This document shows, piece after piece, positions 1 through 60,308 of a stretch of 60,308 nt of DNA. Below the pieces are notes generated by a model. That model was not told the DNA's origin. It did not search any database and worked only from the letters and a program-made list of their open reading frames with translations. How positions within the stretch are numbered: the first letter of the stretch is position 1; every line of letters begins with the position of its first letter. Location: positions 1 through 60,308 of the forward strand of contig CAZMHV010000005.1 of NCBI GenBank assembly GCA_964566225.1, in the 5' to 3' direction. The stretch comes from an uncultured Gammaproteobacteria bacterium. Its GTDB lineage: Bacteria > Patescibacteriota > Patescibacteriia > Magasanikbacterales > UBA922. The translations under genes and the position numbers were made by a program.

Positions 1-389
1 TTCTTGAGCCGCAAACATACCGAGTTAATACAATATCTTTGACCACTTTGCGTAGGTCCATCGTTAAACACGTGTCCCAAATGTGATCCACAATTTTTGC
101 AGACCACTTCAGTGCGGCGCATACCATGGTCATTGTCTTCACGGAGCTCTACGTTTTCGCGGTTGACTGGATTATCAAAAGAAGGCCAGCCTGTGCCAGA
201 GTCAAATTTGGCATCACTTGAAAAAAGTTCATTGCCACAGGCAGCACAGGTAAACATGCCTTGATCATGATTGTTTACGTATTCTCCGGTAAAGGGACGT
301 TCTGTACCTTTGGCACGAAGGACTTGGTATTGTTCAGGGGTGAGTTCCTTTTGCCAGTCTTCGTCAGACTTTTCAATTAGTTGATTCAT
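1..389 (-). CDS. msrB: peptide-methionine (R)-S-oxide reductase MsrB; C-terminus runs off the left edge
   Basis: Not in the ORF track because it is truncated. Reverse translation from ATG at comp(387-389) gives MNQLIEKSDEDWQKELTPEQYQVLRAKGTERPFTGEY..FTCAACGNELF..GTGWPSF..VVCKNCGSHLGHVFNDGP..RYCINS. It has two CxxC pairs plus the GWPSF and HLGHVF motifs of MsrB/SelR. Confidence 0.9.
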   Translation of the reverse strand, partial: MNQLIEKSDEDWQKELTPEQYQVLRAKGTERPFTGEYVNNHDQGMFTCAACGNELFSSDAKFDSGTGWPSFDNPVNRENVELREDNDHGMRRTEVVCKNCGSHLGHVFNDGPTQSGQRYCINSVCLRLK

Positions 390-446
390 AAAAAATAATG
401 TTAAGTATGTATATAGTATATGTTTATTTGAGAGAATGGTAAATAC

Positions 447-480
447 AAAAAAACAGCCACAAAATAGGTATGGCTGTTTT
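447..480. terminator. bidirectional intrinsic terminator hairpin
   Basis: aaaaaaACAGCCAcaaaataggtaTGGCTGTtttt: a 7-bp stem with an A-run on the left and a T-run on the right. It lies downstream of the island-1 gene on the - strand. Confidence 0.55.
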
Positions 481-631
481 AAAGTAGATCTACCACTATA
501 CTAAAAAATTTGAGGGCAGTGGTCGATCCGCAGGCAGTGAAGATCTCCTTTCAATATCTTGTGTGCCTACGGGAAAATGGTCACGGCCAGCTCGGGGTGA
601 GTTGGTGCGTGAACGCTTGTTGGGCGCCTGG

Positions 632-871
632 TCAGCGCGTGCCGGCCTCGCCGTGGCGCGAGCGGGGGCGCAGGATCGGCTGGTGGTCGGGATTGCGGGC
701 GCGCATGCCCGTGATCATCTCGACCTCGGTGGCCGGCGGCACGTGTTCGTCCCGCGTGACATCGCCGGACGAGATGATGCCGAGGGAGTCGGCCCCGGGG
801 ACGACCTCCGTGGTGATTCGGGGCTCCTGCTCGTCCGTCTTACGCTCGTTCCTCGTTTCGTTGGGGTCCAT
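632..871 (-). CDS. G+C-rich orphan gene (island 1): 79-aa acidic, probably disordered protein of unknown function
   Basis: Inner ATG of ORF 632..973. Translation is MDPNETRNERKTDEQEPRITTEVVPGADSLGIISSGDVTRDEHVPPATEVEMITGMRARNPDHQPILRPRSRHGEAGTR. Almost every codon ends in G/C, and the other frames look like high-GC artefacts. The G+C-rich block spans about 511-946. No family recognised. Confidence 0.6.
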   Translation of the reverse strand: MDPNETRNERKTDEQEPRITTEVVPGADSLGIISSGDVTRDEHVPPATEVEMITGMRARNPDHQPILRPRSRHGEAGTR

Positions 872-930
872 GGGTTGCTTTTTTTCCCTTTTCTCTGATG
901 TCAGTTGGACCTGCCCATTCGTACCACTGT

Positions 931-986
931 GGTCGAAGGGCTCAGTATTTTTTTCACTTGTTGACAAAAGCACTGAGCCCTACAAC
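931..986 (-). promoter_or_regulatory. conserved leader hairpin, copy 1 (5' UTR of the island-1 gene)
   Basis: Plus strand reads GGTCGAAGGGCTCAGT-(25-nt A/T-rich loop)-ACTGAGCCCTACAAC. The arms are near-identical to the copy at 2264-2318. Confidence 0.5.
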
Positions 987-1008
987 GGAGTAGTACAACA
1001 AAGTGTAC

Positions 1009-1036
1009 ACTATATCATAAAAAGAGCCTTTGTCAA
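1009..1036 (-). promoter_or_regulatory. sigma70-type promoter for the island-1 gene
   Basis: On the - strand: TTGACA (comp 1031-1036), 16-nt spacer, TATAGT (comp 1009-1014). Confidence 0.55.
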
Positions 1037-1050
1037 GCTCTTTTTATGAT
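1014..1050. terminator. perfect 14-bp inverted repeat (terminator-like) downstream of the island-2 gene
   Basis: ATCATAAAAAGAGC-ctttgtcaa-GCTCTTTTTATGAT. The -35 hexamer of the island-1 promoter lies in the loop. Confidence 0.45.
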
Positions 1051-1257
1051 ATTTTTCAGTCGTCCACTGTACTTGAAAGATTCAATGACAATGGGTGACC
1101 GGCGTGCGTTCGGTCTCCTTTTCCTTTCTGGCTGCTTGGAGCAGCCGTGTGAATGCACGCGGGTGAAGTCTCTGGGCAGCGGGGTTTGGGCCACTCACTG
1201 CTGGGGACGGGTTGGGGATTGGTTACTGACAGGCGGGGTTCGCGGCGGGGCGGTGGA

Positions 1258-2169
1258 TCAGTCGGCGTGGGGCGGGTTCGGGTCCTCGGTGGGGTTGGCG
1301 TCGGTGCCGTCCACCGGGGCGTCGGCCTTGTCGTCGTTGTCCGCGGTGCCGGCGGTGGTGGCGAGCTTGGCGATCTCGTCGATGGCGGCGTCCGGGTCGA
1401 GCCCGGTCGCCGCGACGGTGATGCCGTCGTCGGTGCTGATGACGCTGCCGGCCGTGAGCGCCGCCGTGTCGGGCGTGAGGCCGTCGAGCGCGGCGCCGAC
1501 GGTGTTCTCGCCGGGGAGGGCGTCGGTGTTGGCGAGGAAGAACGTCACTTCGGGGAGCGTCGCCGCGTTTTCGAGGAAGACGCGGTAGTCCTCCTCGCTG
1601 ATCTCCGGCAGGTAGGACTCCCAGGTCGCGGGGCGGGTCACGGACGTCGAGATGCCCGTGATGCCCGTGCCGAAGGCGCGGAAGTTCCCCTGGTCGTCGT
1701 CGTCGAACTGGAGGTCCGGGCCCCGCAGACCGGTGAAGTCGATCACGGCCCGGACGTAGGAACCGTTCTGGAGTCGGGCGTACAGGTACGCCTGGTCCGT
1801 GGGGGCGCCGTTGATGGTGCCGAAGCCGCCGGTCAAGGTCCAGCGCTTGAACGGGGCACCCTTGGTCTCGGGCGGCACGTGCAGGAGGGCCACGACGGTG
1901 GCGTCGGGCACCGGGCCGTTGGCGGCGATGCCGTACCGGTCGCCGACCACCCGGAACGCCAGCTTGAGGCGGGTGGTTTCGGTGAGGGTCGAGTCGCCGT
2001 CGGCCTTGTTGGGGTCGAGGATGAAGTGCGCGCGGACCTTGCTCGTCGGGTCCGTGATCAGGATCACGTCCCGGGTGTCGCCCGGGTTGAGTCCGATCAG
2101 GTTGACGAGGTTGAGCCCGCGGGTGGGGCTCACGGCGAGGGCCACGTTCTGGGGGTTGGGGTTGCTCAT
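1258..2169 (-). CDS. G+C-rich orphan gene (island 2): 303-aa protein of unknown function with an acidic, low-complexity C-terminal tail
   Basis: Inner ATG (comp 2167-2169) of ORF 1258..2208. Translation starts MSNPNPQNVALAVSPTRGLNLVNLIGLNPGDTRDVILITDPTSKVRAHFILDP... and ends ...DNDDKADAPVDGTDANPTEDPNPPHAD. It is the only one of three overlapping long ORFs with protein-like composition and G/C-rich third positions. The 13 upstream codons have low GC3, so the start at 2208 is unlikely. Confidence 0.7.
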   Translation of the reverse strand: MSNPNPQNVALAVSPTRGLNLVNLIGLNPGDTRDVILITDPTSKVRAHFILDPNKADGDSTLTETTRLKLAFRVVGDRYGIAANGPVPDATVVALLHVPPETKGAPFKRWTLTGGFGTINGAPTDQAYLYARLQNGSYVRAVIDFTGLRGPDLQFDDDDQGNFRAFGTGITGISTSVTRPATWESYLPEISEEDYRVFLENAATLPEVTFFLANTDALPGENTVGAALDGLTPDTAALTAGSVISTDDGITVAATGLDPDAAIDEIAKLATTAGTADNDDKADAPVDGTDANPTEDPNPPHAD

Positions 2170-2263
2170 GACTAGGTTTTTCACTCCATTTTCGCATTTC
2201 CGCCGCATTCAGCTGGCGGAGATTGTCTCAACATCCCGCAGGATGGCACTCGACCGCCTAATT

Positions 2264-2318
2264 GGTCGAAGGGCTCGCTATTTTCCTTTAGATAAGAAAA
2301 ATACTGAGCCCTTCAACC
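2264..2318 (-). promoter_or_regulatory. conserved leader hairpin, copy 2 (5' UTR of the island-2 gene)
   Basis: Plus strand reads GGTCGAAGGGCTCGCT-(23-nt A/T-rich loop)-ACTGAGCCCTTCAACC. On the - strand, GGTTGAAGGGCTC pairs with GAGCCCTTCGACC with one G-U pair. Confidence 0.5.
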
Positions 2319-2384
2319 ATGTAAATAACCAATATCCAAGTTATAAAGAACAAATTGCTCTCGTAAGTGGAGAACAAACAGCGA

Positions 2385-2412
2385 AGTATATCAAAAAAAT
2401 TGAATTTGTCAA
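2385..2412 (-). promoter_or_regulatory. sigma70-type promoter for the island-2 gene
   Basis: On the - strand: TTGACA (comp 2407-2412), 16-nt spacer, TATACT (comp 2385-2390). The leader to the ATG is about 215 nt. Confidence 0.55.
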
Positions 2413-2528
2413 GAGCATTTATCCACCCAAGGGTTTTGATTATTTTTTTTGTAATTAAAAAATTCTCTTGGTACAGGCAAAAATTTTATACACAGGCTGG
2501 TTTATGCACTGTCAAAAGCACAAAGTAT

Positions 2529-2558
2529 CTTGACGAATAAGTCTTTTGGGTATATACT
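2529..2558 (+). promoter_or_regulatory. promoter of the 2605 gene (native)
   Basis: TTGACG, 18-nt spacer, TATACT; a GGAGG lies further downstream before the ATG at 2605. Confidence 0.5.
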
Positions 2559-2604
2559 ACGAACTTCGGAAAATTTTTTAGGAGGTTTTTGGTAGCATTG
2601 TTTT

Positions 2605-4167
2605 ATGGATAACTCATCCACAACACCACACCCTACACCCGAATCACAATTGACGACTGTTTTTGAGGCTCTCAAAGAATCTGTCCTCATCAAAAAGCCG
2701 GTGCTCCGGGATATTTTGGAAAAGCATGGCAACAAAAGTCTGGTAGAATATGCCAACGACTATTTTGATGTGAATATCGGGCCAGGCCTGCGCGAGCGCC
2801 AAGAAGAATTTTTTCAAACCTTTCACCCACAAGTAAGTAACTTGCTTGGTTCAGATATTGCTGACAGTGCTGTCCAGCAATTGAAAAAATATTATTTTGT
2901 TTCTACTGCGGATCACCATGGACCTCTCTGTGATCCGTTTTTTTTAAGTTCAAATTTGGTGACCGCTATTAGTGGACTGGAACGCAATGATCCTGATTTT
3001 CAAAATGTGATTGTACTTTCGTGTGCCAATGTTTCACTCAACAACAGTTCTTTTCCTCGTGGACTCTTGTTTAGTTCTTACCACGATGAAAAAGTACAAA
3101 CACACCGCTTGTCATTTTTGCCGAGTAACTCACATTCTTCTGCCGTGTATAATTTTCGTGCATATTTTTCTCAAGAAATTGATAAAGTGCGTACTACCTT
3201 GAAAGAAAAATTGAAGGCGGGACATGTGAAAACTCATCATGCAGAAAAAATTCATGACTTACTTTCTAAAATTTATCATCATGAAAATGTTTTGCAATCA
3301 CAAAATTATTCTGAGCAAGTCACCAAAACAAATTTTCATTTGTGGAGAGGGTATATCGGTGAAGATCACCAAAATCCACCAAATTTAATTTACTTAGAAC
3401 AAGAAACTTTGGTAGTACAACTTTTGCTCGATCATCACTTGGATCAGTCAACTATTTTGAACAGAATATTTTTTGAACCAACACTCGAACCCCTTATTTT
3501 GAAATATTTCAACAATATTTCTGGAGCTTTTTCACTCGAAGACAAGTGGGGAACGTATTTGTTTTGGGGAATTTCCAAAGATAAAAATTATCGTATACCG
3601 CTGTGGAAACAAGGTGAATTTTTGGTATCAGCTGATGGTGAATACAAAATTCCTTTGACACCAGAGTCAATTCGTCAGGCACTTGAAAAGAAAGAAATTT
3701 TACCAAGTATGCTGACCATTTTCTTTGTGCTCAGTTTATACTATGGACTCAAATGTCTTGGTGGATTTAGTCAGGTCAATTATTTGACCTTTATGAAAGA
3801 CGCGTATATTGAAATGATGAAAGAACTTGGCGAAGACAAAGAAGTAGCCTTGGTAGAGCCGGTACAGACCAAAGAATTTGGTGAAGATTTGACCGTGGCC
3901 TTTTTGGCAGATCCCAAAGGAGAAGTGACGATGGCGTCTGGACTTGATTTGATTTTGTACCATAACAAGGAAACCTTTGAATGCATGAAAAGTGAAGCCA
4001 AAATAATTACTCTCAATGAAGCTATTGGTCCAATGATGCCAAGTTTTTATAGAGTGGTGTATCCAGGACCAGAAAGAAAAGAAGAACTCATGGCTATTAC
4101 TTCGCAAGATATCGTAAAGCTTACCGGCCTTGATAAAAAAATTAAACCCTGTGTAACCATTGAATAA
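2605..4167 (+). CDS. conserved hypothetical protein (520 aa), backbone composition
   Basis: Long ORF with A+T-rich codon usage and its own promoter and terminator. No motif I can assign; it contains STADHHGP. Confidence 0.75.
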   Translation: MDNSSTTPHPTPESQLTTVFEALKESVLIKKPVLRDILEKHGNKSLVEYANDYFDVNIGPGLRERQEEFFQTFHPQVSNLLGSDIADSAVQQLKKYYFVSTADHHGPLCDPFFLSSNLVTAISGLERNDPDFQNVIVLSCANVSLNNSSFPRGLLFSSYHDEKVQTHRLSFLPSNSHSSAVYNFRAYFSQEIDKVRTTLKEKLKAGHVKTHHAEKIHDLLSKIYHHENVLQSQNYSEQVTKTNFHLWRGYIGEDHQNPPNLIYLEQETLVVQLLLDHHLDQSTILNRIFFEPTLEPLILKYFNNISGAFSLEDKWGTYLFWGISKDKNYRIPLWKQGEFLVSADGEYKIPLTPESIRQALEKKEILPSMLTIFFVLSLYYGLKCLGGFSQVNYLTFMKDAYIEMMKELGEDKEVALVEPVQTKEFGEDLTVAFLADPKGEVTMASGLDLILYHNKETFECMKSEAKIITLNEAIGPMMPSFYRVVYPGPERKEELMAITSQDIVKLTGLDKKIKPCVTIE

Positions 4168-4169
4168 AT

Positions 4170-4200
4170 AAAAAAATCACCTGTAAAAAGGTGATTTTTT
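4170..4200. terminator. bidirectional intrinsic terminator
   Basis: aaaaaaATCACCTgtaaaaAGGTGATtttttt, flanked by A- and T-runs. It serves the 2605 gene and the convergent island-3 gene. Confidence 0.7.
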
Positions 4201-4360
4201 AAAAGTTGAATGCAGCCTCGGGGGTGTCCATGTCGTGTGGAGATTGGTGGATCCCCCGAGGTTTGGTGGTACGCGTCTCCTTTTTTATACGAAGGGTCAC
4301 CACCTGACCCGTTGGTTATTGCGAACCGAGGTGGTTCGCGTGGAAGCGCTGGCCGGACGG

Positions 4361-4510
4361 CTAGCGCTGCTGCGGGTTGCCCGTGTTTGGGAGCTGGTTG
4401 CGCCAGTTCTGGCGCTCCTTGGCCTTCTCACCGGTGCGGTGCTTGTGCCCGAGACCCCGGGCGCGACCGTGGTCGTCGCCCACCTTCTTGAAATTCTGAC
4501 CCTTGGCCAT
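4361..4510 (-). CDS. G+C-rich orphan gene (island 3): 49-aa highly basic small protein
   Basis: Below the ORF-track size cutoff. Reverse translation gives MAKGQNFKKVGDDHGRARGLGHKHRTGEKAKERQNWRNQLPNTGNPQQR, with stop TAG at comp(4361-4363). Third positions are G/C-rich and a GGAG lies 9 nt upstream. The listed ORFs 4210..4491, 4235..4591 and 4297..4584 are R/A/P-rich artefact frames. Confidence 0.55.
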   Translation of the reverse strand: MAKGQNFKKVGDDHGRARGLGHKHRTGEKAKERQNWRNQLPNTGNPQQR

Positions 4511-4555
4511 TGTCGAGTGCTCCGGCTGCGTAGTTTTTGGTGCAGCTGGTGTAAA

Positions 4556-4584
4556 AGTTTACACGAACAGGTAAAATTTGTCAA
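4556..4584 (-). promoter_or_regulatory. sigma70-type promoter for the island-3 gene
   Basis: On the - strand: TTGACA (comp 4579-4584), 17-nt spacer, TAAACT (comp 4556-4561). Confidence 0.5.
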
Positions 4585-4644
4585 TACATAGCATTGTTTT
4601 TCTCTCTTTTTGGGAGTATACTAAGAAAAGAATAAATATATTTT

Positions 4645-5412
4645 ATGAAAACGAAACAAACTTCTTGGGGTAATGTAGCCAGTTGGTATCACGAAATGCT
4701 CGAAAGCGGTGAAGGAACCTTTCAAAAAGACGTTATCTTGCCCAACCTTTTGCGGCTCATGGATATACAAAAAGGACAAAAAATTCTTGACCTCGCCTGT
4801 GGGACAGGTTTTTTTTCTCGTGAATTTTTGGCTGTTGGTGCCTCGGTTATTGGGGTTGATGTTGGGGCTGAACTTTTGGAAATTGCGAAAAAAAATTCAG
4901 ACAAAAAAATTCAGTATATTGAATCTTCGGCCGATGATTTGCATTTTGTCCTCAAGGAATCCGTTGATCACATTGTGATTGTGCTGGCACTCCAAAATAT
5001 TGAAAATGTGGCAGGTGTCCTCAAAGAATGTCGTCGAGTGTTGAAGCCAAGTGGAAAATTATTTGTGGTACTCAATCATCCCACATTTCGTGTTCCCAAA
5101 TCATCTGACTGGGGATGGGATGAAGAAAACATGATTCAATACCGACGTGTTGATGCATACTTATCTGAGAAACAAGTAAAAATTGAAATGCATCCCGGTG
5201 AAAATAAAAATATTAAAACGATTTCGTTTCATAGACCTCTGCAATATTATTTTAAAATGATGAATAAAAATAATTTGTGTGTGACGCGTATGGAAGAGTG
5301 GATCAGCAATCGTGTGGGACCCAAAGGGAGAAAGTTTGCAGCGAGTGAAAAAGCACGCAAAGAAATTCCACTATTTATGGTTTTGGAAATGACACCTGCA
5401 CCTAAAAAATAA
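4645..5412 (+). CDS. class I SAM-dependent methyltransferase
   Basis: Motif I ILDLACGTGFFS, then GVDVG and LKPSGKLFVV (post-I and motif III-like). Confidence 0.8.
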   Translation: MKTKQTSWGNVASWYHEMLESGEGTFQKDVILPNLLRLMDIQKGQKILDLACGTGFFSREFLAVGASVIGVDVGAELLEIAKKNSDKKIQYIESSADDLHFVLKESVDHIVIVLALQNIENVAGVLKECRRVLKPSGKLFVVLNHPTFRVPKSSDWGWDEENMIQYRRVDAYLSEKQVKIEMHPGENKNIKTISFHRPLQYYFKMMNKNNLCVTRMEEWISNRVGPKGRKFAASEKARKEIPLFMVLEMTPAPKK

Positions 5413-5462
5413 ATTTATTTTTGTGTTGTAACAAACACACTCTACTTACTTCATTTTTTCGT

Positions 5463-6965
5463 ATGGATCAAATGACCAATTTGCCTCCAACACCTTCACC
5501 GGTACAAGAGGTCGCACCCAAGGGACATATTTTTATAAAAGTACTTCTTGTTGTTTTGGTACTGGGTGGTCTTGGTGGTGGTGGAGCCTTTGCCTATTTT
5601 AAATACTTTGCAGAAGTTCCAGAAATGCAAATTTATAAAGCGTTTACCAATACAGAAGAAATAAAAACCTATTCATTTGATTTAAATATCAGTGCCAAAG
5701 GAAAGATTTTGAGTCGTGCGGAGAGATCTCTCAATGAAAGTTTGGCCGGCCTTGGTGGAACTGTGACTGTCGGTGGCGCCGAAGGCGAACAAAAAGCCGA
5801 TACGCAAGTATTTGTTGGAATAAAAGGGGATATTGATAAAACAACTGCGAAACAAGTAAAAAGTCAACTTACTTTTACTGTCGGTGGCAAACAAGAGGAC
5901 AAAGAAGTGGGGCCCTTGGTTTTGAATTATTTCAATGATAGTAACGTGGTAGCATTTCGTGTGCCTAAAATTCCTCCAATGAAGGATATGGATTTTAGTG
6001 ATTTGGATAATCAATGGGTTTCCTATGACTATTCTAAGTTCAAAGGAAAACTTGATGCCTTGGTAGAAGAACAAAAAGAAAAGGCCAATAAAAACTTTAG
6101 TGACGAAGATGAAAAAAGAATTTTGGCATTGGCCAAAAAAATAGCCATGGAAAAACCTCCGATTACTGTGACACAAAAACTTAAAAAAGAAATGATTGGT
6201 GGTGTTGAAACTCAGCCGTATGCTTTTATTGTGAGTAAGGAAAATGTTATCTACTTGGTAGAAACATTGGCTAAAGATGAAAAAGCAGGAATACAAGAAA
6301 AAGATATTACGGAATTAAAAGAAATGCTTGCCGAAGTAAAAAAACTTGATGGAACTGTATGGGTTGGTGGAAAAGGAACATCGCTCTTGCCATATAAATT
6401 GAGTCTGGCTGGAATATTTGAAGATGCCAAAACAAAAGAAGATGTGAATGTTACCTTTACGATTGCGTTTACGAATGTGAATAAGCCGGTAGTTATTGAG
6501 TCACCCAAAAATGCTATGAGTTTTGAAGATGCTTTCAATATAGTGATGACGAAGATGGCGGAAGTGTCGATGAAGAATTTGGAGCAAGATGAGTTAGGGG
6601 GAACGGGCGCAGATTCAATGGGTGTAAAATTAGAAGCTCATAATTATGTTTTTGTAACAAATGTGAGAGAAAATAACATAGACATGAATCTTTCGACTCT
6701 TGATTCTGATGGAAAAGTTGTAGGTCACATGACAACAGTACCCAACGATGGATTTGTTTCTGACAAAGACAGTGATGGGCTTGATTATACTGTGGAAAGA
6801 CTCTTTGGGACAGACTCAAACAAGCCAGATTCAGATGGTGATGGTTTAAATGATGGTGATGAGGTGAATAAATATAAAACACATCCGGCATATAAAGATA
6901 CTGACGAAGATGGATATGATGATGGAATGGAAATAAAAACAGGACATGATCCACTCAAAAAATAA
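5463..6965 (+). CDS. membrane-anchored surface protein with C-terminal thrombospondin type-3-like Ca-binding repeats
   Basis: Start taken at the ATG for MDQMTN (the track start at 5421 is TTG). The N-terminal TM segment is IFIKVLLVVLVLGGLGGGGAFAYF. The C-terminus is DSDGDGLNDGDEVNKYKTHPAYKDTDEDGYDDGMEIKTGHDP. Confidence 0.7.
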   Translation: MDQMTNLPPTPSPVQEVAPKGHIFIKVLLVVLVLGGLGGGGAFAYFKYFAEVPEMQIYKAFTNTEEIKTYSFDLNISAKGKILSRAERSLNESLAGLGGTVTVGGAEGEQKADTQVFVGIKGDIDKTTAKQVKSQLTFTVGGKQEDKEVGPLVLNYFNDSNVVAFRVPKIPPMKDMDFSDLDNQWVSYDYSKFKGKLDALVEEQKEKANKNFSDEDEKRILALAKKIAMEKPPITVTQKLKKEMIGGVETQPYAFIVSKENVIYLVETLAKDEKAGIQEKDITELKEMLAEVKKLDGTVWVGGKGTSLLPYKLSLAGIFEDAKTKEDVNVTFTIAFTNVNKPVVIESPKNAMSFEDAFNIVMTKMAEVSMKNLEQDELGGTGADSMGVKLEAHNYVFVTNVRENNIDMNLSTLDSDGKVVGHMTTVPNDGFVSDKDSDGLDYTVERLFGTDSNKPDSDGDGLNDGDEVNKYKTHPAYKDTDEDGYDDGMEIKTGHDPLKK

Positions 6966-6973
6966 ATTGCAAC

Positions 6974-7004
6974 AAAAAAAGGCGCTCCACACGGGGCGTC
7001 TTTT
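6974..7004. terminator. bidirectional terminator hairpin
   Basis: aaaaaaAGGCGCtccacacggGGCGTCTttt. On the - strand a 7-T run follows the stem, so it terminates the island-4 gene. Confidence 0.55.
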
Positions 7005-7103
7005 GTAATGGTTGTTGTGAAGGGCACCGGGATCCTCGCACGCTGCGCCGCTGGCCGATTGGCCGCTCTCGCATTGTGCGAAGGATTCCCGATGCCGTGG
7101 GGG

Positions 7104-7418
7104 TCATTCGAGGAGTCCGAGGAGCAGCGCGGCTGCCCCCATGACTTCGTTCGAGTTGAACCCTTTGATCGTGCAGACGTTCTGGCTGGAAGAGTTCTGC
7201 ACGTCGCTGCCGCAGACGGTCCCGATTTGGGCGCCGCGACCGAGCATGCCAGCCTCGAAGACCTTTCGGCCGTCGACGTAGCCGACGATGGTCCGGCGAT
7301 TCGGTCCGTAGACTTTGTTGCCGTCCACGTAACCGCGGATGTCTCCGCCGCCTCCCGGTCCGTAGACCGTGTTTCCATCGACATACCCGACAGTACTTCC
7401 AGTTCTAACTGGATTCAT
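7104..7418 (-). CDS. G+C-rich orphan gene (island 4): 104-aa repeat protein, reminiscent of 4-fold beta-flower proteins
   Basis: MNPVRTGSTVGYVDGNTVYGPGGGGDIRGYVDGNKVYGPNRRTIVGYVDGRKVFEAG...GAAALLLGLLE. It has three GYVDGxxV(Y/F) repeats. RBS GAGGAG lies 8 nt upstream. The family assignment is from memory of the repeat pattern only. Confidence 0.65.
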   Translation of the reverse strand: MNPVRTGSTVGYVDGNTVYGPGGGGDIRGYVDGNKVYGPNRRTIVGYVDGRKVFEAGMLGRGAQIGTVCGSDVQNSSSQNVCTIKGFNSNEVMGAAALLLGLLE

Positions 7419-7469
7419 TCTGGGTCACTCCTCGTAGGGAAAGTGGTGGAATAGCTCAGGAAACAGTAT

Positions 7470-7498
7470 ATAATACAACAGATTGTGGTCTTTGTCAA
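7470..7498 (-). promoter_or_regulatory. sigma70-type promoter for the island-4 gene
   Basis: On the - strand: TTGACA (comp 7493-7498), 17-nt spacer, TATTAT (comp 7470-7475). Confidence 0.55.
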
Positions 7499-7690
7499 CC
7501 AAAAAACAAAGTAATTTATCTAAATTTAGCAAAAATTTGAATTTTAAAAACAAAAAATTAGCTGAGTAAAGCCAATTTTTAAAAACACACAAAATATGCC
7601 ACAAACCAAGGCATTCACTTGTATCAAAAGGGGTTGTTGAACCACTCAAAACAAGATACAATACATCAGTTATCTCCATTTATAAACACT

Positions 7691-7963
7691 ATGGCATTTG
7701 AAAAAAAATTAGAAAAAATCAAAAAAGATGGTGAAGAACTCAAAAGTGAAATTCAAGAAAAAGTAGTCAGTTATGTGGGTGCTGGGTTTGGGGTGATTGC
7801 TTCTTTGGCGTGGAACGAAGCTATCAAGGCTATGATTGAATATTTATTTCCACTCAAGCAAGACACAATTTTTGCCAAATTTTTGTATGCGGGAATTATG
7901 ACATTGGTGTTAGTGGTGGTAACTATTTATTTGGTGAAGGTTTTTAAAAAAGGGAATAAATAA
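7691..7963 (+). CDS. small membrane protein (90 aa; possibly DUF5654-like)
   Basis: Inner ATG of ORF 7619..7963. Translation is MAFEKKLEKIKKDGEEL...GAGFGVIASLAWNEAIKAMIEYLFP... followed by a C-terminal TM helix. Confidence 0.6.
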   Translation: MAFEKKLEKIKKDGEELKSEIQEKVVSYVGAGFGVIASLAWNEAIKAMIEYLFPLKQDTIFAKFLYAGIMTLVLVVVTIYLVKVFKKGNK

Positions 7964-7969
7964 TTGAAT

Positions 7970-9619
7970 ATGAAAGCATCAGACTTACTCGTGAAAGCAC
8001 TTGAAAACGAAGGGGTAGAATATATTTTTGGGATTCCTGGTGAAGAGAACTTGGATTTTTTGGAGTCTCTGCGTACTTCCAAAATTAAATTGATTGTCAC
8101 TCGTCACGAACAAGCAGCAGGATTTATGGCTGCGACCGTTGGTCGGCTCACGGGCAAGCCTGGTGTGTGTTTATCAACGCTGGGGCCTGGTGCGACAAAT
8201 TTTGTGACGGCGGCAGCGTATGCAAACCTCGGTGGTATGCCCATGGTCATGATTACTGGGCAAAAGCCAATCAAAAGTAGTAAGCAAGGACACTTTCAAA
8301 TTATCGACATTATTAAACTCATGGAGCCGGTGACCAAATATACCAAGTCAATTGTGAATGCAAATTTGATTCCGTCTCAAGTGCGCGAAGCATTTCGTAT
8401 TGCCACCGAAGAACGTCCGGGTGCAGTGCATTTGGAATTGCCCGAAGACATCGCTGCCGAAGATGCCGAACTGGTCGATGTATTTCCTGTACAAAAAAAC
8501 CGTCGTCCAATTGCCGAAGAAAAAGCAATTGATGCAGCGGTGAAAATGATTGTGCAGGCCAAGTCACCCCTGCTGCTCATTGGTGCGGCAGCGAATAGAA
8601 AAATGACTGCCAAAATGCTTCGTGAATTTGTTGACGCCACCGGCATTCCATTTTTTAATACACAAATGGGCAAGGGTGTGATTGATGAACGTCATCCATT
8701 GTATTTGGGTTGTGCGGCACTTTCGTCAAATGATTTTTTGCACTGTGCGATTGATCGAGCTGATTTGATTATCAATGTTGGACACGATGTGATTGAAAAA
8801 CCACCATTTATTATGAAACATGGTGATGCGCGCAAAGTGATTCATGTAAATTTTTATGGTGCCAAAGTGGACAATGTATACTTTCCAGAACTTGAAGTAG
8901 TGGGGGACATTGGCAATGCGGTGTGGCAGCTCACAGAAAAATTAAAAAATGAAAATTTGAAAAATGAAAATGAATATTTTGAAAAAATAAAAAATACAGT
9001 GGAAGAACATATTATCAAAAATATTCATGATGCACGATTTCCAATGCTGCCTGAACGCGTGGTGGCTGATGTGCGAAAAAATTTGCCAGACAATGGAATT
9101 TTGACACTCGATAACGGCATGTACAAATTGTGGTTTGCACGAAATTATAAAGCGTATGAACCAAATACATTTTTGCTTGATAATGCACTGGCCACCATGG
9201 GCGCAGGGTTCCCAAGTGCCATGGCTGCGAAACTTTTGTATAGAGAAAAAAAGGTAGTGACCGTGTGTGGTGATGGTGGATTTATGATGAATTCGCAGGA
9301 ACTGGAAACGGCGATTCGCATGCAGCTTGATTTGGTGATTGTGATTTTGAATGATTCTGGTTATGGTATGATCAAGTGGAAACAAGAAGGACAAGATATG
9401 GAAAACTTTGGACTTGATTTTGGAAATCCAGATTTTGTGAAGTATGCCGAGGCGTATGGTGCGAGTGGGTATCGAGTTTCGAGTGCTGATGAATTTTCTA
9501 TTTTGCTTGAGGAATGTTTAAATAAAAAAGGTGTGCACCTCATTGAAGTTCCGGTAGACTATAGTGAGAATCATCAGAAGTTAAGTTTGGAACTCAAGGA
9601 AAAAAGTTGTGAAATATAA
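7970..9619 (+). CDS. thiamine-pyrophosphate enzyme, acetolactate synthase (AlsS/IlvB large subunit)-like
   Basis: GIPGEENLDF..TRHEQAAGFMAATVGRLTGKPGVCLSTLGPGATN at the N-terminus; TPP motif GDGGFMMNSQELET. ATG at 7970 (the track start at 7964 is TTG). Confidence 0.85.
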   Translation: MKASDLLVKALENEGVEYIFGIPGEENLDFLESLRTSKIKLIVTRHEQAAGFMAATVGRLTGKPGVCLSTLGPGATNFVTAAAYANLGGMPMVMITGQKPIKSSKQGHFQIIDIIKLMEPVTKYTKSIVNANLIPSQVREAFRIATEERPGAVHLELPEDIAAEDAELVDVFPVQKNRRPIAEEKAIDAAVKMIVQAKSPLLLIGAAANRKMTAKMLREFVDATGIPFFNTQMGKGVIDERHPLYLGCAALSSNDFLHCAIDRADLIINVGHDVIEKPPFIMKHGDARKVIHVNFYGAKVDNVYFPELEVVGDIGNAVWQLTEKLKNENLKNENEYFEKIKNTVEEHIIKNIHDARFPMLPERVVADVRKNLPDNGILTLDNGMYKLWFARNYKAYEPNTFLLDNALATMGAGFPSAMAAKLLYREKKVVTVCGDGGFMMNSQELETAIRMQLDLVIVILNDSGYGMIKWKQEGQDMENFGLDFGNPDFVKYAEAYGASGYRVSSADEFSILLEECLNKKGVHLIEVPVDYSENHQKLSLELKEKSCEI

Positions 9620-9630
9620 ATTTTATTTGT

Positions 9631-10989
9631 ATGAAATCTATTAATCCCGCAACCGAAGAAATCATCGCCGAATATAGCGAACTCACCGAAGAAGAACTCG
9701 ATGCCAAAATTGATGTGGCACACCGCGCGTTTGAAGCCTGGAAACTCACCAGCTTTGATTTTCGTCGCGAACGCATGCTCGAACTCGCGCGATTGTTTCG
9801 AAGCAATAAAAATGAATTGGCACAAATTGCTACCCTTGAAATGGGCAAGCCTATCACACAGTCTCTTGCTGAAGTAGAAAAGTGTGCGTGGGTCTGTGAA
9901 TACTACGCCGATAATGCAAAAACAATTTTGGCGCCAGAAGTGGTTGCAAGTAATGCGAGTGAAAGTTATGTTCGCTTTGATCCGATTGGTGTGGTGCTGG
10001 CTGTGATGCCATGGAATTTTCCGTATTGGCAGGCCATGCGTTTTATTGCGCCGGCTGCTATGGCTGGAAACGTTGGAGTGTTGAAACACGCATCAAACGT
10101 GCAAGGCTGTGGCATGGCCATGGAAAAATTATTTTTGAAAGCAGATTTTCCAGAAGGAATTTTTCAAAATCTTGCCATTGGTGCGAGTAAAGTTGAGCAT
10201 GTGATTGCAGATCCACGAGTGGTCGCGGTTACACTTACGGGAAGTGAATCTGCTGGGCGCAAAGTTGCGGCGCAAGCAGGAGAGCATTTAAAAAAAGTGG
10301 TGCTTGAACTTGGTGGCAGTGATCCTTCGATAATTTTGAAAGATGCAGATTTGGATTTGGTGATGCAAGTCACGCCCATGGCACGACTCCAGAATGCAGG
10401 ACAAAGTTGTGTGGCCGCAAAACGATTTATTGTACACGAGGACATTGCCGAAGAATTTATAACACGATTTAAAAATGAATTTGAAAAACTTGTGGTAGGG
10501 GATCCAATGAGTGAAGCAACGCAGATGGGCCCACTAGTAAATGCAACTGGGGTGCAAGAAATTGAAAGACAAGTTGCAGAGTCTGTGGCGCTCGGGGCCG
10601 AGGTCGTGACGGGTGGAAAAAAAGTTGGTGACAAAGGATTTTATTTTGCGCCAACTATTTTGCGAAATGTAAAAAAGGGAATGCCCGCGTACAGTGAAGA
10701 ATTTTTTGGACCAGTGGCTTCGGTGATTGTGGTTCAAGACGAAGCCGAAGCACTGCATATTGCCAATGATGTTTCATTTGGCCTCGGCAGTTCCATTTAT
10801 ACTCGTGATACTGATCATGCCAAAGAACTAGCAAGTAAAATTGATGCGGGGCAAGTGTTTATCAATGGTATGGTTCTTTCAGATCCACGACTTCCATTTG
10901 GTGGCACCAAAAATTCTGGATGTGGCCGCGAGCTCTCGCACTATGGCATCAAAGAATTTGTAAATATTAAAACCGTGTGGGTGAAATAG
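9631..10989 (+). CDS. NAD(P)-dependent aldehyde / succinate-semialdehyde dehydrogenase family protein
   Basis: ALDH signatures ELGGSDP (catalytic Glu) and GQSCVAAKRF (catalytic Cys); 452 aa. Confidence 0.85.
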   Translation: MKSINPATEEIIAEYSELTEEELDAKIDVAHRAFEAWKLTSFDFRRERMLELARLFRSNKNELAQIATLEMGKPITQSLAEVEKCAWVCEYYADNAKTILAPEVVASNASESYVRFDPIGVVLAVMPWNFPYWQAMRFIAPAAMAGNVGVLKHASNVQGCGMAMEKLFLKADFPEGIFQNLAIGASKVEHVIADPRVVAVTLTGSESAGRKVAAQAGEHLKKVVLELGGSDPSIILKDADLDLVMQVTPMARLQNAGQSCVAAKRFIVHEDIAEEFITRFKNEFEKLVVGDPMSEATQMGPLVNATGVQEIERQVAESVALGAEVVTGGKKVGDKGFYFAPTILRNVKKGMPAYSEEFFGPVASVIVVQDEAEALHIANDVSFGLGSSIYTRDTDHAKELASKIDAGQVFINGMVLSDPRLPFGGTKNSGCGRELSHYGIKEFVNIKTVWVK

Positions 10990-11005
10990 GAATACAAAGG
11001 AAAAA

Positions 11006-11083
11006 CAAAAAACCCGCCTTCTCCCTCCTTTTCTCAAGAAAAAATTTTTCTCGAAAAAGGGATTGCGAAGGCGGGTTTTGTTG
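11006..11083. terminator. long hairpin / bidirectional terminator between the ALDH gene and island 5
   Basis: AACCCGCCTTC (11011-11021) pairs with GAAGGCGGGTT (11067-11077), followed by TTTTGTT. The 45-nt loop is A/T-rich. Confidence 0.5.
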
Positions 11084-11098
11084 TGGCGGGAGGTTGTC

Positions 11099-11800
11099 TC
11101 ACTCGTCGTTGAAGAGTGGGGCAAACCAGGGGAAGAGGGGCGCGAACCAGGACGAGGGTGTGTGCTGGTGACGGGCCCTGTGGAGAGATGCAACGACGAA
11201 ACCAGTGTTCTTCGAGACCTCCCAGTGGGAAGGATCGCGGTCGTCCTGTTCAAGCCGGATGAAGTTTCCTGCCTCTCGGAGGCCGAGTTCTTTTTGGGCT
11301 TGTTGCAGGCTTTTGACCCAGTTGGGGAACGGGTCGTCGATCCCTTGCCGGAAGGATTCTCCGTAGATGAACCGTTTGGCTTCTGGGGAGATTCCGAACT
11401 GAAGCATCGCCGGTGCCAGGATCTGGTGTCTGACACGGTTGTTGAAGGAGTCCCTGAGAATGTCCAGGTCGAGGCGGCCGTCGAGAAGTCGAGGTTGACT
11501 CTCCGGACGGTATTTTTCCGACTGATTCACCCGGAGTGCCGCCAGGTTTTCGGGCTCGTTGACTTCTTCGTCTTTGAGCACTTCGTGGAGCCACGCGCTC
11601 ATCTGCGCGTTGCTCCAAAGCAACTTCGGGCGGTGCAGGGCTTGAGCCGTCTTGAGGAACTCTTTCAAGTACCTGACGATTTCCGGCAAATGTTGATTTT
11701 CCTCGACGAAGGCCAGGATCTTGGCCATGTTGAGGGTCGCCATGACATCGGCGACCGTATACGCCATGGTCGCGCTGTTCGCCGTATCGCTGATCTTCAT
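11099..11800 (-). CDS. G+C-rich orphan gene (island 5): 233-aa protein of unknown function with a tandem C-terminal WFAPLF repeat
   Basis: MKISDTANSATMAYTVADVMATLNMAKILAFVEENQHLPEIVRYLKEF...SSWFAPLFPWFAPLFNDE. RBS GAGGAG lies 7 nt upstream. The alternative ORFs 11063..11908(+) and 11250..11840(-) are R/P/G-rich. Confidence 0.7.
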   Translation of the reverse strand: MKISDTANSATMAYTVADVMATLNMAKILAFVEENQHLPEIVRYLKEFLKTAQALHRPKLLWSNAQMSAWLHEVLKDEEVNEPENLAALRVNQSEKYRPESQPRLLDGRLDLDILRDSFNNRVRHQILAPAMLQFGISPEAKRFIYGESFRQGIDDPFPNWVKSLQQAQKELGLREAGNFIRLEQDDRDPSHWEVSKNTGFVVASLHRARHQHTPSSWFAPLFPWFAPLFNDE

Positions 11801-11842
11801 CGGGTTTCTCCTCGTGCGTGGGTCCGAATTTGGACCTCAATA

Positions 11843-11871
11843 ACTATAGCCAGTCTAAGCGTATTTGTCAA
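11843..11871 (-). promoter_or_regulatory. sigma70-type promoter for the island-5 gene
   Basis: On the - strand: TTGACA (comp 11866-11871), 17-nt spacer, TATAGT (comp 11843-11848). It overlaps a divergent + strand TTGTCA..TATACT promoter for the DUF1653 gene. Confidence 0.55.
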
Positions 11872-11916
11872 CACTCTGTGGTATGGTATACTTTTTGTAT
11901 TCTTGTAAGAGATACT

Positions 11917-12156
11917 ATGTTGCCTCCACTTTCTGAAACAGCAAAAAATTTTCGGTTTGGTGTGTATGAACACTACAAAGGGGGACAGTATCGTGCCCGA
12001 GAAATTGCGGTTCACCACGATACGCTCGAAGAATGGGTGGTGTATCAAGGACTTTACGGAGATAATCGACATTTTATTCGGCCGCTTGAAATGTTTTTGG
12101 AGAGTGTGGAAGTTGATGGCGTAGTGATGCCTCGTTTTCGATATCTCGGTGAATAA
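11917..12156 (+). CDS. DUF1653 domain protein
   Basis: MLPPLSETAKNFRFGVYEHYKGGQYRAREIAVHHDTLEEWVVYQGLYGD..IRPLEMFLESVEVDGVVMPRFRYLG matches the YxHYKGxxY...VVYxxLYGD...RPxxMF pattern. Start taken at the inner ATG in A+T-rich sequence. Confidence 0.75.
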   Translation: MLPPLSETAKNFRFGVYEHYKGGQYRAREIAVHHDTLEEWVVYQGLYGDNRHFIRPLEMFLESVEVDGVVMPRFRYLGE

Positions 12157-12161
12157 TTGGT

Positions 12162-13112
12162 ATGGACTATACATTTTTTGAAACAGAAATTTTAAAGTGG
12201 TACAAAAAAAATGGACGCATGAGTTTGCCATGGAGAAAAAAGGGGATTGGTGCGTATGAAGTGTGGGTGAGTGAGATTATGCTTCAGCAAACACAGGTGT
12301 CCCGCGTAATTGAATATTACAATAAATTTTTGCAGAAGTTTCCAACGGTTTTTGATTTGGCAGCGGCAACTTGGGAAGAATTTTATCCGTATTATGCCGG
12401 GCTTGGGTATTATAATCGAGGACGAAATATGCTGCGTGCGGCACAAGTGGTCGTTGAAAAATATAAAGGAAAATTTCCGGCTGTAAAAAAAGAATTGCTC
12501 GAACTTCCGGGAATTGGCGAATACACAGCCAGTGCAATTTTGAGTTTTGGATATAACAAAAATGAGTTGGCAGTCGACACGAATATAAAAAAAATATTTG
12601 GGCGAGTCTTAGAGGGAAGTAAATTTTCAGTTGTAGATTTTGAAGAGGTTAAAAAAAATTTACCTTCAGCAAAAAAACATTTGAATGCCGCTCTCATGGA
12701 TTTTTCAAGTAGAGTGTGTATCAAAGTTCCGCGCTGTGGCGAGTGTCCGTTGCAAAAAATATGTGAATATTTTCAAACAGATGCACAAAAAGAAACTCCT
12801 ATTTCAAAAACAAAAAATAATTTTCCAAACAGAGAAGCCGGTGTGCAACTGTGGCTGCACAAAAATCACAAAGAATATTATTCAACAAACAAAAAAGTTT
12901 TTAAACCATTTTTTCTTAGTAAGAAATACAATACAAGAGAAACAATAAAAGCATATTTTCAAAAAAAATATGGACTGACACTGGCGGTACGTCCACCACA
13001 CAAAAAAGTTTTTGTTGATGGTGTCCCATTCTTATTTGTGAATGCACAAATACTCCTCGGCAAACACTCATTTGCCGTCTTTAACTCAAAGGACGTACAT
13101 AAAAAAATATGA
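12162..13112 (+). CDS. mutY: A/G-specific adenine DNA glycosylase
   Basis: LPWRKK..YEVWVSEIMLQQTQV; helix-hairpin-helix LPGIGEYTASAILSFGYN; 4Fe-4S loop CIKVPRCGECPLQKIC. Confidence 0.85.
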   Translation: MDYTFFETEILKWYKKNGRMSLPWRKKGIGAYEVWVSEIMLQQTQVSRVIEYYNKFLQKFPTVFDLAAATWEEFYPYYAGLGYYNRGRNMLRAAQVVVEKYKGKFPAVKKELLELPGIGEYTASAILSFGYNKNELAVDTNIKKIFGRVLEGSKFSVVDFEEVKKNLPSAKKHLNAALMDFSSRVCIKVPRCGECPLQKICEYFQTDAQKETPISKTKNNFPNREAGVQLWLHKNHKEYYSTNKKVFKPFFLSKKYNTRETIKAYFQKKYGLTLAVRPPHKKVFVDGVPFLFVNAQILLGKHSFAVFNSKDVHKKI

Positions 13113-13639
13113 TTTGGAATTATCTACTTACCCTTGTTGTTATTTTGTTGATTGTTCTTGTTGCCAAATCTTGGATTACTATTATTTCATTTGCTCCCTG
13201 GGTTCCAGCTTTCGAAAAAGATTTGGTACGAGTTTTTGAAGTAGCGCAGTTACAACCCGGTGAAGTTTTTTACGACTTAGGATGTGGAGACGGTCGCACG
13301 GTGGTCTATGCGGCGAATCATTTCAATGTGCAGGCCGTTGGTGTCGAACTAATTTTTCCACTCTGGGTTGTTTGTCAAATACGAAAAATATTTTCCAAAA
13401 GTAAAAAAATAACATTCAAAAATAAAAATTTGTTTCATGAAGATTTATCTCAGGCTGATGTGGTGTATGTGTTTGGCATCCCTGGAACATTGGCCCACAG
13501 AGTTAAAGAAAAATTTCAAAATGAGTTGAAATCTGGTGCGCGTGTCGTTTCATATATATTTAAAATTGAAGGCTTGACTCCTGAGCTCGTGAGTAAGCCG
13601 AGTGACAAAGACAATTCTATTTATTTGTATCGGTTTTAG
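13109..13639 (+). CDS. membrane-anchored class I SAM-dependent methyltransferase
   Basis: N-terminal TM helix, then motif I FYDLGCGDGRTVVYAA. It overlaps the mutY stop by 4 nt. Confidence 0.7.
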   Translation: MIWNYLLTLVVILLIVLVAKSWITIISFAPWVPAFEKDLVRVFEVAQLQPGEVFYDLGCGDGRTVVYAANHFNVQAVGVELIFPLWVVCQIRKIFSKSKKITFKNKNLFHEDLSQADVVYVFGIPGTLAHRVKEKFQNELKSGARVVSYIFKIEGLTPELVSKPSDKDNSIYLYRF

Positions 13640-13640
13640 T

Positions 13641-14273
13641 ATGAATATTACCAAATTTGGACATTCGTGTTTGTTTCTTGAGGGGAAAGATACTCGTATT
13701 TTGGTGGATCCGGGTATATGGTCAGAAGGATTTAAAGACTTGGAAAATCTGGATGCAATTTTTATTACACATGAACATCAAGACCACTGCGATGTTGCTG
13801 CTTTGCAAACAGTGGTGCAAAAAAACCCTGGTGTGAAAGTATATACCAATGACCATGTGGGGAAAAAACTGCAAGAAGCAGGGATCGGATTTGACCTTTT
13901 TGAAGGTGGTCGCAAAGAAATGGTTGGGCAAATGCAAGTGGAAGCTTTTGGACGCGATCATGCCGTGATCTATCAAAGTTCACCTTGTCATAATGTAGGA
14001 TATTTATTTGGTGGACGACTTTTTCACCCAGGTGATTCATTTACGGTGCCGCCAGTGCCAGTAGAAATGCTTGCGCTTCCAGTGTGTGCACCATGGATGA
14101 AAATGTCTGAGTGCATTGACTATGCTAAAGCTGTGAAACCCAAAATGGTTTTCCCCATTCACGATGGAATGCTCAAACACCTTGGGCCGTATCATCGATT
14201 TCCCATGAGTATGATTACTCCTGAGGGGATTGAATTTAAAGTTTTGGAAGTGGGGCAATGTCAAGAGTTTTAA
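13641..14273 (+). CDS. MBL-fold metallo-hydrolase
   Basis: MNITKFGHSCLFLEGKDTRILVDPG...THEHQDHCD (HxHxDH motif). Inner ATG of ORF 13602..14273. Confidence 0.8.
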   Translation: MNITKFGHSCLFLEGKDTRILVDPGIWSEGFKDLENLDAIFITHEHQDHCDVAALQTVVQKNPGVKVYTNDHVGKKLQEAGIGFDLFEGGRKEMVGQMQVEAFGRDHAVIYQSSPCHNVGYLFGGRLFHPGDSFTVPPVPVEMLALPVCAPWMKMSECIDYAKAVKPKMVFPIHDGMLKHLGPYHRFPMSMITPEGIEFKVLEVGQCQEF

Positions 14274-14280
14274 AACGTTT

Positions 14281-14309
14281 AAAAAGAGAGCTCTTTATCT
14301 CTCTTTTTT
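14281..14309 (+). terminator. intrinsic terminator
   Basis: aaaaAGAGAGctctttatCTCTCTttttt. Confidence 0.55.
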
Positions 14310-14368
14310 ATTTGTGAAAGCCACTTGTTCTGGCTAGTCTCACATGGTATTATGAAGAGAGGATTTCT

Positions 14369-16270
14369 ATGCCCAAGCGTTTTTATATTGGTATTATTTT
14401 ACTTTGTCTTACACTTTGTGCGGGGCTATTGTTGTTTTATAAAAATCAAGTTTCTGTGGTGGCAGAGGATCACCAAACAGGGGTCGTTTTAGAACCTTTG
14501 AAGCTCCGTACTCAATCAAAACAGGATGCTCGAGAGGTATCAAACACGAGCGAAGAGTTAGGAAACATGCCTCCAGTGTCTCCAACTTCGTCCCTTACCC
14601 TGCTTGCTGTGGGCGATATTATGCTCGATCGATCAGTCATGCTCAAGACGCAGGCTGCTGGCGATTATAATCATCCATTCTTATTGATTGATCCACTTTT
14701 CAAAGAATACAATTTGCACTTGGCCAACCTTGAGGGACCCATTACAACCAATACATCAGTCTCCAACGGCACAGGTGGTGCTCGCTTCACGTTTACCTTT
14801 TCACCAAAATTTGTTGACCCACTCAAACAGCGTTTTGAATTTTTGAGTTTGGCTAACAATCACGAACAAAACTTTGGCCAAAAAGGCATTGATCAAACAC
14901 GAAAGTTTTTGGGCGATGCAGGGGTTCATTATTTTGGTGATCCAAATAATGTCGCAGCATTTATTTCTGTGACTACTACATATAATAACATTTCAATGGC
15001 ATTTGTGGGTTACCATCAACTGGTGGAAACTGGTTTTGAAAATGTAATTGCGGAAGTTAAAAAATTAGATTCTCAAGTTGACGTGGTCATTGCAATGCCA
15101 CACTGGGGTGTAGAATACCAAACAGAAAAGCCTTATCCTACTCAGGTAAGTGATGCACATGCACTCATTGATGCCGGTGTAGACATTATTATTGGTGCAC
15201 ATCCACATGTGGTGCAACCAATCGAAGTATACAAAGATAAAGTTATTTTTTATTCACTCGGCAATTTTATTTTTGATCAATATTTTTCAGAAGAGACACA
15301 GACAGGATTGGCAGTTGGTTTACAAATTGAAAAAAGCGATACAATAAAAATAAAATACACACTTATTCCACTTGATATTAATAATGTAAGTCAGCCATCA
15401 GTAGCCAAATCTCCCAAAAAAGAAAAGTTGCTTGAACACCTCCGTAGATTTTCAAAAGGGGTTACGATCGTAGATGGAAAATTTGATTTGGATGTAACAG
15501 CACCACAAGGTTTTCACTATCAACTGCAAGATGCTTCATATAATACACTCAAATCTTTGAAAAACAGTTATCTTGTGGTTGACCCAGATGATTCAAAACT
15601 GCAAACTTCAGAAATACAATCTTTGCAAAAAAATGGAAATAAAGTTTTGGCATATTTGAGTATTGGTGAGGCAGAAAATTATCGTGATTACTGGCAAAAA
15701 AATTGGCGGGTTGGCTCACCAACATTTTTGGATGAAAAAAATCCAGATTGGGAAGGAAACTTTAAAGTGAAGTATTGGGACAAACAATGGAAACAAATAA
15801 TTTTTGACCGAGTGAAAAAAATTCAAGAGGCTGGATATGATGGAGTGTATTTGGATATTATTGATGCCTATGAATATTATCAAGAAAAAGGAAAAAAAGA
15901 TGCTGATCAAGAAATGACCCTTTTGGTCCACGAAATTTCCTTGCAAGCAAAACAAAATAATATTCATTTTTTGATTGTGCCTCAAAATGCTCCGGAGTTG
16001 TATGTATCTTATAAAAATGTGATTGATGGATTGGGGGCAGAAGATGTATTTTATAATGATGATGAATCTCAAAATGTAGCAGAGACAACACATAAACTTA
16101 CGTATTTACGCCAAGCAATTTTTGATAAAAAATTTGTTTTGTCTATTGACTATACTGCAGACAAAAAAAGTATTTGTGACTATTATAAAAAATGTGAGGA
16201 ACAAAATTTTTTGTGCATGGTATCAAATCGTGATTTAAATTTGAATAAGGGAGTTACTTGTAAAAAATAA
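14369..16270 (+). CDS. fusion protein: CapA-family (poly-gamma-glutamate capsule/metallophosphatase-like) N-domain plus GH114/TM1410-like glycoside-hydrolase C-domain
   Basis: N-terminal TM helix. CapA-like LLAVGDIMLDRSV, LANLEGPIT, LSLANNHEQNFG, HWGVEYQ, IIIGAHPHVVQP, YSLGNFIFDQ. The C-terminal half has YLSIGEAENYRDYW..KYWDKQWKQII..GYDGVYLDIIDAYEY. Confidence 0.7.
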   Translation: MPKRFYIGIILLCLTLCAGLLLFYKNQVSVVAEDHQTGVVLEPLKLRTQSKQDAREVSNTSEELGNMPPVSPTSSLTLLAVGDIMLDRSVMLKTQAAGDYNHPFLLIDPLFKEYNLHLANLEGPITTNTSVSNGTGGARFTFTFSPKFVDPLKQRFEFLSLANNHEQNFGQKGIDQTRKFLGDAGVHYFGDPNNVAAFISVTTTYNNISMAFVGYHQLVETGFENVIAEVKKLDSQVDVVIAMPHWGVEYQTEKPYPTQVSDAHALIDAGVDIIIGAHPHVVQPIEVYKDKVIFYSLGNFIFDQYFSEETQTGLAVGLQIEKSDTIKIKYTLIPLDINNVSQPSVAKSPKKEKLLEHLRRFSKGVTIVDGKFDLDVTAPQGFHYQLQDASYNTLKSLKNSYLVVDPDDSKLQTSEIQSLQKNGNKVLAYLSIGEAENYRDYWQKNWRVGSPTFLDEKNPDWEGNFKVKYWDKQWKQIIFDRVKKIQEAGYDGVYLDIIDAYEYYQEKGKKDADQEMTLLVHEISLQAKQNNIHFLIVPQNAPELYVSYKNVIDGLGAEDVFYNDDESQNVAETTHKLTYLRQAIFDKKFVLSIDYTADKKSICDYYKKCEEQNFLCMVSNRDLNLNKGVTCKK

Positions 16271-16273
16271 TAT

Positions 16274-16816
16274 ATGGCAGCAGAAGAAATATTGGACATT
16301 ATCAATGAACATGATGAAGTGATTGGTCGGGGAACGAGGGCCGAGATACATGCTCAAGGGTTGCTTCATAGAATTGTTGATATTTGGTTTTATAATAAAA
16401 ATGGTCAGGTTTTGTTTCAGAAAAGAAGTTTTAAAAAAGATAATTCACCAGGTCTTTTGGGATTTTCTGTAGGAGGACATGTAGAAGCAGGCTCAAATCT
16501 GATTGATACGGTGATTCGGGAGATAAAAGAAGAATCAGGACTTGATGTAACTGCAGCAGATATAATTTTTCTAGCAAAGGTACATTGCCTTAGCACAAAA
16601 GAAAATCAATTAAAAAATATTTTTGCATATCATTTTACTGGAAAACCAGAAGATTTAACTTTTGACCCAAATGAAGTAGAGTATTTTGAGTGGTGGAATA
16701 TTGAAGACATTTTGAATCTTTCACCAGAACAAAAAACAAAATTTGCAGCAAATATGTTTGAGGAGGGTGTTTTAGATACTTTAAAAAAAGTTTTGGAACT
16801 CAGTAAGCAGGTATAA
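16274..16816 (+). CDS. NUDIX hydrolase
   Basis: Nudix box GGHVEAGSNLIDTVIREIKEESGL. Confidence 0.85.
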   Translation: MAAEEILDIINEHDEVIGRGTRAEIHAQGLLHRIVDIWFYNKNGQVLFQKRSFKKDNSPGLLGFSVGGHVEAGSNLIDTVIREIKEESGLDVTAADIIFLAKVHCLSTKENQLKNIFAYHFTGKPEDLTFDPNEVEYFEWWNIEDILNLSPEQKTKFAANMFEEGVLDTLKKVLELSKQV

Positions 16817-16891
16817 ATAGAAGATTAGTCTTTTAAAAGAGTGATCGATTTCAAGAAAAATTTTTACTTCAAAAGTTAAAATAGTTTAGTA

Positions 16892-16920
16892 TTGACAAAA
16901 GCTTGATTTTTTGTTAAGGT
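16892..16920 (+). promoter_or_regulatory. sigma70-type promoter for the island-6 gene
   Basis: TTGACA (16892-16897), 17-nt spacer, TAAGGT (16915-16920). The leader contains a TCTCAT..ATGAGA hairpin, and AGGAG lies 8 nt before the ATG. Confidence 0.5.
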
Positions 16921-17032
16921 CAACCGTTCAACAGTCTCATATAAAAAAATTTTTTTTACATGAGATTCGTTTTATCTTAGCCATGGTGGTCTAAAATGAA
17001 GCGAATAACACCCTCAACCAGGAGAAATCCAG

Positions 17033-18367
17033 ATGGCTCGTTCTTTCATGATTGCGTTCATGTGCTTTGTCCCCTCGATGTTTTGCTTCTTCGGATGTGA
17101 GACTCGGGTCACGACCAAGAATTTTCCCGACATGGCACGGACGATCGTCGAATTCGATGCGTCGTCGCAGACCGACATCGGAAACGACACCGGGAATCAT
17201 GTTTCGGGCCAGGTTTTCTTGCCGGCAGATGTGTCGGTGACGATCTCTGATGTGAAGGACTTCGGAGTCTCGGACATGATGTTTTCTGGTAGACGCGATG
17301 GTTTGCCAGATTCGACTCAAGTCGCTGACGTGTCTCCACTCCCACCCGAAGTGGACGCTTTCGTGAGCGAGGCTGATCTCGCTTACGAGCAAGACGCGAC
17401 TGTCGATGCAATCATCGACGCTACGCAGGAGGTTCTCGCCGACGTGGGAGTGGTCACTGACCAGTTTGTGAATCCCCCTCCGGCACAGCCAACCTGCGAG
17501 GTTGTCGAAGTCGAACAGGGCGGCCGTTGTTTCAATGGCTGTGATGACGACCTCGATGGTCTGCTTGATACGGACGATCCTTCGTGTGCGGGTAGCTGTG
17601 ACAAGCTCGACCCGTTTTGTGAAGGAGATCTCGTGTGCAACGACCTCACGGAAATGTGTGAGGAACCGATTCCGCTCGAGGCGCTCTATCCTGATTCGGG
17701 AGCGTGTGACCTCATGGAAGAGGTTCACCCCTGTCACAACCTCTGTGTTGGCGTTGTCAACATCGGGGAAACGTGTTTTTGGTCGGGTGGAGCCGTTGTT
17801 GCTGTCAAAGATGTCGATGCTGACCGCGTTCAAGATGAACCGGTTGTCCTCGACTTGCCAGTTGACAACTGCACGGCCTGGCCCAACGCCAATCAGGTTG
17901 ACACTGACGGAAATGGTGTCGGAGACTGGTGTGAACTTTCTGCTGAAGAACAGCAGGACACGGATCACGACCTCGTTCCTGATGGCGTTGACAACTGCCC
18001 TGGGTTCTACAACCCGTGGCAGTCTGACCAAGACCTCAATGGCATCGCTGACGAATGCGAGCTCATGCCGGAAGAGGGGTGTGAGGACGGTCTTCTCGAG
18101 ACAGAAGATCGATGGAACCCGAACCTGGTTTGGTGTGAGCACCGAGCCTTGGACAGTCTCTGGCATTTTTGGATTCACGTCTGTGGATTCGATCGAACCG
18201 GTGCGTGTGGGGCGTGTGATCCACCTCCACAAGAGTTTGAAACTTCGGTCGTCTACGAAGGATGGATGTGTACGGTCTATCCTGATCAAGACGGGGATGG
18301 CATCCCTGAGTCAGGAGAGGGCATTTTCGCCCAGTACCTCGACGAACCGTTCGTCGATCAACAGTAA
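17033..18367 (+). CDS. G+C-richer orphan gene (island 6): 444-aa acidic, Cys-rich putative lipoprotein with thrombospondin type-3 repeats
   Basis: Signal/lipobox MARSFMIAFMCFVPSMFCFFGC. TSP3-like NANQVDTDGNGVGDWCE and DTDHDLVPDGVDNCPGFYNPWQSDQDLNGIADECE. The antisense ORFs 16991..18289(-) and 17502..18512(+) are R/S/V-rich and were rejected. Confidence 0.75.
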   Translation: MARSFMIAFMCFVPSMFCFFGCETRVTTKNFPDMARTIVEFDASSQTDIGNDTGNHVSGQVFLPADVSVTISDVKDFGVSDMMFSGRRDGLPDSTQVADVSPLPPEVDAFVSEADLAYEQDATVDAIIDATQEVLADVGVVTDQFVNPPPAQPTCEVVEVEQGGRCFNGCDDDLDGLLDTDDPSCAGSCDKLDPFCEGDLVCNDLTEMCEEPIPLEALYPDSGACDLMEEVHPCHNLCVGVVNIGETCFWSGGAVVAVKDVDADRVQDEPVVLDLPVDNCTAWPNANQVDTDGNGVGDWCELSAEEQQDTDHDLVPDGVDNCPGFYNPWQSDQDLNGIADECELMPEEGCEDGLLETEDRWNPNLVWCEHRALDSLWHFWIHVCGFDRTGACGACDPPPQEFETSVVYEGWMCTVYPDQDGDGIPESGEGIFAQYLDEPFVDQQ

Positions 18368-18454
18368 CGTTCGCTTTTGGAGGAGCGAACGTACTTGGCG
18401 TTCGAACAACGAACGCCACATGAAAAAGATCTTCTCTCTTGAGGAGATTTTTTT
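18368..18454 (+). terminator. three tandem hairpins after the island-6 gene; the last is a T-run terminator
   Basis: CGTTCGCT..AGCGAACG (18368-18391); GGCGTTCG..CGAACGCC (18397-18417); ATCTTCTCtcttGAGGAGATtttttt (18429-18454). The first two share the same 8-mer, so alternative pairing is possible. Confidence 0.55.
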
Positions 18455-18529
18455 ATGGAAAGATTTTACTAGACAGAAAGTTGGGGAAAGGTGTATAATT
18501 TATAACAATTAATATTATAGAAAGATTGT

Positions 18530-19156
18530 ATGAAAAAGATATTTATAGTTGTGTTGCTTTTCGGTTTTGTTTTTCCATCACTTGTGTTGGCCGCGCCACT
18601 CACTGGTGCAAACTCAAATGTAGGAGTGTATTATAATAGTGAGTCAGCATTAGACGATACAAATGATGCCAATGATGCCGATGAGGCAGGGGATGTAAGT
18701 TGGGTAAATGCGGGTGGAAACTATTCATATATTGGTTATACAAATTCAAAGTTTAATAAAGTTTATCTTGATATAGAAACTGAATCAGCGCTGGCGGCAG
18801 GAATGGATTATGATTTGAACATTGAATATTACAATGGAAATTCTTGGGTCTTACTCACTACTATTGCAGGAAATCAAAATCCATTTCGTTCAGCAGGAGT
18901 GAAAAATTTTAGCTTTACTCCACCAGCTGACTGGGCGGAGACAACTCCAGAGATGAGTGAGAGTATTCCAAGTGCTTATTTTATTCGTATTGGCGATGGT
19001 TCTCAGGGTGCATCTTTAAATCAGATTTCTATTTTTCGAGTTGATGTTGGAGGTGAGTCAGTTCCTGAATTTAATACATATCTGTACATACTCTGTTTGG
19101 CTCTTGGTGGATGGTTTCTTACTTTGCAAGTAAAAAAATATCAACTCCACTCATAA
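18530..19156 (+). CDS. secreted protein with a C-terminal PEF-motif / TM / basic tail (possible sorting signal)
   Basis: Signal peptide MKKIFIVVLLFGFVFPSLVLA. The C-terminus is GGESVPEFNTYLYILCLALGGWFLTLQVKKYQLHS. Confidence 0.65.
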   Translation: MKKIFIVVLLFGFVFPSLVLAAPLTGANSNVGVYYNSESALDDTNDANDADEAGDVSWVNAGGNYSYIGYTNSKFNKVYLDIETESALAAGMDYDLNIEYYNGNSWVLLTTIAGNQNPFRSAGVKNFSFTPPADWAETTPEMSESIPSAYFIRIGDGSQGASLNQISIFRVDVGGESVPEFNTYLYILCLALGGWFLTLQVKKYQLHS

Positions 19157-19168
19157 AGATATATAAAG

Positions 19169-19196
19169 ACCGCCCTCCACAAAAGGGTGGTTTTGT
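19169..19196 (+). terminator. intrinsic terminator
   Basis: ACCGCCCtccacaaaaGGGTGGTtttgtt: a 7-bp stem with one G-U pair. Confidence 0.5.
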
Positions 19197-19213
19197 TATA
19201 GAATAGATGAACT

Positions 19214-20488
19214 ATGGATCAACCCTCTCTTTTTGCTAGCCCAAATATTCTTTCAGTCACCGAATTTCTCGGGGGGCTTAATTTGTTGCTCTCAGAAATG
19301 GGAATAGTAAAAGTTAAGGGTGAAATTTGTAATATTAGTTTACGCAGTAGTTATGGATTTTTTTCCATCAAAGAGTCTACTCCAGGCGCCAAGTCCGATG
19401 CCATGGTCGGATGCTTTCTTGGATGGAAACACATGAGTCGTGTGCAGCACCTCTTGCAAAATGGAATGGAAGTGGTGATTTCGGGTACGGCAAATATTTA
19501 TGTGCCCAATGGGAGTTTTCGTATTGATGTTGCTAATATTGAACCTGTTGGTGAAGGAGCCCTCCAAAAAGCGTTTGAAGCGTTGAAGTTGAAGTTGTCT
19601 GAAAAAGGATATTTTGATGTTACTCGTAAACGCGCAATTCCAGAGTTTGTGAAACACGTTGGGATGATTACATCCATGAGTGGTGCCGCGGTGATTGATT
19701 TTCAAAAAAATTTGGAGCCGCAGGGATTGCAGATTGAATACCTGGATGTGCGTGTAGAGGGAGACTCGGCCGAAGATTCCATTGTGCGAGCGATTAAAAA
19801 ATTTAATGAAATGCGACCACAGATTGACGCGCTCGTGCTTATTCGTGGTGGAGGAAGTTACGAAAGTTTGAAAGCCTTCAATAGTGAAGCAGTCGCTGAT
19901 GCTATTTATTTTTCGCGCATTCCTGTGATTACGGGTATTGGTCATGAACGCGATGATACGATTGCAGATTTTGTGGCTGATGTGCGTTGCTCTACGCCAA
20001 CAGCCGTGGCAGCGTTTTTGCAAACCAAACGCGAAGGTTTATTTTCTGTGCTGAGTAATTTAGAAAATGAATTGGTGTATTCATTTGACGGAATCTTTGA
20101 TGAACAAAAGTTAATTCTCGCTCACGAAACACAAAAGTTGATACGAAATTTTGAAATGGTGTTACAGCGTGATGAAACAGTGGTGCAGAATTTGGAATAT
20201 GGTTTACAAAGTGGGTTTCAATATATTTTTAATAATTTTCATTCGCTTGAGGAACGATTTTTTCGAGCTGGTTATGAATTTGAGTCGAACTTGCATTTGT
20301 CACTCCAAAAAGTAGAAAGTTTTGCAACTCAATTGCAGGTGCTCAACCCCGAGGCAATTTTGGAGCGGGGATATAGTATTGCATATAATGAAAAGGGGAA
20401 AGTGGTGAAGAGTGTGAAAGGTGTCGCTGCTGGGGATATTTTGAATTTGCGAGTATCAGATGGAACCATAAAAACAAAAGCAGCCTAA
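19214..20488 (+). CDS. xseA: exodeoxyribonuclease VII large subunit
   Basis: N-terminal OB-fold region, then LIRGGGSYESLKAFNSEAVADAIYFSRIPVITGIGHERDDTIADFVAD, typical of XseA; 424 aa. Confidence 0.85.
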   Translation: MDQPSLFASPNILSVTEFLGGLNLLLSEMGIVKVKGEICNISLRSSYGFFSIKESTPGAKSDAMVGCFLGWKHMSRVQHLLQNGMEVVISGTANIYVPNGSFRIDVANIEPVGEGALQKAFEALKLKLSEKGYFDVTRKRAIPEFVKHVGMITSMSGAAVIDFQKNLEPQGLQIEYLDVRVEGDSAEDSIVRAIKKFNEMRPQIDALVLIRGGGSYESLKAFNSEAVADAIYFSRIPVITGIGHERDDTIADFVADVRCSTPTAVAAFLQTKREGLFSVLSNLENELVYSFDGIFDEQKLILAHETQKLIRNFEMVLQRDETVVQNLEYGLQSGFQYIFNNFHSLEERFFRAGYEFESNLHLSLQKVESFATQLQVLNPEAILERGYSIAYNEKGKVVKSVKGVAAGDILNLRVSDGTIKTKAA

Positions 20489-20584
20489 TGTTTAAGCTGC
20501 TTTGGAGTCCATCCGAGTCTTCCTGCCTCGGGTGCTCCCTCCTTTCGTTTGATTGTGTTGCTTGTCCAGTCTGTGGTTCGTGCC

Positions 20585-20869
20585 CTAGTTGTCCAGCATG
20601 AGTTGCGTGACCACCGGGGCGAACTGACCGAGGAGCCACCCCGTGAGGCCGCCGTCCTTCCGCATCAGCGTCAGCTCGATGAGGGAGTGGATGAGACTCC
20701 TCATCATCGGATCTTCGGGGACGGGGAAGGGGCGAACCACGATGCCCGCGATGTGTCCGTCGTCGAACTCGGTCATGGCATCGTGCTTGTCCTCTCTCCT
20801 CGAGAAGTTGAACGAGCCGTCGTCCATCTTCACGATCCACCTCGGCAACGCCTCCATGAATTCTGTCAT
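20585..20869 (-). CDS. G+C-richer orphan gene (island 7): 94-aa protein of unknown function
   Basis: Inner ATG (comp 20867-20869) with GGAGGA 5 nt upstream. Translation is MTEFMEALPRWIVKMDDGSFNFSRREDKHDAMTEFDDGHIAGIVVRPFPVPEDPMMRSLIHSLIELTLMRKDGGLTGWLLGQFAPVVTQLMLDN. On the - strand a hairpin (AGCAGC..GCTGCT plus T-run) follows, overlapping the xseA stop. Confidence 0.6.
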   Translation of the reverse strand: MTEFMEALPRWIVKMDDGSFNFSRREDKHDAMTEFDDGHIAGIVVRPFPVPEDPMMRSLIHSLIELTLMRKDGGLTGWLLGQFAPVVTQLMLDN

Positions 20870-20951
20870 CGCATTCCTCCACGGCACAAGTTTGGTGTGC
20901 CTCTCTTGTTTGCCCTCAAGCAAGCCAAAGAGACATATCAAATGATAAGCG

Positions 20952-20980
20952 AATTTAGCACAGTTTATTCTTTTTGTCAA
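20952..20980 (-). promoter_or_regulatory. sigma70-type promoter for the island-7 gene
   Basis: On the - strand: TTGACA (comp 20975-20980), 17-nt spacer, TAAATT (comp 20952-20957). Confidence 0.5.
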
Positions 20981-21033
20981 GGTTGCAGAAAGAGTATATT
21001 TCAGGTACAGTAAAATAATAAACTCACTTTTCT

Positions 21034-21249
21034 ATGCCAAAACAAAGCAAAATCACCCTTCAGCAAGCCCTCAAAGACCTCGAAAAAATCGTCGAATCCC
21101 TGAACAGCAAAGACCTCGACGTTGAAGAAGGCATGGAGCAATTCAAAAAAGGAGTCGAACTCATTCAGTTTTGTCGTGGCCAGCTCAAGGCAGCGGAGAA
21201 TCAGTTTAAAGAGTTGAAAGCAAAGCTCGAAGATGATGATCAAGAGTAA
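21034..21249 (+). CDS. xseB: exodeoxyribonuclease VII small subunit
   Basis: 71 aa; LEKIVESLNSKDLDVEEGMEQFKKGVELIQFCRGQL fits the XseB helical pattern. Confidence 0.8.
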   Translation: MPKQSKITLQQALKDLEKIVESLNSKDLDVEEGMEQFKKGVELIQFCRGQLKAAENQFKELKAKLEDDDQE

Positions 21250-21282
21250 TTCTAGAATATTTATTGTGTAACCCACCCCCGT

Positions 21283-23136
21283 ATGTCAGTCCTCCACCGT
21301 CTCAAAAGCTTGTCGATAAAAAACATTTTTGACACCATTGTAGCCATGGTCAGACGGTTTCCTTTGGTGGTTCTCACAACCATACTCGGAACCAGCATGG
21401 GAGTATATGCCATTGAACTTGGGTCAGTGCTGAATGACAATATTCAAATCGCCCAAAAAGTTTTGCTCATGTCACTCTTAGGGGCACCAATTTTTTTGGC
21501 TCTTACTTTGTGGCGTGAAAGGTTTACACCAAAAGAATTTATTGCTTGGATTTTGCAATTTGGTGGCATTGTTTTTCTCACCCGGTATTATTTTTTGTTA
21601 CCCAAAGGACCTGAAGACTTTTCTACACCACAAATAATCACTCTCATTTTACTCAATGTAATTTCTTGGCTACTTGTTTTGGCTGTTCCGTTTTTCAAAA
21701 AAGAAAATAATACTGCGCATTGGAGATATATTGAAACATTAGTCATCTGGTTTTTTGTAACCGGAATTTTTTCCGCGACACTTTTTGCAGGACTCGCGCT
21801 TTCTTTGTGGGCAGTTGACTATTTGTTTAGTGTAAACTGGGACGAAGAAACCTATGTGCAACTGTGGAGTGTAATCGTAGGAATTTTTGCCACTTGGTTC
21901 TTTCTCTGTCGTTTTCCCAAACAGCCACAAGAACTTGATAAAAATTTTTCTTTTCCAGCTATACTGCGTATCTTTGTTCAGTTTATTTTAGTTCCGCTTC
22001 TGTCTATTTTTTATGTTATTTTGTACGCTTATACTGGCAAGATTTTGGTAACACAAAATTGGCCACTTGGTGGCGTTGCTGTGTGGATCCTTGCCTTTTC
22101 CATCACTGGAGTTATTACGTACCTCATCGGGCAGCCAATGATTCAGCACCATGAATACCCTTGGCTCAAAAAGTTTTTTGCTTTCTTTTTTGGCTTGATT
22201 CTTCCTCTCACCATCGTCCTCTTCATGTCTATTGGGATTCGTATTCAGGAGTATGGGGTGACAGAACCACGTTACCTGGTAGTAGTTTTTGGACTGTGGC
22301 TTATTGCGGTTGCTCTCTATTATCTTTTGAGCAAAAATAAAGAAATTAAATTTGCATTGCTACTTACGGCTTCAGTTTTTTTGGGCTCTCTCGTTGGACC
22401 ATGGAGTATGTTTAATGTGTCAGTACAAAGTCAGTACAATCGTTTGCAAACACTTCTTATTGAAAATAAAATTTTGGTAGATGGGAAAATTGAAAAAGTG
22501 GATAAAGATACCAAAATTGATGGAAAGGTTTTACAAAGTATTCGTTCACAAATTGTATTTTTGGCTGATCATGATGCCGTAGATAAAATCCAAAAATGGT
22601 TTATGGATGATTTAAAGCAAGATCCTAAAGATTTTGAAAGTGATGAACACCGCGTAAGAGGCTATGTGATTGCAAACAATGCCATGAAAGAAATGGGACT
22701 TGATAAACGTCCTACTTCATACAATGATGGTTATTTTTCATATTCAAATCATATCAATAAAGTGATTGCTACAGAAACCTATGAGTATTTTTTGCAAGAA
22801 ATTCGTTTCCCCTATGACACGAATATGAATAACTCGGGTGAAAAATATTTTGACCTTGGAAGTCGAAAGTTGCAAATGACTTTTGCTGAGGGAGTCCTCA
22901 AAGTTTATGAAAATAATATTTTGCTTGGAGAAAAAAATCTGAATGAGTATGCAATTGCATTGAAACAAAAATATGGACAAGAAGTAAAAACAGATGTTCT
23001 TGCAAATGAAATGGTTGTTGAAATTCAAAATGAAAAAATTCAAATGAAAATGTATCTCTCGTATCTTTCTGGAGATGAAAAAGAAGCGGTAAGAGTGACA
23101 TACTTCAATGCTATCGGGTTTGTTTCTTTGAAGTAG
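21283..23136 (+). CDS. polytopic membrane protein (about 10 TM helices) with a soluble C-terminal domain; possibly DUF4153-like
   Basis: 617 aa. Hydrophobic helices run through about residue 380, followed by a hydrophilic tail. The family guess is weak. Confidence 0.6.
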   Translation: MSVLHRLKSLSIKNIFDTIVAMVRRFPLVVLTTILGTSMGVYAIELGSVLNDNIQIAQKVLLMSLLGAPIFLALTLWRERFTPKEFIAWILQFGGIVFLTRYYFLLPKGPEDFSTPQIITLILLNVISWLLVLAVPFFKKENNTAHWRYIETLVIWFFVTGIFSATLFAGLALSLWAVDYLFSVNWDEETYVQLWSVIVGIFATWFFLCRFPKQPQELDKNFSFPAILRIFVQFILVPLLSIFYVILYAYTGKILVTQNWPLGGVAVWILAFSITGVITYLIGQPMIQHHEYPWLKKFFAFFFGLILPLTIVLFMSIGIRIQEYGVTEPRYLVVVFGLWLIAVALYYLLSKNKEIKFALLLTASVFLGSLVGPWSMFNVSVQSQYNRLQTLLIENKILVDGKIEKVDKDTKIDGKVLQSIRSQIVFLADHDAVDKIQKWFMDDLKQDPKDFESDEHRVRGYVIANNAMKEMGLDKRPTSYNDGYFSYSNHINKVIATETYEYFLQEIRFPYDTNMNNSGEKYFDLGSRKLQMTFAEGVLKVYENNILLGEKNLNEYAIALKQKYGQEVKTDVLANEMVVEIQNEKIQMKMYLSYLSGDEKEAVRVTYFNAIGFVSLK

Positions 23137-23212
23137 ATATCGAAGAGAGACTCTCTTCACTTGATGGGAAATTTATGGGATACTATGGGTACCTTTTTGT
23201 AATTATTTGTAT

Positions 23213-25054
23213 ATGAACACCAAACTTGCTGAACTCACCAAGTTGATTCGCTATTACATTCTCACTTCTACTACTGCCGCAGGCTCGGGTCACCCATCGT
23301 CATCACTCTCGGGCGTTGAATTCATGACCACCCTCATGTTTGGTGGAATTTTCAAAGCAGATTTGAATGACGTAAATAATCCAAACAACGATCGCCTTAT
23401 TTTTTCCAAAGGCCATGCTTCACCGTTGTTTTATGCATTGTATGCAGCGGCAGGAAAAGTAACTGAAAAAGAACTTTTGACGCTCCGTCAGTTTACGAGT
23501 CGTCTTGAAGGGCATCCAACTTTGGAGTTTCCCTATACTGAAGTAGCAACGGGTTCACTTGGCCAGGGTCTCTCTGTAGGCGTTGGAATGGCCATAAATG
23601 CGAAGTATTTAGATAAATTGTCATACAAGACCTATGTTCTGCTCGGAGACAGTGAAATGGCCGAGGGAAGCGTGTGGGAGGCCATGGAGATTGGGGCGCA
23701 CTACAAGCTAGACAATTTGGTAGGAATTTTGGATTTGAATCGTTTGGGACAACGTGGCGAAACTCTGTATGGGCACCATACTGAGCAGTTCAAAAAGAAA
23801 GCCGAAGCGTTTGGATGGGAAGCGATTGTGGTGAAAGATGGAAATTCTCTCGAGCAGTGTGCTGATGCTTTTGCAAAAGCATCGAAAGTGAAAGAGAAAC
23901 CAGTCATGATTATTGGGAAGACACTCAAGGGTAAGGGCGTGTCATTTATTGAAAACAAAGATGGCTGGCATGGAAAACCTCTTTCTAAAGAAGAATGTGA
24001 AAAAGCACTTCTTGAATTTGGTGCTGTTAATAAAAAACTAGTTGGAAAGGTAAAAGCACCAAAGAGTGGGAAAAAGATAAATGTAAAATTAGGGGAAGTT
24101 GCTTTAACAGACTATCCAAAAGATAAAAATGTTTCTACCCGCAAAGCCTATGGCAATGCCTTGGTAAATAGTTACATCAAACACTCAAACATGGTCGTCC
24201 TCGACGCCGAGACCAGCAACTCCACTTTTGCCGAAACTTTCAAAAAAGTTCATCCCGAAAAATTCTTTGAAATGTTTATTGCCGAACAAAATATGGCGAG
24301 TGTTGCACTTGGTCTTTCACGCCGTGGCAAAATTCCTTTTGTTTCTACCTTTGCAGCATTTTTCACTCGTGCCTGCGATCAAATTCGCATGGGGCAATAC
24401 AGTAATTCCAATGTAAAATTTGTTGGTTCACATGCGGGAGTTTCTATTGGTGAAGATGGCGCTTCGCAAATGGCGCTTGAAGATATTTCCATGTTTCGCG
24501 CTGTTCGTGACAGTGTGGTTTTCTATCCATCAGATGCTGTCTCCACCGAACGACTCGTTGAAGCAGCCGCTGCGCATCACGGCATGGTTTACATTCGTAC
24601 TACCCGCATGGATACCCCGATTCTCTATTCATCCAAAGAAAAATTTGTGATGGGTGGAAGTAAAACACTTCGCAGTAGTAGTAACGATGTTGTCACGGTT
24701 ATTGGTTGTGGCGTGACATTGCACGAATCGCTCAAAGCGTACGATGAATTGCAAAAGCAAGGCGTGAACATTCGTGTTGTCGACCTGTACAGCGTCAAAC
24801 CACTCGATGCTAAGATGCTTGAAAAGGCAGTGAAAGAAACCAAAGCGATTATTACTGTGGAAGATCATCACCATGAAGGTGGAATTGGTGAAGCCGTGAT
24901 GTATGCGTTGAATAATGTGGTGAAAAAACAAATTCCAGTCCATGTACTTGCTGTTGGGAAGCAGCCACGGAGTGGAAAGCCACAAGAGCTTCTCGATTTT
25001 GAAGAAATTTCAGCAAAGGCGATTGTCAAAAAGGTGAAAGAGGTAATCAAATAA
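23213..25054 (+). CDS. tkt: transketolase
   Basis: AAGSGHPSSSLS, FSKGHASPLFYALYAAAG, LGDSEMAEGSVWEA (TPP binding), FIAEQNMASVALG. ATG at 23213 (the track start is TTG at 23207). Confidence 0.9.
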   Translation: MNTKLAELTKLIRYYILTSTTAAGSGHPSSSLSGVEFMTTLMFGGIFKADLNDVNNPNNDRLIFSKGHASPLFYALYAAAGKVTEKELLTLRQFTSRLEGHPTLEFPYTEVATGSLGQGLSVGVGMAINAKYLDKLSYKTYVLLGDSEMAEGSVWEAMEIGAHYKLDNLVGILDLNRLGQRGETLYGHHTEQFKKKAEAFGWEAIVVKDGNSLEQCADAFAKASKVKEKPVMIIGKTLKGKGVSFIENKDGWHGKPLSKEECEKALLEFGAVNKKLVGKVKAPKSGKKINVKLGEVALTDYPKDKNVSTRKAYGNALVNSYIKHSNMVVLDAETSNSTFAETFKKVHPEKFFEMFIAEQNMASVALGLSRRGKIPFVSTFAAFFTRACDQIRMGQYSNSNVKFVGSHAGVSIGEDGASQMALEDISMFRAVRDSVVFYPSDAVSTERLVEAAAAHHGMVYIRTTRMDTPILYSSKEKFVMGGSKTLRSSSNDVVTVIGCGVTLHESLKAYDELQKQGVNIRVVDLYSVKPLDAKMLEKAVKETKAIITVEDHHHEGGIGEAVMYALNNVVKKQIPVHVLAVGKQPRSGKPQELLDFEEISAKAIVKKVKEVIK

Positions 25055-25064
25055 AATATTGAAA

Positions 25065-25095
25065 CAAAAAATACGGTGACGAACCGTATTTTTTG
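25065..25095 (+). terminator. intrinsic terminator of tkt
   Basis: aaaaaATACGGTgacgaACCGTATttttt. Confidence 0.7.
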
Positions 25096-25106
25096 TAAAA
25101 ATCACA

Positions 25107-25135
25107 TTGACAAAACGCCTTTTTTGTGCTATAAT
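25107..25135 (+). promoter_or_regulatory. consensus sigma70 promoter (native)
   Basis: TTGACA, 17-nt spacer, TATAAT. Confidence 0.65.
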
Positions 25136-25168
25136 ACACTTATAAAAATACAAAAATAAACACAAAAT

Positions 25169-25271
25169 ATGAAAATTTATTCTTCGTTTCTCGGTAGTAT
25201 CCGAAATTTTCTTTTTGTCTGTGTTCGCTGTTGAAATTTTGTCCCAGTCATCTTTGTGATGACTTTTTTTA
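25169..25271 (+). promoter_or_regulatory. leader region: 21-codon uORF followed by a terminator-like hairpin just before the DUF2207-like gene start
   Basis: uORF 25169-25234 encodes MKIYSSFLGSIRNFLFVCVRC. Hairpin AGTCATCtttgtGATGACT (25246-25264) is followed by a 6-T run, ending 10 nt before the ATG at 25281. Confidence 0.4.
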
Positions 25272-25280
25272 TTGCGTTTT

Positions 25281-26993
25281 ATGAAAAAAATACTTTTTTT
25301 CATGGCCACTTTTTTACTTGTACTGGTACCTACCATGTCACAAGCGGTTTCTTCTCATTCAAATATTGAAAGTATTAAAAAGTATACAGTAAAAGTACAA
25401 ATGGATACTAAAGGTAACTTGCGGGTTGAAGAAGATATTCTCTACAATTTTGGTGATCAGTTTAAACATGGTATTTTTCGAGATATTCCACTTCAAGAAT
25501 CAAATGTGGTGAGTAAAATTTCACTTTCAGATATTCAAGTACTCGACGAAAATGGTTTACCATATAAGTATAATTCTTCCATACAAAACAATATTTATTC
25601 TCTAAAAATTGGCGACCCAAAGAACATGGTGAGTGGTCAAAAAATGTATAAGATTTTTTATGAGGTTTCGGGGGCACAAATACGAGGTGAAAAAGATGTT
25701 TTGAGTTGGAATTTTATTGGAGATCAGTGGCAGGTTCCCATTGAACAGGCCAGTGTTACATTTTTGTATCCAAAGAACTTTTTGAATAGTCTGCGGGTGG
25801 TCACTTGTCACTTTGGACCACGGGGCAGTGAGACAGTATGCAAACAAACACTCAAACAAGACGGAACGGTTCAGTATACATTTTCTCAACTTCCTGCATA
25901 CAACGGAGCAACCGTCACTGCTGAATTTTCCAAAGATACTTTTGCAAAACCAACACTTTGGGACACGGTGAGTAAACTGTATCCACTTTTGCTTCCGATT
26001 TTTCTTTTTTTTGGCCTCCTCTTTTACTGGAATCGTCATGGCAAAGACCCAAAGGGAAAAGGCACTATCCTTACCCAGTTTGATGCACCAGATGGCTTGA
26101 GTCCTATTGAAGTAGGAGCGATTGTGGACGAAAAAATTGAGGGTAAAGATGTATCAGCACAAATTATTTATTTGGCCCAAAAAGGACATTTGAAGGTCGT
26201 TGAAGAACAAACGAGTATTTTGGGCCGAAAAGAGTTTTCACTCCAAAGAATTCAATCAGAAAATGAAATCTTTGAAAACGAATTTGATAAAATGCTGGTA
26301 CATGAGTTATTTTTGTTTGAAAAACCAGGGGTTGATGGTGTGGCACGGGTGAAACTGAGTGACCTCAGTCGTAAGTTTGCTACTCAATTTAAAAAAATTC
26401 AAGAAGCCGTATATAACAGTCTTATCACCAAGGGGTACTTTCCAAATAATCCCATGAAAGCACGTCGGAAGTATTATATTGCGGGTGTTGCTTTTCTCTA
26501 CTTTAGTGTTAAATATATTTCGGGCGGGGTTTTGATGGAACATCTGATCGGTTTTTTCACAGCTTTCACTTGTTCTGTTTTGTTTTTTATTTTTGCACCA
26601 CTTATGTCTGTGAAAACCCAAAAAGGGGTAGATGCTTACGAACATATTTCGGGGTTAAAAACATATCTCTCTGTGGCCGAAAAAGATAGAATCAACTTTC
26701 ATAATGCTCCAGAAAAAAGTCCACAAACATTTGAATTTTTTTTGCCACTGGCTATGACTTTGGGTGTAGAAGTGGCCTGGGCACAGTATTTTGAAGGAAT
26801 GTACATAGAGCCTTCTAGTTGGTATGTTTCTTCGGGCGCTGTTCATAACTTTAATTCGCTGTATTTGGCTCGATCACTCTCTACTTTTTCTCGAACTACA
26901 GGTTCGTCCTTGGCTTCTACTTCACGCTCTTCAGGTGGACGTGGAGGATTTAGTGGTGGTGGACGTGGCGGCGGAGGTGGAGGAAGTTGGTAA
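25281..26993 (+). CDS. DUF2207-like membrane protein
   Basis: Signal peptide MKKILFFMATFLLVLVPTMSQA, a large ectodomain, several TM helices, and the Gly-rich tail SSGGRGGFSGGGRGGGGGGSW characteristic of DUF2207 proteins. Confidence 0.7.
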   Translation: MKKILFFMATFLLVLVPTMSQAVSSHSNIESIKKYTVKVQMDTKGNLRVEEDILYNFGDQFKHGIFRDIPLQESNVVSKISLSDIQVLDENGLPYKYNSSIQNNIYSLKIGDPKNMVSGQKMYKIFYEVSGAQIRGEKDVLSWNFIGDQWQVPIEQASVTFLYPKNFLNSLRVVTCHFGPRGSETVCKQTLKQDGTVQYTFSQLPAYNGATVTAEFSKDTFAKPTLWDTVSKLYPLLLPIFLFFGLLFYWNRHGKDPKGKGTILTQFDAPDGLSPIEVGAIVDEKIEGKDVSAQIIYLAQKGHLKVVEEQTSILGRKEFSLQRIQSENEIFENEFDKMLVHELFLFEKPGVDGVARVKLSDLSRKFATQFKKIQEAVYNSLITKGYFPNNPMKARRKYYIAGVAFLYFSVKYISGGVLMEHLIGFFTAFTCSVLFFIFAPLMSVKTQKGVDAYEHISGLKTYLSVAEKDRINFHNAPEKSPQTFEFFLPLAMTLGVEVAWAQYFEGMYIEPSSWYVSSGAVHNFNSLYLARSLSTFSRTTGSSLASTSRSSGGRGGFSGGGRGGGGGGSW

Positions 26994-27011
26994 TCTATTT
27001 AATTTTTATAC

Positions 27012-27419
27012 ATGAAAACAAGACTTGAAAAACTCAAAGAAAAATTTGCCGTAAAAAAGACTTCGTATGGTCGTGGACTTTTTGCAAAAAAAGAAATTAA
27101 AAAAGGAGACTTTGTCATTGAATATATTGGTAAAAAAGTGACGATTGAAGAAGGTGAACGACGTGGAGGAAAGTATCTTATGACACTTGATGACAAGTAT
27201 ACTATTGACGGAAAGGGCCATGATAATTTAGCTCGTTATATTAATCACTCGTGTAAGCCAAACTGTATTGTGTATACTGACAAAGGACACATTAAAATTT
27301 ATGCGCGCAAAAACATTCATGTTGGTCAAGAGTTGAATTATAACTATGGCAAAGAATATTGGAATTTTTATATCAAACCACATGGATGTAAGTGTGAATC
27401 CTGTTTGAAAAAAATGTAA
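27012..27419 (+). CDS. SET-domain protein (putative protein lysine methyltransferase)
   Basis: GRGLFAKKEIKKGDFVIEYIG, NHSCKPNC, GQELNYNYG and post-SET-like CKCESC. Confidence 0.8.
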   Translation: MKTRLEKLKEKFAVKKTSYGRGLFAKKEIKKGDFVIEYIGKKVTIEEGERRGGKYLMTLDDKYTIDGKGHDNLARYINHSCKPNCIVYTDKGHIKIYARKNIHVGQELNYNYGKEYWNFYIKPHGCKCESCLKKM

Positions 27420-27421
27420 CT

Positions 27422-28171
27422 ATGCCAACACTGCGAACCAGATTTAAAAAAGAGATCATTGCAGAATTTCTTCCGCCCAAAAGACCTTCACAAAAGGTGA
27501 TTATTTTGTGCGTGGGCATGCCAGGGAGTCCATCCAAAAAAGAACTCTTAGAATTTTTTTCTCAAAAAGGATATTGGGTTTTTGCTCCACGGTATCGTGG
27601 CAGTTGGGAAAGTTCTGGAGATTTTTTGGCTCGTTCTCCACACGAAGATGTTTTGGATATTATTGATGAACTCCCAAATGGGGTGACGAGTCTGTGGGAT
27701 GGAAAAAAATTTGAGTTACATCCCAAAAAGATTTTTATTTTGGGTGGAAGTTTTGGTGGCCCTGCGGCACTCCTTTGCTCCAAAGATAATCGTGTGAGTA
27801 AAGTGGTCACTGTTTCATCGGTAGTAGACTGGAAGGATTCAAGTCGTGAAGAACCACTTGATTGGCTCTATGGTGCTATAAAAAATGCCTTTGGTGAAGC
27901 CTATCGAATTCAGAAAAAAAATTGGAATAAACTCAAAACAGGGAAGTTTTATAATCCTGCTGCTCATGTCAAAGAATTTGATCCCAAAAAAATTCTTGTG
28001 ATTCATGCCAAAGACGATGAAGTCGTAAATTTTAAGTCAGTACATAATTTTGTTAAAAAAGTAACATGTGAATCAATTATTTTGAAAAAGGGTGGACATT
28101 TTTCTTTAAGTAAAATTACTGAGCCACGGCTATATAAAAAAGTACAAATTTTTTTAAAAACAAAAGTATAA
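27422..28171 (+). CDS. alpha/beta-fold hydrolase (prolyl oligopeptidase / dienelactone hydrolase-like)
   Basis: Nucleophile elbow LGGSFGG; late IHAKDDEVV and GGHF motifs. Confidence 0.7.
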   Translation: MPTLRTRFKKEIIAEFLPPKRPSQKVIILCVGMPGSPSKKELLEFFSQKGYWVFAPRYRGSWESSGDFLARSPHEDVLDIIDELPNGVTSLWDGKKFELHPKKIFILGGSFGGPAALLCSKDNRVSKVVTVSSVVDWKDSSREEPLDWLYGAIKNAFGEAYRIQKKNWNKLKTGKFYNPAAHVKEFDPKKILVIHAKDDEVVNFKSVHNFVKKVTCESIILKKGGHFSLSKITEPRLYKKVQIFLKTKV

Positions 28172-28204
28172 AAAAATCCTGGCTTATGAGACCAGGATTT
28201 TTTT
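28170..28204. terminator. bidirectional terminator between convergent genes
   Basis: aaaaaaATCCTGGcttatgagaCCAGGATttttttt. Confidence 0.75.
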
Positions 28205-28214
28205 ATGGAGTTGT

Positions 28215-31200
28215 TTATTCTTCTATCGTTTTTCCCTCAATTCTTTGGAAGGTATTGATGTTCATAATGTGGTAGTCATCTATGAGTGTACCTGTTTTTT
28301 CAAGTACTCCTGTTACTTTCATTTCAGAGATTCCAAAGAAATTTTTAAGAGTATCTCCTGGATTTTGAAAAAGTTTTTCTTCTCGCATCATCTTAGCTTC
28401 GTTTGCTCCAACGATCATTTCATTGTCAGTCACTGGGAATGTACCTTCTTTGAGTGTAAGTCCTACATATTTATCGGTTCCCAAAAAAAGTTTTGGACCA
28501 TTACTCGCAAAATTCATTTTGGTTGGATTTGAAGTGAGAAATGTTGCGATTTCACTTTGGATTTGCTCGAAAGCTTGAGGAGGACGTGCTTCACCCATAT
28601 CTTGTGCTGAACTAATTCTCCCAAACTGCACAAAGAGGAGTGTAAAGGCGACGGCCATGACGATTGGCGCAATAATGGAAAGATAATTTTTCTTTCCTGG
28701 TTGAAACCGTCGGAGTAAAAGTGAGTTTGATACAACCGAAACAGAACTGAGCGCCATAGCAAGCCCAGCGAGTTCTGGTCGGAGTACGAGTCCAAGCCCG
28801 GCAAAAATTCGTGCTGCAATTGGAATACCAATAACGTTATAGAAGAGTGCAAAGAATAAGTTTTGTTTAATTTTGCTCATGGTTTCGCGGCTGAGATCAA
28901 TAGCAGTCAAAACATCTCGCAAATCACTTTTCATAATCACAATGCCACCGGTTTCCATAGCCACATCTGTTCCACTTCCCATGGCAATACCAAGGTCAGC
29001 TTGAGCGAGCGCCGGAGCATCGTTGATTCCATCTCCAACCATCGCTACTCGCAGGCCTGCATCCTGCAACTTTTTTACTTCATTTGCTTTTTCTTCGGGC
29101 AATACTTCGGCAAGAATATTTTTTATTCCGACCATTTTTCCAATGGCTTCGGCTGTGCGACGATTGTCACCCGTAATCATATAAATTTGTAGGCCTCTTT
29201 TTTCAAGTGCTTTGATGGCTTCAATTGAAGTTTCTTTCAAAGTATCTGCCACAGCAATGAGACCAATAACCTCTTTTTTTGAGGCTAAGATCATTACGGT
29301 TTTTCCGGCTTCTTCGAGTTTACGGATCTTTCGTTCACTGCTTTCTACATCAAGTTCAGCAACATCAGCAATGAGTTTTCTGTTTCCGAGATAATATGTT
29401 TCTCCACGCACTTCACCTTGTACACCGTGTCCTGGTATGGCTTTGAAATTTTCTACAGATACAAATTCTTCATTTTCTTCCTGCGCATATCGTACAATGG
29501 CTTCGGCCAAAGGATGCTCAGACTTTTTTTCTAAGCTGGCACCAATTGACAGAAGCGTATTTTCGTCAGCGTTGCCAATGGCAATAAGTTCGGTTACCTC
29601 GGGTTTTCCTTTGGTGAGCGTGCCGGTTTTGTCAAAAATAATTGCTTGAACTTTGTTGGCGGCTTCAAGAGGTTCTCCACCTTTAATGAGCACGCCATAT
29701 TCAGCACCTTTGCCTGTGCCTACCATGATTGCGGTTGGAGTCGCAAGTCCAAGTGCACAAGGGCACGCAATAACAATCACGGCTGTGAAGGCCATAAGAC
29801 TAAATGCCAAACTGGCATCAAGTACGAAGAACCACACAATAAACGTGATGGCCGCAATAATAAGGACTGCTGGAACAAACCAAGATGAAATTCTGTCAGC
29901 AAAATTTTGAATAGGTGCGCGAGAATTTTGGGCTTCTTCAATAAGACGAATAATTTGTGCGAGTGCCGTTTCACTTCCAATTTTTGAGGTTTTAAACTCA
30001 AAGGATCCATTTTTATTGACCGTAGCACCAGCGACCACATCACCAGGATTTTTTTCAACAGGAATACTTTCACCGGTCAGCATTGATTCATCAACTGACG
30101 AATTTCCACTGGTGACTACCCCATCAACTGGAATTTTTTCTCCAGGGCGTACGACTACAATATCACCAACTACCACATCTTCAATAGCAATATCTGTTTC
30201 TCTGCCATTTCGAATCACGCGGGCTGTTTTTGGTTGAAGCCCCATAAGTTTTTTGATGGCATCACTCGTTCTTCCTTTTGCTTTTGATTCGAGCCATTTT
30301 CCAAGAATGACAAAGGTAATAAGAAAGGCTGCTGTTTCAAAGTACAGTTCTGGAATTTTTCCGCCAAGACCAATGACACTTTTATTGCGGACGACATAGT
30401 CGAGGAATCTCCACAGACTGTAAAAAAAGGCAGTACTGGTTCCAATCGCAATGAGACTATCCATGTTGAACATTTTCATGCGCAATGAACTCCACATGCC
30501 TTTGTAAAATCCAGCTCCAATAATGAATTGTATTGGGGTAGTAAGGACGAGTGAAATTATTCCAACATAGGGGAGGGTAAAAGCTTTTCCAGGAATCGCA
30601 AAAAAGTCGAGAAGCATGAAGTACAGCATTGGAATACTCAGAGTCAAACTCCACAAAAATTTTGTGAAAAATCCTTTGATTTCTTTTTCTCGACGTTGCC
30701 GTTCTGCTTCAGTATTTTTTGGGTCATACACATCTGCGGTATACCCAGCTTTTTTGACAGCAGCAATAATATTTTCTGTCTTCACGAGCGTTGTATCATA
30801 GGTAACACTTGCTTTTTGCGCTGCAAAGTTCACATGGGCAGATTTGATGCCAGAGACTTTTTTAATACTTCGTTCAATAATATTAGCACATGAGGAACAG
30901 TGCATGCCATTAATCACGAAGTCAGTACGATCTTCTCCTTTGGCAATAGAAGCAGGGGATGGTGCTGAAATTTTCATGTTGTGTGTCGAATGATCAAATG
31001 GTAAGGCAGCACTTTCTCCGGAGAGAGACTGAAATAGCTGAGAAAATTTTGGTGAACGTAAAACGTGGTCGATGAAGCCATCGACATTTTCTTTGCCTTC
31101 GGGAATTTCAAATTCACCAGTTCTTTTTTGTGTTACTTTGCCTTGAAATGATGGGGTGTTTCCTTCCTGTGTAAATTTTCCTTCGGCTTCAACTGTGGAA

Positions 31201-31505
31201 GCGAGTTTCATTTTAAATGGGGCATCTTGTGCCACCGTTTTCTTTTCAACCGTGATATCTGTTGATACTGGGCCTTCTTCACGTCCTTCTCTTTTTTCGA
31301 TAACTGCATGATATCCGGCCTTTTGAACTGCCTGTACAATCTGTTCATCTGTTACCTCCTTTTCCACTTCAATTTCACCAACACCAGTCTTTGAATCAAT
31401 TTTAATGACGTGTACCCCAGGAACATCCTTAAGCTCCATGCCAATAATTTTTTCGCATGAGCTGCAGGTCATCCCGTGAATAGTGAGAAAAACTTTTTGT
31501 AACAT
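28215..31505 (-). CDS. copA: copper-translocating P1B-type ATPase with two N-terminal HMA domains and an extra C-terminal TM plus soluble domain of about 190 aa in total
   Basis: [10 protein letters not shown] and [10 protein letters not shown] (HMA domains), CPC motif [27 protein letters not shown]. At 1096 aa it is much longer than typical CopA. Confidence 0.9.
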
Positions 31506-31506
31506 A

Positions 31507-31782
31507 TTATTTATTTTTAATACTAAATGCCTGAACTAATTCTTTGGCAAAATCTTCTCTTTCTTTTGTATTTTTTGAGTTTAATTTCTCAGAGCCACAA
31601 CAGAGCAGGTGACTTTCGAGTACATACGTATTTACTTGTTTCAGGAGGCCAATGGCCGCATTAACTTGCTGAGCAACGTCAATGCAGTAGCGGTCATCTT
31701 CAATCATCTTTTGAATCAGATTGAGTTGTCCTTGAGCTTTTTTAAGGTTCATTTTTATTTTAGAGATGTGTGGTTCGGTCAT
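31507..31782 (-). CDS. csoR: CsoR/RcnR-family metal-sensing repressor
   Basis: 91 aa; [33 protein letters not shown] (Cys-His-Cys ligand pattern). It sits directly upstream of copA. Confidence 0.85.
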
Positions 31783-31801
31783 AGAGAAAGATTAAGAATT
31801 C

Positions 31802-31858
31802 TATATACCTAGACCATAGGTATAGGTATATAATATCACCACAGAAAACCCCTGTCAA
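31802..31858 (-). promoter_or_regulatory. csoR-copA promoter with a candidate CsoR operator
   Basis: On the - strand: TTGACA (comp 31853-31858), 17-nt spacer, TATTAT (comp 31830-31835). An inverted repeat TATATACCTA (31802-31811) / TAGGTATATA (31823-31832) lies over and just downstream of the -10. Confidence 0.6.
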
Positions 31859-31904
31859 GAGGAGTCTGTGGAAGAGTGTTTTGGGGTCTCGATCCCAAGA
31901 GCGA

Positions 31905-32108
31905 TTACTCCACGCTGTATTCTCCAAGTAAAAGAATTTCTTCTTTTACTTTTTGTATATTTGCATCTTCGGTATGTGTCAGGGTAAGTACCCCAGTTTC
32001 AAAGTTGACATCAGCAGTTTCAATACCAGAAACATCTTTTGAAATACTTTCAATCAATTTTTTGCACGAAGCACAATGCATGCCAGTAATGTGAAGTGTT
32101 GTTTGCAT
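31905..32108 (-). CDS. copZ: copper chaperone (HMA domain)
   Basis: MQTTLHITGMHCASCKKLIE...; 67 aa. Confidence 0.85.
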   Translation of the reverse strand: MQTTLHITGMHCASCKKLIESISKDVSGIETADVNFETGVLTLTHTEDANIQKVKEEILLLGEYSVE

Positions 32109-32125
32109 ATTTTTTGTTTAAAAGA

Positions 32126-33571
32126 TTAAGATTTTGCAGGCACCACGGTAAAGTTTCCTCGGTACATGCCCATAGAACAACTAAATGCAACTTGGCCAGG
32201 TGTGGTTGGTGCAGTAAATTCAATGACATTTACACCAGGTTTGAGAATTTTTTGCACATTAAGTTTGCGAGACACCAAAACATTGGCACAGCCACTCGCG
32301 TTTGTGCCATCCACTTCCCAGCGAATGCGTCGGCCAGCTTCAATAGTAATATTTTCTGGAATATATCCTTGATAAGCATCTACTTTCATTTTTACTACCT
32401 GCACATTGCCTGATGGGATAGGAGTTTCACTTACTGAAGCAGGAACTTTTGAAGGGCCAGAAAAAGAAATTGGATATCCGGCAATAGCAAGGGCATTTTG
32501 AATATTCCATAAACCGAGCACCACTACCAAAGCTCCAGCAAACTGAAAGAATGCTTTTCCAAATTTTCCCTTCAGGGCACTTGATGCATAGCCAAGTGCT
32601 AAAAGTGCTGGTGCTGTCCCAAGTGCAAAGGCAAGAAGAATGGTAGCACCAGTCATAAAGTCTCCTGTAGTGAGGGCATAAAGTTGCAGGGCCTGAGTAA
32701 ATCCACAAGGCAAAAAGAATGTTGCGCCACCAAGTACAAATGGCATCCCCCAGTGTTCTTTGGCTTCGGCATCCAAAATTTTGTGTGACAGTCCTTTTGG
32801 TGTACGAGGGAGAAATCGTTTCATCCACTGTGGGGCAATATGCAACATTTCAAGCCCCATAATAAGCATATACACGGCCGCCACAATTGTGAGCAGTGCA
32901 GTCACTGTTGGAGAAGGCGAAAGAATTCCACCAATCACTCCGAGGAGTCCTCCAAGAATTGTGTAAGAAGTTATTCTGCCAAGGACAAATAAAAAGACCG
33001 GTCGCATGCGGGCAAGTGGTGCTTGTGAAGCATACTTTTCATTAAACCGCGCTGTTGTTGAAAGCAAAAGTCCTCCGACCACCGCCAAACAAGAAGAAAC
33101 TGCAACAACGAGTCCCACTACAAAAATAGCACCAAAACTGGCAGACTCACTCACGTTAAAATTAGTGTTAAAAAGTCCAAGGCCGGTAAGAACTTTGCCA
33201 ATCACGAGCACCAAGCCAAAGAGCCCAACCAGTTTCCAAAAACTTGGTCGTTCTTTTTCTTCGCTGAGAGTGATGTGAGATGAATTTGTGTTTTTACTCT
33301 GCTGAACAGAGTATTTTTCATCACCGAGCGATTGTTGGAGTGTTGCAACACTTGGGGCTTGTCCTTCAAAGTGAATATTTCCTTTTCCTGTTGAAGCATT
33401 GACTTCCACATGCTTTACTCCTGGAAGTTTTTTCCATTGTCGTTCAATAGTAATTTCACAGCTGCGGCAACTCATGCCATCGATGCACACTTCCATTTTT
33501 GATATTTGTTTTTCAGATATTTCTGTTGGCTCTGAAGAGTTGGTATTTTGTTTTGAGTTATTATTATCCAT
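32126..33571 (-). CDS. three-part fusion: HMA metal-binding domain, TauE/SafE-like permease, and C-terminal cupredoxin-like domain
   Basis: N-terminus CIDGMSCRSCEITIE, then about 8 TM helices. The C-terminus is VQVVKMKVDAYQGYIPENITIEAGRRIRWEVDGTNASGC..FSCSMGMYRGNF. Confidence 0.7.
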   Translation of the reverse strand: MDNNNSKQNTNSSEPTEISEKQISKMEVCIDGMSCRSCEITIERQWKKLPGVKHVEVNASTGKGNIHFEGQAPSVATLQQSLGDEKYSVQQSKNTNSSHITLSEEKERPSFWKLVGLFGLVLVIGKVLTGLGLFNTNFNVSESASFGAIFVVGLVVAVSSCLAVVGGLLLSTTARFNEKYASQAPLARMRPVFLFVLGRITSYTILGGLLGVIGGILSPSPTVTALLTIVAAVYMLIMGLEMLHIAPQWMKRFLPRTPKGLSHKILDAEAKEHWGMPFVLGGATFFLPCGFTQALQLYALTTGDFMTGATILLAFALGTAPALLALGYASSALKGKFGKAFFQFAGALVVVLGLWNIQNALAIAGYPISFSGPSKVPASVSETPIPSGNVQVVKMKVDAYQGYIPENITIEAGRRIRWEVDGTNASGCANVLVSRKLNVQKILKPGVNVIEFTAPTTPGQVAFSCSMGMYRGNFTVVPAKS

Positions 33572-33592
33572 AGAAAAAAAGAATTAAAAAAA

Positions 33593-33638
33593 CCTAACAC
33601 AAAATATTTTGATTACAATCAAAATATCTACGGTTAGG
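33593..33638. promoter_or_regulatory. long nested palindrome between the His-rich protein gene and the HMA-permease gene
   Basis: CCTAAC (33593-33598) pairs with GTTAGG (33633-33638), enclosing a perfect 11-bp inverted repeat ATATTTTGATT-ac-AATCAAAATAT (33604-33627). The right arm overlaps the stop codon of the upstream gene. Confidence 0.45.
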
Positions 33639-34089
33639 CGTGAAGTCTCGGATGGAGGATCCCCGCAGAAAAAAGGGAAGAGAATATATTGAAAAGAGGC
33701 GTGTCTGGATTGTCTCTGCTATAAAAAAGAAATCGTTGAGGAGATGTGAGAGGAAAAGATGCAAAAATTTGTTTGAAAATGAATATTGCAACCGCAGCAA
33801 AAATAAGGAGAGAAAAGATCTGTGTAAAAGAGGGAATCACTGACAAAAAAGAATTTTGCCACAGCTCAATGTGTTCAAAGAGATCCATGGAACATTCATT
33901 AAATCCAAAGTTATTTTGACAAGGTGATGAATGGGTTTGTATGCTATGATCATGATCATGGTGCATCATCATTTCAATATTGCCAATGCAAAAAAATATA
34001 CCAAATGAGCTGAGCGCAACAACAAAAAATAACAATGCTGTGGAAAGTCCAGAAAAGATTTTTTTATACATTTTTGATGATGTCGTCAT
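33634..34089 (-). CDS. small membrane protein with a His-rich segment (possible metal-binding)
   Basis: TM helix, then MMHHDHDHSIQTHSSPC, then a second TM helix; 151 aa; located in the copper cluster. Confidence 0.55.
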   Translation of the reverse strand: MTTSSKMYKKIFSGLSTALLFFVVALSSFGIFFCIGNIEMMMHHDHDHSIQTHSSPCQNNFGFNECSMDLFEHIELWQNSFLSVIPSFTQIFSLLIFAAVAIFIFKQIFASFPLTSPQRFLFYSRDNPDTPLFNIFSSLFSAGILHPRLHA

Positions 34090-34098
34090 AACGCGAGG

Positions 34099-34644
34099 CT
34101 ATTTTTTTTCTTTTATCAAATACATGGTAATACCAAGCAGTACAAAAGAGGTTAAAGACATAACCGGTATGGTAATATAGCCATAGTAGGCAAAGAGTTT
34201 TTCCGAACACGATACTAGCGCTCCCACAGAACAAGGAGTATAAAGGCTAATACCATTTTGCAATAAAATATGGTAAATAGCAAGAAAGACTCCTATGAGA
34301 GAGAGCAAAATACTATAATCTGCAATTTTTCTGTCTTTTTTTGTATAGGCCATGCCGAGGATGAATACCTGTGAAAATAAGAAAATTCGTTGATACCAAC
34401 ACATACTGCATGGTGGCAGGTGAAGAATTTCAGAATAAAAAAGACTTAATGCTGTAGAAACGATGGCAATAAGAAATCCAAGCAGAAGTCCATTTGTTAT
34501 GATAAGCGTTTTTATTTTTTCAAAAAAAAGAAATTTCTTTTTGGAAAAGAAAGAATATGAATAAGTGACAATAAAAAGTATGATACCGATATGGGATATC
34601 AAGGTTAGTATTGAAAGTATTGTATTAAGTAATTCAAGTGACAT
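34099..34644 (-). CDS. DsbB/BdbC-family disulfide bond formation protein
   Basis: PPCSMCWYQRIFLF (CxxC followed by WYQR), a second Cys pair CSVGALVSC, and 4 or more TM helices. Confidence 0.75.
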   Translation of the reverse strand: MSLELLNTILSILTLISHIGIILFIVTYSYSFFSKKKFLFFEKIKTLIITNGLLLGFLIAIVSTALSLFYSEILHLPPCSMCWYQRIFLFSQVFILGMAYTKKDRKIADYSILLSLIGVFLAIYHILLQNGISLYTPCSVGALVSCSEKLFAYYGYITIPVMSLTSFVLLGITMYLIKEKK

Positions 34645-34727
34645 AATATTTATTTTTTTGATTGACGATCTTTCATTATTCCGACTTTGTCGAAATTCCT
34701 CAAAATGATAATGGTAGTTATAAAAAC

Positions 34728-35843
34728 TTAATATTTTACATCAACCCCTCTCGCCTCGGAGATGTTCTTGAATCCGTCACGTTCGAGAAGTTTGACGAGT
34801 CCTGAATTAATTTCACCAATAACTTGAGGGCCTTCAAAAATCATGCCGGTGATCAGCTGTAACAGATTGGCACCAGAGCGAATTTTTTGGTAGGCATTTT
34901 CGGCCGAAAAAACACCACCGACTCCAATAATTGTCATTTTGCCTTCAGTCATTTTGTAAACCTTTTGGATTTGGTCGTTGGCAAGGCCTTCGACAATTTT
35001 GCCACTCATGCCACCTTTGTCAGTTGGCAGAGGTTCCATTATCCTGTCATTTTCTTTCTTTTTTGTCAAGTTTGAGCAAATAATGCCGTCGACTTTGTGC
35101 ACCATTGCGGTTTCAACCAAATCGTGTAGGACTTCGTCCGAAAGATCAGGGGAAAATTTGATGTACATGGGTTTTTTGTTGCGGACTTGGTTTAAAGCAC
35201 CGAGAAGCCCGTCAAGGCGTGTTTTGTCTGTAAAAGGTTGGCCACCAAATGTGTTTGGGCAACTGATGTTGATAGTGTCATAGTTTCCGACGCCCGAAAG
35301 GGTTTTGTACGCTTTGACATAGTCATCAATTCCTGCCTGTGTTTCACAGGTTTGGGCATTGTTTGTCTTGGCAATACTTATACCAATGGGCACGGAAAAA
35401 TCTTTCACTTTGAGACGTTCTGCAATCGCCTCACAGCCGTCATTTTTAAGCCCATAGTACACAATGAGACCTTGGGATTTGGGTAATCTCCACAGGCGTG
35501 GGCGTGGATTGCCTGGGCAGGGTTCACCAGTGATAGAACCCAGTTCCAAAAAACCAAAACCGACAGAGGGGAGAATATCGGTAAGAAGGGCATTTTTGTC
35601 AAAACCAGCACTGAGGCCAACAGGGTTTTTGAAGGTAATCCCGTTGATGGTTTGTGTGAGGCGTGGGTCTTCAAATGAAAAAATTTGTTTGGTGATGTTT
35701 CTTGCAAGAGGATATTTGCCAAGGAATTGACCAACTTTCATCATGTGGTCGTGTGCGTCTTCTGGATCCATTTTGAAAAATATTTTTTTGAGAATATTTT
35801 TGTAAACAAATTTGATTGGCTTAGCAAGAACAGGTTTTTGCAT
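34728..35843 (-). CDS. pyrD: dihydroorotate dehydrogenase (quinone-type, class 2-like)
   Basis: FKNPVGLSAGFDKN, NISCPNT, GVGGVFSAENAYQKIRSGANLLQLITGMIFEGP. Confidence 0.85.
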   Translation of the reverse strand: MQKPVLAKPIKFVYKNILKKIFFKMDPEDAHDHMMKVGQFLGKYPLARNITKQIFSFEDPRLTQTINGITFKNPVGLSAGFDKNALLTDILPSVGFGFLELGSITGEPCPGNPRPRLWRLPKSQGLIVYYGLKNDGCEAIAERLKVKDFSVPIGISIAKTNNAQTCETQAGIDDYVKAYKTLSGVGNYDTINISCPNTFGGQPFTDKTRLDGLLGALNQVRNKKPMYIKFSPDLSDEVLHDLVETAMVHKVDGIICSNLTKKKENDRIMEPLPTDKGGMSGKIVEGLANDQIQKVYKMTEGKMTIIGVGGVFSAENAYQKIRSGANLLQLITGMIFEGPQVIGEINSGLVKLLERDGFKNISEARGVDVKY

Positions 35844-35883
35844 AATTGGAAGCTTAATTTTTGGTTGTGTGTGATAACAATAT

Positions 35884-36585
35884 TTATCTCACTTCAACAT
35901 ATTTGATACTTGTTTGAAACATTTTTATTATATCACTCATTTCACTTTCAGAAAAAGGATGAAATGTCGCAAATAGTGGGTTGAGTGTAATGTGTGGACG
36001 AAAATTTTGTAAAAAAAGTTTTTTGCTACCCTGAAGCAGTTCGGCCATGGACGAGAGGATTTCAGGTGTATGAATTTCTTTGATAAGCGTGCTGCGAAAT
36101 TCGTAGTCTGGAGTTGTTTTTTTTATAAGCGCAATGCTTTGTGCCAAATTGGTTTCATTGGCACGGTCCCCAACGAGTTTTTTGTATTCTCTGAGTGAAG
36201 TTTTTATGTCCATGGCTACATAGTCAACCATTTTTTGGTCAAGAATTTTTTCAAGCATGTCTGGATTATTTCCATTGGTATCCAGTTTGACCAAAAATCC
36301 TTTGTCTTTTATTTTTTGTAAAAAAAGAGGGAGATCTCCCATCATGGTAGGTTCTCCCCCTGTGACTACAACACCATCAATTTTTTCTTTTCGTGACTCA
36401 AGAAAGGTAAAAAATGTTTCTTCATCAATAAAACTTTCTTTGATTTGTGCGATCATCTCGGGTAAAACAAATTCTGGATTGTGGCAGTATCCACACCGAA
36501 AGTTACATCCAGGAGTAAAAACGATACAGGCTGTATGGTTTGGATAGTCAAGCAGAGTGAGTTTTTGGACAGCGCTAATAATCAT
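35884..36585 (-). CDS. nrdG: anaerobic ribonucleoside-triphosphate reductase activating protein (radical SAM)
   Basis: DYPNHTACIVFTPGCNFRCGYCHNPE; GVVVTGGEP. Confidence 0.85.
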   Translation of the reverse strand: MIISAVQKLTLLDYPNHTACIVFTPGCNFRCGYCHNPEFVLPEMIAQIKESFIDEETFFTFLESRKEKIDGVVVTGGEPTMMGDLPLFLQKIKDKGFLVKLDTNGNNPDMLEKILDQKMVDYVAMDIKTSLREYKKLVGDRANETNLAQSIALIKKTTPDYEFRSTLIKEIHTPEILSSMAELLQGSKKLFLQNFRPHITLNPLFATFHPFSESEMSDIIKMFQTSIKYVEVR

Positions 36586-36590
36586 GTGTT

Positions 36591-36842
36591 TTATTGTTTT
36601 TCGTTGAGAAACGTATAGAGTTCAGCTGGATCACTGGTTCGGCACAAGGCATTTTCCATGGATTCATCTTCAAAAATTAAAATAGTAGGAACAGAACTGA
36701 TAGAATACTCCAAGGTGAGGGATTTAAAATTTTCGTCTCGTTCATCAATAATTTTTCCTGAAAATTTTATAAACTTACTTACAAATTCCTTAAAAGCTGG
36801 GCAGCGTGGGCAGGTTGTGGTAGTAAAAAGGAGGTAGTTCAT
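36591..36842 (-). CDS. thioredoxin-fold (glutaredoxin/NrdH-like) protein
   Basis: 83 aa; CPRC active site near the N-terminus (TTTCPRCPAFKEF). Confidence 0.7.
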   Translation of the reverse strand: MNYLLFTTTTCPRCPAFKEFVSKFIKFSGKIIDERDENFKSLTLEYSISSVPTILIFEDESMENALCRTSDPAELYTFLNEKQ

Positions 36843-37024
36843 ATTGAGGTAAGTGCATACTGTGTTTTAAACGCTGCATTGGCAGCCACGCATTCCACAA
36901 AGTGTTTTCGGCTAAAATGTTCAGATTTTTTGCCTGTATTAAAGTGAGAAACAGGGCGGTGGTAGCCCATAACTCGGGTCCAAATTTCACAGCGTGTACG
37001 ATTTTGTTCCATTGGAGTGGTCAT
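36839..37024 (-). CDS. stand-alone glycyl-radical segment of NrdD (61 aa)
   Basis: MTTPMEQNRTRCEIWTRVMGYHRPVSHFNTGKKSEHFSRKHF.. carries the RVxGY..(N/W)xxGKxxE..R glycyl-radical signature normally found at the extreme C-terminus of NrdD. It overlaps the next gene in ATGA fashion. Confidence 0.7.
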   Translation of the reverse strand: MTTPMEQNRTRCEIWTRVMGYHRPVSHFNTGKKSEHFSRKHFVECVAANAAFKTQYALTSI

Positions 37025-37188
37025 AAAAAAGAAATAAAAATAACTTCTTGTATATGTTTAAACACAACAGATACAAAAAGGTGTCAGTGGTTAATTTGCA
37101 TGAGTTGTAAGCCATTTTTTAGAAATTGACTTTTGTAATAGAGTTTGTTTCAAAACACTCTTTGTTCAAGAGTGTTTTTGGTACGACG

Positions 37189-39303
37189 TCATTTTTTGGG
37201 ACTTGTACTTGCGAATTTTTTTCTATACTCATCATCAAATTGTTCACCCACATATCCAATTTCTGCATCACACTTTGGGCAAAAATCAAATTCTCCTGAA
37301 AGGTATCCGTGTTTTGGACAAATAGAAAATGTTGGCGTGATGGTAATGTAGGGGAGTCGGAAGTTCGACAAAATTCCTCGCACCAGGGAACGGCACGCTT
37401 CACCACTTGAAATGCGTTCATTCATATAACAGTGCAGTACGGTTCCACCCGTATATTTGGTCTGCAGTTTATCTTGAAGTTCGAGTGCTTCAAACACATC
37501 ATCAGTATATCCCACAGGAAGTTGGGAAGAGTTAGTATAGTAGGGAGCATCTTTGGTTCCTGCTTGTAAAATACCAGGGAAACGTCTTTGATCTTCTTTG
37601 GCAAATCGGTAGGTGGTGCCCTCGGCAGGTGTCGCTTCCAGGTTATACAGATTTCCCGTTTCTTCTTGATATTGTTGAAGTTTTGCACGCATGTAGTCAA
37701 GTACATCAGTAGCAAATTGTTGGCCCCACATGTCTACAATGTTGTGTTCGTCATTTGTAAAATTGCGAATGGCTTCATTGATTCCATTGACACCAATGGT
37801 AGAAAAGTGATTGTTGAGCTGTCCAAGGTATCGTTTGGTGTAGGGAAACAGTCCTCGGTCAATCCATTTTTGAATCTCTTTGCGTTTCATTTCAAGTGAC
37901 ATCTTGGCCAAATCCATGAGGTGTCCAATGCGTTGCAAAAATTTTTCTTTGTCACCTTTGTATAAGTATCCAATGCGTGCAGCGTTGACCGTTACCACAC
38001 CAATGGATCCAGTCATTTCTGCTGAACCAAATAGCCCTCCTCCACGTTTGCGAAGTTCTTTGAGGTCCAGTTGCAAACGGCAGCACATAGAGCGCACGTC
38101 CCCAGGGTTCATGTCTGAGTTAATAAAATTTTGAAAGTACGGTGTGCCATATTTGGCAGTCATTTCAAAGAGGGGCAAATTTTTGGCATCGTGCCAATCA
38201 AAATCTTTTCCAATATTGTAGGTTGGAATAGGGAAGGTGAAGGTGCGTCCTTTGGAATCACCCTTGGTCATCACGGCAATAAATGCTTGGTTAATAATAT
38301 TCATTTCTTTTTGGAGTTCACCAAATTTGTATTGAAATGGAATGCCGCCAAGCATGAGACGCTTTTCTTTCAAATCTTCTGGGCAGTCCCAATCAAGGGT
38401 AATGTTGGTAAATGGTGTTTGTGTGCCCCAGCGTGAAGGAATATTCATGTTGAACACAAATGACTGCATGTTTTGGTACACATAGTGATATACAGAGTCA
38501 TCTATATATTTTTGTCTTGCATCGGGCGAAGGGAATTGAATGCCAGCCTTTTCAATTTCAGCACACAGTTCCATTTCGTATTTTTTTACAAATGGTGAAA
38601 GGTAGGTGTCGAAACTTGAAAATGCTTGTGCACCAGCCCATTCATTTTGCAAGGTGCCAAGAAAGTTCACCATTTGGGCTACTGCAGAACTCAGGTGTTT
38701 GGGGGCATCAGATTCAATTTTTTCTGGGACACCATTGAAACCTTCTTCGAGCAGCGCGCGCAAACTCCAGCCTGCGCAGTAACCAGAAAACATATCGAGG
38801 TCATGAATATGCACATCTGCATTGCGGTGCACGTCTCCAATTTCTCGTGGATAGATGTGTGAGAGCCAGTAATTGGCAACGACTTTTCCAGCAGTATTCA
38901 AAATCATACCACCGAGTGAGTACCCTTGATTTGCATTGGCATTTACACGCCAGTCCAGTTTATCCAAATATTCACCGATAGTTTTTTCTACCTCAACCAC
39001 CACATTTTTTTCTTCACGAGCTTCTTCACGTTTTGCGCGATAGAGAATATATGCCTTGGCAACTTTGGCATATCCATATTCAATCAGCACTTCTTCTACC
39101 ATGTCTTGGATTTTTTCTACTGTTGGAATACTATCCCCAAAAGTTTGTTCGAGTTTGAGATAAACTTCACGTGCTACAGTAAACGCAGCTATTTTATCAG
39201 TTGTTTCCGTAACAATCATGGCTTTCAAAATAGCGTCTTCAATTTTACCAAGGTCAAAGTCAACAATGGCTCCGCTACGTTTTTGAATTTTGTAGATGGG
39301 CAT
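37189..39303 (-). CDS. nrdD: anaerobic ribonucleoside-triphosphate reductase, large ORF lacking the glycyl-radical tail
   Basis: Start at MPIYKIQKRSGAIVDFDLGKIEDAILKA (ATP-cone). NLEATPAEGTTYRFAKED; Zn-ribbon ICPKHGYLSGEFDFCPKCDAEI. It then ends in an unrelated Lys-rich tail, with no RVxGY motif. Confidence 0.85.
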   Translation of the reverse strand: MPIYKIQKRSGAIVDFDLGKIEDAILKAMIVTETTDKIAAFTVAREVYLKLEQTFGDSIPTVEKIQDMVEEVLIEYGYAKVAKAYILYRAKREEAREEKNVVVEVEKTIGEYLDKLDWRVNANANQGYSLGGMILNTAGKVVANYWLSHIYPREIGDVHRNADVHIHDLDMFSGYCAGWSLRALLEEGFNGVPEKIESDAPKHLSSAVAQMVNFLGTLQNEWAGAQAFSSFDTYLSPFVKKYEMELCAEIEKAGIQFPSPDARQKYIDDSVYHYVYQNMQSFVFNMNIPSRWGTQTPFTNITLDWDCPEDLKEKRLMLGGIPFQYKFGELQKEMNIINQAFIAVMTKGDSKGRTFTFPIPTYNIGKDFDWHDAKNLPLFEMTAKYGTPYFQNFINSDMNPGDVRSMCCRLQLDLKELRKRGGGLFGSAEMTGSIGVVTVNAARIGYLYKGDKEKFLQRIGHLMDLAKMSLEMKRKEIQKWIDRGLFPYTKRYLGQLNNHFSTIGVNGINEAIRNFTNDEHNIVDMWGQQFATDVLDYMRAKLQQYQEETGNLYNLEATPAEGTTYRFAKEDQRRFPGILQAGTKDAPYYTNSSQLPVGYTDDVFEALELQDKLQTKYTGGTVLHCYMNERISSGEACRSLVRGILSNFRLPYITITPTFSICPKHGYLSGEFDFCPKCDAEIGYVGEQFDDEYRKKFASTSPKK

Positions 39304-39386
39304 AAAAAAATGAATAATTATTTGTGTTCTTGTGTAAACACTTGAAAACAAAAAAGGTGTCACGGGGACATCTTCTTTGTTTCAAT

Positions 39387-39929
39387 TTATTTTATAATTG
39401 TTGGTTTTTGTTGTCCTTTTTCCATTTGTTCAGCCAATTTTTCAATATAATCACGCAAAATTTTTTCGTATTTTTTGGGGTTTGAAATATCATTGAGTTT
39501 TACCTCTTCCTGATATCCTGAAGTTGCCAAAAGTAAGTGGATATCGCCGTAGTTAAAAAGTTTTCCAAATATATTTTGTTTGAGGTGAACTCGTCTGAGG
39601 TGGGTCAGTTCATACGAATTTTCATCGGTTCGCAAAAATCCACTCCGACGTACCAGATGATGTTCTTTGAGGTAGTACACTCGAGTCGCCCAGCGGATGA
39701 CAATATAAAGGATAAGACTTATTTGTATGAGAAATTTGACCGAGTGGATAATAGATAAAATAGCAAAAATATAAGGCTGAAAGGTTATTTGAAGGTTTGT
39801 AAAAAAAAGTATAAAAAGTCCTGCCCCATAGAGGGAATCAAGCAAAAAACTTGCCAAAAAGACACGAATTACCAAGAGAAAAAGACTTTCGTGTATATGG
39901 TGAAGACTGGAGGGAAGAAGTACTGGCAT
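39387..39929 (-). CDS. membrane protein with a bacterial PH (bPH_2/YdbT-like) domain
   Basis: Three TM helices, then YYLKEHHLVRRSGFLRTDENSYELTHLRRVHLKQNIFGKLFNYGDIHL. Confidence 0.65.
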   Translation of the reverse strand: MPVLLPSSLHHIHESLFLLVIRVFLASFLLDSLYGAGLFILFFTNLQITFQPYIFAILSIIHSVKFLIQISLILYIVIRWATRVYYLKEHHLVRRSGFLRTDENSYELTHLRRVHLKQNIFGKLFNYGDIHLLLATSGYQEEVKLNDISNPKKYEKILRDYIEKLAEQMEKGQQKPTIIK

Positions 39930-39983
39930 ACAAAAGGGGTTACTTCTTTATACTCTATAGAACACTCGAGTCTCACAAAGGTG

Positions 39984-41087
39984 TCACACATCCAAAAATT
40001 GTCGTAACTTTTTACGGATTCTTGAAATTTGAAGTTTAATGGCATTTTCACTTTTGTTTTTTTTGTCAGCAATTTCTTTCATGGCATAGCCTTGTTCATA
40101 GACCAGTGAAAGAATTTCTTTTTCTTCTTTTGACAAGGTTTCAATGCCTTCTTTGAGAGAGTAAATTTCAAGCGAATTCACAGGTACTTTGGTAGCTATG
40201 TCTTGCATGTGTTCGGTCGAAAGTGGCAGTACCTTGCGATAGTGATTGACCAAAATATTGTGCGCAATACGAAATAAGTAGGTTTGGTACGAAGCATTGG
40301 TTGGCACAAAAGTTCCTACATGTGAAAGTGCTTTGATAAAAGTTTCTTGTGTAAAATCTTCAGCAAGGTTGACCTCTTTGAGATGTGCCAAAAAGTACGA
40401 AAAAATTTTTTTGTTATACTTTGCATACAGAGCTTCAAACTCTTTGGTATTGTGTTGTGCATTCAAAATAAGGTTTTTATCATTTTCGCGTTCAATAAAA
40501 AGTTGTTTGGTGGGTTCTACAAAGTGTGTAGAAAAAATATCACTGAGTGATGCTTCGGTTTCTGAAAAATCCACATACTGACGTGTGAGCCAAAAAAATA
40601 TTTTTTCCAAGGACAAAAAACCACGTGTTTCTTGGAGGAGCAAAATCATTTCCAAATCAATTTCAAATTCTTTTTTTTCAGTTTCATTTTGAAGCAGGGG
40701 AGAGAGCGCAATAAAATGTGAAAGCAGTTTATTTTTAAAAATTGGAACAATATACGTGTCTGCACAAAAAGTTTCTCCTTGTTTATTTTGATTGTGAGCA
40801 TCACTCAAAAAAAATGTTTTTTCTTTTTGTATGGTATACCACATTTTTTTGTAAAACGAACCTGGCATGTGTCCACCCCACAAATCTCCAGGGCGCTTGC
40901 CTACAGACTCAGCCAAGGAAAACCCTGTTTTTTCTTCCGTGCCTTTGTTGGCATACAATATAACCGAAGAAGTACCAGTAATAAAAAATTGGCTTTGTAG
41001 GGCGTCAAATTTGTTTTTGAGTGCGTCTTCTTCGGGCATATTCAAAGGGGTATTGGTGAGTATAGCAGTGTTTGGTTGAGGTTTCAA
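39984..41087 (-). CDS. PAS-domain / ECF-type sigma-70 factor fusion
   Basis: The N-terminal half has ILYANKGTEEKTGFSLAESVGKRPGDLWGG (PAS-like). The C-terminal half has region 2 (DFTQETFIKAL, YLFRIAHNILVNHYRK) and region 4 (LSKEEKEILSLVYEQGYAMKEIADKKNKSENAIKLQISRIRKKL). Confidence 0.7.
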   Translation of the reverse strand: MKPQPNTAILTNTPLNMPEEDALKNKFDALQSQFFITGTSSVILYANKGTEEKTGFSLAESVGKRPGDLWGGHMPGSFYKKMWYTIQKEKTFFLSDAHNQNKQGETFCADTYIVPIFKNKLLSHFIALSPLLQNETEKKEFEIDLEMILLLQETRGFLSLEKIFFWLTRQYVDFSETEASLSDIFSTHFVEPTKQLFIERENDKNLILNAQHNTKEFEALYAKYNKKIFSYFLAHLKEVNLAEDFTQETFIKALSHVGTFVPTNASYQTYLFRIAHNILVNHYRKVLPLSTEHMQDIATKVPVNSLEIYSLKEGIETLSKEEKEILSLVYEQGYAMKEIADKKNKSENAIKLQISRIRKKLRQFLDV

Positions 41088-41096
41088 GGCGCATGT

Positions 41097-42620
41097 TTAA
41101 ACCATCTCCTTCCCCCGAAATTGCAAAGCCTCAGCCACATGGACGGTACCAATATCATCTTTTCCATCCAAATCAGCAATCGTCCTCGCCAATTTCAAAA
41201 TTCGATGAAAACTGCGTGCTGACAAATTTAAACGATTGGTAGCTTGCTTCATCACTTCCAAAGATTGTTCAGACAATTTACAAAACATTTTTATTTCTTT
41301 GGGCCTCATTTCACTATTGCTCAAACAAGTCGTGTTTTGAAGTCGCCACTGCTGTCGTTCGTATGCTGCTTGTACTCGTGCACGAATTATTTGCGAAGTT
41401 TCACCAACACCCGCATCAGTAAGTTTTTCAAAGGGCACACGAGGCACTTCTACCTGCAAGTCAATTCGATCAAGTATGGGACCACTTATTTTTTTCTGAT
41501 AATGAAAAATTGCAGCCGGGGAACAAATGCAAGATTTTTCTACGTCAGTGGCATATCCACAGGGGCAAGGGTTTTGACTGGCCACCAAAGTAAACCGTGC
41601 AGGAAAAGTAACCGTGCCCTGTGCACGAGAGATAGTGACAATCCCATCTTCAAGTGGCTGACGTAAACTTTCAAGAACAGTACGTGGAAACTCAGCAAAT
41701 TCATCGAGAAACAAAACTCCTCGGTGGGCCAGTGAAATTTCGCCAGGCCGTGGGAATTTTCCCCCTCCAATAAGAGAAACACCACTTGAAGTATGGTGGG
41801 GAGCACGAAAAGGTCTTTCTGTAATCAGTGGTTTGTTTCCACGCAGCATTCCGGCCACAGAATAAATTTTGGTTACTTCAATAGCTTCACTCAAAGAAAA
41901 TTTTGGTAAAATCGAAGGCAGTGTACGTGCAAGTAAAGTTTTTCCTGAACCTGGTGGACCAGAGAGTAAAATATTATGCGCGCCACTCGCTGCAATTTCC
42001 AATGCACGTTTTACAAATTCTTGTCCTTTGATATAGGCCATATCCATTTCACATGGGTGCTCTTCAAACCATTGCTCAAGCGAAGTCGTTTGAATTGGCT
42101 GCAAAGATTTTTTGTGTGTGATGTGCGCAATCATGTCTCCAAATGTTTCCACTGCATACACTTGAATTCCTTGTATAACACTGGCTTCGGCTGCATTCAC
42201 GGCAGGCACAAAGACACGTGTAAAGTGGTGTGCTTTGGCATACAATACGAGTGGTAAAATCCCATTGCTGTGACGCAAACTGCCGTCGAGTGCGAGTTCA
42301 CCCACAATTAAAGCATCAGACAAATCAATGGCCAGTCGCTCTGACGACAAAAACATTCCTACTGCCATGGGCAAATCATAGGCCGAGCCTTCTTTGCGTA
42401 CATCTGCAGGCGCCAAATTAATCACTACACGACTATTGGATGGAAATGTGAGGTTGGTGTTTTTCCAGGCAGTACGAATTCGTTCTTTGGCTTCTTGAAT
42501 TGCGGCATCAGGGAGTCCCACAATTTGATATCCTGGCCAACTGCCAGCAATATCCACTTCTGCGGTGATGGGGATACAATCAAGTCCAATGACTGCTGCT
42601 GAATTTATTTTGGTAAACAT
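41097..42620 (-). CDS. comM: YifB/ComM-family Mg-chelatase-like AAA+ ATPase
   Basis: N-terminal Lon-protease-like domain, Walker A GPPGSGKT, VLFLDEFAEF, and a C-terminal ChlI-like region; 507 aa. Confidence 0.85.
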   Translation of the reverse strand: MFTKINSAAVIGLDCIPITAEVDIAGSWPGYQIVGLPDAAIQEAKERIRTAWKNTNLTFPSNSRVVINLAPADVRKEGSAYDLPMAVGMFLSSERLAIDLSDALIVGELALDGSLRHSNGILPLVLYAKAHHFTRVFVPAVNAAEASVIQGIQVYAVETFGDMIAHITHKKSLQPIQTTSLEQWFEEHPCEMDMAYIKGQEFVKRALEIAASGAHNILLSGPPGSGKTLLARTLPSILPKFSLSEAIEVTKIYSVAGMLRGNKPLITERPFRAPHHTSSGVSLIGGGKFPRPGEISLAHRGVLFLDEFAEFPRTVLESLRQPLEDGIVTISRAQGTVTFPARFTLVASQNPCPCGYATDVEKSCICSPAAIFHYQKKISGPILDRIDLQVEVPRVPFEKLTDAGVGETSQIIRARVQAAYERQQWRLQNTTCLSNSEMRPKEIKMFCKLSEQSLEVMKQATNRLNLSARSFHRILKLARTIADLDGKDDIGTVHVAEALQFRGKEMV

Positions 42621-42733
42621 AGGTGCACAAAATTCTTTTGAAATAAATGATATATTTTTATGTTAGCACACCACACCTAAAGTTTTCATAAAGTTTTGTT
42701 GTCCACAGAGGTAATGTACAAAAAGAAGAAAAC

Positions 42734-42762
42734 AAAAACATCCTTGTTAAAAGGATGTTTTT
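42734..42762. terminator. bidirectional terminator downstream of the tRNA cluster
   Basis: aaAAACATCCTTgttaaAAGGATGTTTtt. Confidence 0.65.
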
Positions 42763-42872
42763 GGTAGATCCGCCATACAGCAAAGGGGGATCTAAATTTT
42801 CTACGGATAACGTAGAGTTATACGTGACATTATATCACATATGTCTACGACGGGGCAAATTTGCGCCCTGTG

Positions 42873-42946
42873 AGCGGCGAACCGGATTCGAACCGGCGAC
42901 CTTCTCCTTGGCAAGGAGACGTTCTAGCCAACTGAACTACCGCCGC
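42873..42946 (-). tRNA. tRNA-Gly (anticodon GCC)
   Basis: Reverse complement is GCGGCGGTAGTTCAGTTGGCTAGAACGTCTCCTTGCCAAGGAGAAGGTCGCCGGTTCGAATCCGGTTCGCCGCT. It folds as a cloverleaf with anticodon loop TTGCCAA and T-loop TTCGAAT. No CCA is encoded. Confidence 0.9.
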
Positions 42947-42968
42947 TCAGAGAGCGCAAATGCATGTG

Positions 42969-43040
42969 TTGCGAGACCCGGACTTGAACCGGGAACCTTC
43001 GGGTTATGGGCCCGACGAGCTGCCATTGCTCTATCTCGCT
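42969..43040 (-). tRNA. tRNA-Met (anticodon CAT), initiator-like
   Basis: Reverse complement is AGCGAGATAGAGCAATGGCAGCTCGTCGGGCCCATAACCCGAAGGTTCCCGGTTCAAGTCCGGGTCTCGCAA. It has three consecutive G:C pairs closing the anticodon stem (TCGGG/CCCGA) and an unpaired 1:72 position (A/A), both initiator hallmarks. The anticodon loop is CCCATAA. Confidence 0.8.
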
Positions 43041-43066
43041 GTGTTGTAAAGGGTACAAGACCCATG

Positions 43067-43138
43067 AGCGGGTAGCGGGAGTCGAACCCGCGTCATCAGT
43101 TTGGAAAACTGAGATAATAGCCGTTATACAATACCCGC
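43067..43138 (-). tRNA. tRNA-Gly (anticodon TCC)
   Basis: Reverse complement is GCGGGTATTGTATAACGGCTATTATCTCAGTTTTCCAAACTGATGACGCGGGTTCGACTCCCGCTACCCGCT. Anticodon loop TTTCCAA; T-loop TTCGACT. Confidence 0.85.
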
Positions 43139-43236
43139 AAAATAAGGAATTACGTAGCAAAGTGTACTTTGATACTTTTTCCAAATGAGTAGATATACCA
43201 AAGGTATACCTGCTTATCTTATTTCGGATAGACTAG

Positions 43237-43265
43237 AGTATACCCCACCTTTATTTTTTTGTCAA
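43237..43265 (-). promoter_or_regulatory. promoter of the tRNA operon (native)
   Basis: On the - strand: TTGACA (comp 43260-43265), 17-nt spacer, TATACT (comp 43237-43242). Confidence 0.6.
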
Positions 43266-43291
43266 CCTCAATTTGAGTTATTTTTCAACCC

Positions 43292-43330
43292 AAAAAACAA
43301 AATCCTGAGGTATGGCCTCAGGATTCAAAA
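43292..43330. terminator. bidirectional terminator at the distal end of the pilin array
   Basis: AATCCTGAGGtatggCCTCAGGATT: a 10-bp stem flanked by A- and T-runs. Confidence 0.75.
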
Positions 43331-43351
43331 ATGTGCTTAAAATAGGTTATT

Positions 43352-43858
43352 TTATGGCTTATAACAGTTTCCATCAGCACCTCTTTGCCAGCCAAATTGA
43401 CATGGGCTATTTACCTTGTGTCGTTGGTCAGGGTTAGAAAAGTCTACATTGGTGTTTTTAATTTCTACATAGTTTCCTTGGTGTGCGGCATCCCCAGTAG
43501 CAAGTTTGGCAGCAAGGAGCGTAATACTATAAGCACTTAAAATAACTGCAATGCCAATAACTCCACGAACCAAGGTTTTTTTGCCTTCAGCAACTTTGTC
43601 TTCCTCACCACGTGCGGTCATAATAAGAAATCCCGCATACACCGTGTAGACCAAAAAAATAATAGCAAGGAATGAAAGAAATACTTTGATTCCACTTGCA
43701 ATAATAAGACGAGGGTCACGAGCTGCGGCATATCCGGCTCCACTTTCACCAGCTGTGGCTTGAAGTTGTGTGCCTACATCAATTGCAGACGCAGCTACCG
43801 GAAGAAACGTGAGACAACTAAGCAATATGCCAAAATATACTTTTTTCAGAGAATGCAT
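43352..43858 (-). CDS. TrbC/VirB2-type (T4SS-pilin-like) membrane protein, paralog 1 of 12
   Basis: Signal peptide MHSLKKVYFGILLSCLTFLPVAASA. Core FLVYTVYAGFLIMTARGEEDKVAEGKKTLVRGVIGIAVILSAYSIT. Short tail with 2 Cys. Confidence 0.7.
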   Translation of the reverse strand: MHSLKKVYFGILLSCLTFLPVAASAIDVGTQLQATAGESGAGYAAARDPRLIIASGIKVFLSFLAIIFLVYTVYAGFLIMTARGEEDKVAEGKKTLVRGVIGIAVILSAYSITLLAAKLATGDAAHQGNYVEIKNTNVDFSNPDQRHKVNSPCQFGWQRGADGNCYKP

Positions 43859-43876
43859 ACACCGTACAAACAAAAA

Positions 43877-44347
43877 TTAAAAAGCATTTTCAAGATCAGA
43901 CCAATTCATAGGTGGATTTTTTGGTTTGTCTACTTCACCACTCACTGACTGTGATACCGATTTACCAATAAAGGCTGTAATACTGTATGCTGCCAAAACA
44001 ATAATAAGTCCTATTACCGCTGCCCGAATTGTTTTTTGAGCTTTTTCTACTTTGGATTCATCACCAGCTGCTGTCAAAATATTGTATCCAGCATACACGG
44101 TAAGCACCAAAAATATGCTTCCGAGGAGTGTGAGAATGTCTTTAATTATGCCTGCAATAGCAATTCGTGGGTCAACTGCTTTGCCGTACTCTGCTGTCTT
44201 TGCTCCAGCTTCGTATTGACCTTTAATTTGGTCAGAAAGTGAACCTGCTGCGAGTGCTGGGACTCCAACAAAAGAACAGGTGAAAACAAGAGAAGCAATT
44301 GCCAGAGAAATTTTTTGAGAAAGTTTCATAGAGTTGTTTAGTGACAT
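43877..44347 (-). CDS. T4SS-pilin-like membrane protein, paralog 2
   Basis: Signal peptide (an alternative start MKLSQK at 44329 is possible). Core FLVLTVYAGYNILTAAGDESKVEKAQKTIRAAVIGLIIVLAAYSIT. Confidence 0.7.
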   Translation of the reverse strand: MSLNNSMKLSQKISLAIASLVFTCSFVGVPALAAGSLSDQIKGQYEAGAKTAEYGKAVDPRIAIAGIIKDILTLLGSIFLVLTVYAGYNILTAAGDESKVEKAQKTIRAAVIGLIIVLAAYSITAFIGKSVSQSVSGEVDKPKNPPMNWSDLENAF

Positions 44348-45093
44348 TGACCAGCTGGGACTACTTCAAATCGGTGGCCATAATCAACGTTAGCATTACA
44401 TCGGTTATCATTAAATTGACTACAGTAGTAGTTAAATCGTTGATCACAGCCTTCTTCTGTATCAACCTCTTCTTTGGTTTCAACACCATGATTTGTAAAA
44501 ATACAACAATTTACATTATCTGTGCCTCCGGTGCATTGGCCCGCTGGTACAATTTGAATACTACAATACTGTCCTTGGTGTACGCACTGTGCATTGGCCA
44601 TACACTCTTGTTCATTTTGGGTAACATTTTTAACACAATTTTGTCCACTATCGTCACAAATAGAACAGCAGTATTCATTTCCACCTAAGTTATTGGTATT
44701 TGTTTCGCCAGCAACTGTTTTTTCCACAATTTTTGGTACCACAAACGCAGTAATACTGTAGGCTCCTACCAAAATTACCATACCAATCACAGAGGATCGA
44801 ATAATTCCTTGGGCTTTTTCAATTTGGCTTTCTTCTCCCTGTGCCGTCATCCACAAATACCCGGCATATACCATGAGCACCAAAAAGATGACTCCCACAA
44901 AAGATAAAAGTGTCTTAATAACAGTACCTACCAGTTCTGCGAGTCCTGTGCCATTGGCATCAGTCGCGTATCCTGCAGTTTCAACCGCTGCCGTATCAAG
45001 GCCTTTTTTACCCAGGTCAAGCTTGGCAAGAGCTGGTGAAAGCGGGAGAAATAAAAGAGTACAAGCAAAAAGTGACAAAAGGTATTTTTTCAT
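44338..45093 (-). CDS. T4SS-pilin-like membrane protein, paralog 3, with a Cys-rich C-terminal module of about 120 aa
   Basis: Signal peptide MKKYLLSLFACTLLFLPLSPALA. Core FLVLMVYAGYLWMTAQGEESQIEKAQGIIRSSVIGMVILVGAYSIT. The tail has 15 Cys and VPAGQC twice. Confidence 0.7.
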   Translation of the reverse strand: MKKYLLSLFACTLLFLPLSPALAKLDLGKKGLDTAAVETAGYATDANGTGLAELVGTVIKTLLSFVGVIFLVLMVYAGYLWMTAQGEESQIEKAQGIIRSSVIGMVILVGAYSITAFVVPKIVEKTVAGETNTNNLGGNEYCCSICDDSGQNCVKNVTQNEQECMANAQCVHQGQYCSIQIVPAGQCTGGTDNVNCCIFTNHGVETKEEVDTEEGCDQRFNYYCSQFNDNRCNANVDYGHRFEVVPAGQCH

Positions 45094-45104
45094 AGCACAG
45101 TATA

Positions 45105-45479
45105 TTAGCCACCAAATTTAGTAATAACAAAGTTGGTAATAAAGTACGCAGCCAATACTACCCCCATACCAATCATAGTAGAAGAAATAATATTTTTGGC
45201 TTTTTCAATTTGGCTTTCTTCTCCACGCGCTGTCATCCACAGGTATCCAGCGTAGACCATAAGGACCAAAAAAATAAGTCCTACCAGGGTAAGTGCTGCC
45301 TGAATGCCGGTTCCAACCACAGTATTAATATCACCATTTCCTTCAGTTCCAGCTTTAGTCGCTGCTTTTTGGAGAGGACTATTGGCTCCCACCGCATTTT
45401 TGAGTCCTTGTGCCATGGCTACCGGAGCAAACAAAAATGAGTTCAAAACCAGAAATAAGTAAGAGGTCTTTTTGGTCAT
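45105..45479 (-). CDS. T4SS-pilin-like membrane protein, paralog 4 (minimal, 124 aa)
   Basis: Signal peptide, then core FLVLMVYAGYLWMTARGEESQIEKAKNIISSTMIGMGVVLAAYFIT. Confidence 0.75.
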   Translation of the reverse strand: MTKKTSYLFLVLNSFLFAPVAMAQGLKNAVGANSPLQKAATKAGTEGNGDINTVVGTGIQAALTLVGLIFLVLMVYAGYLWMTARGEESQIEKAKNIISSTMIGMGVVLAAYFITNFVITKFGG

Positions 45480-45512
45480 ACAAGAAAAAGTAAATACTCA
45501 AAAGTTTGAAAA

Positions 45513-46148
45513 TTATCTGAAGCCGTCTGCACGTCTTTGGTTACATTCTACCACGCCCATGCCTTCTGTCCAAATATAGTCATCGGCAGCGCAGTTTGCT
45601 GCTCCTAAAGCTTCTTTACAGCTTGCTTTACATGCGTTTTCTGTCATCATAAAAGCAGTCCAGGTTCCTGCTTCATTTACTTTAAATTCACAGCAACCTT
45701 CAGGTGTACCTGCAGGTTCATTGGATCCCCCCGTGTCACCAGCTCCTCCACTGGCCTGTGGTTGAATCAATCTTTGTCCTACAAAGTTAGTAATGGCATA
45801 TGAGCCCACTACCACAATAAGACCAATAATCGCAGCAATAATAGTTTCTTTGGCCTTTTCAATTTCTGTTTCATTGCCACGTGCTGTCATCCAGGTAAAT
45901 CCACCGTAGACCATGAGTACCAAAAAGGCAATACCAGTAATACGCAGAGCTCCTTGGATAAGTGTGCCTACTTGTGTGCCGAGGTCATCGGTGCTCACTC
46001 CTGTTTTGGGGGCAACCTCACGTGTGAGAATGTCTTCAGCATTTCCAATATTTTTTTTGGCCAAAATCGGACCAGCAAACAGTACTCCGGTCAAAAGAAA
46101 TCCCATGAAAAATGAGAGCAATCTTTTGTGTGACAAAGAAAATTTCAT
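45513..46148 (-). CDS. T4SS-pilin-like membrane protein, paralog 5, with a Cys-containing C-terminal module
   Basis: Core FLVLMVYGGFTWMTARGNETEIEKAKETIIAAIIGLIVVVGSYAIT. Tail GCCEFKVNEAG...CKASCKEALGAANCAADDY..VVECNQ. Confidence 0.7.
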   Translation of the reverse strand: MKFSLSHKRLLSFFMGFLLTGVLFAGPILAKKNIGNAEDILTREVAPKTGVSTDDLGTQVGTLIQGALRITGIAFLVLMVYGGFTWMTARGNETEIEKAKETIIAAIIGLIVVVGSYAITNFVGQRLIQPQASGGAGDTGGSNEPAGTPEGCCEFKVNEAGTWTAFMMTENACKASCKEALGAANCAADDYIWTEGMGVVECNQRRADGFR

Positions 46149-46178
46149 ATAAAAAATGAGACAAGATCAACAAAAAGA

Positions 46179-46742
46179 TTATTGTCCTGGGACAGCAAAT
46201 GGAAGATTTGGATCATTGTTGATTCTTGGTGGACAAGGTGAGACTCCCAAATTTGGAGTTCCGAGATCAGCTCCATCTTGTCCTCGTTGAACTTCACCTG
46301 GTGCAAATTGTTCTGGACCAGTGCCCTCACAAGGTGCCACATTACCACCTCCACCCACATCAGCTTTCGTCTCAACTCCGGCATTGGCAGATCGGAATAC
46401 AAATATAGTGAGTGAGTACGAAGCCAAGACAATGATAATACCAATAATTGCCGTAGTAATAGTATCTTTGGCTTTGTCTACTTGTCCACTATCACCATGC
46501 GCTGTCATCCACAAAAATCCTCCGTACACCATGAGGATAAAAAAGATTAGACCAATGAGTGTGAGTGCGGTAGAAATCACATTGGCAATCACGGTAGAAA
46601 CTTCGGTTTGTTTCAAATCTGTTTTGGCCGCAGTCTCATCGAGTCCATAGTATGGATCAAGTGCTTGTGTAGGCGTACTCAAACAAAACATCAGTGTAAG
46701 GGTGGTACAAAAGAAGAAAATTTTTTTTATAATTCCGTGCAT
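46179..46742 (-). CDS. T4SS-pilin-like membrane protein, paralog 6
   Basis: Core FFILMVYGGFLWMTAHGDSGQVDKAKDTITTAIIGIIIVLASYSLT, with a Gly/Pro-rich tail containing 2 Cys. Confidence 0.7.
   Translation of the reverse strand: MHGIIKKIFFFCTTLTLMFCLSTPTQALDPYYGLDETAAKTDLKQTEVSTVIANVISTALTLIGLIFFILMVYGGFLWMTAHGDSGQVDKAKDTITTAIIGIIIVLASYSLTIFVFRSANAGVETKADVGGGGNVAPCEGTGPEQFAPGEVQRGQDGADLGTPNLGVSPCPPRINNDPNLPFAVPGQ
46441..46547. repeat. 107-nt segment near-identical to 47038-47144 (core of paralogs 6 and 7)
   Basis: A 42-nt perfectly identical run (46458-46499 = 47055-47096), one mismatch, then 11 more identical nt. The flanking sequence diverges. Confidence 0.85.
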
Positions 46743-46766
46743 AGTTTTTTGGGAGTGCAGACAATG

Positions 46767-47336
46767 TTATTGTTGAGCTTGCTGCGCACAAGCAGGTGCT
46801 TGGTTATTGGTCAAAGAACACAGGTTTGCAATACATGCTGCCGGGTCATTGAATGAAAGTATACCTTGTGGACAAGCCTGAGCACTTTCTCCACACACAT
46901 ATCCTGGATCTTGCAAACTTGAGTCAAGACAGTAAGTTTTTGAGGCACCACCATTTGCTGTAGGTGTAGCTCCAGCTCCACTACTGGCACTAAAGACAAA
47001 GTTGGTAATTGCATACGAAGCTAACACAACAATGATACCAATAATGGCTGCCACAATAGTATCTTTGGCTTTGTCTACTTGTCCACTATCACCATGTGCT
47101 GTCATCCAGAGGAAGCCTCCATACACCATGAGGATAAAAAAGATAACGGCAATCATGGAGAGGGCGGTACCAATCACATTACCAATAAGGGTAGGGATAT
47201 CACTGGGGTAGCGCTGTGCAATACCAGAAGCATTGGCTGTGGCGGAGAGACCATAGTCATCAGCATGAGCGAGGGCAGGAACCAAAAAAACTCCCATGAG
47301 TGAGAGTACCACAAAAACTTTTTTGAAAATGGACAT
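46767..47336 (-). CDS. T4SS-pilin-like membrane protein, paralog 7, with a Cys-rich tail
   Basis: Start taken at MSIFKKVFVVLSLMGVFLVPALAHA. Core FFILMVYGGFLWMTAHGDSGQVDKAKDTIVAAIIGIIVVLASYAIT. Tail TYCLDSS..YVCGESAQACPQG..PAACIANLCS..APACAQ. Confidence 0.7.
   Translation of the reverse strand: MSIFKKVFVVLSLMGVFLVPALAHADDYGLSATANASGIAQRYPSDIPTLIGNVIGTALSMIAVIFFILMVYGGFLWMTAHGDSGQVDKAKDTIVAAIIGIIVVLASYAITNFVFSASSGAGATPTANGGASKTYCLDSSLQDPGYVCGESAQACPQGILSFNDPAACIANLCSLTNNQAPACAQQAQQ
47038..47144. repeat. 107-nt segment near-identical to 46441-46547
   Basis: See the partner repeat at 46441-46547. Confidence 0.85.
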
Positions 47337-47409
47337 AAGAGAACGATTCAATGAAGAATGGAAGGTGATGGAGCTGCGGGGCTTCATCACTGGACACTAT
47401 TCACTGATA

Positions 47410-47805
47410 CTATGGGTAAATGTTGATCACGTTTCCGGTAGCGGCACGATTGGTATTTTCAAGTACATAGGTTGTAATACTCCAGGCACTCAAGATAATC
47501 AACAAGCCAAGGACACAGGCTTTGATGGTTTTTTGTGCGCTTTCGATTTTGTCTTCAGATCCTCCTGATGTCATCCACATGTATCCAGCATACACAATAA
47601 GACTCACACAAATAATACCGAGCAGGCCAAGTACTACGTTAATAATCTGTACGGCAGTAGTACGAACGTCGTTTGAACCAAGGCCACTGGCAGCGCCAAG
47701 GCTTTGTCCTTGCACACTCAGTCCAATATCTTGTGCGTGCACTGGTGCAAAAAAAATGCCAAGTCCAATGAGTGTCAAAATAAAAAAGGGAAGAACCTTT
47801 TTCAT
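47410..47805 (-). CDS. T4SS-pilin-like membrane protein, paralog 8
   Basis: Start taken at MKKVLPFFILTLIGLGIFFAPVHA. Core VSLIVYAGYMWMTSGGSEDKIESAQKTIKACVLGLLIILSAWSIT. Confidence 0.7.
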   Translation of the reverse strand: MKKVLPFFILTLIGLGIFFAPVHAQDIGLSVQGQSLGAASGLGSNDVRTTAVQIINVVLGLLGIICVSLIVYAGYMWMTSGGSEDKIESAQKTIKACVLGLLIILSAWSITTYVLENTNRAATGNVINIYP

Positions 47806-47907
47806 AGAAAATTTTTTAAAGTAATTGATAAGAGATAAAATGACCAAGTTCAAATGACCAATGTGAGACGGGTTTACTCATTTGTCATTTTGGTTTTGTC
47901 ACTTTGA

Positions 47908-47949
47908 AAAGAACAAAAGGGTAGGATACTCACGTGGGGCATCCTACCC
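47908..47949 (-). terminator. internal terminator inside the pilin array (after paralog 9)
   Basis: GGGTAGGAT (47919-47927) pairs with ATCCTACCC (47941-47949). On the - strand the stem is followed by TTTTGTTCTTTTC. Confidence 0.6.
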
Positions 47950-47964
47950 CTATTGGATGTTCTT

Positions 47965-48456
47965 TTATTGGTTAGCTGCGTCTGCACCAGCATCGGCTGG
48001 GTTCCAGTCAGCATTTTGACCCGCTACATTGGTCGCACTTGCCAAGTTTTGAAGTACAAATTTGGCAATTGCCCATGCACTGAGGATAATAGCCATACCA
48101 ACGACGCCTGCAAAGATAAGTTTGCGAGCTTCGGCGATTTTATCTTCACTGCCACCTGCAGTCATCCATTTGAAGCCACCGGCCAAAACGATAACTACGG
48201 CAATAATACCAAGTAAACTGAGTGATACGTTGATAAGACGTACAACGGTTGTTTGTAAACTGTTGTTGCCTAATGCAATACCACTTCCAGCGATTGCTGG
48301 ATCTCCTTCGATTTCTTTTGTTCCAAAAACGTCATTTCCAACAATGTTGTTTTGCGCACTTGCAAAGTTTGGTGCGAGCACCAAGCCGAGCATAAGAGCA
48401 GAGGTTAACCCTACTGCAATTTTGTTTTTTGTAATTTGAAAATTCACATGTCTCAC
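47965..48456 (-). CDS. T4SS-pilin-like membrane protein, paralog 9
   Basis: Core AVVIVLAGGFKWMTAGGSEDKIAEARKLIFAGVVGMAIILSAWAIA. Confidence 0.7.
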   Translation of the reverse strand: MRHVNFQITKNKIAVGLTSALMLGLVLAPNFASAQNNIVGNDVFGTKEIEGDPAIAGSGIALGNNSLQTTVVRLINVSLSLLGIIAVVIVLAGGFKWMTAGGSEDKIAEARKLIFAGVVGMAIILSAWAIAKFVLQNLASATNVAGQNADWNPADAGADAANQ

Positions 48457-48481
48457 CCCCTTTCAGGTTAAGATTAAAAGT

Positions 48482-49192
48482 TTATTGTCTATTGAACTGT
48501 AAACAGGTTACTAACTCTTGTGCACATTCTTCTACCAAGGGACTATCTTCAGCGAGTCCATTTTGACACAGTGCATGAAATTGTCGACATACCTGATCTC
48601 TGTTTTGTGCGTTGACACAGTCACTCATCGGTGCACCAGGAACATCACCATTATTTGCTGGGAGAACAAATACCACATAGGTACAATCTTCTCGAGCATC
48701 ACAGGCATTGCGTGTAAGCTCACTACATGAGTCTGATTCAGGTTGAACTTGTGGTGTACCTGGAGTAATTTGTCCTGCTGGAGCATTGCCTCCACTGTCT
48801 GAAGAAAGTGTCTTTCCAGTAATTCCTTCAATAACTGTGGTTAGTATACCATATGCTCCAAAAATGATAAAGAGTCCCATCACTGCATACAACATAGTCT
48901 TGGTTCCTTGCTGTACTTTGTCAGAGTTTCCAGCCGAAGTGAGCCACAAATATCCACCAAATACAAATACTGCCAAGGTAATTGATCCCAAAAATCCAAG
49001 GGTAATTTGAACAGCGTTTCCAAAGATCACTCGAGTATCTACCAGTCCTCTCGGATTTTTTTCACTTCCACCAATAGGATTAATAAGTTCTACGGGTGCA
49101 TCTGCTTGTTTGCCAAGGCCTTGAGCCTGTACTGGAGAACCTGGCAACATGAGAGCACAGAGAAAAAAAATGATAAAAAAATATTTTCGCAT
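48482..49192 (-). CDS. T4SS-pilin-like membrane protein, paralog 10, with a Cys-rich C-terminal module
   Basis: Signal peptide MRKYFFIIFFLCALMLPGSPVQA. Core LAVFVFGGYLWLTSAGNSDKVQQGTKTMLYAVMGLFIIFGAYGIL. The tail has 9 Cys (SDSCSELTRNACDAREDC...VTCLQF). Confidence 0.65.
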   Translation of the reverse strand: MRKYFFIIFFLCALMLPGSPVQAQGLGKQADAPVELINPIGGSEKNPRGLVDTRVIFGNAVQITLGFLGSITLAVFVFGGYLWLTSAGNSDKVQQGTKTMLYAVMGLFIIFGAYGILTTVIEGITGKTLSSDSGGNAPAGQITPGTPQVQPESDSCSELTRNACDAREDCTYVVFVLPANNGDVPGAPMSDCVNAQNRDQVCRQFHALCQNGLAEDSPLVEECAQELVTCLQFNRQ

Positions 49193-49240
49193 ACAAAAAG
49201 TAATTCAATACGGTGAAAGTTGTTTCACAGCGCGAATGGG

Positions 49241-50458
49241 TTATTGTTTTTGATTGGTAAGGTCTGTATCTAAATTGCCAACGGCTCTGTACAGGTCACT
49301 GACTTGGAGTGCATCAAGTATAAAGTCTATGATGAGGTACGCACCAAAGGCAATAATAATACCCACAATAGCTGCCACCAGTACATCGCGTCCTTTTTTG
49401 ACTTTTTCTGCACTGCCCATAGAGAGTACCATAGTAAAGCCTCCATATACAAACATGACAAAGGCAAAGGTACCTATAATGGCAAACATGGATTTACCTA
49501 AGTTGATAAACAAGATCAGCAAGTCGTTAATATTGCGACATCCTTCAAAACTAAAAGCACAATCAGGGAGTGGACCATTATAGCCCTTGGGTTTTTGGTA
49601 GTGTGGGTCATTGGCATGGAGTTCTGCCAGGGTAGGAGCCCGGGGAGTAGAACTGGCAGTGACTGTTGAATTGAGAATACAAACATTGAGAGCATCAATA
49701 CACCTTGCTGGAAGACTTGGGTTTGCTTTCATTTTTTCCAGCAAAGATGCTGGGGTATCTGCAGAAGGGTTATAACTCTCTGGAATACACTTTGACATTT
49801 CTCTTTTGAAGTTGATAAGACAAGCTTCTTTGGCTGCTTTTTCACTTTCATTGGCTTGTTGAACCCCCAAAATGTAAACAAACTTGTTACTATTTTCATT
49901 GGACATGTGAATCTGGTAGCGAAGTGGTTGTCTGTTGTTGTACTTGGCATCTTCATAGGGTTGAAAATTTGCAGGTCTATTACAACCAGCACCACCACCA
50001 CAGGTGTTTTTGAGACAGACTTTGTCAAATCCAAGTTGCATTTGAGCTACGGTAAATTGTCCTTGATCTTTTGGATACCAGTTTCCAACACGATATGGCG
50101 CATCCATATGAGAGTCAGCTGGGTCACAATAAATACCTTCTTTGACTGCTGTATATCCAGACCAGTTACGTGGTATGATTTGTATAACTCGGCCTCCTCC
50201 TATGTCAATATTTTGACTCAATTCGTTAAACCCAATAGTATATTGACCTTCTGGTATAGAAATACAAGCAGGTTGTCCTCCTACTGCAGAGGCACTGTTA
50301 TCACTCACCAACACTTTAATAAATTTTTTTCCAATTTCTGGAATCTTCCCATCACAAATATTTTCTCCTTCAGCATATACCTGAAGAGGGGACAGAAAAA
50401 AAACTGACAAAAAAAGCAATCCAGAAATAAGAGAAAACGTTTTGTTTTCAAACTTCAT
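49241..50458 (-). CDS. large secreted Cys-rich protein ending in a pilin-type two-helix core (paralog 11, reversed domain order)
   Basis: Signal peptide, then a Cys-rich ectodomain of about 310 aa, then FAFVMFVYGGFTMVLSMGSAEKVKKGRDVLVAAIVGIIIAFGAYLII at the C-terminus. Confidence 0.6.
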   Translation of the reverse strand: MKFENKTFSLISGLLFLSVFFLSPLQVYAEGENICDGKIPEIGKKFIKVLVSDNSASAVGGQPACISIPEGQYTIGFNELSQNIDIGGGRVIQIIPRNWSGYTAVKEGIYCDPADSHMDAPYRVGNWYPKDQGQFTVAQMQLGFDKVCLKNTCGGGAGCNRPANFQPYEDAKYNNRQPLRYQIHMSNENSNKFVYILGVQQANESEKAAKEACLINFKREMSKCIPESYNPSADTPASLLEKMKANPSLPARCIDALNVCILNSTVTASSTPRAPTLAELHANDPHYQKPKGYNGPLPDCAFSFEGCRNINDLLILFINLGKSMFAIIGTFAFVMFVYGGFTMVLSMGSAEKVKKGRDVLVAAIVGIIIAFGAYLIIDFILDALQVSDLYRAVGNLDTDLTNQKQ

Positions 50459-50505
50459 ACGAACAAGAAAAAACTAAAATGGTTTGGGTGAGCGAGTTAT
50501 TTGTA

Positions 50506-51900
50506 TTACATGGTAAGTTGCACGGTTCGGGCCGCACGCATAATAATATTGAGATCGCGTTCGTCAGCAGCTTCACCTACTTCACCTTCTTTGTAGGGCA
50601 CAATATACGCATCCATCATATCTTGCAGACCTGCCTTGGCAGTCTCCCATTCACGGCCGTGATACCAGTTTTTGGCAGTAAGGGACTGGTTGGCAAAGGT
50701 TGCCAGGATTGGATCTTGTTTTTGAATTCCAACATGTTCACGCAGTGGTGAAGGAACTTTGGCAGTGACATTGTATTGTTTGATATTGTTTGGGAGGGTA
50801 ATAAACCGGATAAAGTCCCAGGCATAGTTTTTGTTTTTGGACTTTTTGACCACAGATTCAATCCAGTAGTTGGCAATGTTGACAGGTTTGTTTGGGTTGA
50901 GTTGTGGGAGTGGAATAGAAACCAGTGTCATTTGTGGATTGCGAGTTTTGATACGAGCATAGTCGTAGGCATAACCAAAGTAAAATACAGACTTGTTGCG
51001 CACAAATGACTCAAAAGCTGTGCCTAAATTTTTGTTCCAAGAGTAGACGTCTTTGTCTTCTCGTGCAAAGTTGCTATAAAAGTTGAGTGCCTTACTAGTT
51101 GGATGGTTGCGGAGCGTGTTTTTATCAAGTCCTTGTGAAAACACAACACTTCCTCCACGAGTCATGTCAAATCCATTTTGCATGACCAGATATGCCAAAA
51201 TATCTGCACCATTATCAATGCTTTTGCCAGCTCCAAGGGCAATGCCAGATTGGATAATTTTGTTATCAGCATCATATTTGGTTGCTTCTTTGATGGCTTT
51301 TACCAGTTCATCCCAGGTTGTTGGAGCTGTGGCAATACCGGCTTGGTCAAGTAAGGTTTTGTTGTAGTATATTGCCAACGTATCATACGAGAGTGGGAGT
51401 CCAAATACTTGAGTACCTTGAATAACGTCCTCAGCAACACCACTTACATAATTGTCACGAATAGATTGCAGGGTAGGGAGTTGTTTGTCTTCTGTAATAA
51501 TAACGGTTTCTTTGGCATACTGTCCTTGTACTTCAGAGTGAGCCACGGTTACTTTGGGAGGCATGGGGGACAAACGACTGTCGTATTTTTTGAGAGTACG
51601 AATATGCGTAGAAATAATATCGGGTCCTACGTCGTCTGCGAGGGCGTTGGTAAAAAGTTTGTCATACTCTTCGTATCGAATTTGACGTATATTGATACTT
51701 ACTTGTGGAAACATTTTTTGGTATTCAAAAGCAAGGCGTCTGAGTTCACTGACGTCTCCATATACGGTCCAATAGTTCAGTTTGACTGGACGAATCGCTG
51801 CTTGTTCTGCTGCGGTTGGGGCTTTGCAACCAAAACCCGTAGAAACAAAAAGACTGGCCAAAACCACCAGGGAGAGAGATTTTTTGAAAAGTGGTGACAT
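50506..51900 (-). CDS. extracellular solute-binding lipoprotein (ABC family-1, sugar-type), with no permease or ATPase partner nearby
   Basis: Lipobox LFVSTGFGC. KLNYWTVYGD, FGLPLSYDTLAIYYNKTLLDQAGI..PTTWDELV. Confidence 0.75.
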   Translation of the reverse strand: MSPLFKKSLSLVVLASLFVSTGFGCKAPTAAEQAAIRPVKLNYWTVYGDVSELRRLAFEYQKMFPQVSINIRQIRYEEYDKLFTNALADDVGPDIISTHIRTLKKYDSRLSPMPPKVTVAHSEVQGQYAKETVIITEDKQLPTLQSIRDNYVSGVAEDVIQGTQVFGLPLSYDTLAIYYNKTLLDQAGIATAPTTWDELVKAIKEATKYDADNKIIQSGIALGAGKSIDNGADILAYLVMQNGFDMTRGGSVVFSQGLDKNTLRNHPTSKALNFYSNFAREDKDVYSWNKNLGTAFESFVRNKSVFYFGYAYDYARIKTRNPQMTLVSIPLPQLNPNKPVNIANYWIESVVKKSKNKNYAWDFIRFITLPNNIKQYNVTAKVPSPLREHVGIQKQDPILATFANQSLTAKNWYHGREWETAKAGLQDMMDAYIVPYKEGEVGEAADERDLNIIMRAARTVQLTM

Positions 51901-51905
51901 ACTGT

Positions 51906-52559
51906 TTAAGCAAAAGCGTCGAAGATGAATTTGACAAGGGAATAACTACTGAGTATGACAATAACACCAAGCGATGCCCAGAGCATCATTTCGCGTGCTT
52001 TTCCCTCTCGGTCACTGTTTCCTGCAGCAGTCATCCACATGAGCCCCGCAAATACCATAATAGCAAAGGCCAGTGAGCCCATTATTTTCATAACTGTTGA
52101 AATTACGTTTCCAATCGCTTGTTTGAGTGTAAGACCTTGAAATTGGTTGAGCTCTGCGGCTGCTCCAGAGGGAATTTCATATCCTACTTCGTTATTTGTC
52201 TGTACTGATCCTTTATCTACAACATTTTCCATACATTGGCTATAAAAAGCCTGCGCATCAATTTCACATTTGGATCGTTTGGTGGCTTTTTCATTTTCTG
52301 GAAGATTTGTGTCTACAGATTCTTTACAGGCCTGCTGTCTCTGCGCTTTTTGAAGGTCACAGTATTCTTTGGTTCTTTCTTCACTCACCGGTTCTTGAAA
52401 GTGGTTTGTTGGTGCCACACTTTGGTTTTCTTCTGGATTTGATGACTCAGGAAGACTCATGATATCTGGATCAAGGGCTGCTTGTCCAAAAACAAAAGAT
52501 GGTCTCGCCAAAAAAAGAAGAGAAAGAACAAGAAAAAATGAAAAAGATTTTTGGCGCAT
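51906..52559 (-). CDS. secreted protein ending in a pilin-type two-helix core (paralog 12, reversed domain order)
   Basis: Signal peptide MRQKSFSFFLVLSLLFLARPSFVFG, an acidic ectodomain of about 130 aa with 4 Cys, then FAIMVFAGLMWMTAAGNSDREGKAREMMLWASLGVIVILSSYSLV. Confidence 0.6.
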   Translation of the reverse strand: MRQKSFSFFLVLSLLFLARPSFVFGQAALDPDIMSLPESSNPEENQSVAPTNHFQEPVSEERTKEYCDLQKAQRQQACKESVDTNLPENEKATKRSKCEIDAQAFYSQCMENVVDKGSVQTNNEVGYEIPSGAAAELNQFQGLTLKQAIGNVISTVMKIMGSLAFAIMVFAGLMWMTAAGNSDREGKAREMMLWASLGVIVILSSYSLVKFIFDAFA

Positions 52560-52561
52560 AG

Positions 52562-53443
52562 TTATGAAAAATACTCAGTGAGTTCTGCACGCATACTTGG
52601 GTCTTTCATGGCAAAGTGCAGCGCGGCCTTGAGAAGTGCCAGTTTGTCTCCGGTATCAAAGTAAATTCCTTCGTATTCGTAGGCGTAAAATGGTTTCTTT
52701 TTGCATAGGCCATTGGCAGCGTCAGCCACCCAAATTTCTCCGTCTTTACCTTCGCGTTGTTTTTCAAGGTATGCCCAAATATCTTTGGTAAAAATATAGC
52801 GCATACCACCAACAATAAGACCATGTGGCGATACTTGATGAAGGGGAGGTTTTTCACGAAATTCACTCACGCGGTAAGTTTGATTTTTCAAAAAATTTCC
52901 ATACACATTGCCGTATTTTTTGGACATGACTTCTTTGTCTGTAATTTTTTGGACACCAATAACCGATGATTTGTACTTGGTAAATACTTTCATGAGTTGT
53001 TTGATAACTGGTGTTTTTGCGTCGATAATACTATCACCATCAGAGAAGGCAAAAGGTTCATCTCCAATAAACTCTCGTGCACAGAGGAGGGCATGTCCGT
53101 TGCCAAGGGGCGCGGCCTGACGTGTATAAAAAAATCTGACTTTTTGTGAGAGTTCAATGAGCGGTGCCAAGCGGTCAAGCTTGCCTTTTTCGTCAAGGAA
53201 GTTTTCCAGGTCTCTATCTCGATCAAAGTGATCTTCAATAGGACGTTTTTGAGAACTGGTGACAAAAATAATTTCGGTAATACCACTTTGTACCATTTCT
53301 TCTACAATGTATTGAACCACAGGTTTATCGAGTACCGGGAGCATTTCTTTGGGCATGGCTTTGGTAGCAGGGAGGAAGCGTGTCCCCATGCCAGCAACGA
53401 CAATAACTCCTTTTTTTACTTTGGTATTTTTGGAAGAAAACAT
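52562..53443 (-). CDS. galU: UTP--glucose-1-phosphate uridylyltransferase
   Basis: Start at MFSSKNTKVKKGVIVVAGMGTRFLPATKAMPKEMLPVLDKPVVQYIVEE. Its stop lies 2 nt before paralog 12. Confidence 0.85.
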   Translation of the reverse strand: MFSSKNTKVKKGVIVVAGMGTRFLPATKAMPKEMLPVLDKPVVQYIVEEMVQSGITEIIFVTSSQKRPIEDHFDRDRDLENFLDEKGKLDRLAPLIELSQKVRFFYTRQAAPLGNGHALLCAREFIGDEPFAFSDGDSIIDAKTPVIKQLMKVFTKYKSSVIGVQKITDKEVMSKKYGNVYGNFLKNQTYRVSEFREKPPLHQVSPHGLIVGGMRYIFTKDIWAYLEKQREGKDGEIWVADAANGLCKKKPFYAYEYEGIYFDTGDKLALLKAALHFAMKDPSMRAELTEYFS

Positions 53444-53500
53444 AGATGAACAATAATGACAATAGTATATCATATTTTTTCAAAAAGTAACAAAGTTGAA

Positions 53501-53534
53501 AAATAAAAACTCCCCCAAGAGGAGGAGTTTTGTT
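53501..53534 (-). terminator. terminator after rpsR
   Basis: On the - strand: AACTCCtcctcttgggGGAGTT followed by TTTATTTTT. Confidence 0.55.
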
Positions 53535-53560
53535 GGAAATGATTTTTGAAGTGCAGGAAT

Positions 53561-53776
53561 TTATCTTGGAATATATGCCATGAGTCCAGCAACACGAGCT
53601 TGTTTGATAGCCATAGCTGCTTTGCGTTGGTGTTTGGCACAGAGTCCACTGCGGCGACGAGCTGCAATTTTTAAGAAAGATGAAATAAAGCGTTTTAACA
53701 CTTGAACATCTTTATAGTCAACATTTTCAATGTTGTTGGTGCAGTAGTAGCATGGTTTTTTCTTTCTCATTTCCAT
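53561..53776 (-). CDS. rpsR: 30S ribosomal protein S18
   Basis: KKKPCYYCTNNIENVDYKDVQVLKRFISSFLKIAARRRSGLCAKHQRKAAMAIKQARVAGLM. Confidence 0.9.
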   Translation of the reverse strand: MEMRKKKPCYYCTNNIENVDYKDVQVLKRFISSFLKIAARRRSGLCAKHQRKAAMAIKQARVAGLMAYIPR

Positions 53777-53793
53777 AGTATGATTTATTTAAT

Positions 53794-54240
53794 TTAAAAA
53801 GGTATATCTTCAACTTTAATTTCCTCTTCTTCTGGTTCAACCGGAGCTGACGCAGAGCGAGGTGGTTCGTAGCTTGGTGCGTTTTCACTGCCAGCTGGTG
53901 CACCACTGCCGCGTGGGCCACCGAGCATAATCATATTTTCAGCAATAATTTCGGTTCTATATCGTTTTATGCCATCTTGACCAGTCCAGTCACGTGTTTC
54001 AAGGCGCCCTTCAATATAAATTCGTTGGCCTTTGGTTAGGTATTGGCCAGCAATATCAGCGAGCTTGCCCCACAGTACACAACTGTGAAATTCGGCTCGT
54101 TCTTGCTTGGTGCCATCTTGGCCTGTCCACATGCGGTTGGTGACTACTTTGAGGTTGGTCACGGACTGTCCAGAAGGAGTGGTACGAACTTCTGGGTCTT
54201 GTGTAAGTCGTCCAATAAGTGTTACGCGATTGAGATCCAT
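53794..54240 (-). CDS. ssb: single-stranded DNA-binding protein
   Basis: MDLNRVTLIGRLTQDPEVRTTPSGQSVTNLKVVTNR..; acidic tip EEEIKVEDIPF. Confidence 0.9.
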   Translation of the reverse strand: MDLNRVTLIGRLTQDPEVRTTPSGQSVTNLKVVTNRMWTGQDGTKQERAEFHSCVLWGKLADIAGQYLTKGQRIYIEGRLETRDWTGQDGIKRYRTEIIAENMIMLGGPRGSGAPAGSENAPSYEPPRSASAPVEPEEEEIKVEDIPF

Positions 54241-54309
54241 ATGAGTATAAATTAAGAGTGAACTTTAGGGTACCCACAGGTACTCTACCACATTACACCT
54301 AAAGTTTTC

Positions 54310-54876
54310 TTAAAGTCCAGCGATCTTGTCATCGAGGATAGCCTCAAGTTGTTTATCAAATTCTTCTATATTAACTTCTTTTTGGGCTTCTTTCTTTTTG
54401 GTTTTTGGCTCAGATTCTTCGGTTTTTTCACTAGAAACTGTTAACAACTCTTCAGTTTGAGCTGTTTGGATGTCTTTTTTCATGGGTGCTTCTTCTTTTT
54501 CTTCTGGGTTTGCGTGGTTGCCATTTTCACGGTCTTCGTCGTTGCCATTCATGAGAGAAAACAAAGATCCTTTGCTTGACTCACGTTTTGCTGGGTCAAA
54601 TGTGCGTACAACTGTGCGCAAAATTTGGCCAAATAAACGCAATTTTTCTTCAATTTTAGTAATTATTTCAGTACTGGCTTCAAAAGTGAAGACATGAAAA
54701 TAACCATAGCGAATATGTTTGATTGGGTAAGCCAAGCGACTTTTGCCACCAGCTTCAACGGTAACAGGACTAATTTTTTCTGATTCAATCATTGATTTAA
54801 TGGTATCAACAACTGGTTGAACTTCATTTTCTGCTAAAGTTCCAGGCAAAATGGTCAAAATTTCGTAGTGACGCAT
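54310..54876 (-). CDS. rpsF: 30S ribosomal protein S6 with a long acidic C-terminal extension
   Basis: Start at MRHYEILTILPGTLAENEV (inner ATG at comp 54874-54876). RLAYPIKHIRYGYFHVFTFEA. Confidence 0.85.
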   Translation of the reverse strand: MRHYEILTILPGTLAENEVQPVVDTIKSMIESEKISPVTVEAGGKSRLAYPIKHIRYGYFHVFTFEASTEIITKIEEKLRLFGQILRTVVRTFDPAKRESSKGSLFSLMNGNDEDRENGNHANPEEKEEAPMKKDIQTAQTEELLTVSSEKTEESEPKTKKKEAQKEVNIEEFDKQLEAILDDKIAGL

Positions 54877-54988
54877 AAGGGTAAACAATGAAATGCGAGA
54901 AAAGCTTGAAAGGCTTGAACAGCTCATAAAAACGAGCATTTCAAGCTTTTCTGGCCTTTCTAGCGATAAATGAATAAAAGACTGCCAT

Positions 54989-55017
54989 ACTATAACAAGC
55001 AAAGGGGATTTTGTCAA
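54989..55017 (-). promoter_or_regulatory. rpsF-ssb-rpsR promoter (native)
   Basis: On the - strand: TTGACA (comp 55012-55017), 17-nt spacer, TATAGT (comp 54989-54994). It overlaps a divergent + strand TTGTCA..TATAAT element. Confidence 0.55.
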
Positions 55018-55150
55018 GGGGGAATCTGTGGTATAATTTGCCTATCATAATAGAGATAAATACGAGATCATTGAGAAAGTAAAATGATACTAAAAAAGTA
55101 TATATTTCTTAAAAATTTTTGAATTTTAGGTTTTTTGGCATAGCTTGTTT

Positions 55151-56185
55151 ATGAAAATTTTAATTTTGTTTGTTTCTTTTGTCTTGCTCTTGCCAGTTCC
55201 TCTTGAGGCTGCCATGACTGGAGGGAATTTTGAAATTTATGCAGATACTTTTTCGGTTGTTCAAGATAATTTAAGTACTACGGGTGGAGATTTTACACTT
55301 ACCAATAGTGGTGGGGAAGCCTCTGGAGTCCTGGGTAGGACGGCAACCGGTACTATTTACAATCCACTCATTGGAGGGATTTTGAACGGGGGTCAAATAG
55401 TTTTGTCTGATGGTGCAACGGTTACTACCTTTACATTTCGAAATAGAGCTGGAGCGGCAACCGGTAATATTGAAAGTGGAACGGTTACTATTGATACTGG
55501 TGGGGGAGGTGGCGGTGTGGTTGGAACCATGACCGATCGTATTGCGCAGGCTATCAATCATGCAAATGCGCGGTTAGAAATTGATGCGGTGAGTGATGGA
55601 GTAAATACCGTCACCTTGGTGAATACTCGTACTAGTGGAACTGATGGGAATGTAACGATAACGGAAACAGTTGGTGATGCAAGTTTTGTTGTCACCGGAA
55701 TGTCTGGTGGGGGAAATATAAGTAGTGGTGTGGTACTTTCTGGTGGATTTCAAGCCATGGAACGTGCTTCTTTGAGCATGTCTTTGAGCACAAATACTCT
55801 CGGTCTTGGAACTTTGTCGCTCAGCAGTGTAAGCTCTGCGAGTTTAGATATAAATGTTACCACTGACTCTGTGACTGGTTATGCTGTGACTCTGACTGAA
55901 GATGGGAACCTTCGTAAAGGTGCAGGAGGAGTCAACGATGAAATTGAAGATGTAAGTGACGGATCTGTGACTGCAGGTTCTGAAGAATATGGTTTGTTGA
56001 CTACCGGGGTTGCTGGGTTGCTAGCGGTAGATACTGCAATATCTGGGAATCTTTCTGTTGTATCGTACAATACAAGCATTACAAATCAGATTACAACGTT
56101 TACCTTTCATGCTGCTATAGGCAATTCCAGTCGAGCGGGAAGTTATTCACATACGGTGACACTAAGTGCCACTGCCAATCCATAA
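55151..56185 (+). CDS. secreted Gly/Thr/Ser-rich surface protein; possibly a TasA/WxL-like fibre or surface-complex subunit
   Basis: Signal peptide MKILILFVSFVLLLPVPLEA. The mature N-terminus AMTGGNFEIYADTFS recalls the GGxFAxFxD start of SipW-type (TasA/CalY) proteins. The C-terminus SRAGSYSHTVTLSATANP recalls the end of WxL domains. Both resemblances are weak. Confidence 0.55.
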   Translation: MKILILFVSFVLLLPVPLEAAMTGGNFEIYADTFSVVQDNLSTTGGDFTLTNSGGEASGVLGRTATGTIYNPLIGGILNGGQIVLSDGATVTTFTFRNRAGAATGNIESGTVTIDTGGGGGGVVGTMTDRIAQAINHANARLEIDAVSDGVNTVTLVNTRTSGTDGNVTITETVGDASFVVTGMSGGGNISSGVVLSGGFQAMERASLSMSLSTNTLGLGTLSLSSVSSASLDINVTTDSVTGYAVTLTEDGNLRKGAGGVNDEIEDVSDGSVTAGSEEYGLLTTGVAGLLAVDTAISGNLSVVSYNTSITNQITTFTFHAAIGNSSRAGSYSHTVTLSATANP

Positions 56186-56192
56186 TATTTTC

Positions 56193-57071
56193 ATGAAATT
56201 TTCTTTGTATTTCAAAATTTTATTTTGTACAGCACTTGTTTTTTGCTTTCCGTTTGATGCAAAGGCACTGAGTCTTTTACCAACACGCCAAACACTTGTG
56301 ATTGATCCCCACACCACGCAGGTTGCTACTATTACTCTTACGAATGATGAAAAAGAACCACTCAGGATAAAGGGAGAAGTAAATGCATTTCGTATTGATG
56401 AAAAAACTCATCGGGCAGTATTTGATGTTCATGACGAAGCAGAACAGTGGATTACTATTGAACCTCATTTTGTAGATATTTTACCAGGAGAAACCAAAGA
56501 TATTTCTTTTCGCATTACAGTGCCACAAGCCGTGCCTGCACAAGTTCACTACCTTGGTTTATTTGCATCAGTGGCTGCTGCCAAAGGTCAAGTTGGAGTT
56601 GGTTCTCGTGTAGGATCTTTGCTTTTTTTGTATACAGGAGGCAATCTTCAAGAAGAGTCACATGTTGTGGATTTTTCTGCGGGGAGTGACTGGTATTCAT
56701 CATCAAATGCACAACTTTTTTTACAGATTCAAAATTCTGGAAATGTGCATGTATTACCCCAGGGTGGAGTTGTAGTAAAAAATTGGCGGGGAAAGACGTT
56801 AGGGACTTTTGTTCTCAACGAAGAAAGTAAATTTTTATTTCCAAATACTGTTTTAAAAAAAACATGGAGTGTTGCTCTTTCTGCACAGGATATTGGAAAA
56901 CTCACTGCCAGGCTGCAATATGTGTATGGGGTAAATAAACACGTGGAAGTAAAAGAGATCTATTTTTGGTATGTACCTTGGTGGAGTATTGGAATGGTTT
57001 TGGGTGTTTTTCTTTTTGGTACTACACTTATAACAATTGGGTTTGTTCACTTCTTCAAAAGAAAAAAATAA
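56193..57071 (+). CDS. secreted Ig-like/chaperone-like protein with a C-terminal TM anchor (DUF916-like architecture)
   Basis: Signal peptide MKFSLYFKILFCTALVFCFPFDAKA, a beta-rich body, then C-terminal WWSIGMVLGVFLFGTTLITIGFVHFFKRKK. Confidence 0.55.
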   Translation: MKFSLYFKILFCTALVFCFPFDAKALSLLPTRQTLVIDPHTTQVATITLTNDEKEPLRIKGEVNAFRIDEKTHRAVFDVHDEAEQWITIEPHFVDILPGETKDISFRITVPQAVPAQVHYLGLFASVAAAKGQVGVGSRVGSLLFLYTGGNLQEESHVVDFSAGSDWYSSSNAQLFLQIQNSGNVHVLPQGGVVVKNWRGKTLGTFVLNEESKFLFPNTVLKKTWSVALSAQDIGKLTARLQYVYGVNKHVEVKEIYFWYVPWWSIGMVLGVFLFGTTLITIGFVHFFKRKK

Positions 57072-57072
57072 T

Positions 57073-59376
57073 ATGTCTGTGTACGAGTCACAAAAAAGAA
57101 AAGTATACTTTATATTAACAATGAGTCTTTTTGGATTGTTTTTTTCAAAATCAGTATGGGCAACATCTTCTGTGACGATCAATGCTACGGTTCCTGCTAT
57201 TTGTGGAAATACCGTGAGAGAAGGTGCTGAAGGATGTGACGACGGAAATCTTGTAAATGGTGATGGCTGTAGTAATGTCTGTGCCGTAGAAGAAGCCCAA
57301 AATCAAAATAATAATAACAATAACGGTGGTGCTGCTCCGGCTCCTGCGCCTGTGGTACCGGTAGTACCTGTGGTTCCACCACCTGTTCCGGAACCTATTC
57401 CCGTGGTACCTATTGTCCCAAATCCAGATCCTGCTCCAGAACCTGAACCCGTACCAAACCGAGATCCTGTTCAACCGGTTGCTCAACCCAACGATAATCC
57501 TGTTGCTGGTGGAGACAATGCTGGCGGCAATGACGCCAATGCAGACGGTGCAGCTGGTGTAAATAATGGGGAGGCTCAAGGTGGTGCCAACGGTGCTCCT
57601 GACATCGGTGTGATGAATGGAGGCAATAATGGGGCAAACAATGCTGGAGCCGTTCTTCCTCCAATTTTTGCAGAAGCGAGTTCATTCGTTTCATCGGGTG
57701 AGCATATCAAACGGAGTGCACTTCAATTTTTTATTGGCAATGGGTCATTTTTGGCTGAAACGGCAAATGGAATGGTGACAACTGTGAGCGGTGATACGGT
57801 ATTGTTATCACTCCAAGAATATAATTTGGCATCACGACCAATAAAATCTATAACCGTAACTCTCTTTGGAGAAACAAAGACATTGGTTTGGAGTGATCAA
57901 AATCAAAGGTATGAAGTAAATTTAAAAATTGTTCAAACGGGAAAGTTTGACGGGATTATTGGAATTCTCTATACCGATGGTGCTGCTGATAGTCAGACCT
58001 TTGGAGTTCTGGCTCTTGCTCCAGGGGTGATTCGAGACTCACAAACCAAAGCAGGAATTGCTGAAGCGGTGGTTACTTTGGTTGATGTGAGGAGTGGAGT
58101 AAGTTGGAATGCATTGAAATTTCATCAAATAAATCCTGTCCAAACGGGAAGGTCAGGAGTATACAGTTTTGTTGTTCCTCGCGGTCAATATGTCTTGCGC
58201 GTTGAAAAAGATGGTTACCGAAAAAAAGAAATTTCTTCATTTGAAGTCTCTGACTATTTTGTACGAAAAGAAATATTTTTGATTAAAGAAGCTCCAACTT
58301 TCAAAGATGCTTTTCAAGCAAATGCTTCTTTGGGCACCAATATAAAAAATGTTGCGCTCGTGGTAGGTGAAAAAACCAAAGAGTATGCACAAGTGGCCGA
58401 ACAAGCAGTCAAAACGAGTATTGAAGTTATCAACAAAGTTGCTGACGATCCCAAAGTAGAACAAGTGACCAAGCAAGTGGTTGCTCCAACGGTAACAACT
58501 GTAGCGGTAGCAACCGTTGTGCCATCACTGTGGAGTTTGTTGTTGCCACTTTTGCGGTTTGTTTTTTTACAACCAGTACTTTTGCTTGGCAAGAAAAAAA
58601 GAAAAGAGTGGGGGATGGTGTACAATAGTTTAAACAAGTTACCAATTGACTTGGCGGTTGTACGTCTTATTGACAAAAAAACCAAACGAGTGAAGCAGTC
58701 GCGGGTGACCGATTTACAGGGCAGATTTTTATTTATGTCAGAACCTGGTGAGTATACAATTGAAGTTACAAAACCTGGATTTGTTTTTCCGTCACATGTC
58801 TTGGCTGGGGTGAGGAGTGATGGAAAGATGGTAGATATCTATCATGGAGAAACGATTGGTGTGAGTAAGGTGGGTTCTGTGGTAACTCCCAATGTTCCTA
58901 TTGACCCTGGAGGAGAACAAAAAACTCCACAAAGAATTCTCAAAGAAAAAAGGATGCTTTTTGTGCAACATGGAGTTTCTCTTCTCGGTGTTGTTTTGAC
59001 AGCACTTTCTGTCTATGTTTCTCCAACATGGTACATGTGGGTGTTTTTGGGACTGCAATTGGGAATGTACTTTTTGTTTCGACTTTTTGTGAAACCCAAA
59101 AAACCAAAGGGATGGGGAATTGTGTATGATGCGGTCAATAAAAAACCAATTGGCAGTGTGGTTATTCGTTTATTTACCAAAGAATATAATAAACTTGTTT
59201 CAACTCAAACTAGTGATAGTGCTGGTCGGTATGCATTTTTGGTGGGTCCAAGTGAGTATTATATTACTGTAGAAAAATCAGGATATGAAAGTTTTCAAAG
59301 TGAGAGTATTAAGATTGAATCTGAACAGGCTAAAGCGAGTGTTCTCAAGCAAGATGTGTCAATAAAAAAGAAGTGA
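57073..59376 (+). CDS. large surface/membrane protein: Cys-rich repeat, Pro/Asn/Gly-rich linker, carboxypeptidase-regulatory-like beta-sandwich domains and internal TM segments
   Basis: ATG at 57073. CGNTVREGAEGCDDGNLVNGDGCSNVC (myxococcal-type Cys-rich repeat). Linker PAPAPVVPVVPVVPPPVPEPIP... CarbopepD_reg-like VTDLQGRFLFMSEPGEYTIEVTKPGF and SDSAGRYAFLVGPSEYYITVEKSGY. Confidence 0.65.
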   Translation: MSVYESQKRKVYFILTMSLFGLFFSKSVWATSSVTINATVPAICGNTVREGAEGCDDGNLVNGDGCSNVCAVEEAQNQNNNNNNGGAAPAPAPVVPVVPVVPPPVPEPIPVVPIVPNPDPAPEPEPVPNRDPVQPVAQPNDNPVAGGDNAGGNDANADGAAGVNNGEAQGGANGAPDIGVMNGGNNGANNAGAVLPPIFAEASSFVSSGEHIKRSALQFFIGNGSFLAETANGMVTTVSGDTVLLSLQEYNLASRPIKSITVTLFGETKTLVWSDQNQRYEVNLKIVQTGKFDGIIGILYTDGAADSQTFGVLALAPGVIRDSQTKAGIAEAVVTLVDVRSGVSWNALKFHQINPVQTGRSGVYSFVVPRGQYVLRVEKDGYRKKEISSFEVSDYFVRKEIFLIKEAPTFKDAFQANASLGTNIKNVALVVGEKTKEYAQVAEQAVKTSIEVINKVADDPKVEQVTKQVVAPTVTTVAVATVVPSLWSLLLPLLRFVFLQPVLLLGKKKRKEWGMVYNSLNKLPIDLAVVRLIDKKTKRVKQSRVTDLQGRFLFMSEPGEYTIEVTKPGFVFPSHVLAGVRSDGKMVDIYHGETIGVSKVGSVVTPNVPIDPGGEQKTPQRILKEKRMLFVQHGVSLLGVVLTALSVYVSPTWYMWVFLGLQLGMYFLFRLFVKPKKPKGWGIVYDAVNKKPIGSVVIRLFTKEYNKLVSTQTSDSAGRYAFLVGPSEYYITVEKSGYESFQSESIKIESEQAKASVLKQDVSIKKK

Positions 59377-59445
59377 TAAATTTTTTGTTGTGTGATATAA
59401 TTGATACACATGGGGTGAGTCTCTATTTTTTTCGTAAGAAAAAAA

Positions 59446-60308
59446 ATGAAAGAACGAATTTTTACATGGTTCAATAAACATCGTACACAGTATTTTGACT
59501 TGTGTATTTTTGCATTTTTTCTTTTTGTATTTTTGTTTGGGATAATTTCTTCATCAAGAGTTACTCTTGCTGTTGAACAAGGCCCCAAATATGCTCCGAA
59601 TGTTATTACGTATCAGGGAAAGCTTATGGAGAGTAGTGTTGCCGTTACTACTACAAAATCATTTGGATTTTTGATTTACGATGCTGTTTCAAGTGGGAAT
59701 CTTTTGTATACTGCTTCAGGAACTTTGGGGTCGACTTCAACCGTAAGTATTACACCGACCCAGGGTATTTTTTCTGTTGATTTGGGTGGGGCAGGCACCA
59801 ATGAACTTACTTCTTCTACTTTTTCAGGCAATACAGACTTGTATTTAGAAGTGTGGGTAGGGAATACTAAACTTAGTCCAAGGAGACGTCTTACTTCTGC
59901 TCCTTTTGCTTTAAATAGTCAATTTTTATTGGGTATTTCTCCAACAACAACTTCTTCGGGGCTTTATATACCACATTCAGATACGCATGGAAATTTTGTT
60001 TTTACGGGGGATCCTCAATCTTCGGGAGTCGGAGGTGGAGTACTTTATATAAATCCCGGGAGTGCTGATGATGAAGACATGCTTTTGGGTGTTGCCGTGA
60101 ATGGAACTGATAAGTTTCATGTTGATGAAGATGGTGATGTTTGGATCAATGGAACGGCTACGGTATCAAGTTCTTTGCAAGTAAACGATGGTTTATCGGT
60201 AAGTGGTCTTACGACTATGAATACGACAACCATTAACGCTGATCTCACCGTAAAATATGGAACAAATATTGCCTTGTATGTAGATAGAATAAATAGTCGT
60301 GTTGGAGT
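59446..60308 (+). CDS. N-terminal part of a large surface protein (fibre-like); runs off the right edge
   Basis: Not in the ORF track because it is open at the window end. Translation starts MKERIFTWFNKHRTQYFDLCIFAFFLFVFLFGIISSS (TM anchor), then a Ser/Thr/Gly-rich beta-like sequence ..LYLEVWVGNTKLSPRRRLTSAPFALNSQFLLG.. I saw no in-frame stop through 60308. Confidence 0.65.
   Translation, partial: MKERIFTWFNKHRTQYFDLCIFAFFLFVFLFGIISSSRVTLAVEQGPKYAPNVITYQGKLMESSVAVTTTKSFGFLIYDAVSSGNLLYTASGTLGSTSTVSITPTQGIFSVDLGGAGTNELTSSTFSGNTDLYLEVWVGNTKLSPRRRLTSAPFALNSQFLLGISPTTTSSGLYIPHSDTHGNFVFTGDPQSSGVGGGVLYINPGSADDEDMLLGVAVNGTDKFHVDEDGDVWINGTATVSSSLQVNDGLSVSGLTTMNTTTINADLTVKYGTNIALYVDRINSRVG

Follow-up and report, generated by a model that had tools for sequence, protein, structure and literature searches.

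Seven G+C-rich single-gene units in the A+T-rich chromosome of a probable member of the Patescibacteria may be exchangeable expression cassettes

Wide gene exchange has been reported among CPR bacteria (PMC12455944), and the integron offers an analogue for a dedicated, site-specific system of cassette insertion. The window analysed here, a stretch of 60,308 nucleotides, contains seven G+C-rich islands in an A+T-rich backbone that probably belongs to the Patescibacteria (CPR). The backbone carries arrays of T4SS_pilin paralogues, CapA homologues are labelled Magasanikbacteria or Parcubacteria by their sources, and no close relative was found in GTDB. The symbiont-type backbone suggested in the initial annotation is thus supported.

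The abrupt single-gene blocks described there were borne out, with 55–68% G+C against 40% in the backbone, and recounting three individual lines gave exactly the values listed (47/60, 33/60 and 25/60). Over the block boundaries of the initial annotation, islands 1 to 7 have a G+C content of 0.633, 0.681, 0.616, 0.610, 0.576, 0.546 and 0.583, whereas the 100-nt sequences flanking them lie between 0.26 and 0.42 and the remainder of the window at 0.396. In the island-free region from 21 to 60 kb, 400-nt windows average 0.401 (sd 0.04). Their maximum of 0.517 is the tRNA cluster, and apart from this cluster no block of comparable G+C content occurs in these other 40 kb. Each of the seven blocks contains a single ORF that is strongly 3-periodic and preceded by a Shine-Dalgarno sequence (7/7 for both); for islands 1, 3, 4 and 7, which are without an orthologue, the coding status is predicted from these two properties alone. 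GC3 of the ORFs is 0.91, 0.97, 0.86, 0.72, 0.74, 0.59 and 0.88 for islands 1 to 7, compared with 0.34 in the backbone; values of up to 0.97 at third positions stand against a GC2 of 0.36–0.51. The 3′UTRs are G+C-rich as well (0.55–0.65). The G+C-rich stretch need not begin at the transcription start, as the leaders of islands 1, 2, 6 and 7 are A+T-rich over their first 30–75 nt.

Table 1. Predicted transcription units of the seven islands and copies of the conserved leader hairpin (window positions).
Feature	Extent	Strand	Promoter	CDS	Terminator	Leader, 3′UTR and remarks
Island 1	450–1036	-	1009–1036	632–871	450–480 (z -5.5)	Leader with conserved hairpin; 3′UTR 511–631, G+C-rich
Island 2	1012–2412	-	2385–2412	1258–2169	Hairpin 1012–1050 (z -9.4)	Leader ~210 nt, structured, with hairpin; 3′UTR 1051–1257
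Island 3	4171–4584	-	4556–4584	4361–4510	4171–4200	3′UTR 4201–4360 with AAGGAGA and 9-bp G+C hairpin
Island 4	6974–7498	-	7470–7498	7104–7418	~6974–7006, weak (z -1.55)	3′UTR after CDS
Island 5	11003–11871	-	11843–11871	11099–11800	Long hairpin 11003–11083 (z -7.8)	Leader 36 nt with hairpin and GAGGAG
Island 6	16892–18457	+	16892–16920	17033–18367	18419–18457 (z -3.95)	Leader ~106 nt, initially A+T-rich; hairpin in 3′UTR
Island 7	20466–20980	-	20952–20980	20585–20869	~20466–20505 (z -3.8), abutting xseA	xseA/xseB slot; 3′ frame from AAGGAGG (~20545) to terminator
Leader hairpin, copy 1	924–986	-				G+C stem GGGCTCAGT/ACTGAGCCC above inner A+T stem
Leader hairpin, copy 2	2262–2318	-				In island 2 leader

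Each of these units (Table 1) starts from a consensus sigma-70 promoter and ends at an intrinsic terminator; between them lie an ORF led by a Shine-Dalgarno sequence and a G+C-rich 3′UTR that contains a hairpin. In the 60 kb, 12 distinct sites match TTGACA-N16-18-TAnnnT where 2.8 would be expected, and none of 100 shuffles reached 12. Seven of the 12 are correctly oriented and stand directly 5′ of one island each; they are also the top-scoring promoter-like sites across 1–20 kb, and the probability that all seven island genes, among about 62 genes, have such a promoter by chance is below 1e-6. The proposal of compositionally foreign single-gene units under native-type consensus promoters, one outside every block, was supported. 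A hairpin followed by a U-tract was found at the 3′ side of 7/7 islands, with z ≤ -3.8 in six and a weak structure in island 4. The -35 box of the island 1 promoter sits in the loop of the island 2 terminator hairpin. The island 3 terminator is also positioned for the convergent plus-strand gene that ends at 4167. Six islands had been described as antisense inserts between co-directional plus-strand genes. This arrangement holds for islands 3, 4, 5 and 7 only: island 6 lies on the plus strand, and islands 1 and 2 have as neighbours msrB/SelR on the minus strand and a plus-strand gene.

Most of the products are orphans. They include those of islands 1 (79 aa; no match in Pfam, PHROG or PADLOC searches), 5 (233 aa) and 7 (94 aa); island 2 encodes a protein of 303 aa and island 3 a basic peptide of 49 aa. 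The 444-aa product of island 6 has the appearance of a surface lipoprotein carrying Ca-binding repeats, as judged from thrombospondin type-3 repeats (Pfam TSP_3, E 9e-10) and a signal peptide in which a lipobox-like FFGC with its cysteine was recognised by eye. The island 4 product (104 aa) has GYVDGNxVYGP repeats and resembles a beta-flower protein, the match to Pfam Bflower_2 (E 7.7e-8, 32.6 bits) being weak and under the gathering cut-off of 38.

Although the payloads of islands 1 and 2 are unrelated, their promoter and hairpin modules are common to both. The leader hairpin also occurs in two related sequences (L097/L098), and in a further one (L096) the stem reads GGTTTACT/AGTAAACC, a compensatory variant; double-sided changes affect 8 of 26 predicted pairs. 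An Rfam search gave no match for the hairpin or the island blocks, even at E up to 1.

Among the relatives compared, which are few and mostly short contigs, the fixed intergenic slots in which the cassettes sit can be empty, or occupied by an orthologue or by an unrelated payload that is likewise G+C-rich. L088 and L089 have an orthologue of island 5 at the corresponding site (88% and 73% identity), with a nearly invariant promoter and leader and a conserved 3′UTR. In L090, 922 bp corresponding to window positions 10989–11910, i.e. island 5 with its promoter and terminator, are replaced by 41 bp, and the aldehyde dehydrogenase gene is directly followed by DUF1653. The xseA/xseB slot is empty and without promoter in L095, where xseB directly follows xseA, so that the search for empty sites succeeded at two loci. 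The same slot is occupied by an A+T-rich ECF sigma/anti-sigma pair in L092 and L099 and by a 114-aa G+C-rich payload unrelated to island 7 in L090. Between the window and L090, the flanks, the -35 region and the 3′ frame (3′UTR/terminator) are homologous, whereas leader and CDS cannot be aligned; homology ends near the -10 box and restarts at AAGGAGG. The idea of a cassette in a frame is thus borne out at this slot. The slot upstream of the methyltransferase gene also has different occupants: L096 carries a 63-aa payload there, L091 an island 2 homologue and the window island 3, each behind a TTGACAAAT... promoter.

We consider it somewhat better than an even chance (roughly 0.55) that the islands are exchangeable accessory single-gene expression cassettes, drawn from a G+C-rich pool whose composition is partly maintained. 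Recombination through the conserved flanks or frames, probably following natural transformation, would be the main route by which payloads enter, leave or replace one another. Such a process would require no recombinase encoded nearby. A scan of ORFs that together span most of the window revealed neither an integrase nor a transposase nor a tRNA-adjacent site, and no direct repeats were found to flank the islands, in agreement with the initial annotation; a reverse transcriptase was likewise absent from the scanned ORFs. Nor did the window contain a competence gene or a repeat explaining insertion.

Plain horizontal transfer is an unlikely alternative. Here, each island would have been captured recently, by illegitimate recombination, from a G+C-rich cellular donor such as an epibiont's host; a native promoter would have been acquired later, or the gene would have landed behind one, and the composition would simply not have been ameliorated so far. 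G+C-rich UTRs and G+C enrichment at all three codon positions are expected for DNA from a G+C-rich genome, wide exchange among CPR bacteria is on record, and island 5 is missing from L090, the more distant relative. Island 5 is under purifying selection (dN/dS about 0.3) and yet is losing G+C: S>W substitutions outnumber W>S by 35 to 7, compared with 10 to 16 in backbone genes, an excess of roughly 5:1 as neutral decay predicts. Its dS between the window and L089 is 0.50 against 0.87–1.24 for the flanks, which could mean that the island moved between lineages later on or that its synonymous sites are constrained. However, a search for islands 2 and 5 in about 15 billion public proteins (5.8 billion 90% clusters; 1.8 billion 50% representatives) revealed no homologue in G+C-rich, non-CPR DNA, leaving the suggested host or prey origin without support. 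All homologues found for these two families are on A+T-rich CPR contigs; for island 2 there are only three distant ones among the 1.8 billion representatives, each again a G+C-rich island. Nor did phage, plasmid and IMG/VR searches with islands 2, 5 and 6 reveal a homologue in a G+C-rich context. As gene callers went wrong on five of seven islands, such searches may under-report CPR homologues, but G+C-rich donors should not escape them. A perfect consensus promoter on all seven islands and the inclusion of promoter and terminator in the island 5 indel are likewise difficult to reconcile with simple capture.

The island 2 family provides a further objection. Its four members, in diverged CPR genomes, share the leader and each adjoin a homologue of the window gene at 2605–4167, and pairwise identities parallel those of this neighbour, a co-divergence based on four sequences and partial neighbour genes. 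The protein core is conserved. At conserved codons, 32–67% of third positions differ, nearly always by C<->G, and GC3 remains at 0.89–0.97 (C3 0.61–0.69; 0.69 in the window) despite saturated synonymous turnover. Over the corresponding backbone dS of about 1.9, a two-state estimate of neutral decay would bring GC3 down to about 0.6 or less. The G+C-richness of this family is too long-lasting for a leftover of recent gene transfer, and the term "unameliorated" was wrong for it, whereas the inadequacy of simple recent transfer had been judged correctly. Nor are several donors needed for the two compositional classes. Island 5 belongs to the intermediate one and shows a measurable decay towards A+T, so the difference between the classes may be one of age or constraint. 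With G+C maintained in island 2 and decaying in island 5, one process may not fit all seven islands.

Stable GC3 with mostly C<->G changes would also suit native genes on which selection on transcript or DNA imposed G+C in situ, for instance because it makes mRNAs resistant to RNase or unusually stable, because it protects from A+T-directed silencing or nucleases, or because very high expression entails an extreme codon bias. Strong consensus promoters on each island and, for islands 2 and 5, families known only from CPR islands fit this view, which is nevertheless improbable. The G+C content of island 5 is declining, presence/absence and payload replacement mark accessory, mobile units, and no trinucleotide is specially avoided besides stop codons. 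Furthermore, the rpsF/ssb/rpsR region, the site of another consensus promoter, has an ordinary ORF GC3 of 0.30–0.35, and only the tRNA cluster is G+C-rich.

Slightly more doubtful still is a dedicated, unrecognised site-specific system in which promoter/terminator slots take up G+C-rich payloads at defined sites by means of a recombinase encoded elsewhere in the genome. Different payloads in one slot, the homology breaks between the window and L090 and the modules shared by islands 1 and 2 would agree with it. The candidate site is AAGGAG(A/G) followed by a G+C hairpin near the 3′ edge, seen in islands 1, 2, 3, 5 and 7 and in the L090, L091 and L096 payloads. However, enrichment of this motif was judged by eye, and AAGGAG is also a plain Shine-Dalgarno sequence that could be a relic of a downstream gene start. 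No integrase or recombinase was found among the ORFs scanned across the 60 kb and no repeat or attC-like consensus common to the seven islands, and the island 5 slot was not pre-existing because the indel includes promoter and terminator.

An artefact (assembly chimera, contamination, engineered or in-silico construct) is suggested by the abrupt G+C boundaries and the designed look of the layout, and the same raw data may underlie the window and L081; it was rejected as extremely improbable, and a chimeric contig had rightly been deemed inadequate, since positions 1–20989 are 100% identical to Logan contig SRR16481186_523701, island 6 with flanks and both junctions is identical in a second run (SRR16481187), and naturally diverged homologous or orthologous islands, with divergence patterns of evolving genes, were also found in runs whose accession numbers are distant (SRR22388073, SRR21524769, SRR22388125, SRR24319170, SRR24750906/7). 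That the blocks are structured non-coding RNAs, the classic interpretation of G+C-rich intergenic DNA where the genome is A+T-rich, is hardly credible: they have their own promoter and terminator and some leaders hold a conserved hairpin, but codon periodicity, an intact Shine-Dalgarno-led ORF in each block, Pfam matches for islands 4 (below gathering score) and 6, the island 5 dN/dS, the conserved island 2 core and the negative Rfam search contradict this for the island bodies, an RNA function being possible for the leader hairpin alone.

Under the preferred reading of exchangeable cassettes, payloads would stem from a G+C-rich gene pool that lies outside the mutational regime of the backbone and circulates among related CPR genomes. 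Active maintenance of the high G+C content would operate in some cassettes at least, through selection on DNA or RNA or through continual resupply. The payloads are predicted to be accessory proteins and, because their promoters are strong, to be highly expressed. The cassettes would lie in the flexible part of the CPR chromosome.

Sliding-window composition resolves seven sharp G+C-rich blocks, islands 1 to 7, within the first 21 kb of the window, whereas the other 40 kb hold no comparable block except a three-tRNA cluster. Within the coordinates of the initial annotation the blocks have a G+C content of 0.55–0.68, compared with 0.26–0.42 in their 100-nt flanks and 0.396 in the rest of the window; 400-nt windows in the island-free part average 0.401 (sd 0.04). 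Three per-line G+C counts reported in that annotation were exact on recount. It had also proposed one CDS with G/C-biased third positions per block, and each block indeed holds one ORF with strong codon periodicity; G+C content at third positions (GC3) is listed in the table and is 0.34 across 14 backbone genes. The island 3′UTRs have a G+C content of 0.55–0.65. The leaders of islands 1, 2, 6 and 7 are A+T-rich over their first 30–75 nt, so that the switch in composition does not always coincide with the transcription start. Six islands had been described as antisense inserts between co-directional plus-strand genes, which holds for islands 3, 4, 5 and 7 only. Islands 1 and 2 sit between msrB/SelR on the minus strand and a plus-strand gene.

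Positions of island genes, shared non-coding elements and other features. L-numbers denote other contigs compared with the window.
Feature	Contig	Position	Strand	Length (aa)	GC3
Island 1 CDS	window	632–871	−	79	0.91
Island 2 CDS	window	1258–2169	−	303	0.97
Island 3 CDS	window	4361–4510	−	49	0.86
Island 4 CDS	window	7104–7418	−	104	0.72
Island 5 CDS	window	11099–11800	−	233	0.74
Island 6 CDS	window	17033–18367	+	444	0.59
Island 7 CDS	window	20585–20869	−	94	0.88
Leader hairpin, two copies	window	924–986 and 2262–2318	−		
Leader hairpin	L097	85–146			
Leader hairpin	L098	178–239			
Leader hairpin	L096	about 1095–1140			
AAGGAG(A/G), island 1 3′UTR	window	about 535–545			
AAGGAG(A/G), island 2 3′UTR	window	about 1100–1115			
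AAGGAG(A/G), island 3 3′UTR	window	about 4270–4280			
AAGGAG(A/G), island 5 3′UTR	window	about 11020–11030			
AAGGAG(A/G), island 7 3′UTR	window	about 20540–20550			
AAGGAG(A/G), further payloads	L090, L091, L096				
Island 2 terminator hairpin	window	1012–1050	−		
Aldehyde dehydrogenase gene	window	9631–10989			
Copper/heavy-metal cluster	window	28215–33571	−		
PAS–sigma-70 fusion	window	39984–41087	−	366	
T4SS_pilin-domain array	window	43352–52559	−		
Empty site of island 5	L090	1068–1114			
ECF sigma factor and DUF5667 genes in xseA/xseB slot	L092	12866–14541	−		
ECF sigma factor and DUF5667 genes in xseA/xseB slot	L099	5668–7396	−		
Similar single-gene island	L013	16690–17440		166	0.86
Similar single-gene island	L085	5850–6460			0.79

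No close relative was found among GTDB representatives, the best match to the aldehyde dehydrogenase gene having 63% identity. Homologues of the CapA/GH114 gene carry the source names Magasanikbacteria, Parcubacteria or Patescibacteria, and we take the window to be part of a Patescibacteria/CPR genome. Its backbone encodes an anaerobic NrdD, an array of at least ten T4SS_pilin-domain paralogues interrupted by a solute-binding protein gene, and an unusual sensor-sigma fusion whose N-terminal PAS domain is joined to sigma-70 regions 2 and 4. A copper/heavy-metal cluster comprises a P-type ATPase with HMA domains, a csoR-type repressor and an HMA-DsbD_2-cupredoxin protein; it is kept in the relatives L090 and L092.

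The window has 12 distinct sites of the form TTGACA-N16-18-TAnnnT where 2.8 are expected, and none of 100 shuffled sequences had as many as 12. Seven of these sites lie directly upstream of the seven islands, in agreement with the earlier claim of a correctly oriented promoter outside each of them, while the remaining five belong to the DUF2207 gene, csoR, the tRNA operon, rpsF and one intragenic position. Given that the window holds about 62 genes, the probability of all seven island genes being promoter-bearing is below 1e-6. A generic promoter scan ranks the island promoters top within 1–20 kb. At the other end, all seven units finish in a hairpin with a U-tract (z −3.8 to −9.4 in six of them, weak in island 4). 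The terminator hairpin of island 2 (z −9.4) overlaps the promoter of island 1: its loop holds the −35 box of that promoter, and the −10 box comes after the U-tract.

Between promoter and CDS, island 1, island 2 and the island-2 homologues carry a conserved hairpin of about 60 nt, in which a G+C outer stem (GGGCTCAGT/ACTGAGCCC) lies over an inner A+T stem (CTTTTC/GAAAAG). Its copy in L096, a contig with an island-2 homologue, shows compensatory changes (GGTTTACT/AGTAAACC). Because it has no Rfam match, the hairpin may be a new cis-regulatory element. Most payloads, as the island genes are called here, have a Shine-Dalgarno-like AAGGAG(A/G) motif followed by a G+C hairpin near their 3′ edge, an enrichment judged by eye. 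In island 2 and its homologue on L091, the motif precedes a 7-codon mini-ORF that starts with ATG in L091 and with ACG in the window.

The islands are autonomous, strongly promoted single-gene cassettes that vary between strains at fixed intergenic slots. Island 5 is found at the same place, adjoining DUF1653/HhH-GPD, in the related contigs L088 (88% amino acid identity) and L089 (73%), and its promoter, leader and 3′UTR are almost invariant across the three. In the more distant relative L090, only 46 nt separate the aldehyde dehydrogenase stop from the DUF1653 start, and the entire 922-bp unit is missing. Since promoter and terminator are missing with it, the frame around the payload is part of the indel there. 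The 46-nt empty site is itself G+C-rich (TCCGGGCGGGGGTGATCC...), has no evident similarity to island 5 and might be the scar of a different, lost cassette. At the xseA/xseB slot, window and L090 align over the −35 box and the DNA upstream of xseB. The interior of the slot in L090 consists of a leader that cannot be aligned and a G+C-rich ORF of 114 aa that is not related to island 7, and homology resumes exactly at AAGGAGG to run through a 3′UTR of about 90 nt and a shared terminator. An empty version of this slot, envisaged in the initial annotation, exists in the related locus L095, where xseA and xseB are 147 nt apart with no TTGACA promoter between them. The more distant relatives L092 and L099 have in this slot an A+T-rich ECF sigma factor gene together with a DUF5667 gene, which we take to be its anti-sigma partner; the slot is thus a general insertion hot spot, not specific to G+C-rich payloads. 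The slot upstream of the methyltransferase gene is taken in the window by island 3, in L096 by a payload of 63 aa and in L091 by an island-2 homologue; all three lie behind a TTGACAAAT-type promoter. From these three slots it follows that the islands are exchangeable accessory cassettes in insertion hot spots, whose frame partly persists while the payload changes.

The payload proteins are mostly orphans. That of island 6 combines a signal peptide ending in cysteine (FFGC; lipobox-like, read by eye) with thrombospondin type-3 repeats (Pfam TSP_3), and that of island 4 weakly resembles the beta-flower family (Bflower_2, below gathering score). Pfam gave no match for islands 1, 2, 3, 5 and 7, and PHROG and PADLOC searches of the island proteins gave nothing. 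The island 2 protein had no match among 5.8 billion clustered proteins and three distant ones among 1.8 billion representatives; only two homologues of island 5 were found. AlphaFold2 models of islands 2 and 5 (pLDDT 56 and 46) were too poor to use, and a PDB fold search with the former gave no match at E ≤ 0.001. No relatives emerged from IMG/VR scans with island 5, island 6 and an island-2 family profile, nor from tblastn searches that compared island 2 with phages and island 6 with plasmids. A scan of IMG/VR for the leader hairpin returned chance matches only, none of them with the extended motif. All placeable homologues (L088, L089, L091, L096, L097/98) are G+C-rich islands behind a TTGACA promoter in A+T-rich CPR contigs, and the two families searched, those of islands 2 and 5, are known only from CPR islands. 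Across the public protein, phage, plasmid and IMG/VR searches, no donor with a G+C-rich context and no non-CPR homologue was found. Similar single-gene islands with near-consensus promoter and terminator are present in L013, a Patescibacteria MAG (a repeat protein), and in L085, a metagenome contig taken as a distant relative (a RidA/L-PSP-like protein); such islands may extend beyond this clade. Two other candidates were rejected: the G+C-rich stretch of L092 is a tRNA operon, and a mildly G+C-rich gene in L043 lacks a consensus promoter.

The best overall explanation, to which we assign a probability of about 0.55, is that the cassettes are exchanged among CPR genomes and originate from a G+C-rich gene pool. 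DNA would be taken up and recombine through conserved flanks or frames, with payloads exchanged among related CPR genomes, and this gene pool would be their ultimate source. Some cassettes would then decay towards A+T while others would be held G+C-rich. Island 5, which with a dN/dS of about 0.3 is under purifying selection, illustrates decay. Polarised with L089 as outgroup, the window and L088 lineages have 35 changes from G/C to A/T versus 7 in the reverse direction, compared with 10 versus 16 in the flanking backbone genes. The ratio of about 5:1 is that expected for neutral decay towards the backbone equilibrium, and amelioration of island 5 is therefore in progress.

The picture in the island-2 family is different. 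Its four members all adjoin a homologue of the gene at window 2605–4167, and their pairwise identities (47, 37, 36, 40, 40 and 51%) run parallel to those of this neighbour (40, 35, 35, 34, 41 and 71%). The structured leader is common to the window, L096 and L097. Backbone dS between the window and L091 is about 1.9 for both SelR and the neighbour gene. GC3 in the family is nevertheless 0.97, 0.89, 0.95 and 0.95, with 0.61–0.69 C at third positions. Where codons encode an identical amino acid, 32–67% differ at the third base, and of the 12–30 differences per pair 11–25 are C↔G. Synonymous sites have therefore turned over yet remained G/C, for which there are two explanations. Either the family diverged in a G+C-rich reservoir that has not been sampled and came into each genome only recently, always at one position, which needs a donor clade absent from about 15 billion public proteins, or purging of A/T is under way in situ, which needs an unknown selective or biased process.

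A more far-reaching reading would be that Patescibacteria of this clade actively maintain extreme G+C (GC3 ≥ 0.9, codons ending in C and UTRs rich in G+C) in accessory genes housed in reusable promoter/leader/terminator slots that allow payload exchange. We consider this conceivable but tentative. If it were true, base composition itself would be functional: G+C-richness might protect transcripts or DNA from a nuclease or silencing regime that targets A/U, or suit a partner cell that is itself G+C-rich, and the cassettes would represent a previously undescribed form of gene organisation and exchange without a linked recombinase. As a test of RNase resistance, trinucleotide avoidance in the island transcripts yielded only stop-codon-related depletion.

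Plain recent horizontal transfer from a cellular donor is unlikely, though somewhat less so than the readings that follow. As in HGT-acquired ORFans, the proteins are orphans of atypical composition and patchy distribution, and island 5 is ameliorating. Classical atypical-GC islands are usually A+T-rich and silenced by H-NS-type proteins. Here, in contrast, polarity is reversed, with G+C-rich genes wired to the strongest promoters of an A+T-rich genome, no donor was found, and the island-2 family keeps its composition through saturated synonymous divergence. The islands resemble genomic islands in deviant composition (55–68% versus 40% G+C; GC3 0.59–0.97 versus 0.34) and in presence and absence, island 5 being absent from L090 and the xseA/xseB slot empty in L095. 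They differ in that the searches revealed no donor lineage with homologues closer than those of the recipient's relatives. That they are purely native genes with a selected composition is improbable: the high GC3 kept across the diverged island-2 family would suit this idea, and the exchange of payloads at fixed slots speaks against it.

Replacement or additive flexible genomic islets are the closest analogue in behaviour. They are exchanged by homologous recombination through conserved flanking core genes. Like them, the islands occupy fixed slots between conserved genes with different genes or none in relatives, need no mobility genes and cluster in a variable region; window and L090 have non-homologous content in the same xseA/xseB slot, with homology resuming in the flanks. 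Unlike them, every island comprises just one small gene, equipped with a perfect consensus promoter and a terminator of its own, mostly lies antisense to the adjoining genes and exceeds the genome by 15–30 points in G+C, and part of the frame (promoter, 3′UTR) is conserved while the payload changes.

In form, the closest analogue is the integron cassette. Integrons consist of an IntI tyrosine recombinase, an adjacent attI, a common Pc and promoterless tandem cassettes with a 3′ attC. The likeness lies in exchangeable single-ORF units at a defined position with a hairpin-forming element at the 3′ end. However, neither IntI, attI nor a recognisable attC was found, the ORFs scanned in the window include no Phage_integrase-type protein, and the islands are scattered over 21 kb, each with its own promoter instead of a common Pc. 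Their AAGGAG-plus-hairpin element is not attC-like. The absence of integrase, transposase, tRNA-adjacent site and convincing direct repeats noted earlier was upheld: the scanned ORFs, covering most of the window, include no integrase, transposase, reverse transcriptase or other mobility gene, no tRNA-adjacent insertion was seen, and the repeat search detected no convincing direct or inverted repeats at the island borders and no repeat family common to all seven. A dedicated site-specific cassette system is accordingly a poor candidate.

An assembly artefact or construct, considered in the initial annotation, is contradicted by recurrence of the island junctions in a second run and in diverged orthologous loci, and we give it hardly any weight. 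Window 1–20989 is present at 100% identity in the Logan assembly of SRR16481186, and a 3.2-kb contig of the separate run SRR16481187 is identical across NUDIX, island 6 and the next gene. Related islands in distant-accession runs (SRR22388073, SRR21524769, SRR22388219, SRR22388125, SRR24319170, SRR24750906/7) have diverged in what looks like natural sequence evolution. Structured non-coding RNA, equally negligible, is contradicted by the strong codon periodicity, the dN/dS of 0.3 and the lack of an Rfam match (three tRNAs and a single chance miRNA-like match were all that appeared at gathering threshold and at E up to 1), covariation being confined to the leader hairpin where a structured RNA would show it throughout the element. 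In the public assembly of window 1–20989, the gene caller chose the wrong strand or frame in five of the seven islands (1, 2, 3, 4 and 7), so their true proteins are absent from protein collections. Similar cassettes elsewhere are probably under-detected through the same miscalling, and such genes will be largely missing from protein databases and HGT surveys.

Many transferred genes and islands have been reported in CPR genomes, most transfers being inferred between Patescibacteria (PMC12455944); in the passages of that study consulted, GC content serves only as a general amelioration argument and no single-gene G+C-rich cassettes with promoter/terminator frames are described. For TM7x, little host-derived HGT was reported (PMC7427843). 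Our literature search found no description of the present island pattern.

In summary, the islands are a real and unusual feature, which we rate as a variant of flexible or HGT-derived gene islets whose unexplained property is G+C-richness persisting in a 40% G+C genome. CPR/Patescibacteria make up a large, mostly uncultured share of bacterial diversity and have tiny genomes and episymbiotic lifestyles. The ways in which they acquire and express new functions are poorly understood. This locus is a dense set of promoter-equipped orphan genes that come and go at fixed slots, with a composition for which no sampled donor could account through ordinary recent transfer. Maintenance of the G+C-richness would point to a selective or mutational force, as yet unknown, that acts on specific genes; resupply would point to an unsampled G+C-rich gene reservoir linked to these symbionts.

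What the first reader, a model, noticed from the sequence alone, without database searches (positions are those of the whole stretch)
931..2318. Conserved long hairpin shared by the 5' leaders of the two most G+C-rich islands
The leaders of the island-1 and island-2 genes carry the same roughly 55-nt element exactly at the A+T/G+C junction. The + strand reads TGGTCGAAGGGCTC(AGT/GCT)-A/T-rich loop-ACTGAGCCCT(A/T)CAAC at 931-986 and 2264-2318. The arms are conserved while the loops differ in sequence but are similar in length, a pattern consistent with a structure-constrained element. I found no third copy in the window. Candidate roles are a regulatory RNA hairpin, a protein-binding or processing site, or a recombination scar or site marking how these two cassettes arrived.
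Basis: seen in the sequence. Interest (0 to 1): 0.65.

Follow-up and report, generated by a model that had tools for sequence, protein, structure and literature searches.

The report
Conserved mRNA leader hairpin, GC-rich orphan genes
Two neighbouring, unusually G+C-rich, abundantly transcribed genes of an uncultured Peregrinibacteria-like bacterium start their messenger RNAs with the same 55-base hairpin, which is kept in relatives while the genes change fast, so it is a new small cis-acting RNA signal whose exact job, probably RNA processing or regulator binding, is untested.

Summary
Two near-perfect hairpins of about 55 nt with identical 13-14 nt outer arms lie at 931-986 and 2264-2318, and the window holds no third copy. 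They sit on the minus strand in the 5' leaders of two tandem G+C-rich orphan genes (632-871 and 1258-2169). Each gene has its own near-consensus sigma-70 promoter in A+T-rich DNA.

The element is conserved in front of the gene-2 protein family in four further contigs. A covariance model built without L193 scores it at 58.5 bits. The mRNA-sense strand folds better than the antisense in every full-length copy, by 1.6 kcal/mol in hp1 and 7-10 in the others. Two base pairs show compensatory changes, and one lineage has a matched G:C insertion. The arms stay invariant while the adjacent leader (68% identity) and the coding sequence (dN/dS about 1.2) diverge.

There is no Rfam match and no mobile-element gene, and the integron attC polarity is wrong.

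Best reading: a new sense-strand 5'-UTR RNA element, most likely a double-strand-specific (RNase III-type) processing or stability site, or else a regulator-binding site.

The wider pattern is more surprising: islands with GC3 up to 97% that are abundantly transcribed in a candidate-phyla-radiation (CPR) genome.

The parts
931..986 (-). hp1: leader hairpin of gene 1. Sense RNA is GUUGUAGGGCUCAGUGCUUUUGUCA-ACAAG-UGAAAAAAAUACUGAGCCCUUCGAC, with 22 pairs and 3 mismatches.
   Evidence: -27.2 kcal/mol, z -5.2; 73.2 bits. In a ~5% diverged strain, 948 T>C turns the C.A mismatch into a C-G pair (-33.0 kcal/mol).
2264..2318 (-). hp2: leader hairpin of gene 2. It has a 12-13 bp outer stem, a 2x2 internal loop (AG/GC), a 10 bp A/U-rich inner stem and a 5-nt loop.
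   Evidence: -35.6 kcal/mol, z -9.7; 82.4 bits. Orthologues are at L191:746-801 and L181:901-955. More distant homologues are at L193:178-229 and L194:1097-1132.
1009..1036 (-). Promoter of gene 1: TTGACA, 16-nt spacer with TG, then TATAGT. The predicted start lies about 16 nt upstream of hp1.
   Evidence: 11 of 12 consensus positions; 6 promoter-like sites found against 0.6 expected in shuffles.
2385..2412 (-). Promoter of gene 2: TTGACA, 16-nt spacer with TG, then TATACT. The predicted start lies about 60 nt upstream of hp2.
   Evidence: The promoter is conserved in L181 and L191.
632..871 (-). Gene 1: a 79-aa acidic orphan protein with GC3 0.91.
   Evidence: No Pfam or NCBIfam match. RNA contigs cover 585-926 in five runs from two studies.
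1258..2169 (-). Gene 2: a 303-aa orphan protein with GC3 0.97, a beta-rich core and an acidic, disordered C-terminus. It belongs to a small family.
   Evidence: Only 3 relatives among 1.84 billion representative proteins. Family alignment. dN/dS is 1.23 against 0.02 for the neighbouring host gene. RNA contigs.
2355..2377 (-). Small stem-loop followed by a U tract, at the very 5' end of the predicted gene-2 transcript.
   Evidence: It is kept, with changed pairs, in L181 (read from the sequence).
2200..2219 (-). Second leader hairpin of the CCGCC...GGCGG type, between hp2 and the start codon.
   Evidence: Read. A CCG(N)CUGC...GCAG(N)CGG hairpin recurs at this place in L181, L191, L193 and L194.
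1012..1052 (.). Perfect 16-bp palindrome that encloses the -35 box of the gene-1 promoter. It is probably the terminator of gene 2.
   Evidence: I24. The 1018 T>C change in relatives keeps a G.U pair on the minus strand.

Best explanation
The two elements are copies of one cis-acting RNA hairpin, made as part of the 5' untranslated leaders of two adjacent minus-strand genes that each have their own promoter. The hairpin belongs ancestrally to the leader of the gene-2 protein family in Peregrinibacteria-like (candidate phyla radiation) genomes, and in this lineage it was also copied in front of gene 1.

It works at the RNA level on the mRNA-sense strand. The most likely mechanism is that the roughly two-turn double-stranded stem is a substrate for a double-strand-specific ribonuclease (RNase III type). 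The internal loop 10-11 pairs below the apical loop fits such a site. Cleavage would remove the A+T-rich 5' part of the primary transcript and leave the mature, entirely G+C-rich and abundant mRNA, so the same signal would process both genes.

What is shown: the sequence, the fold, the leader position, conservation with structure-preserving changes, the strand asymmetry, and abundant RNA from the genes.

What is inferred: cleavage, the enzyme, and the effect on stability or translation.

My estimates: about 0.85 that this is a functional sense-strand RNA element. Within that, about 0.4-0.45 for processing or stability by a double-strand-specific nuclease.
For: - Position: near-consensus promoters lie upstream of both hairpins on the minus strand. 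Neither hairpin is followed by a U tract, so neither is a terminator.
- Fold: z-scores are -5 to -10.
- Strand asymmetry: the sense strand folds better than the antisense in every full-length copy. Values are -27.2/-25.6, -35.6/-28.6, -34.3/-26.5, -34.5/-24.4 and -32.9/-23.6 kcal/mol. Sense hits also outscore antisense hits by 20-35 bits with the covariance model.
- Family: L193 and L194 were not used to build the model and score 58.5 bits (E 1.5e-14) and 29.8 bits. Both sit in the leader of gene-2 homologues that share only 34-41% amino-acid identity.
- Structure-preserving change: one pair reads A-U / G-U / G-C and the next reads U-A / C.A / C-G across copies. L181 has a matched G and C insertion in the two arms. 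The changes in L191 are confined to the apical loop.
- Constraint: between the window strain and L191 the hairpin arms are identical, while the leader next to them is 68% identical and the coding sequence is 85% identical at the nucleotide level and 74% at the amino-acid level.
- Processing hint: all five gene-1 RNA contigs that reach the 5' part of the gene (four runs of one study, one of a second) stop at 900-926. That is 5-31 nt short of the hairpin base at 931.
- Stem geometry: 22-24 pairs, with an internal loop 10-11 pairs from the apical loop in the hp2-type copies. This matches what is known of bacterial RNase III sites such as T7 R1.1 (from my own knowledge, not tested here).
Against: - No cleavage site has been mapped. 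Contigs from k-mer assembly end early, and stable hairpins are under-represented in random-primed cDNA, so the contig ends are weak evidence.
- Covariation is thin: 6 distinct sequences and only 1-3 pairs with changes on both sides. The shuffle controls are not decisive (35/500 and 87/500), and the RNAalifold covariation term is about 0.
- The outer stem and the inner CUUUUCU/AGGAAAG segment are conserved in sequence, not only in pairing. That fits a sequence-specific binding protein at least as well as RNase III.
- One gene-2 homologue (L190) has a different leader hairpin.
- Whether this organism encodes RNase III could not be checked.
Confidence: 0.42

Rival explanations
1. The hairpin is an RNA operator for a sequence-specific binding protein. 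That protein could be a product of gene 1 or gene 2 acting in autoregulation, as in ribosomal-protein leaders, or a dedicated translational repressor or antiterminator. It would recognise the invariant outer stem and co-regulate the two genes.
For: Sequence is strictly conserved in GGUUG.RGGGCUC / GAGCCCUUCRACC and in CUUUUCU / AGGAAAG across genomes whose leaders are otherwise unalignable. That is more conservation than pairing alone requires. The same element sits on two different genes with separate promoters. It is tied to one protein family. This genome also uses a long leader hairpin at rpsF, which is a classical autoregulated leader.
Against: No RNA-binding domain is recognisable in gene 1 or gene 2. 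The hairpin lies 56-94 nt from the start codons and does not sequester the ribosome-binding site. L190 lacks the element.
Confidence: 0.3
2. The hairpin is a generic structural stabiliser or insulator. It would slow 5'-end-dependent decay or separate the leader from the coding region, without any specific recognition.
For: Other G+C-rich island genes in related genomes carry unrelated long leader hairpins (L182:13225-13268, L183:10217-10279 and the L190 leader). The island transcripts are abundant.
Against: The hairpins start 16-60 nt from the predicted 5' ends. That is too far for the classical 5'-terminal protection (from my own knowledge). The strict sequence conservation of the arms is not needed for this role.
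Confidence: 0.14
3. The hairpin is a DNA-level element. It could be a recombination or transposition site (attC-like, an IS200/IS605 end, or a REP/MITE relic) that marks where G+C-rich cassettes were inserted behind resident promoters.
For: It lies exactly at the composition step and at the step in divergence. The promoter side is 95-99.5% identical between strains, against 68-85% on the gene side. Two similar palindromes flank gene 2 (I3). The 14-nt arm GTCGAAGGGCTCAG equals the arm of a multi-copy palindrome family in G+C-rich bacteria such as a Binatia MAG.
Against: - Gene 2 has the same synonymous divergence as its host neighbour (dS 0.15 against 0.20). Homologous genes occupy the site in all relatives seen, so no cassette swap is visible.
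- Pairing is systematically better on the mRNA-sense strand.
- The copies are confined to leaders of one gene family.
- No integrase or transposase was found among the window ORFs tested.
- The core-site polarity is GTY...RAC, which is opposite to attC (read).
- No matching hairpin lies at the 3' ends of the islands.
Confidence: 0.08

Closest known systems
RNase III processing hairpins in mRNA leaders and between genes (phage T7 R1.1-type sites, the lambda N leader, the rnc and pnp leaders)
   Same: A single long stem of about two helical turns in an untranslated region. In most copies an internal loop lies roughly 10-11 pairs below the apical loop. No U tract follows. The element is associated with abundant transcripts.
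   Different: No cleavage has been mapped. The stem sequence is conserved far more strictly than known RNase III sites require. There is no sequence relationship to any of those sites. The enzyme was not located in this organism.
Autoregulatory leader hairpins bound by the gene's own product (ribosomal-protein leaders, such as the rpsF/S6:S18 leader present in this same window at 54902-54967)
   Same: A gene-family-specific structured element in the 5' leader whose sequence is conserved in the stem. It occurs in a genome that uses this strategy elsewhere.
   Different: No binding protein is known. The products of genes 1 and 2 have no recognisable RNA-binding fold. The hairpin does not overlap the ribosome-binding site.
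Integron attC sites
   Same: An imperfect palindrome of 55-60 nt next to single-gene units whose composition is foreign to the genome. Strand-specific folding matters in both.
   Different: attC lies at the 3' end of a cassette and reads RYYYAAC...GTTRRRY with extrahelical bases. This element lies in the 5' leader, reads GTYGAAG...CTTCRAC (opposite polarity) and is nearly perfectly paired. It is not near an integrase, and the flanked gene is inherited vertically.
REP/REPIN-like palindromic repeats, here the family ..GTCGAAGGGCTCAGGACGAACGG..CCGTTCGTCCTGAGCCCTTCGAC.. found in Binatia and other G+C-rich MAGs
   Same: An identical 14-nt arm and a similar overall length.
   Different: Those repeats are multi-copy, G+C-rich throughout and flanked by further nested palindromes. 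The element here has an A/U-rich inner stem, no similarity in the flanks and only leader-associated copies. The match is probably coincidental.

Membership tests
Any Rfam 15 family | Score at or above the family's gathering threshold | tested here: not met
   Across the whole window only three tRNAs pass. With permissive filters on 400-2650, the hairpins give only chance-level matches to microRNA precursor models (14-20 bits against thresholds of 48-211).
Intrinsic (Rho-independent) terminator | A G+C-rich stem-loop followed directly by a U tract | tested here: not met
   Neither hairpin is flagged on either strand. The sequence after the stem is CACAGUGG or AAUUAGGC on the sense strand.
Integron attC | Core sites with 5'-RYYYAAC ... 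GTTRRRY-3' polarity, extrahelical bases and an unpaired central region | tested here: not met
   Both strands read GTYGAAG ... CTTCRAC. The stems are nearly perfect.
Integron attC | Located at the 3' end of promoterless cassettes, downstream of intI/attI/Pc | tested here: not met
   The element lies in 5' leaders, and each gene has its own promoter. No integrase was found among the ORFs scanned. Not every small ORF was scanned.
REP/REPIN or MITE | Many dispersed extragenic copies in one genome, usually with a RAYT or transposase gene | tested here: not met
   There are two copies in 60 kb, both in leaders. The roughly 100 kb of related loci hold no copy other than leader copies of the gene-2 family. 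The rest of the genome could not be searched.
IS200/IS605-type element ends | Subterminal hairpins at both ends of a unit that carries or depends on tnpA/tnpB | tested here: not met
   No tnpA or tnpB was found in the ORFs scanned. The unit between the hairpins is inherited vertically, with dS like the host gene.
RNase III processing site | Double-stranded stem of about 20 bp or more | tested here: met
   22-24 pairs in hp1, hp2 and the L181, L191 and L193 copies. The L194 copy is shorter, at about 15 pairs.
RNase III processing site | Mapped staggered cleavage that leaves 5'-monophosphate ends in the stem | tested here: inconclusive
   Only assembled RNA contigs are available. Five gene-1 contigs end at 900-926, just 3' of the hairpin, and none enters it. 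Raw reads with 5'-end information are not available.
Structured cis-regulatory RNA motif (in the sense used by comparative-genomics motif surveys) | Recurrence upstream of homologous genes in diverged genomes, with structure-preserving variation | tested here: met
   Five lineages carry it in front of the gene-2 family. Compensatory pairs and a paired insertion are seen. The statistical power is low, with six distinct sequences.

The most novel reading that the evidence does not exclude
The hairpin may be the dedicated recognition or processing signal of a separate expression regime. In this reading, Peregrinibacteria-like CPR bacteria keep a set of fast-evolving orphan genes (dN/dS about 1.2) at GC3 of 90-97% inside genomes of about 41% G+C. 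Each gene is a self-contained unit that yields abundant RNA, and its extreme composition is held by selection on the RNA rather than being a decaying trace of transfer. The selective reason could be escape from A/U-specific ribonucleases, or function in or on a G+C-rich partner cell. The leader hairpin would mark where the mature G+C-rich RNA begins.
Probability: 0.12. Interest if true: 0.8.

Novelty: new member of a known kind. Interest (0 to 1): 0.5.

Why it matters
Very few cis-regulatory RNAs are known from candidate-phyla-radiation bacteria, and none of these organisms is genetically tractable. A compact, sequence-conserved leader hairpin tied to one orphan protein family is a concrete target for biochemical tests: RNase III cleavage, protein pull-down and reporter fusions.

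It also points to a larger oddity. These bacteria hold islands with GC3 up to 97% that are the only parts of the first 25 kb of the window represented in sludge metatranscriptome assemblies. The islands evolve under diversifying or relaxed protein selection, and public gene calls systematically place their genes on the wrong strand. The proteins are therefore largely absent from protein databases.

Tried and rejected
- Frame error: (protein 2) used window:1258-2170, one base out of frame. Both results are void. The searches were repeated with 1258-2169.
- Homologues of gene 2: the word-index search found none. The full HMMER search found only three.
- Structure of gene 2: the AlphaFold model is poor (mean pLDDT 55.7), and Foldseek against the PDB and BFVD gave no match with E <= 0.001. 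A profile search of PDB sequences gave only weak proteasome-alpha hits, which I take to be spurious.
- Motif scans: IMG/VR gave only unrelated G+C-rich hairpins and one unrelated phage repeat, and nothing with the family-level pattern. The strict scan of JGI metagenomes returned four loci, three of them members of that REP-like family and none like the window element.
- Leader peptide: an AUG-started 10-codon ORF overlaps hp2 in the window strain, but the AUG is absent in L191, so I rejected it.
- Promoter inside the hairpin: there is only a 9/12 match in hp2 and none in hp1, so I did not pursue it.
- Gene 1 is not related to the gene-2 family.
- Literature searches found no description of the motif or of G+C-rich islands in Peregrinibacteria.
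- Extending the contig beyond the window failed.

Full report
**Observation.** The window has about 41% G+C and contains seven short G+C-rich islands. The 13-mer GGTCGAAGGGCTC occurs only at these two places, and its near reverse complement forms the second arm. The copies are 74% identical, while their flanks are at background similarity. Both fold into a single long hairpin with z-scores of -5 to -10. A covariance model scored at every window position finds only these two sites (82 and 73 bits). The next hit, at 13 bits, is the leader hairpin of the ribosomal protein S6 gene. The placement at the composition step is correct. G+C is 0.30-0.34 on the promoter side and 0.65-0.71 inside the gene.

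**Anatomy.** The island genes are on the minus strand.
- Codon-position G+C identifies gene 1 as 632-871 (79 aa, GC3 0.91) and gene 2 as 1258-2169 (303 aa, GC3 0.97).
- My first searches with gene 2 were one base out of frame and are void.
- Each gene has its own near-consensus extended -10 promoter in A+T-rich DNA: TTGACA-16-TATAGT at 1036-1009 and TTGACA-16-TATACT at 2412-2385.
- The hairpins therefore lie in the 5' leaders. They start about 16 and about 60 nt after the predicted transcription starts, and end 59 and 94 nt before the start codons.
- Neither hairpin is followed by a U tract.
- The gene-2 leader has two further small conserved hairpins, at 2377-2355 and 2219-2200.

**Source organism, and whether the islands are real.** Homologues of the neighbouring 520-aa host protein are annotated Candidatus Peregrinibacteria or Patescibacteria. 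The sequence occurs in wastewater and sludge runs. A strain about 5% diverged, from another study, has the same arrangement, so the islands are not assembly chimeras. Metatranscriptome contigs from two studies lie only on islands 1, 2, 3 and 7 within the first 25 kb, and on none of the roughly 20 host genes there.

**Conservation of the hairpin.**
- hp1: in the diverged strain the only change is 948 T>C. On the sense RNA this converts a C.A mismatch into a C-G pair (-33.0 against -27.2 kcal/mol).
- hp2: in the same strain (L191) the changes are confined to the apical loop and the outermost pair.
- L181: the host neighbour is 85% identical at the protein level and the locus is syntenic. The orthologous hairpin has a matched extra G in one arm and an extra C in the other. 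Two inner pairs have changed on both sides, A-U to G-C and U-A to C-G.
- Gene-2 family: gene 2 has only three relatives among 1.84 billion representative proteins. Two of them, on L193/L192 and L194, carry the same hairpin in their leaders downstream of consensus promoters.
- Model scores: the covariance model built without them scores L193 at 58.5 bits (E 1.5e-14) and the shortened L194 version at 29.8 bits.
- Exception: the third relative, on L190, has a different G+C-rich leader hairpin.
- Strand: in all five full-length lineages the mRNA-sense strand folds better than the antisense strand, by 1.6 kcal/mol in hp1 and by 7-10 kcal/mol in the other four, because of G.U pairs.
- Formal covariation is modest. 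One to three pairs show changes on both sides, the shuffle controls are not decisive, and the RNAalifold covariation term is about zero. The sample is six distinct, highly similar sequences.

**Constraint relative to the surroundings.** Between the window strain and L191:
- The intergenic DNA is 99.5% identical.
- The promoter is 97.6% identical.
- The hairpin arms are 100% identical.
- The leader between hp2 and the start codon is 68% identical.
- Gene 2 is 85% identical at the nucleotide level and 74% at the amino-acid level.
- The host gene is 96% identical at the nucleotide level and 99% at the amino-acid level.

Gene 2 has dN/dS of 1.23 with dS 0.15. The host gene has 0.02 with dS 0.20. 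Against L181 the ratios are 1.14 and 0.08. Equal synonymous divergence means gene 2 was inherited together with its neighbours. Its extreme GC3 is being maintained rather than decaying, and the hairpin is not a recent recombination boundary.

**Mechanism.** The evidence shows that the hairpin is a conserved, sense-strand RNA structure in the leaders of two abundantly transcribed genes. My preferred mechanism is inferred, not shown. The stem has 22-24 pairs, and in most copies an internal loop lies 10-11 pairs from the apical loop. I propose that this stem is cut by a double-strand-specific RNase. The cut would remove the A+T-rich 5' part and leave the mature G+C-rich mRNA. All five gene-1 RNA contigs that reach the 5' part of the gene stop at 900-926, just short of the hairpin base at 931. 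This is consistent with processing but weak, because assembly and cDNA bias could produce the same pattern. The strict sequence conservation of the outer stem and of the CUUUUCU/AGGAAAG segment fits a sequence-specific binding protein about as well, so I rank that reading second. A purely structural stabiliser and a DNA-level recombination site rank lower.

**Comparison with known families.**
- Rfam: no family matches.
- Terminator: the element lacks a U tract.
- Integron attC: the defining tests are not met. The polarity is opposite, the stem is nearly perfect, the element sits in the leader, and no integrase was found.
- REP/MITE or IS200/IS605 ends: membership fails on copy number, distribution and the absence of a transposase.
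- REP-like family: a multi-copy palindrome family in a Binatia MAG and other G+C-rich genomes shares the 14-nt arm GTCGAAGGGCTCAG. It shares nothing else, so I treat the match as a probable coincidence and record it as an open lead.

**Verdict.** The element is a new, narrowly distributed 5'-UTR RNA motif, that is, a new member of a known kind. Its mechanism is untested. The more unusual biology lies in what the motif is attached to: G+C-rich, fast-evolving, abundantly transcribed orphan genes in a CPR genome.

Noticed in passing
window 541-890, 1081-2220, 4211-4550, 6971-7420, 11051-11840, 17131-18230, 20521-20860: Seven G+C-rich (56-69%) single-gene islands sit in a genome of about 41% G+C. 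Six of the genes, all on the minus strand, are orphans or nearly so, with GC3 of 0.72-0.97. The island at 17131-18230 is the exception: its gene is on the + strand, matches Pfam TSP_3 and has GC3 0.59. At least five of the genes sit behind a near-consensus sigma-70 promoter in A+T-rich DNA. Within 1-25000, RNA contigs from two metatranscriptome studies map only to islands 1, 2, 3 and 7.
   Followed up: partly
L182:6861-7740, L182:12561-13170, L183:10331-11690, L190:200-1000, L193:178-790, L194:1097-1700: Other Peregrinibacteria/Patescibacteria contigs carry the same kind of island: a single orphan gene at 64-70% G+C. Some of these genes are unrelated in sequence to those in the window. The phenomenon is therefore lineage-wide, not specific to this window.
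   Followed up: partly
window 1258-2169 compared with L191:2-667 and L181:170-821: Gene 2 evolves with dN/dS of about 1.2, while its synonymous divergence equals that of the adjacent host gene (dN/dS 0.02-0.08) and GC3 stays near 97%. The protein is under diversifying or relaxed selection, but the composition is actively maintained.
   Followed up: yes
L001:753-1088, L001:1343-2365, L181:135-932, L182:6812-7666, L183:10289-11755, L191:2-772: Public gene calls place 'shadow' ORFs on the wrong strand throughout these G+C-rich islands. As a result the real proteins are missing from the protein collections, and gene 2 did not even find itself.
   Followed up: partly
L059, L083, L110, L112, L122, L129-L131 (Binatia MAG OZ253480.1), L121 (OZ220710.1), L177-L179: A multi-copy nested palindrome family, aagcttGTCGAAGGGCTCAGGACGAACGG-loop-CCGTTCGTCCTGAGCCCTTCGACaagctcagg, occurs in several G+C-rich phyla. 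It shares the 14-nt arm of the window hairpin.
   Followed up: partly
L183:10217-10279 and L182:13225-13268: Long hairpins of 44-62 nt, with G+C-rich outer stems and A/U-rich inner stems, lie in the leaders of unrelated G+C-rich island genes. The L183 hairpin scores 24.8 bits with the model but folds better on the antisense strand.
   Followed up: partly
window 1097-1115 and 1135-1151; L181:43-61: The G+C-rich 3' UTR of gene 2 contains conserved hairpins. GACCG...CGGTC in the window is GGCCG...CGGCC in L181, which is a compensatory change.
   Followed up: no
window 54902-54967 (minus strand): A long leader hairpin lies between a TTGACA-17-TATAGT promoter and the ribosomal protein S6 gene. It is presumably the S6:S18 autoregulatory leader, although Rfam reports no hit there at gathering thresholds.
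   Followed up: partly
window 11009-11079 and 20453-20516: Very long inverted repeats (35-nt arms at 11009-11079) lie between convergent host and island genes. They are probably bidirectional terminators.
   Followed up: no
window 7104-7418 (minus strand): The island-4 gene encodes three tandem GYVDGNxVYGP repeats and gives a sub-threshold match to Pfam Bflower_2. It is conserved in L181:5822-6136.
   Followed up: no
window 4361-4510 (minus strand): The island-3 gene encodes a 49-aa basic protein (MAKGQNFKKVGDDHGRARGLGHK...) with GC3 0.88. It is about 76% identical in L181. RNA contigs at 4220-4536 span almost exactly the predicted transcript.
   Followed up: partly
window 45513-52559 (minus strand): Three genes with T4SS_pilin domains are interspersed with orphan genes and a gene for a solute-binding protein.
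   Followed up: no

Follow-up and report, generated by a model that had tools for sequence, protein, structure and literature searches.

Arrays of VirB2-like pilin genes have been described in Patescibacteria, where a survey recorded 2-11 genes per array in 383 assemblies, abundant chiefly in Microgenomatia and Saccharimonadia, with the pilin family tied to VirB4 loci in 1135 of 1948 assemblies (PMC12102498). A six-gene array of this type is essential for the epibiotic growth of Southlakia epibionticum (PMC10633639, PMC12857230). Given these reports, this kind of array is already known, and the statement of an earlier sequence-only reading of the present locus, that such arrays are essentially uncharacterised, was too strong.

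The owner of the pilin operon studied here is a Magasanikbacteria-type (class ABY1) Patescibacterium of the candidate phyla radiation, and the window, that is, the stretch of DNA analysed, is its entire 60.3-kb contig. Between 43352 and 52559, 12 different pilin-like ORFs (P1-P12) and one embedded gene for a solute-binding protein (SBP) were found on the minus strand (Table 1). The twelve same-strand paralogs had been recognised before, but the thirteenth, non-pilin gene in the interval had been overlooked. The locus is one chromosomal transcription unit, running from galU through P1 and a sugar-type solute-binding lipoprotein to P2-P12, with intergenic gaps of 2-48 nt and no switchable element seen in the operon; the gap between the galU stop and the P1 start measures 2 nt, as read earlier. 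The galU-like ORF matches NCBIfam TIGR01099 galU at 2e-84 (283 bits, below the cut-off of 327), and because the galU profile alignment begins at ORF residue 19-21, translation probably begins at the Met near 53443, which is downstream of the promoter-like site. Terminators are located on both sides of the operon. Beyond the terminal hairpin lie a promoter-like site at 43237-43265 (11/12 matches) and the tRNA-Gly/Met/Gly genes, in line with the terminator proposed beside a tRNA operon. The internal terminator placed at 47908-47949 is also a real hairpin with a T-run, reaching to about 47951, and is attenuator-like; a simple scan detected a hairpin 3' of the P4 ortholog in 13 of 25 loci, about nine of which were judged convincing.

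Table 1. Features of the galU-pilin unit, from its upstream boundary to the operon end (Cys counts for P2, P3, P6, P8 and P12 refer to the whole protein).
Feature	Position	Strand	Evidence
Terminator-like hairpin 3' of rpsR, upstream boundary of unit	53506..53531	-	11-bp stem, 5 G-C pairs, then T-run
Promoter-like site before galU (TTGTTA, 18 nt, TG-TATACT)	53464..53493	-	sequence match; placement inferred
galU-like UTP-glucose-1-phosphate uridylyltransferase, first gene	52562..53473	-	Pfam NTP_transferase 5e-27
P1, 217 aa, ~120-aa N-terminal extension (4 Cys) ahead of core	51906..52559	-	PF18895 26.3 bits, E 7.7e-6
SBP, orphan solute-binding lipoprotein, 464 aa, between P1 and P2	50506..51900	-	SBP_bac_1/SBP_bac_8 ~1e-18
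P2, 405 aa, ~290-aa N-terminal ectodomain, 12 Cys	49241..50458	-	PF18895 24.3 bits, E 3.4e-5
P3, 236 aa, C-tail ~110 aa, 9 Cys	48482..49192	-	PF18895 25.6 bits
P4, 163 aa, short tail, Cys-free, last before internal hairpin	47965..48456	-	PF18895 30.7 bits, TrbC 17.2 bits
Internal stem-loop + T-run, P4/P5 gap, terminator or attenuator	47908..47951	-	dG -29.8 kcal/mol, z -2.9
P5, 147-aa ORF, likely starting at MKKVLPFF Met	47410..47853	-	PF18895 41.4 bits, TrbC 23.7 bits
P6, 207 aa, Cys-containing C-tail, 6 Cys	46767..47390	-	PF18895 35.0 bits
P7, 187 aa, lineage-specific P6 duplicate	46179..46742	-	PF18895 36.3 bits
P8, 211 aa, C-tail opening with CC, 6 Cys	45513..46148	-	PF18895 35.6 bits
P9, 124 aa, core-only	45105..45479	-	PF18895 35.0 bits
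P10, 251 aa, 128-aa C-tail	44338..45093	-	PF18895 22.7 bits, E 1e-4
P11, 156 aa, 10-nt overlap with P10	43877..44347	-	PF18895 31.2 bits
P12, 173 aa, 4 Cys	43352..43873	-	PF18895 28.3 bits, NF045849 23.2 bits
Terminal intrinsic-terminator-like hairpin, operon end	43300..43326	-	11-bp stem + T-run

All twelve paralogs are shown to have one build, in which a Sec signal peptide and a short N-region precede a membrane hairpin of helix-loop-helix form, which an extracellular tail may follow. An N-terminal hydrophobic segment with an AxA-type site at its end is followed by two more hydrophobic helices in 12/12, in keeping with the signal peptide and two-helix core of the sequence-only reading, and alignment bears out the core motif of that reading as common to the paralogs, with P2, P11 and P12 departing from it somewhat. 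The tails indeed range from nothing in a 124-aa paralog (P9, the "paralog 4" of that reading, which numbered from the low coordinate) to long Cys-rich modules, the longest being the tail of P10 with 14 Cys; this consists of two modules, each with CC at its start and VPAGQC at its end, and as the sole query it retrieved no detectable homolog. In P1 and P2, N-terminal extensions stand in place of tails.

Profile searches show the twelve proteins to be members of the VirB2-like "T4SS_pilin" family: PF18895 matches all of them at E<=1e-4, eight above its curated cut-off of 26.6 bits, and P9 has 261 homologs, almost all PF18895. The proposed TrbC/VirB2-type identity therefore stands through PF18895 but not through PF04956 (TrbC), which stays below its cut-off for every paralog (best 23.7 vs 27.9 bits; seven of the twelve at E<=1, best 5.8e-5). 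The paralog best matching pilin profiles is P5, whose core scores 38.0 bits (cut-off 40) over 67/80 profile positions of NCBIfam NF045849 (Mbov_0395 pilin-like). The AF2 model of P9 (pLDDT 75.5) is a helical hairpin (51-85/88-122), and that of P2 (pLDDT 77.6) places a beta-rich and helical N-domain ahead of a hairpin (310-345/350-383), no structural match to this P2 model being found in the PDB.

The order galU, pilin, SBP and a further 10-15 pilins recurs at 28 loci from species-level genomes and 80 from metagenomes, about 110 together, a recurrence that appears to be unreported. Arrays in relatives number 11-16 genes (mode 11), galU lies directly upstream in every uncut locus, and the SBP adjoins pilin arrays in ~110 loci as the most conserved non-pilin member, so that galU and SBP are shown to be parts of the conserved unit. 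The best match of each paralog in other loci, where P1 also has its positional orthologs, is the gene of equal rank, and adjacent pairs violate the order in 3 of 254 cases against ~124 expected by chance. These comparisons show the eleven ancestral types to be positional orthologs whose order stays fixed throughout a lineage of order rank. P6 and P7 are shown to be a recent duplicate pair, with cores 74% identical and both mapping to a single gene in the closest relative (L002). Cores are 77% identical to those of L002 and gap-free, N-parts and C-tails 35% each with indels; against a second locus (L005) the values are 57%, 29% and 19%, and P10 orthologs vary in their tail, which some of them lack. 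The conserved core and variable exterior of the sequence-only reading are thereby upheld, and the alignments show much stronger constraint on the cores than on the N- and C-terminal ectodomains. Positional orthology combined with cores far more conserved than tails appears to be unreported, as does the under-recording of this array by the survey, whose tables list 2 of 11 members in Magasanikbacteria GW2011_GWC2_37_14, the only shared genome compared. Just these two are called VirB2 there, among them KKQ27551, the P4 ortholog (PMC12102498).

More than 100 related genomes keep the same genes in an unchanged order, so the array has the look of a surface structure with a fixed set of parts, and the collinear positional orthologs kept across ~110 loci point to non-redundant subunits and not to interchangeable display variants. 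We hold, with slightly better than even confidence, that a T4SS encoded far from the array builds a fixed non-redundant pilin set, with an SBP accessory, into a filament or conduit for host contact, and we infer its assembly and function as follows. After export and signal-peptide cleavage the hairpins would enter a membrane pool. A T4SS of the VirB4/TrsD type, with its genes at another place in the genome as relatives have them, would draw the hairpins from this pool and polymerise them, giving a pilus-like filament or a conduit where the cell touches its host. The eleven types would differ in role: a small number of them, perhaps just one, would be major subunits, for which the tail-less P4, P5 and P9 are candidates, and the others would be minor subunits or belong to the tip or base. 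The N- or C-terminal domains rich in disulfides would face outward as lineage-specific host-contact modules, and the SBP lipoprotein may be a glycan-binding accessory, serving as adhesin, sensor or cargo receptor. The pilin assignment draws support from the AF2 hairpin, the NF045849 near-match and the PF18895 matches, and the essential Southlakia arrays offer a precedent for the reading as a whole (PMC10633639, PMC12857230). It is supported further by three genomes with this array that are scored VirB4-positive (PMC12102498), and DsbB and a DsbD-like protein encoded on the contig suit exported Cys-rich domains. Several observations count against it: no T4SS component lies on the 60-kb contig, the PF04956 cut-off is never reached, Foldseek on the core model returned no match, and a profile search of PDB sequences found no solved pilin. 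To our knowledge, a filament of such proteins has never been seen in any Patescibacterium. The ectodomains of P2, P3 and P10 (110-290 aa) far exceed anything on canonical VirB2/TraA and could be difficult to accommodate in a helical pilus.

It is unlikely, in our judgement, that the core is a mere membrane anchor for twelve separate adhesins or surface proteins with different ectodomains, displayed independently of a T4SS, which corresponds to the "modular surface-display repertoire" of the sequence-only reading. In its favour are the large, variable, Cys-rich ectodomains and the DsbB and DsbD-like proteins encoded on the same contig, which fit exported disulfide-rich domains, together with the lack of machinery near the array. 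Among contig ORFs of at least 150 aa, profile searches gave no match to VirB4, VirD4, VirB6, relaxase or T2SSE; no prepilin motif occurs in any frame of the window, and the sole Walker-A ORF of at least 300 aa is a YifB/ComM-like ATPase, so the reported absence of T4SS and type IV pilus machinery holds for the whole contig. In the genome-collection loci examined, VirB4, T4CP and relaxase are likewise absent within 10 kb of the array, and the large Walker-A ORFs around it are ComM-like or PilB-type only. Absence from sight does not mean absence of a T4SS, given that three array-carrying relatives with the same array are scored VirB4-positive (PMC12102498, Table S1). One of these genomes has virB4/trsD more than 300 genes from the array, a distance that also favours display: VirB4/TrsD are genes 801-802 and a second VirB4 gene 246, with the P4 and P6 orthologs numbered 461 and 463 (PMC12102498, Table S3). 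Against simple display, the conserved positions P4, P5, P9 and P11 have little or no ectodomain, cores persist while ectodomains are gained and lost among orthologs, and the hairpin is the most constrained part, free of indels and with position-specific signatures, where an anchor should tolerate more change; the family elsewhere is tied to VirB4 loci, as noted above.

Alternatively, the paralogs may be alternative major pilins, used singly or in shifting mixtures for defence evasion or host-strain matching, a model put forward for VirB2 arrays in Anaplasma and the Trw array of Bartonella, and in the 2025 survey also for those of Patescibacteria (PMC12102498). Low paralog identity (mean 22.5% over the full length, similar to the 25% of the survey; PMC12102498), fast tail evolution and local duplications (P4 x3, P6 x2-3, P2 x2, P10 x2) would agree with it. 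We nevertheless consider it improbable, since the eleven ancestral types are retained in order in essentially every locus, orthologs are closer to each other than paralogs, neighbouring cores are at most 74% identical with no sign of homogenisation by gene conversion, and the closely spaced single operon holds no visible switch. The free "repertoire" claimed earlier thus gives way to an ancient collinear set.

The SBP invites a different explanation, in which at least 11 hairpins (at least 22 transmembrane helices) form a hetero-oligomeric channel fed with sugar or glycolipid by the SBP, making the structure an importer and not a pilus. The nearest solved relatives of the SBP are sugar SBPs (E 2e-16), its G[FLIV]GC lipobox-like motif is kept in all orthologs whose N-terminus fell within the sequence examined, and an SBP inside the array also occurs in a second, more distant lineage. 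Profile searches of the contig found no ABC permease or ATPase partner; this orphan status and the fixed subunit set are in keeping with an importer, as is the dependence of these organisms on imported metabolites (PMC12857230). The same searches leave such a channel with no energising component, and the profile matches are to pilins, those to DctQ, FixQ and permeases all being far under cut-offs. We know of no SBP-dependent transporter made of two-helix subunits, and consider this explanation very improbable, although nothing known to us of T4SS pili predicts an embedded SBP, which counts against the pilus reading. An ordinary conjugation locus with its machinery just beyond the window, suggested by the relation of this family to conjugative pilins, is scarcely credible, as the window is the whole contig, the flanks are housekeeping genes (rpsF-ssb-rpsR, tRNAs, comM/yifB, nrdD) in a context conserved in relatives, and the 10 kb around the array in the genome-collection loci examined lack VirB4, T4CP and relaxase.

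Canonical TrbC/VirB2/TraA pilins (PF04956; F and T pili) share the signal peptide and the hydrophobic hairpin of two helices joined by a short charged loop, but they are encoded by a single gene per system and mature to ~70-100 aa with no appended domains, and the similarity here is a weak profile match under the Pfam cut-off, with no sequence match to solved pilins. Bartonella and Anaplasma/Ehrlichia are diderm pathogens of eukaryotic cells whose pilin genes are found within the T4SS operon or close to it, encode short proteins lacking large ectodomains and are read as variants, whereas those described here are positional orthologs of ancient origin that cannot stand in for one another. What both have in common is that VirB2-type pilin genes were amplified in tandem; the Bartonella Trw (tandem trwL/VirB2) and Anaplasma/Ehrlichia systems are T4SSs co-opted for host interaction and not DNA transfer (PMC12102498 and general knowledge). 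The Mycoplasma ICE pilin-like protein Mbov_0395 (NF045849) has a monoderm, MPF-FATA-type context in common, but there one gene sits on a mobile element that carries the complete conjugation machinery, and the scores here fall under its curated cut-off. The bimodular type IV pilin PilB of Streptococcus sanguinis embodies the same concept of a conserved polymerisation module with an appended functional or adhesive domain, in an unrelated fold and with another assembly machine (N_methyl prepilin, PilB ATPase), the prepilin motif being absent here (PMC8179133). The closest systems remain the Patescibacteria arrays (Quinonero-Coronel et al. 2025, PMC12102498; Southlakia, Wang et al. 2023, PMC10633639), which share PF18895, the monoderm CPR host, chromosomal location and relaxase absence. 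The present array differs from them in size (12 genes, and 11-16 in relatives, where the reported arrays reach 11 at most), in being detached from virB4 where the Southlakia array lies inside a T4SS cluster, and in its order-wide strict positional orthology, conserved embedded SBP lipoprotein with upstream galU, and long N- or C-terminal ectodomains.

Thirteen successive ORFs on a single strand make up the array, and twelve of them encode VirB2-like pilin paralogs (P1-P12, numbered along transcription) that can be aligned across a core of about 73 residues. This core is a two-helix hydrophobic hairpin, with a consensus that reads roughly IFLVLMVYAGFLWMTAxGxExKVxKAxxTIxAAVIGxIIxLxAYSIT, whereas mean identity among the paralogs is only 22.5% over the full length vs 36% within the core. 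The sequence-only reading had counted twelve paralogs of one strand with a conserved core, and the alignment bears this out, but the thirteenth gene, encoding a solute-binding lipoprotein (SBP) between P1 and P2, had gone unreported. Searches with Pfam profiles matched all twelve pilins to the T4SS-pilin family PF18895 (E 1.5e-10 to 1e-4). Eight of them (P4-P9, P11 and P12; 28.3-41.4 bits) pass the gathering score of 26.6 bits, and P1, P2, P3 and P10 (22.7-26.3 bits, E<=1e-4) lie 0.3-3.9 bits under it. The TrbC/VirB2 match that had also been proposed holds as a weak similarity, with seven of twelve paralogs at E<=1, but none attains the PF04956 gathering score of 27.9 bits, the best being P5 (23.7 bits, E 5.8e-5). 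The NCBIfam model NF045849 (Mycoplasma-ICE Mbov_0395 pilin-like conjugal transfer protein) has a curated cut-off of 40 bits, which was not reached by P5 (38.0 bits), P9 (29.1 bits) or P12 (23.2 bits); the near-match of P5 is, at the level of profile scores, an added link to conjugation in monoderms. We conclude that the feature is real, well delimited and was rightly placed in the T4SS-pilin family.

Each pilin begins with a hydrophobic segment carrying an AxA-type signal-peptidase site and continues with two more hydrophobic helices, so that the three segments per protein correspond to the signal peptide and helix-loop-helix hairpin by which PF18895 is described. Outside the core, the N-terminus is extended by approximately 120 aa in P1 and 290 aa in P2, and a C-terminal tail of 47-128 aa, in most cases Cys-rich, is present in P3, P6, P7, P8, P10 and P12. 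The range of tails described earlier, from none to Cys-rich modules, was recovered: at one end are P4, P5, P9 and P11 with a short tail or, as in the P9 type, none, and at the other is P10 with 128 aa, whose 14 Cys are spread over two modules, both opening with CC and closing with VPAGQC. No Pfam domain was detected in the tails or N-terminal domains of the pilins, nor did a homology search return any match when the P10 tail was the sole query.

The AlphaFold2 model of P9 (81-sequence alignment, pLDDT 75.5) predicts a helix for the signal peptide, then a short one at residues 35-43 and, at 51-85/88-122, a long hairpin, and is compatible with VirB2/TraA-type pilins. Foldseek returned zero matches for this model in the PDB, a bare helical hairpin being a poor query for that program, and a profile of the twelve paralogs retrieved no solved pilin from PDB sequences, the only match being a spurious one to a GPCR (E 0.27). 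For P2 (pLDDT 77.6) a confident beta-rich and helical N-terminal domain is predicted in addition to the hairpin helices (310-345/350-383); against the PDB, Foldseek gave nothing under E 0.01 (TM ~0.1).

Features of the window and of related loci (L-numbers)
Feature	Coordinates	Strand	Description
GC-rich islands	600-2200		62-72% GC
ORF in GC-rich stretch	1258-2208	-	316 aa
Envelope redox/metal gene cluster	28215-34644	-
Copper-type P-type ATPase	within 28215-34644	-	1096 aa, HMA domains (Pfam)
DsbD_2 protein	within 28215-34644	-	fused to HMA and cupredoxin domains (Pfam)
ORF	within 28215-34644	-	151 aa, zero matches (Pfam)
DsbB	within 28215-34644	-	Pfam
Apparent PAS-sigma fusion	39984-41087	-	367 aa; N-terminal PAS, sigma-70 regions 2 and 4
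YifB/ComM-like ATPase	41097-42620
Terminator	43300-43326
Pilin array, P1-P12 and SBP	43352-52559	-	thirteen ORFs
SBP	50506-51900	-	464 aa
Secreted protein	55145-56185	+	346 aa; CPR_Pam_pilin_C very weak (E 0.007, 16.5 bits vs cut-off 55; NCBIfam)
Secreted protein	56166-57071	+	301 aa; weak matches to pilus-chaperone and choice-of-anchor models
Secreted protein	57037-59376	+	779 aa; CarboxypepD_reg repeats
L018, type IV pilus gene	11-1807	-	also in L008 and L023
L018, type IV pilus gene	3978-5744	+	also in L008 and L023
L005, MGDG-synthase-like glycosyltransferase	12032-13132	-	convergent, right after array

The boundaries of the operon were confirmed as first described: galU precedes P1 by a gap of 2 nt, a stable hairpin with a T-run lies between P4 and P5, and beyond the end terminator there is a promoter-like site followed by tRNA-Gly/Met/Gly. 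The unit galU-P1-SBP-P2...P12 is therefore delimited by a promoter-like site and terminators, with the internal hairpin after P4; in 13 of 25 loci a simple scan placed a hairpin 3' of the gene orthologous to P4, and we judged about nine of these hairpins convincing. Housekeeping genes flank it on both sides (rpsF-ssb-rpsR upstream; tRNAs, yifB, the PAS-sigma factor gene and nrdD downstream). The PAS fusion is unusual for an ECF-type sigma factor, and its gene is the second downstream of the array, past the tRNA genes. As regards the array, the redox/metal cluster shows that the organism is able to form extracytoplasmic disulfides, and nothing more. Three genes for secreted proteins diverge from rpsF and are conserved neighbors of the array in L002, L005, L022, L025, L029 and L033; judging from their weak profile matches, they may be distantly related to the Pam pilus, which assembles by donor-strand exchange (bioRxiv 10.64898/2026.03.03.709456), or the resemblance may mean nothing. 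At the contig start, the GC-rich stretch stands out from the ~40% GC of the remainder and is also present in a separate Logan assembly (L001). It gave no Pfam, PHROGs or Rfam match, and its ORF, which has no tandem repeats and reads as a genuine globular protein, may be a gene from a high-GC organism. Exact look-ups meant to extend the view found no copy on record of the last protein of the contig and gained only ~190 nt at the opposite end.

Homologs of the core-only P9 are numerous, nearly all belong to PF18895 and most bear the name Magasanikbacteria, and they lie on contigs that share the layout (rpsF-ssb-rpsR)-galU-pilin-SBP-pilin x10-12. A scan seeded with the SBP, using one genome per species, yielded 28 loci, nearly all with Magasanikbacteria titles, and a metagenome scan added 80 further loci; for the latter a 42-sequence seed alignment was too diverse and a 7-sequence alignment worked. 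With an HMM of the core, trained on the twelve paralogs of the window, the same layout was called in every locus not cut by a contig end. Uncut loci of the Magasanikbacteria-type lineage carry 11 (20 loci), 12 (10), 13 (six), 14 (four), 15 (one) or 16 (one) pilin genes. Many public MAG records with this locus are titled "uncultured Gammaproteobacteria bacterium" (L009, L013, L014, L016-L018, L020, L024, L025, L031 and L032), which almost certainly reflects mislabelling by the submission pipeline. A more distant metagenomic lineage (L103 and L105-L116; SBP 38-42% and galU-like 42-45% identical to the window) has the arrangement galU-SBP-pilin x8-9 and lacks a pilin gene in the position between galU and the SBP. 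This variant layout indicates that the SBP-pilin link reaches beyond one lineage and that the association is older than the Magasanikbacteria-type arrangement.

The comparison across relatives upheld the contrast drawn earlier between a conserved core and labile ectodomains as far as the tails are concerned. Against L002, the closest relative, galU is 84% identical and the cores 77% without gaps, vs 35% for the N-terminal parts and 35%, with indels, for the C-tails. Against L005 the values are 72% (galU), 57% (core), 29% (N-terminal part) and 19% (C-tail, with 40% of tail residues gapped), and P10 orthologs range from having no tail to the 128-aa double module. If the pilins were simply membrane-anchored scaffolds displaying these domains without any T4SS, the hairpin would need to serve as a mere anchor; the strong, indel-free constraint on it counts against this explanation, which we regard as unlikely.

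The gene set, on the other hand, is stable: lability belongs to the tails. Across loci, the best-matching window paralog of each pilin runs P1, P2, P3, P4, P5, P6/7, P8, P9, P10, P11, P12, with three order violations among 254 adjacent pairs in 29 loci, vs ~124 for shuffled orders (minimum 107 in 1000 shuffles). Orthologs are closer than paralogs, as exemplified by P9 (60-71% identity to its orthologs vs a core identity of no more than 62% with any paralog). Differences in array size are due to local duplications (P4 x3, P6 x2-3, P2 x2, P10 x2), and the twelfth gene of the window is itself a local duplicate, since P6 and P7 show 74% core identity and correspond to a single L002 gene. Otherwise, core similarity is highest between neighbors (P4-P5 55%, P8-P9 55%, P9-P10 62%), which, from sequence comparison, would fit an origin by ancient tandem duplication. 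A repertoire from which variants are used one at a time would leave room for hypervariable ectodomains of this kind; the collinear retention of all types is the strongest single discriminator available here and weighs against such a repertoire, which we think improbable.

The embedded SBP belongs to SBP_bac_1/SBP_bac_8 (68.5 bits vs cut-offs of 26 and 27), and its closest PDB relatives are sugar-binding SBPs (E 2e-16 or weaker); no equivalog NCBIfam model came near its cut-off. A hydrophobic leader ending in a lipobox-like G-[FLIV]-G-C is kept in all orthologs whose N-terminus lies inside the fetched sequence. There is one copy per array, with an ortholog identity of 46-70% that exceeds that of the pilin tails, and the subfamily comprises 583 cluster representatives at E<=1e-30, with genomic context visible for a minority. 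No ABC permease or ATPase gene was found on the contig or among the genes listed for the related loci inspected. We read the SBP as an integral accessory of the array and infer that it serves as an adhesin, a sensor or a receptor for cargo. That it feeds a hetero-oligomeric channel formed by the pilins appears very unlikely to us.

No machinery accompanies the array, as had been stated. The window is the complete contig, its P2 being recorded on a contig of exactly 60308 bp, and in its 60.3 kb every plausible ORF of at least 150 aa was compared with Pfam, without a match to VirB4, VirD4, VirB6/TrbL, relaxase or T2SSE. The YifB/ComM-like protein is the sole Walker-A ORF of at least 300 aa, and no prepilin N-methylation motif (G-F-T/S-L-x-E-type) occurs in any frame of the window. 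A type IV pilus locus was rejected on these grounds, there being neither a prepilin motif nor a PilB-type ATPase. Type IV pilus genes do lie beside a VirB2-like array in some relatives (L018, L008 and L023), where a PilB-type ATPase (T2SSE + MshEN, E 2e-132) is close to the array and an insertion of ~4.5 kb between rpsR and galU encodes a protein of 588 aa that combines an N_methyl prepilin motif with a CarboxypepD_reg domain; this insertion is absent from the window. Neither on the contig nor within 10 kb of the array in the fetched genome-collection loci is there a virB4/virB6/virB3 cluster, and the Southlakia-type arrangement, with the array inside or beside a T4SS cluster, was not found. 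An ordinary conjugative element was likewise rejected, given the conserved chromosomal housekeeping context, and hardly deserves consideration. All three array-bearing genomes found in Table S1 of a survey of 3,035 Patescibacteria genomes (Quinonero-Coronel et al., 2025; PMC12102498), namely GW2011_GWC2_37_14, RIFCSPHIGHO2_02_FULL_48_18 and CG10_..._47_10, are VirB4-positive. In GW2011_GWC2_37_14 (GCA_000990355.1), TrsD and VirB4 are genes 801-802 and a second VirB4 is gene 246, and the recorded array members, genes 461 and 463, are flagged "not near VirB4" (Table S3, PMC12102498). ABY1-class T4SS loci lie near comF, recG and radA (PMC12102498). Reasoning from these relatives, the organism of the window probably possesses T4SS machinery too, encoded elsewhere.

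Such a distant machine could act on the array as follows. The pilins would be exported by Sec and their signal peptides cleaved, leaving the hairpins as a membrane pool from which a VirB4/TrsD machine would extract and polymerise them. Both termini would then lie outside the cell, the N- and C-terminal domains would decorate the exterior, and exported Cys-rich domains could gain disulfides, DsbB and a DsbD-like protein being encoded on the same contig. The fixed complement of eleven types argues for a division of labour among major, minor, tip and base subunits, with P4, P5 and P9, all tail-less, as candidates for the bulk subunits. We further advance, as a speculation that we ourselves think rather unlikely, that the eleven-plus subunits and the SBP form one organelle of fixed composition: a filament or conduit of T4SS type, heteropolymeric and equipped with its own ligand receptor, for capture or uptake of host glycans or glycolipids and not for DNA or effector export. 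If true, this would give the first example of a T4SS-type pilus whose multi-subunit architecture is defined and which includes a solute-binding component as an integral part; it would also provide a tangible starting point for explaining why Patescibacteria cannot do without their T4SS.

Because lipid is a stoichiometric constituent of conjugative pili, it is suggestive that 16 of 58 loci have, right after the array, a gene for an MGDG-synthase-like glycosyltransferase that would use a UDP-sugar, so that the array sits between galU and a glycolipid synthase gene. The window has no such gene, and a functional link to glycolipid synthesis was set aside in favor of sub-clade synteny.

The biology of these arrays had been called essentially uncharacterised, which is too strong in view of published work (PMC10633639, PMC12102498, PMC12857230). 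The survey, based on profiles PF04956, PF18895 and CONJScan, reported VirB2-like pilins in 1,948 VirB4-positive assemblies, near virB4 in 1,135 of those, with a mean identity of 25% inside arrays, and its authors suggested adaptation to different host strains, after Bartonella and Anaplasma (PMC12102498). A 2025 review repeats this picture and speculates that uptake from the host may proceed through a pilus-like conduit (PMC12857230). A Patescibacteria VirB2 array is defined as at least two pilin genes of low identity in tandem or with one non-pilin gene between them, and the present locus is one, having twelve genes with a single SBP between P1 and P2. Such arrays are thus already published as a class. 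The array of GW2011_GWC2_37_14 (L028) has 11 members (KKQ27547 and KKQ27549-KKQ27558), of which Table S3 records KKQ27551 and KKQ27553 only (PMC12102498). HMM surveys with coverage cut-offs therefore seem to under-count such arrays, and the published size range (2-11) and class distribution are probably lower bounds, as judged from the one genome that could be checked.

The Magasanikbacteria-type operon appears to be without a report in the literature searched. What sets it apart is galU, the SBP inside the array, its eleven-plus positional orthologs, the length of the ectodomains and its separation from virB4. In a single large lineage, about eleven different subunits make up a pilin set that is fixed in content and order and is accompanied by galU and a sugar-binding lipoprotein. 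This shifts the hypotheses toward a heteromeric architecture of major and minor subunits over antigenic variation, and toward a glycan or glycolipid link. The basic classification is unchanged: the locus is a richer example of an already recorded phenomenon, which sharpens an open question and overturns nothing. In the sole Patescibacterium tested genetically, Southlakia epibionticum, the T4SS cluster was essential by Tn-seq (Wang et al., 2023; PMC10633639), the pilin array included, in a system from which a relaxase is absent (PMC10633639, PMC12857230). There, the array lies inside the T4SS cluster, whereas the contig described here carries no gene of that machinery.
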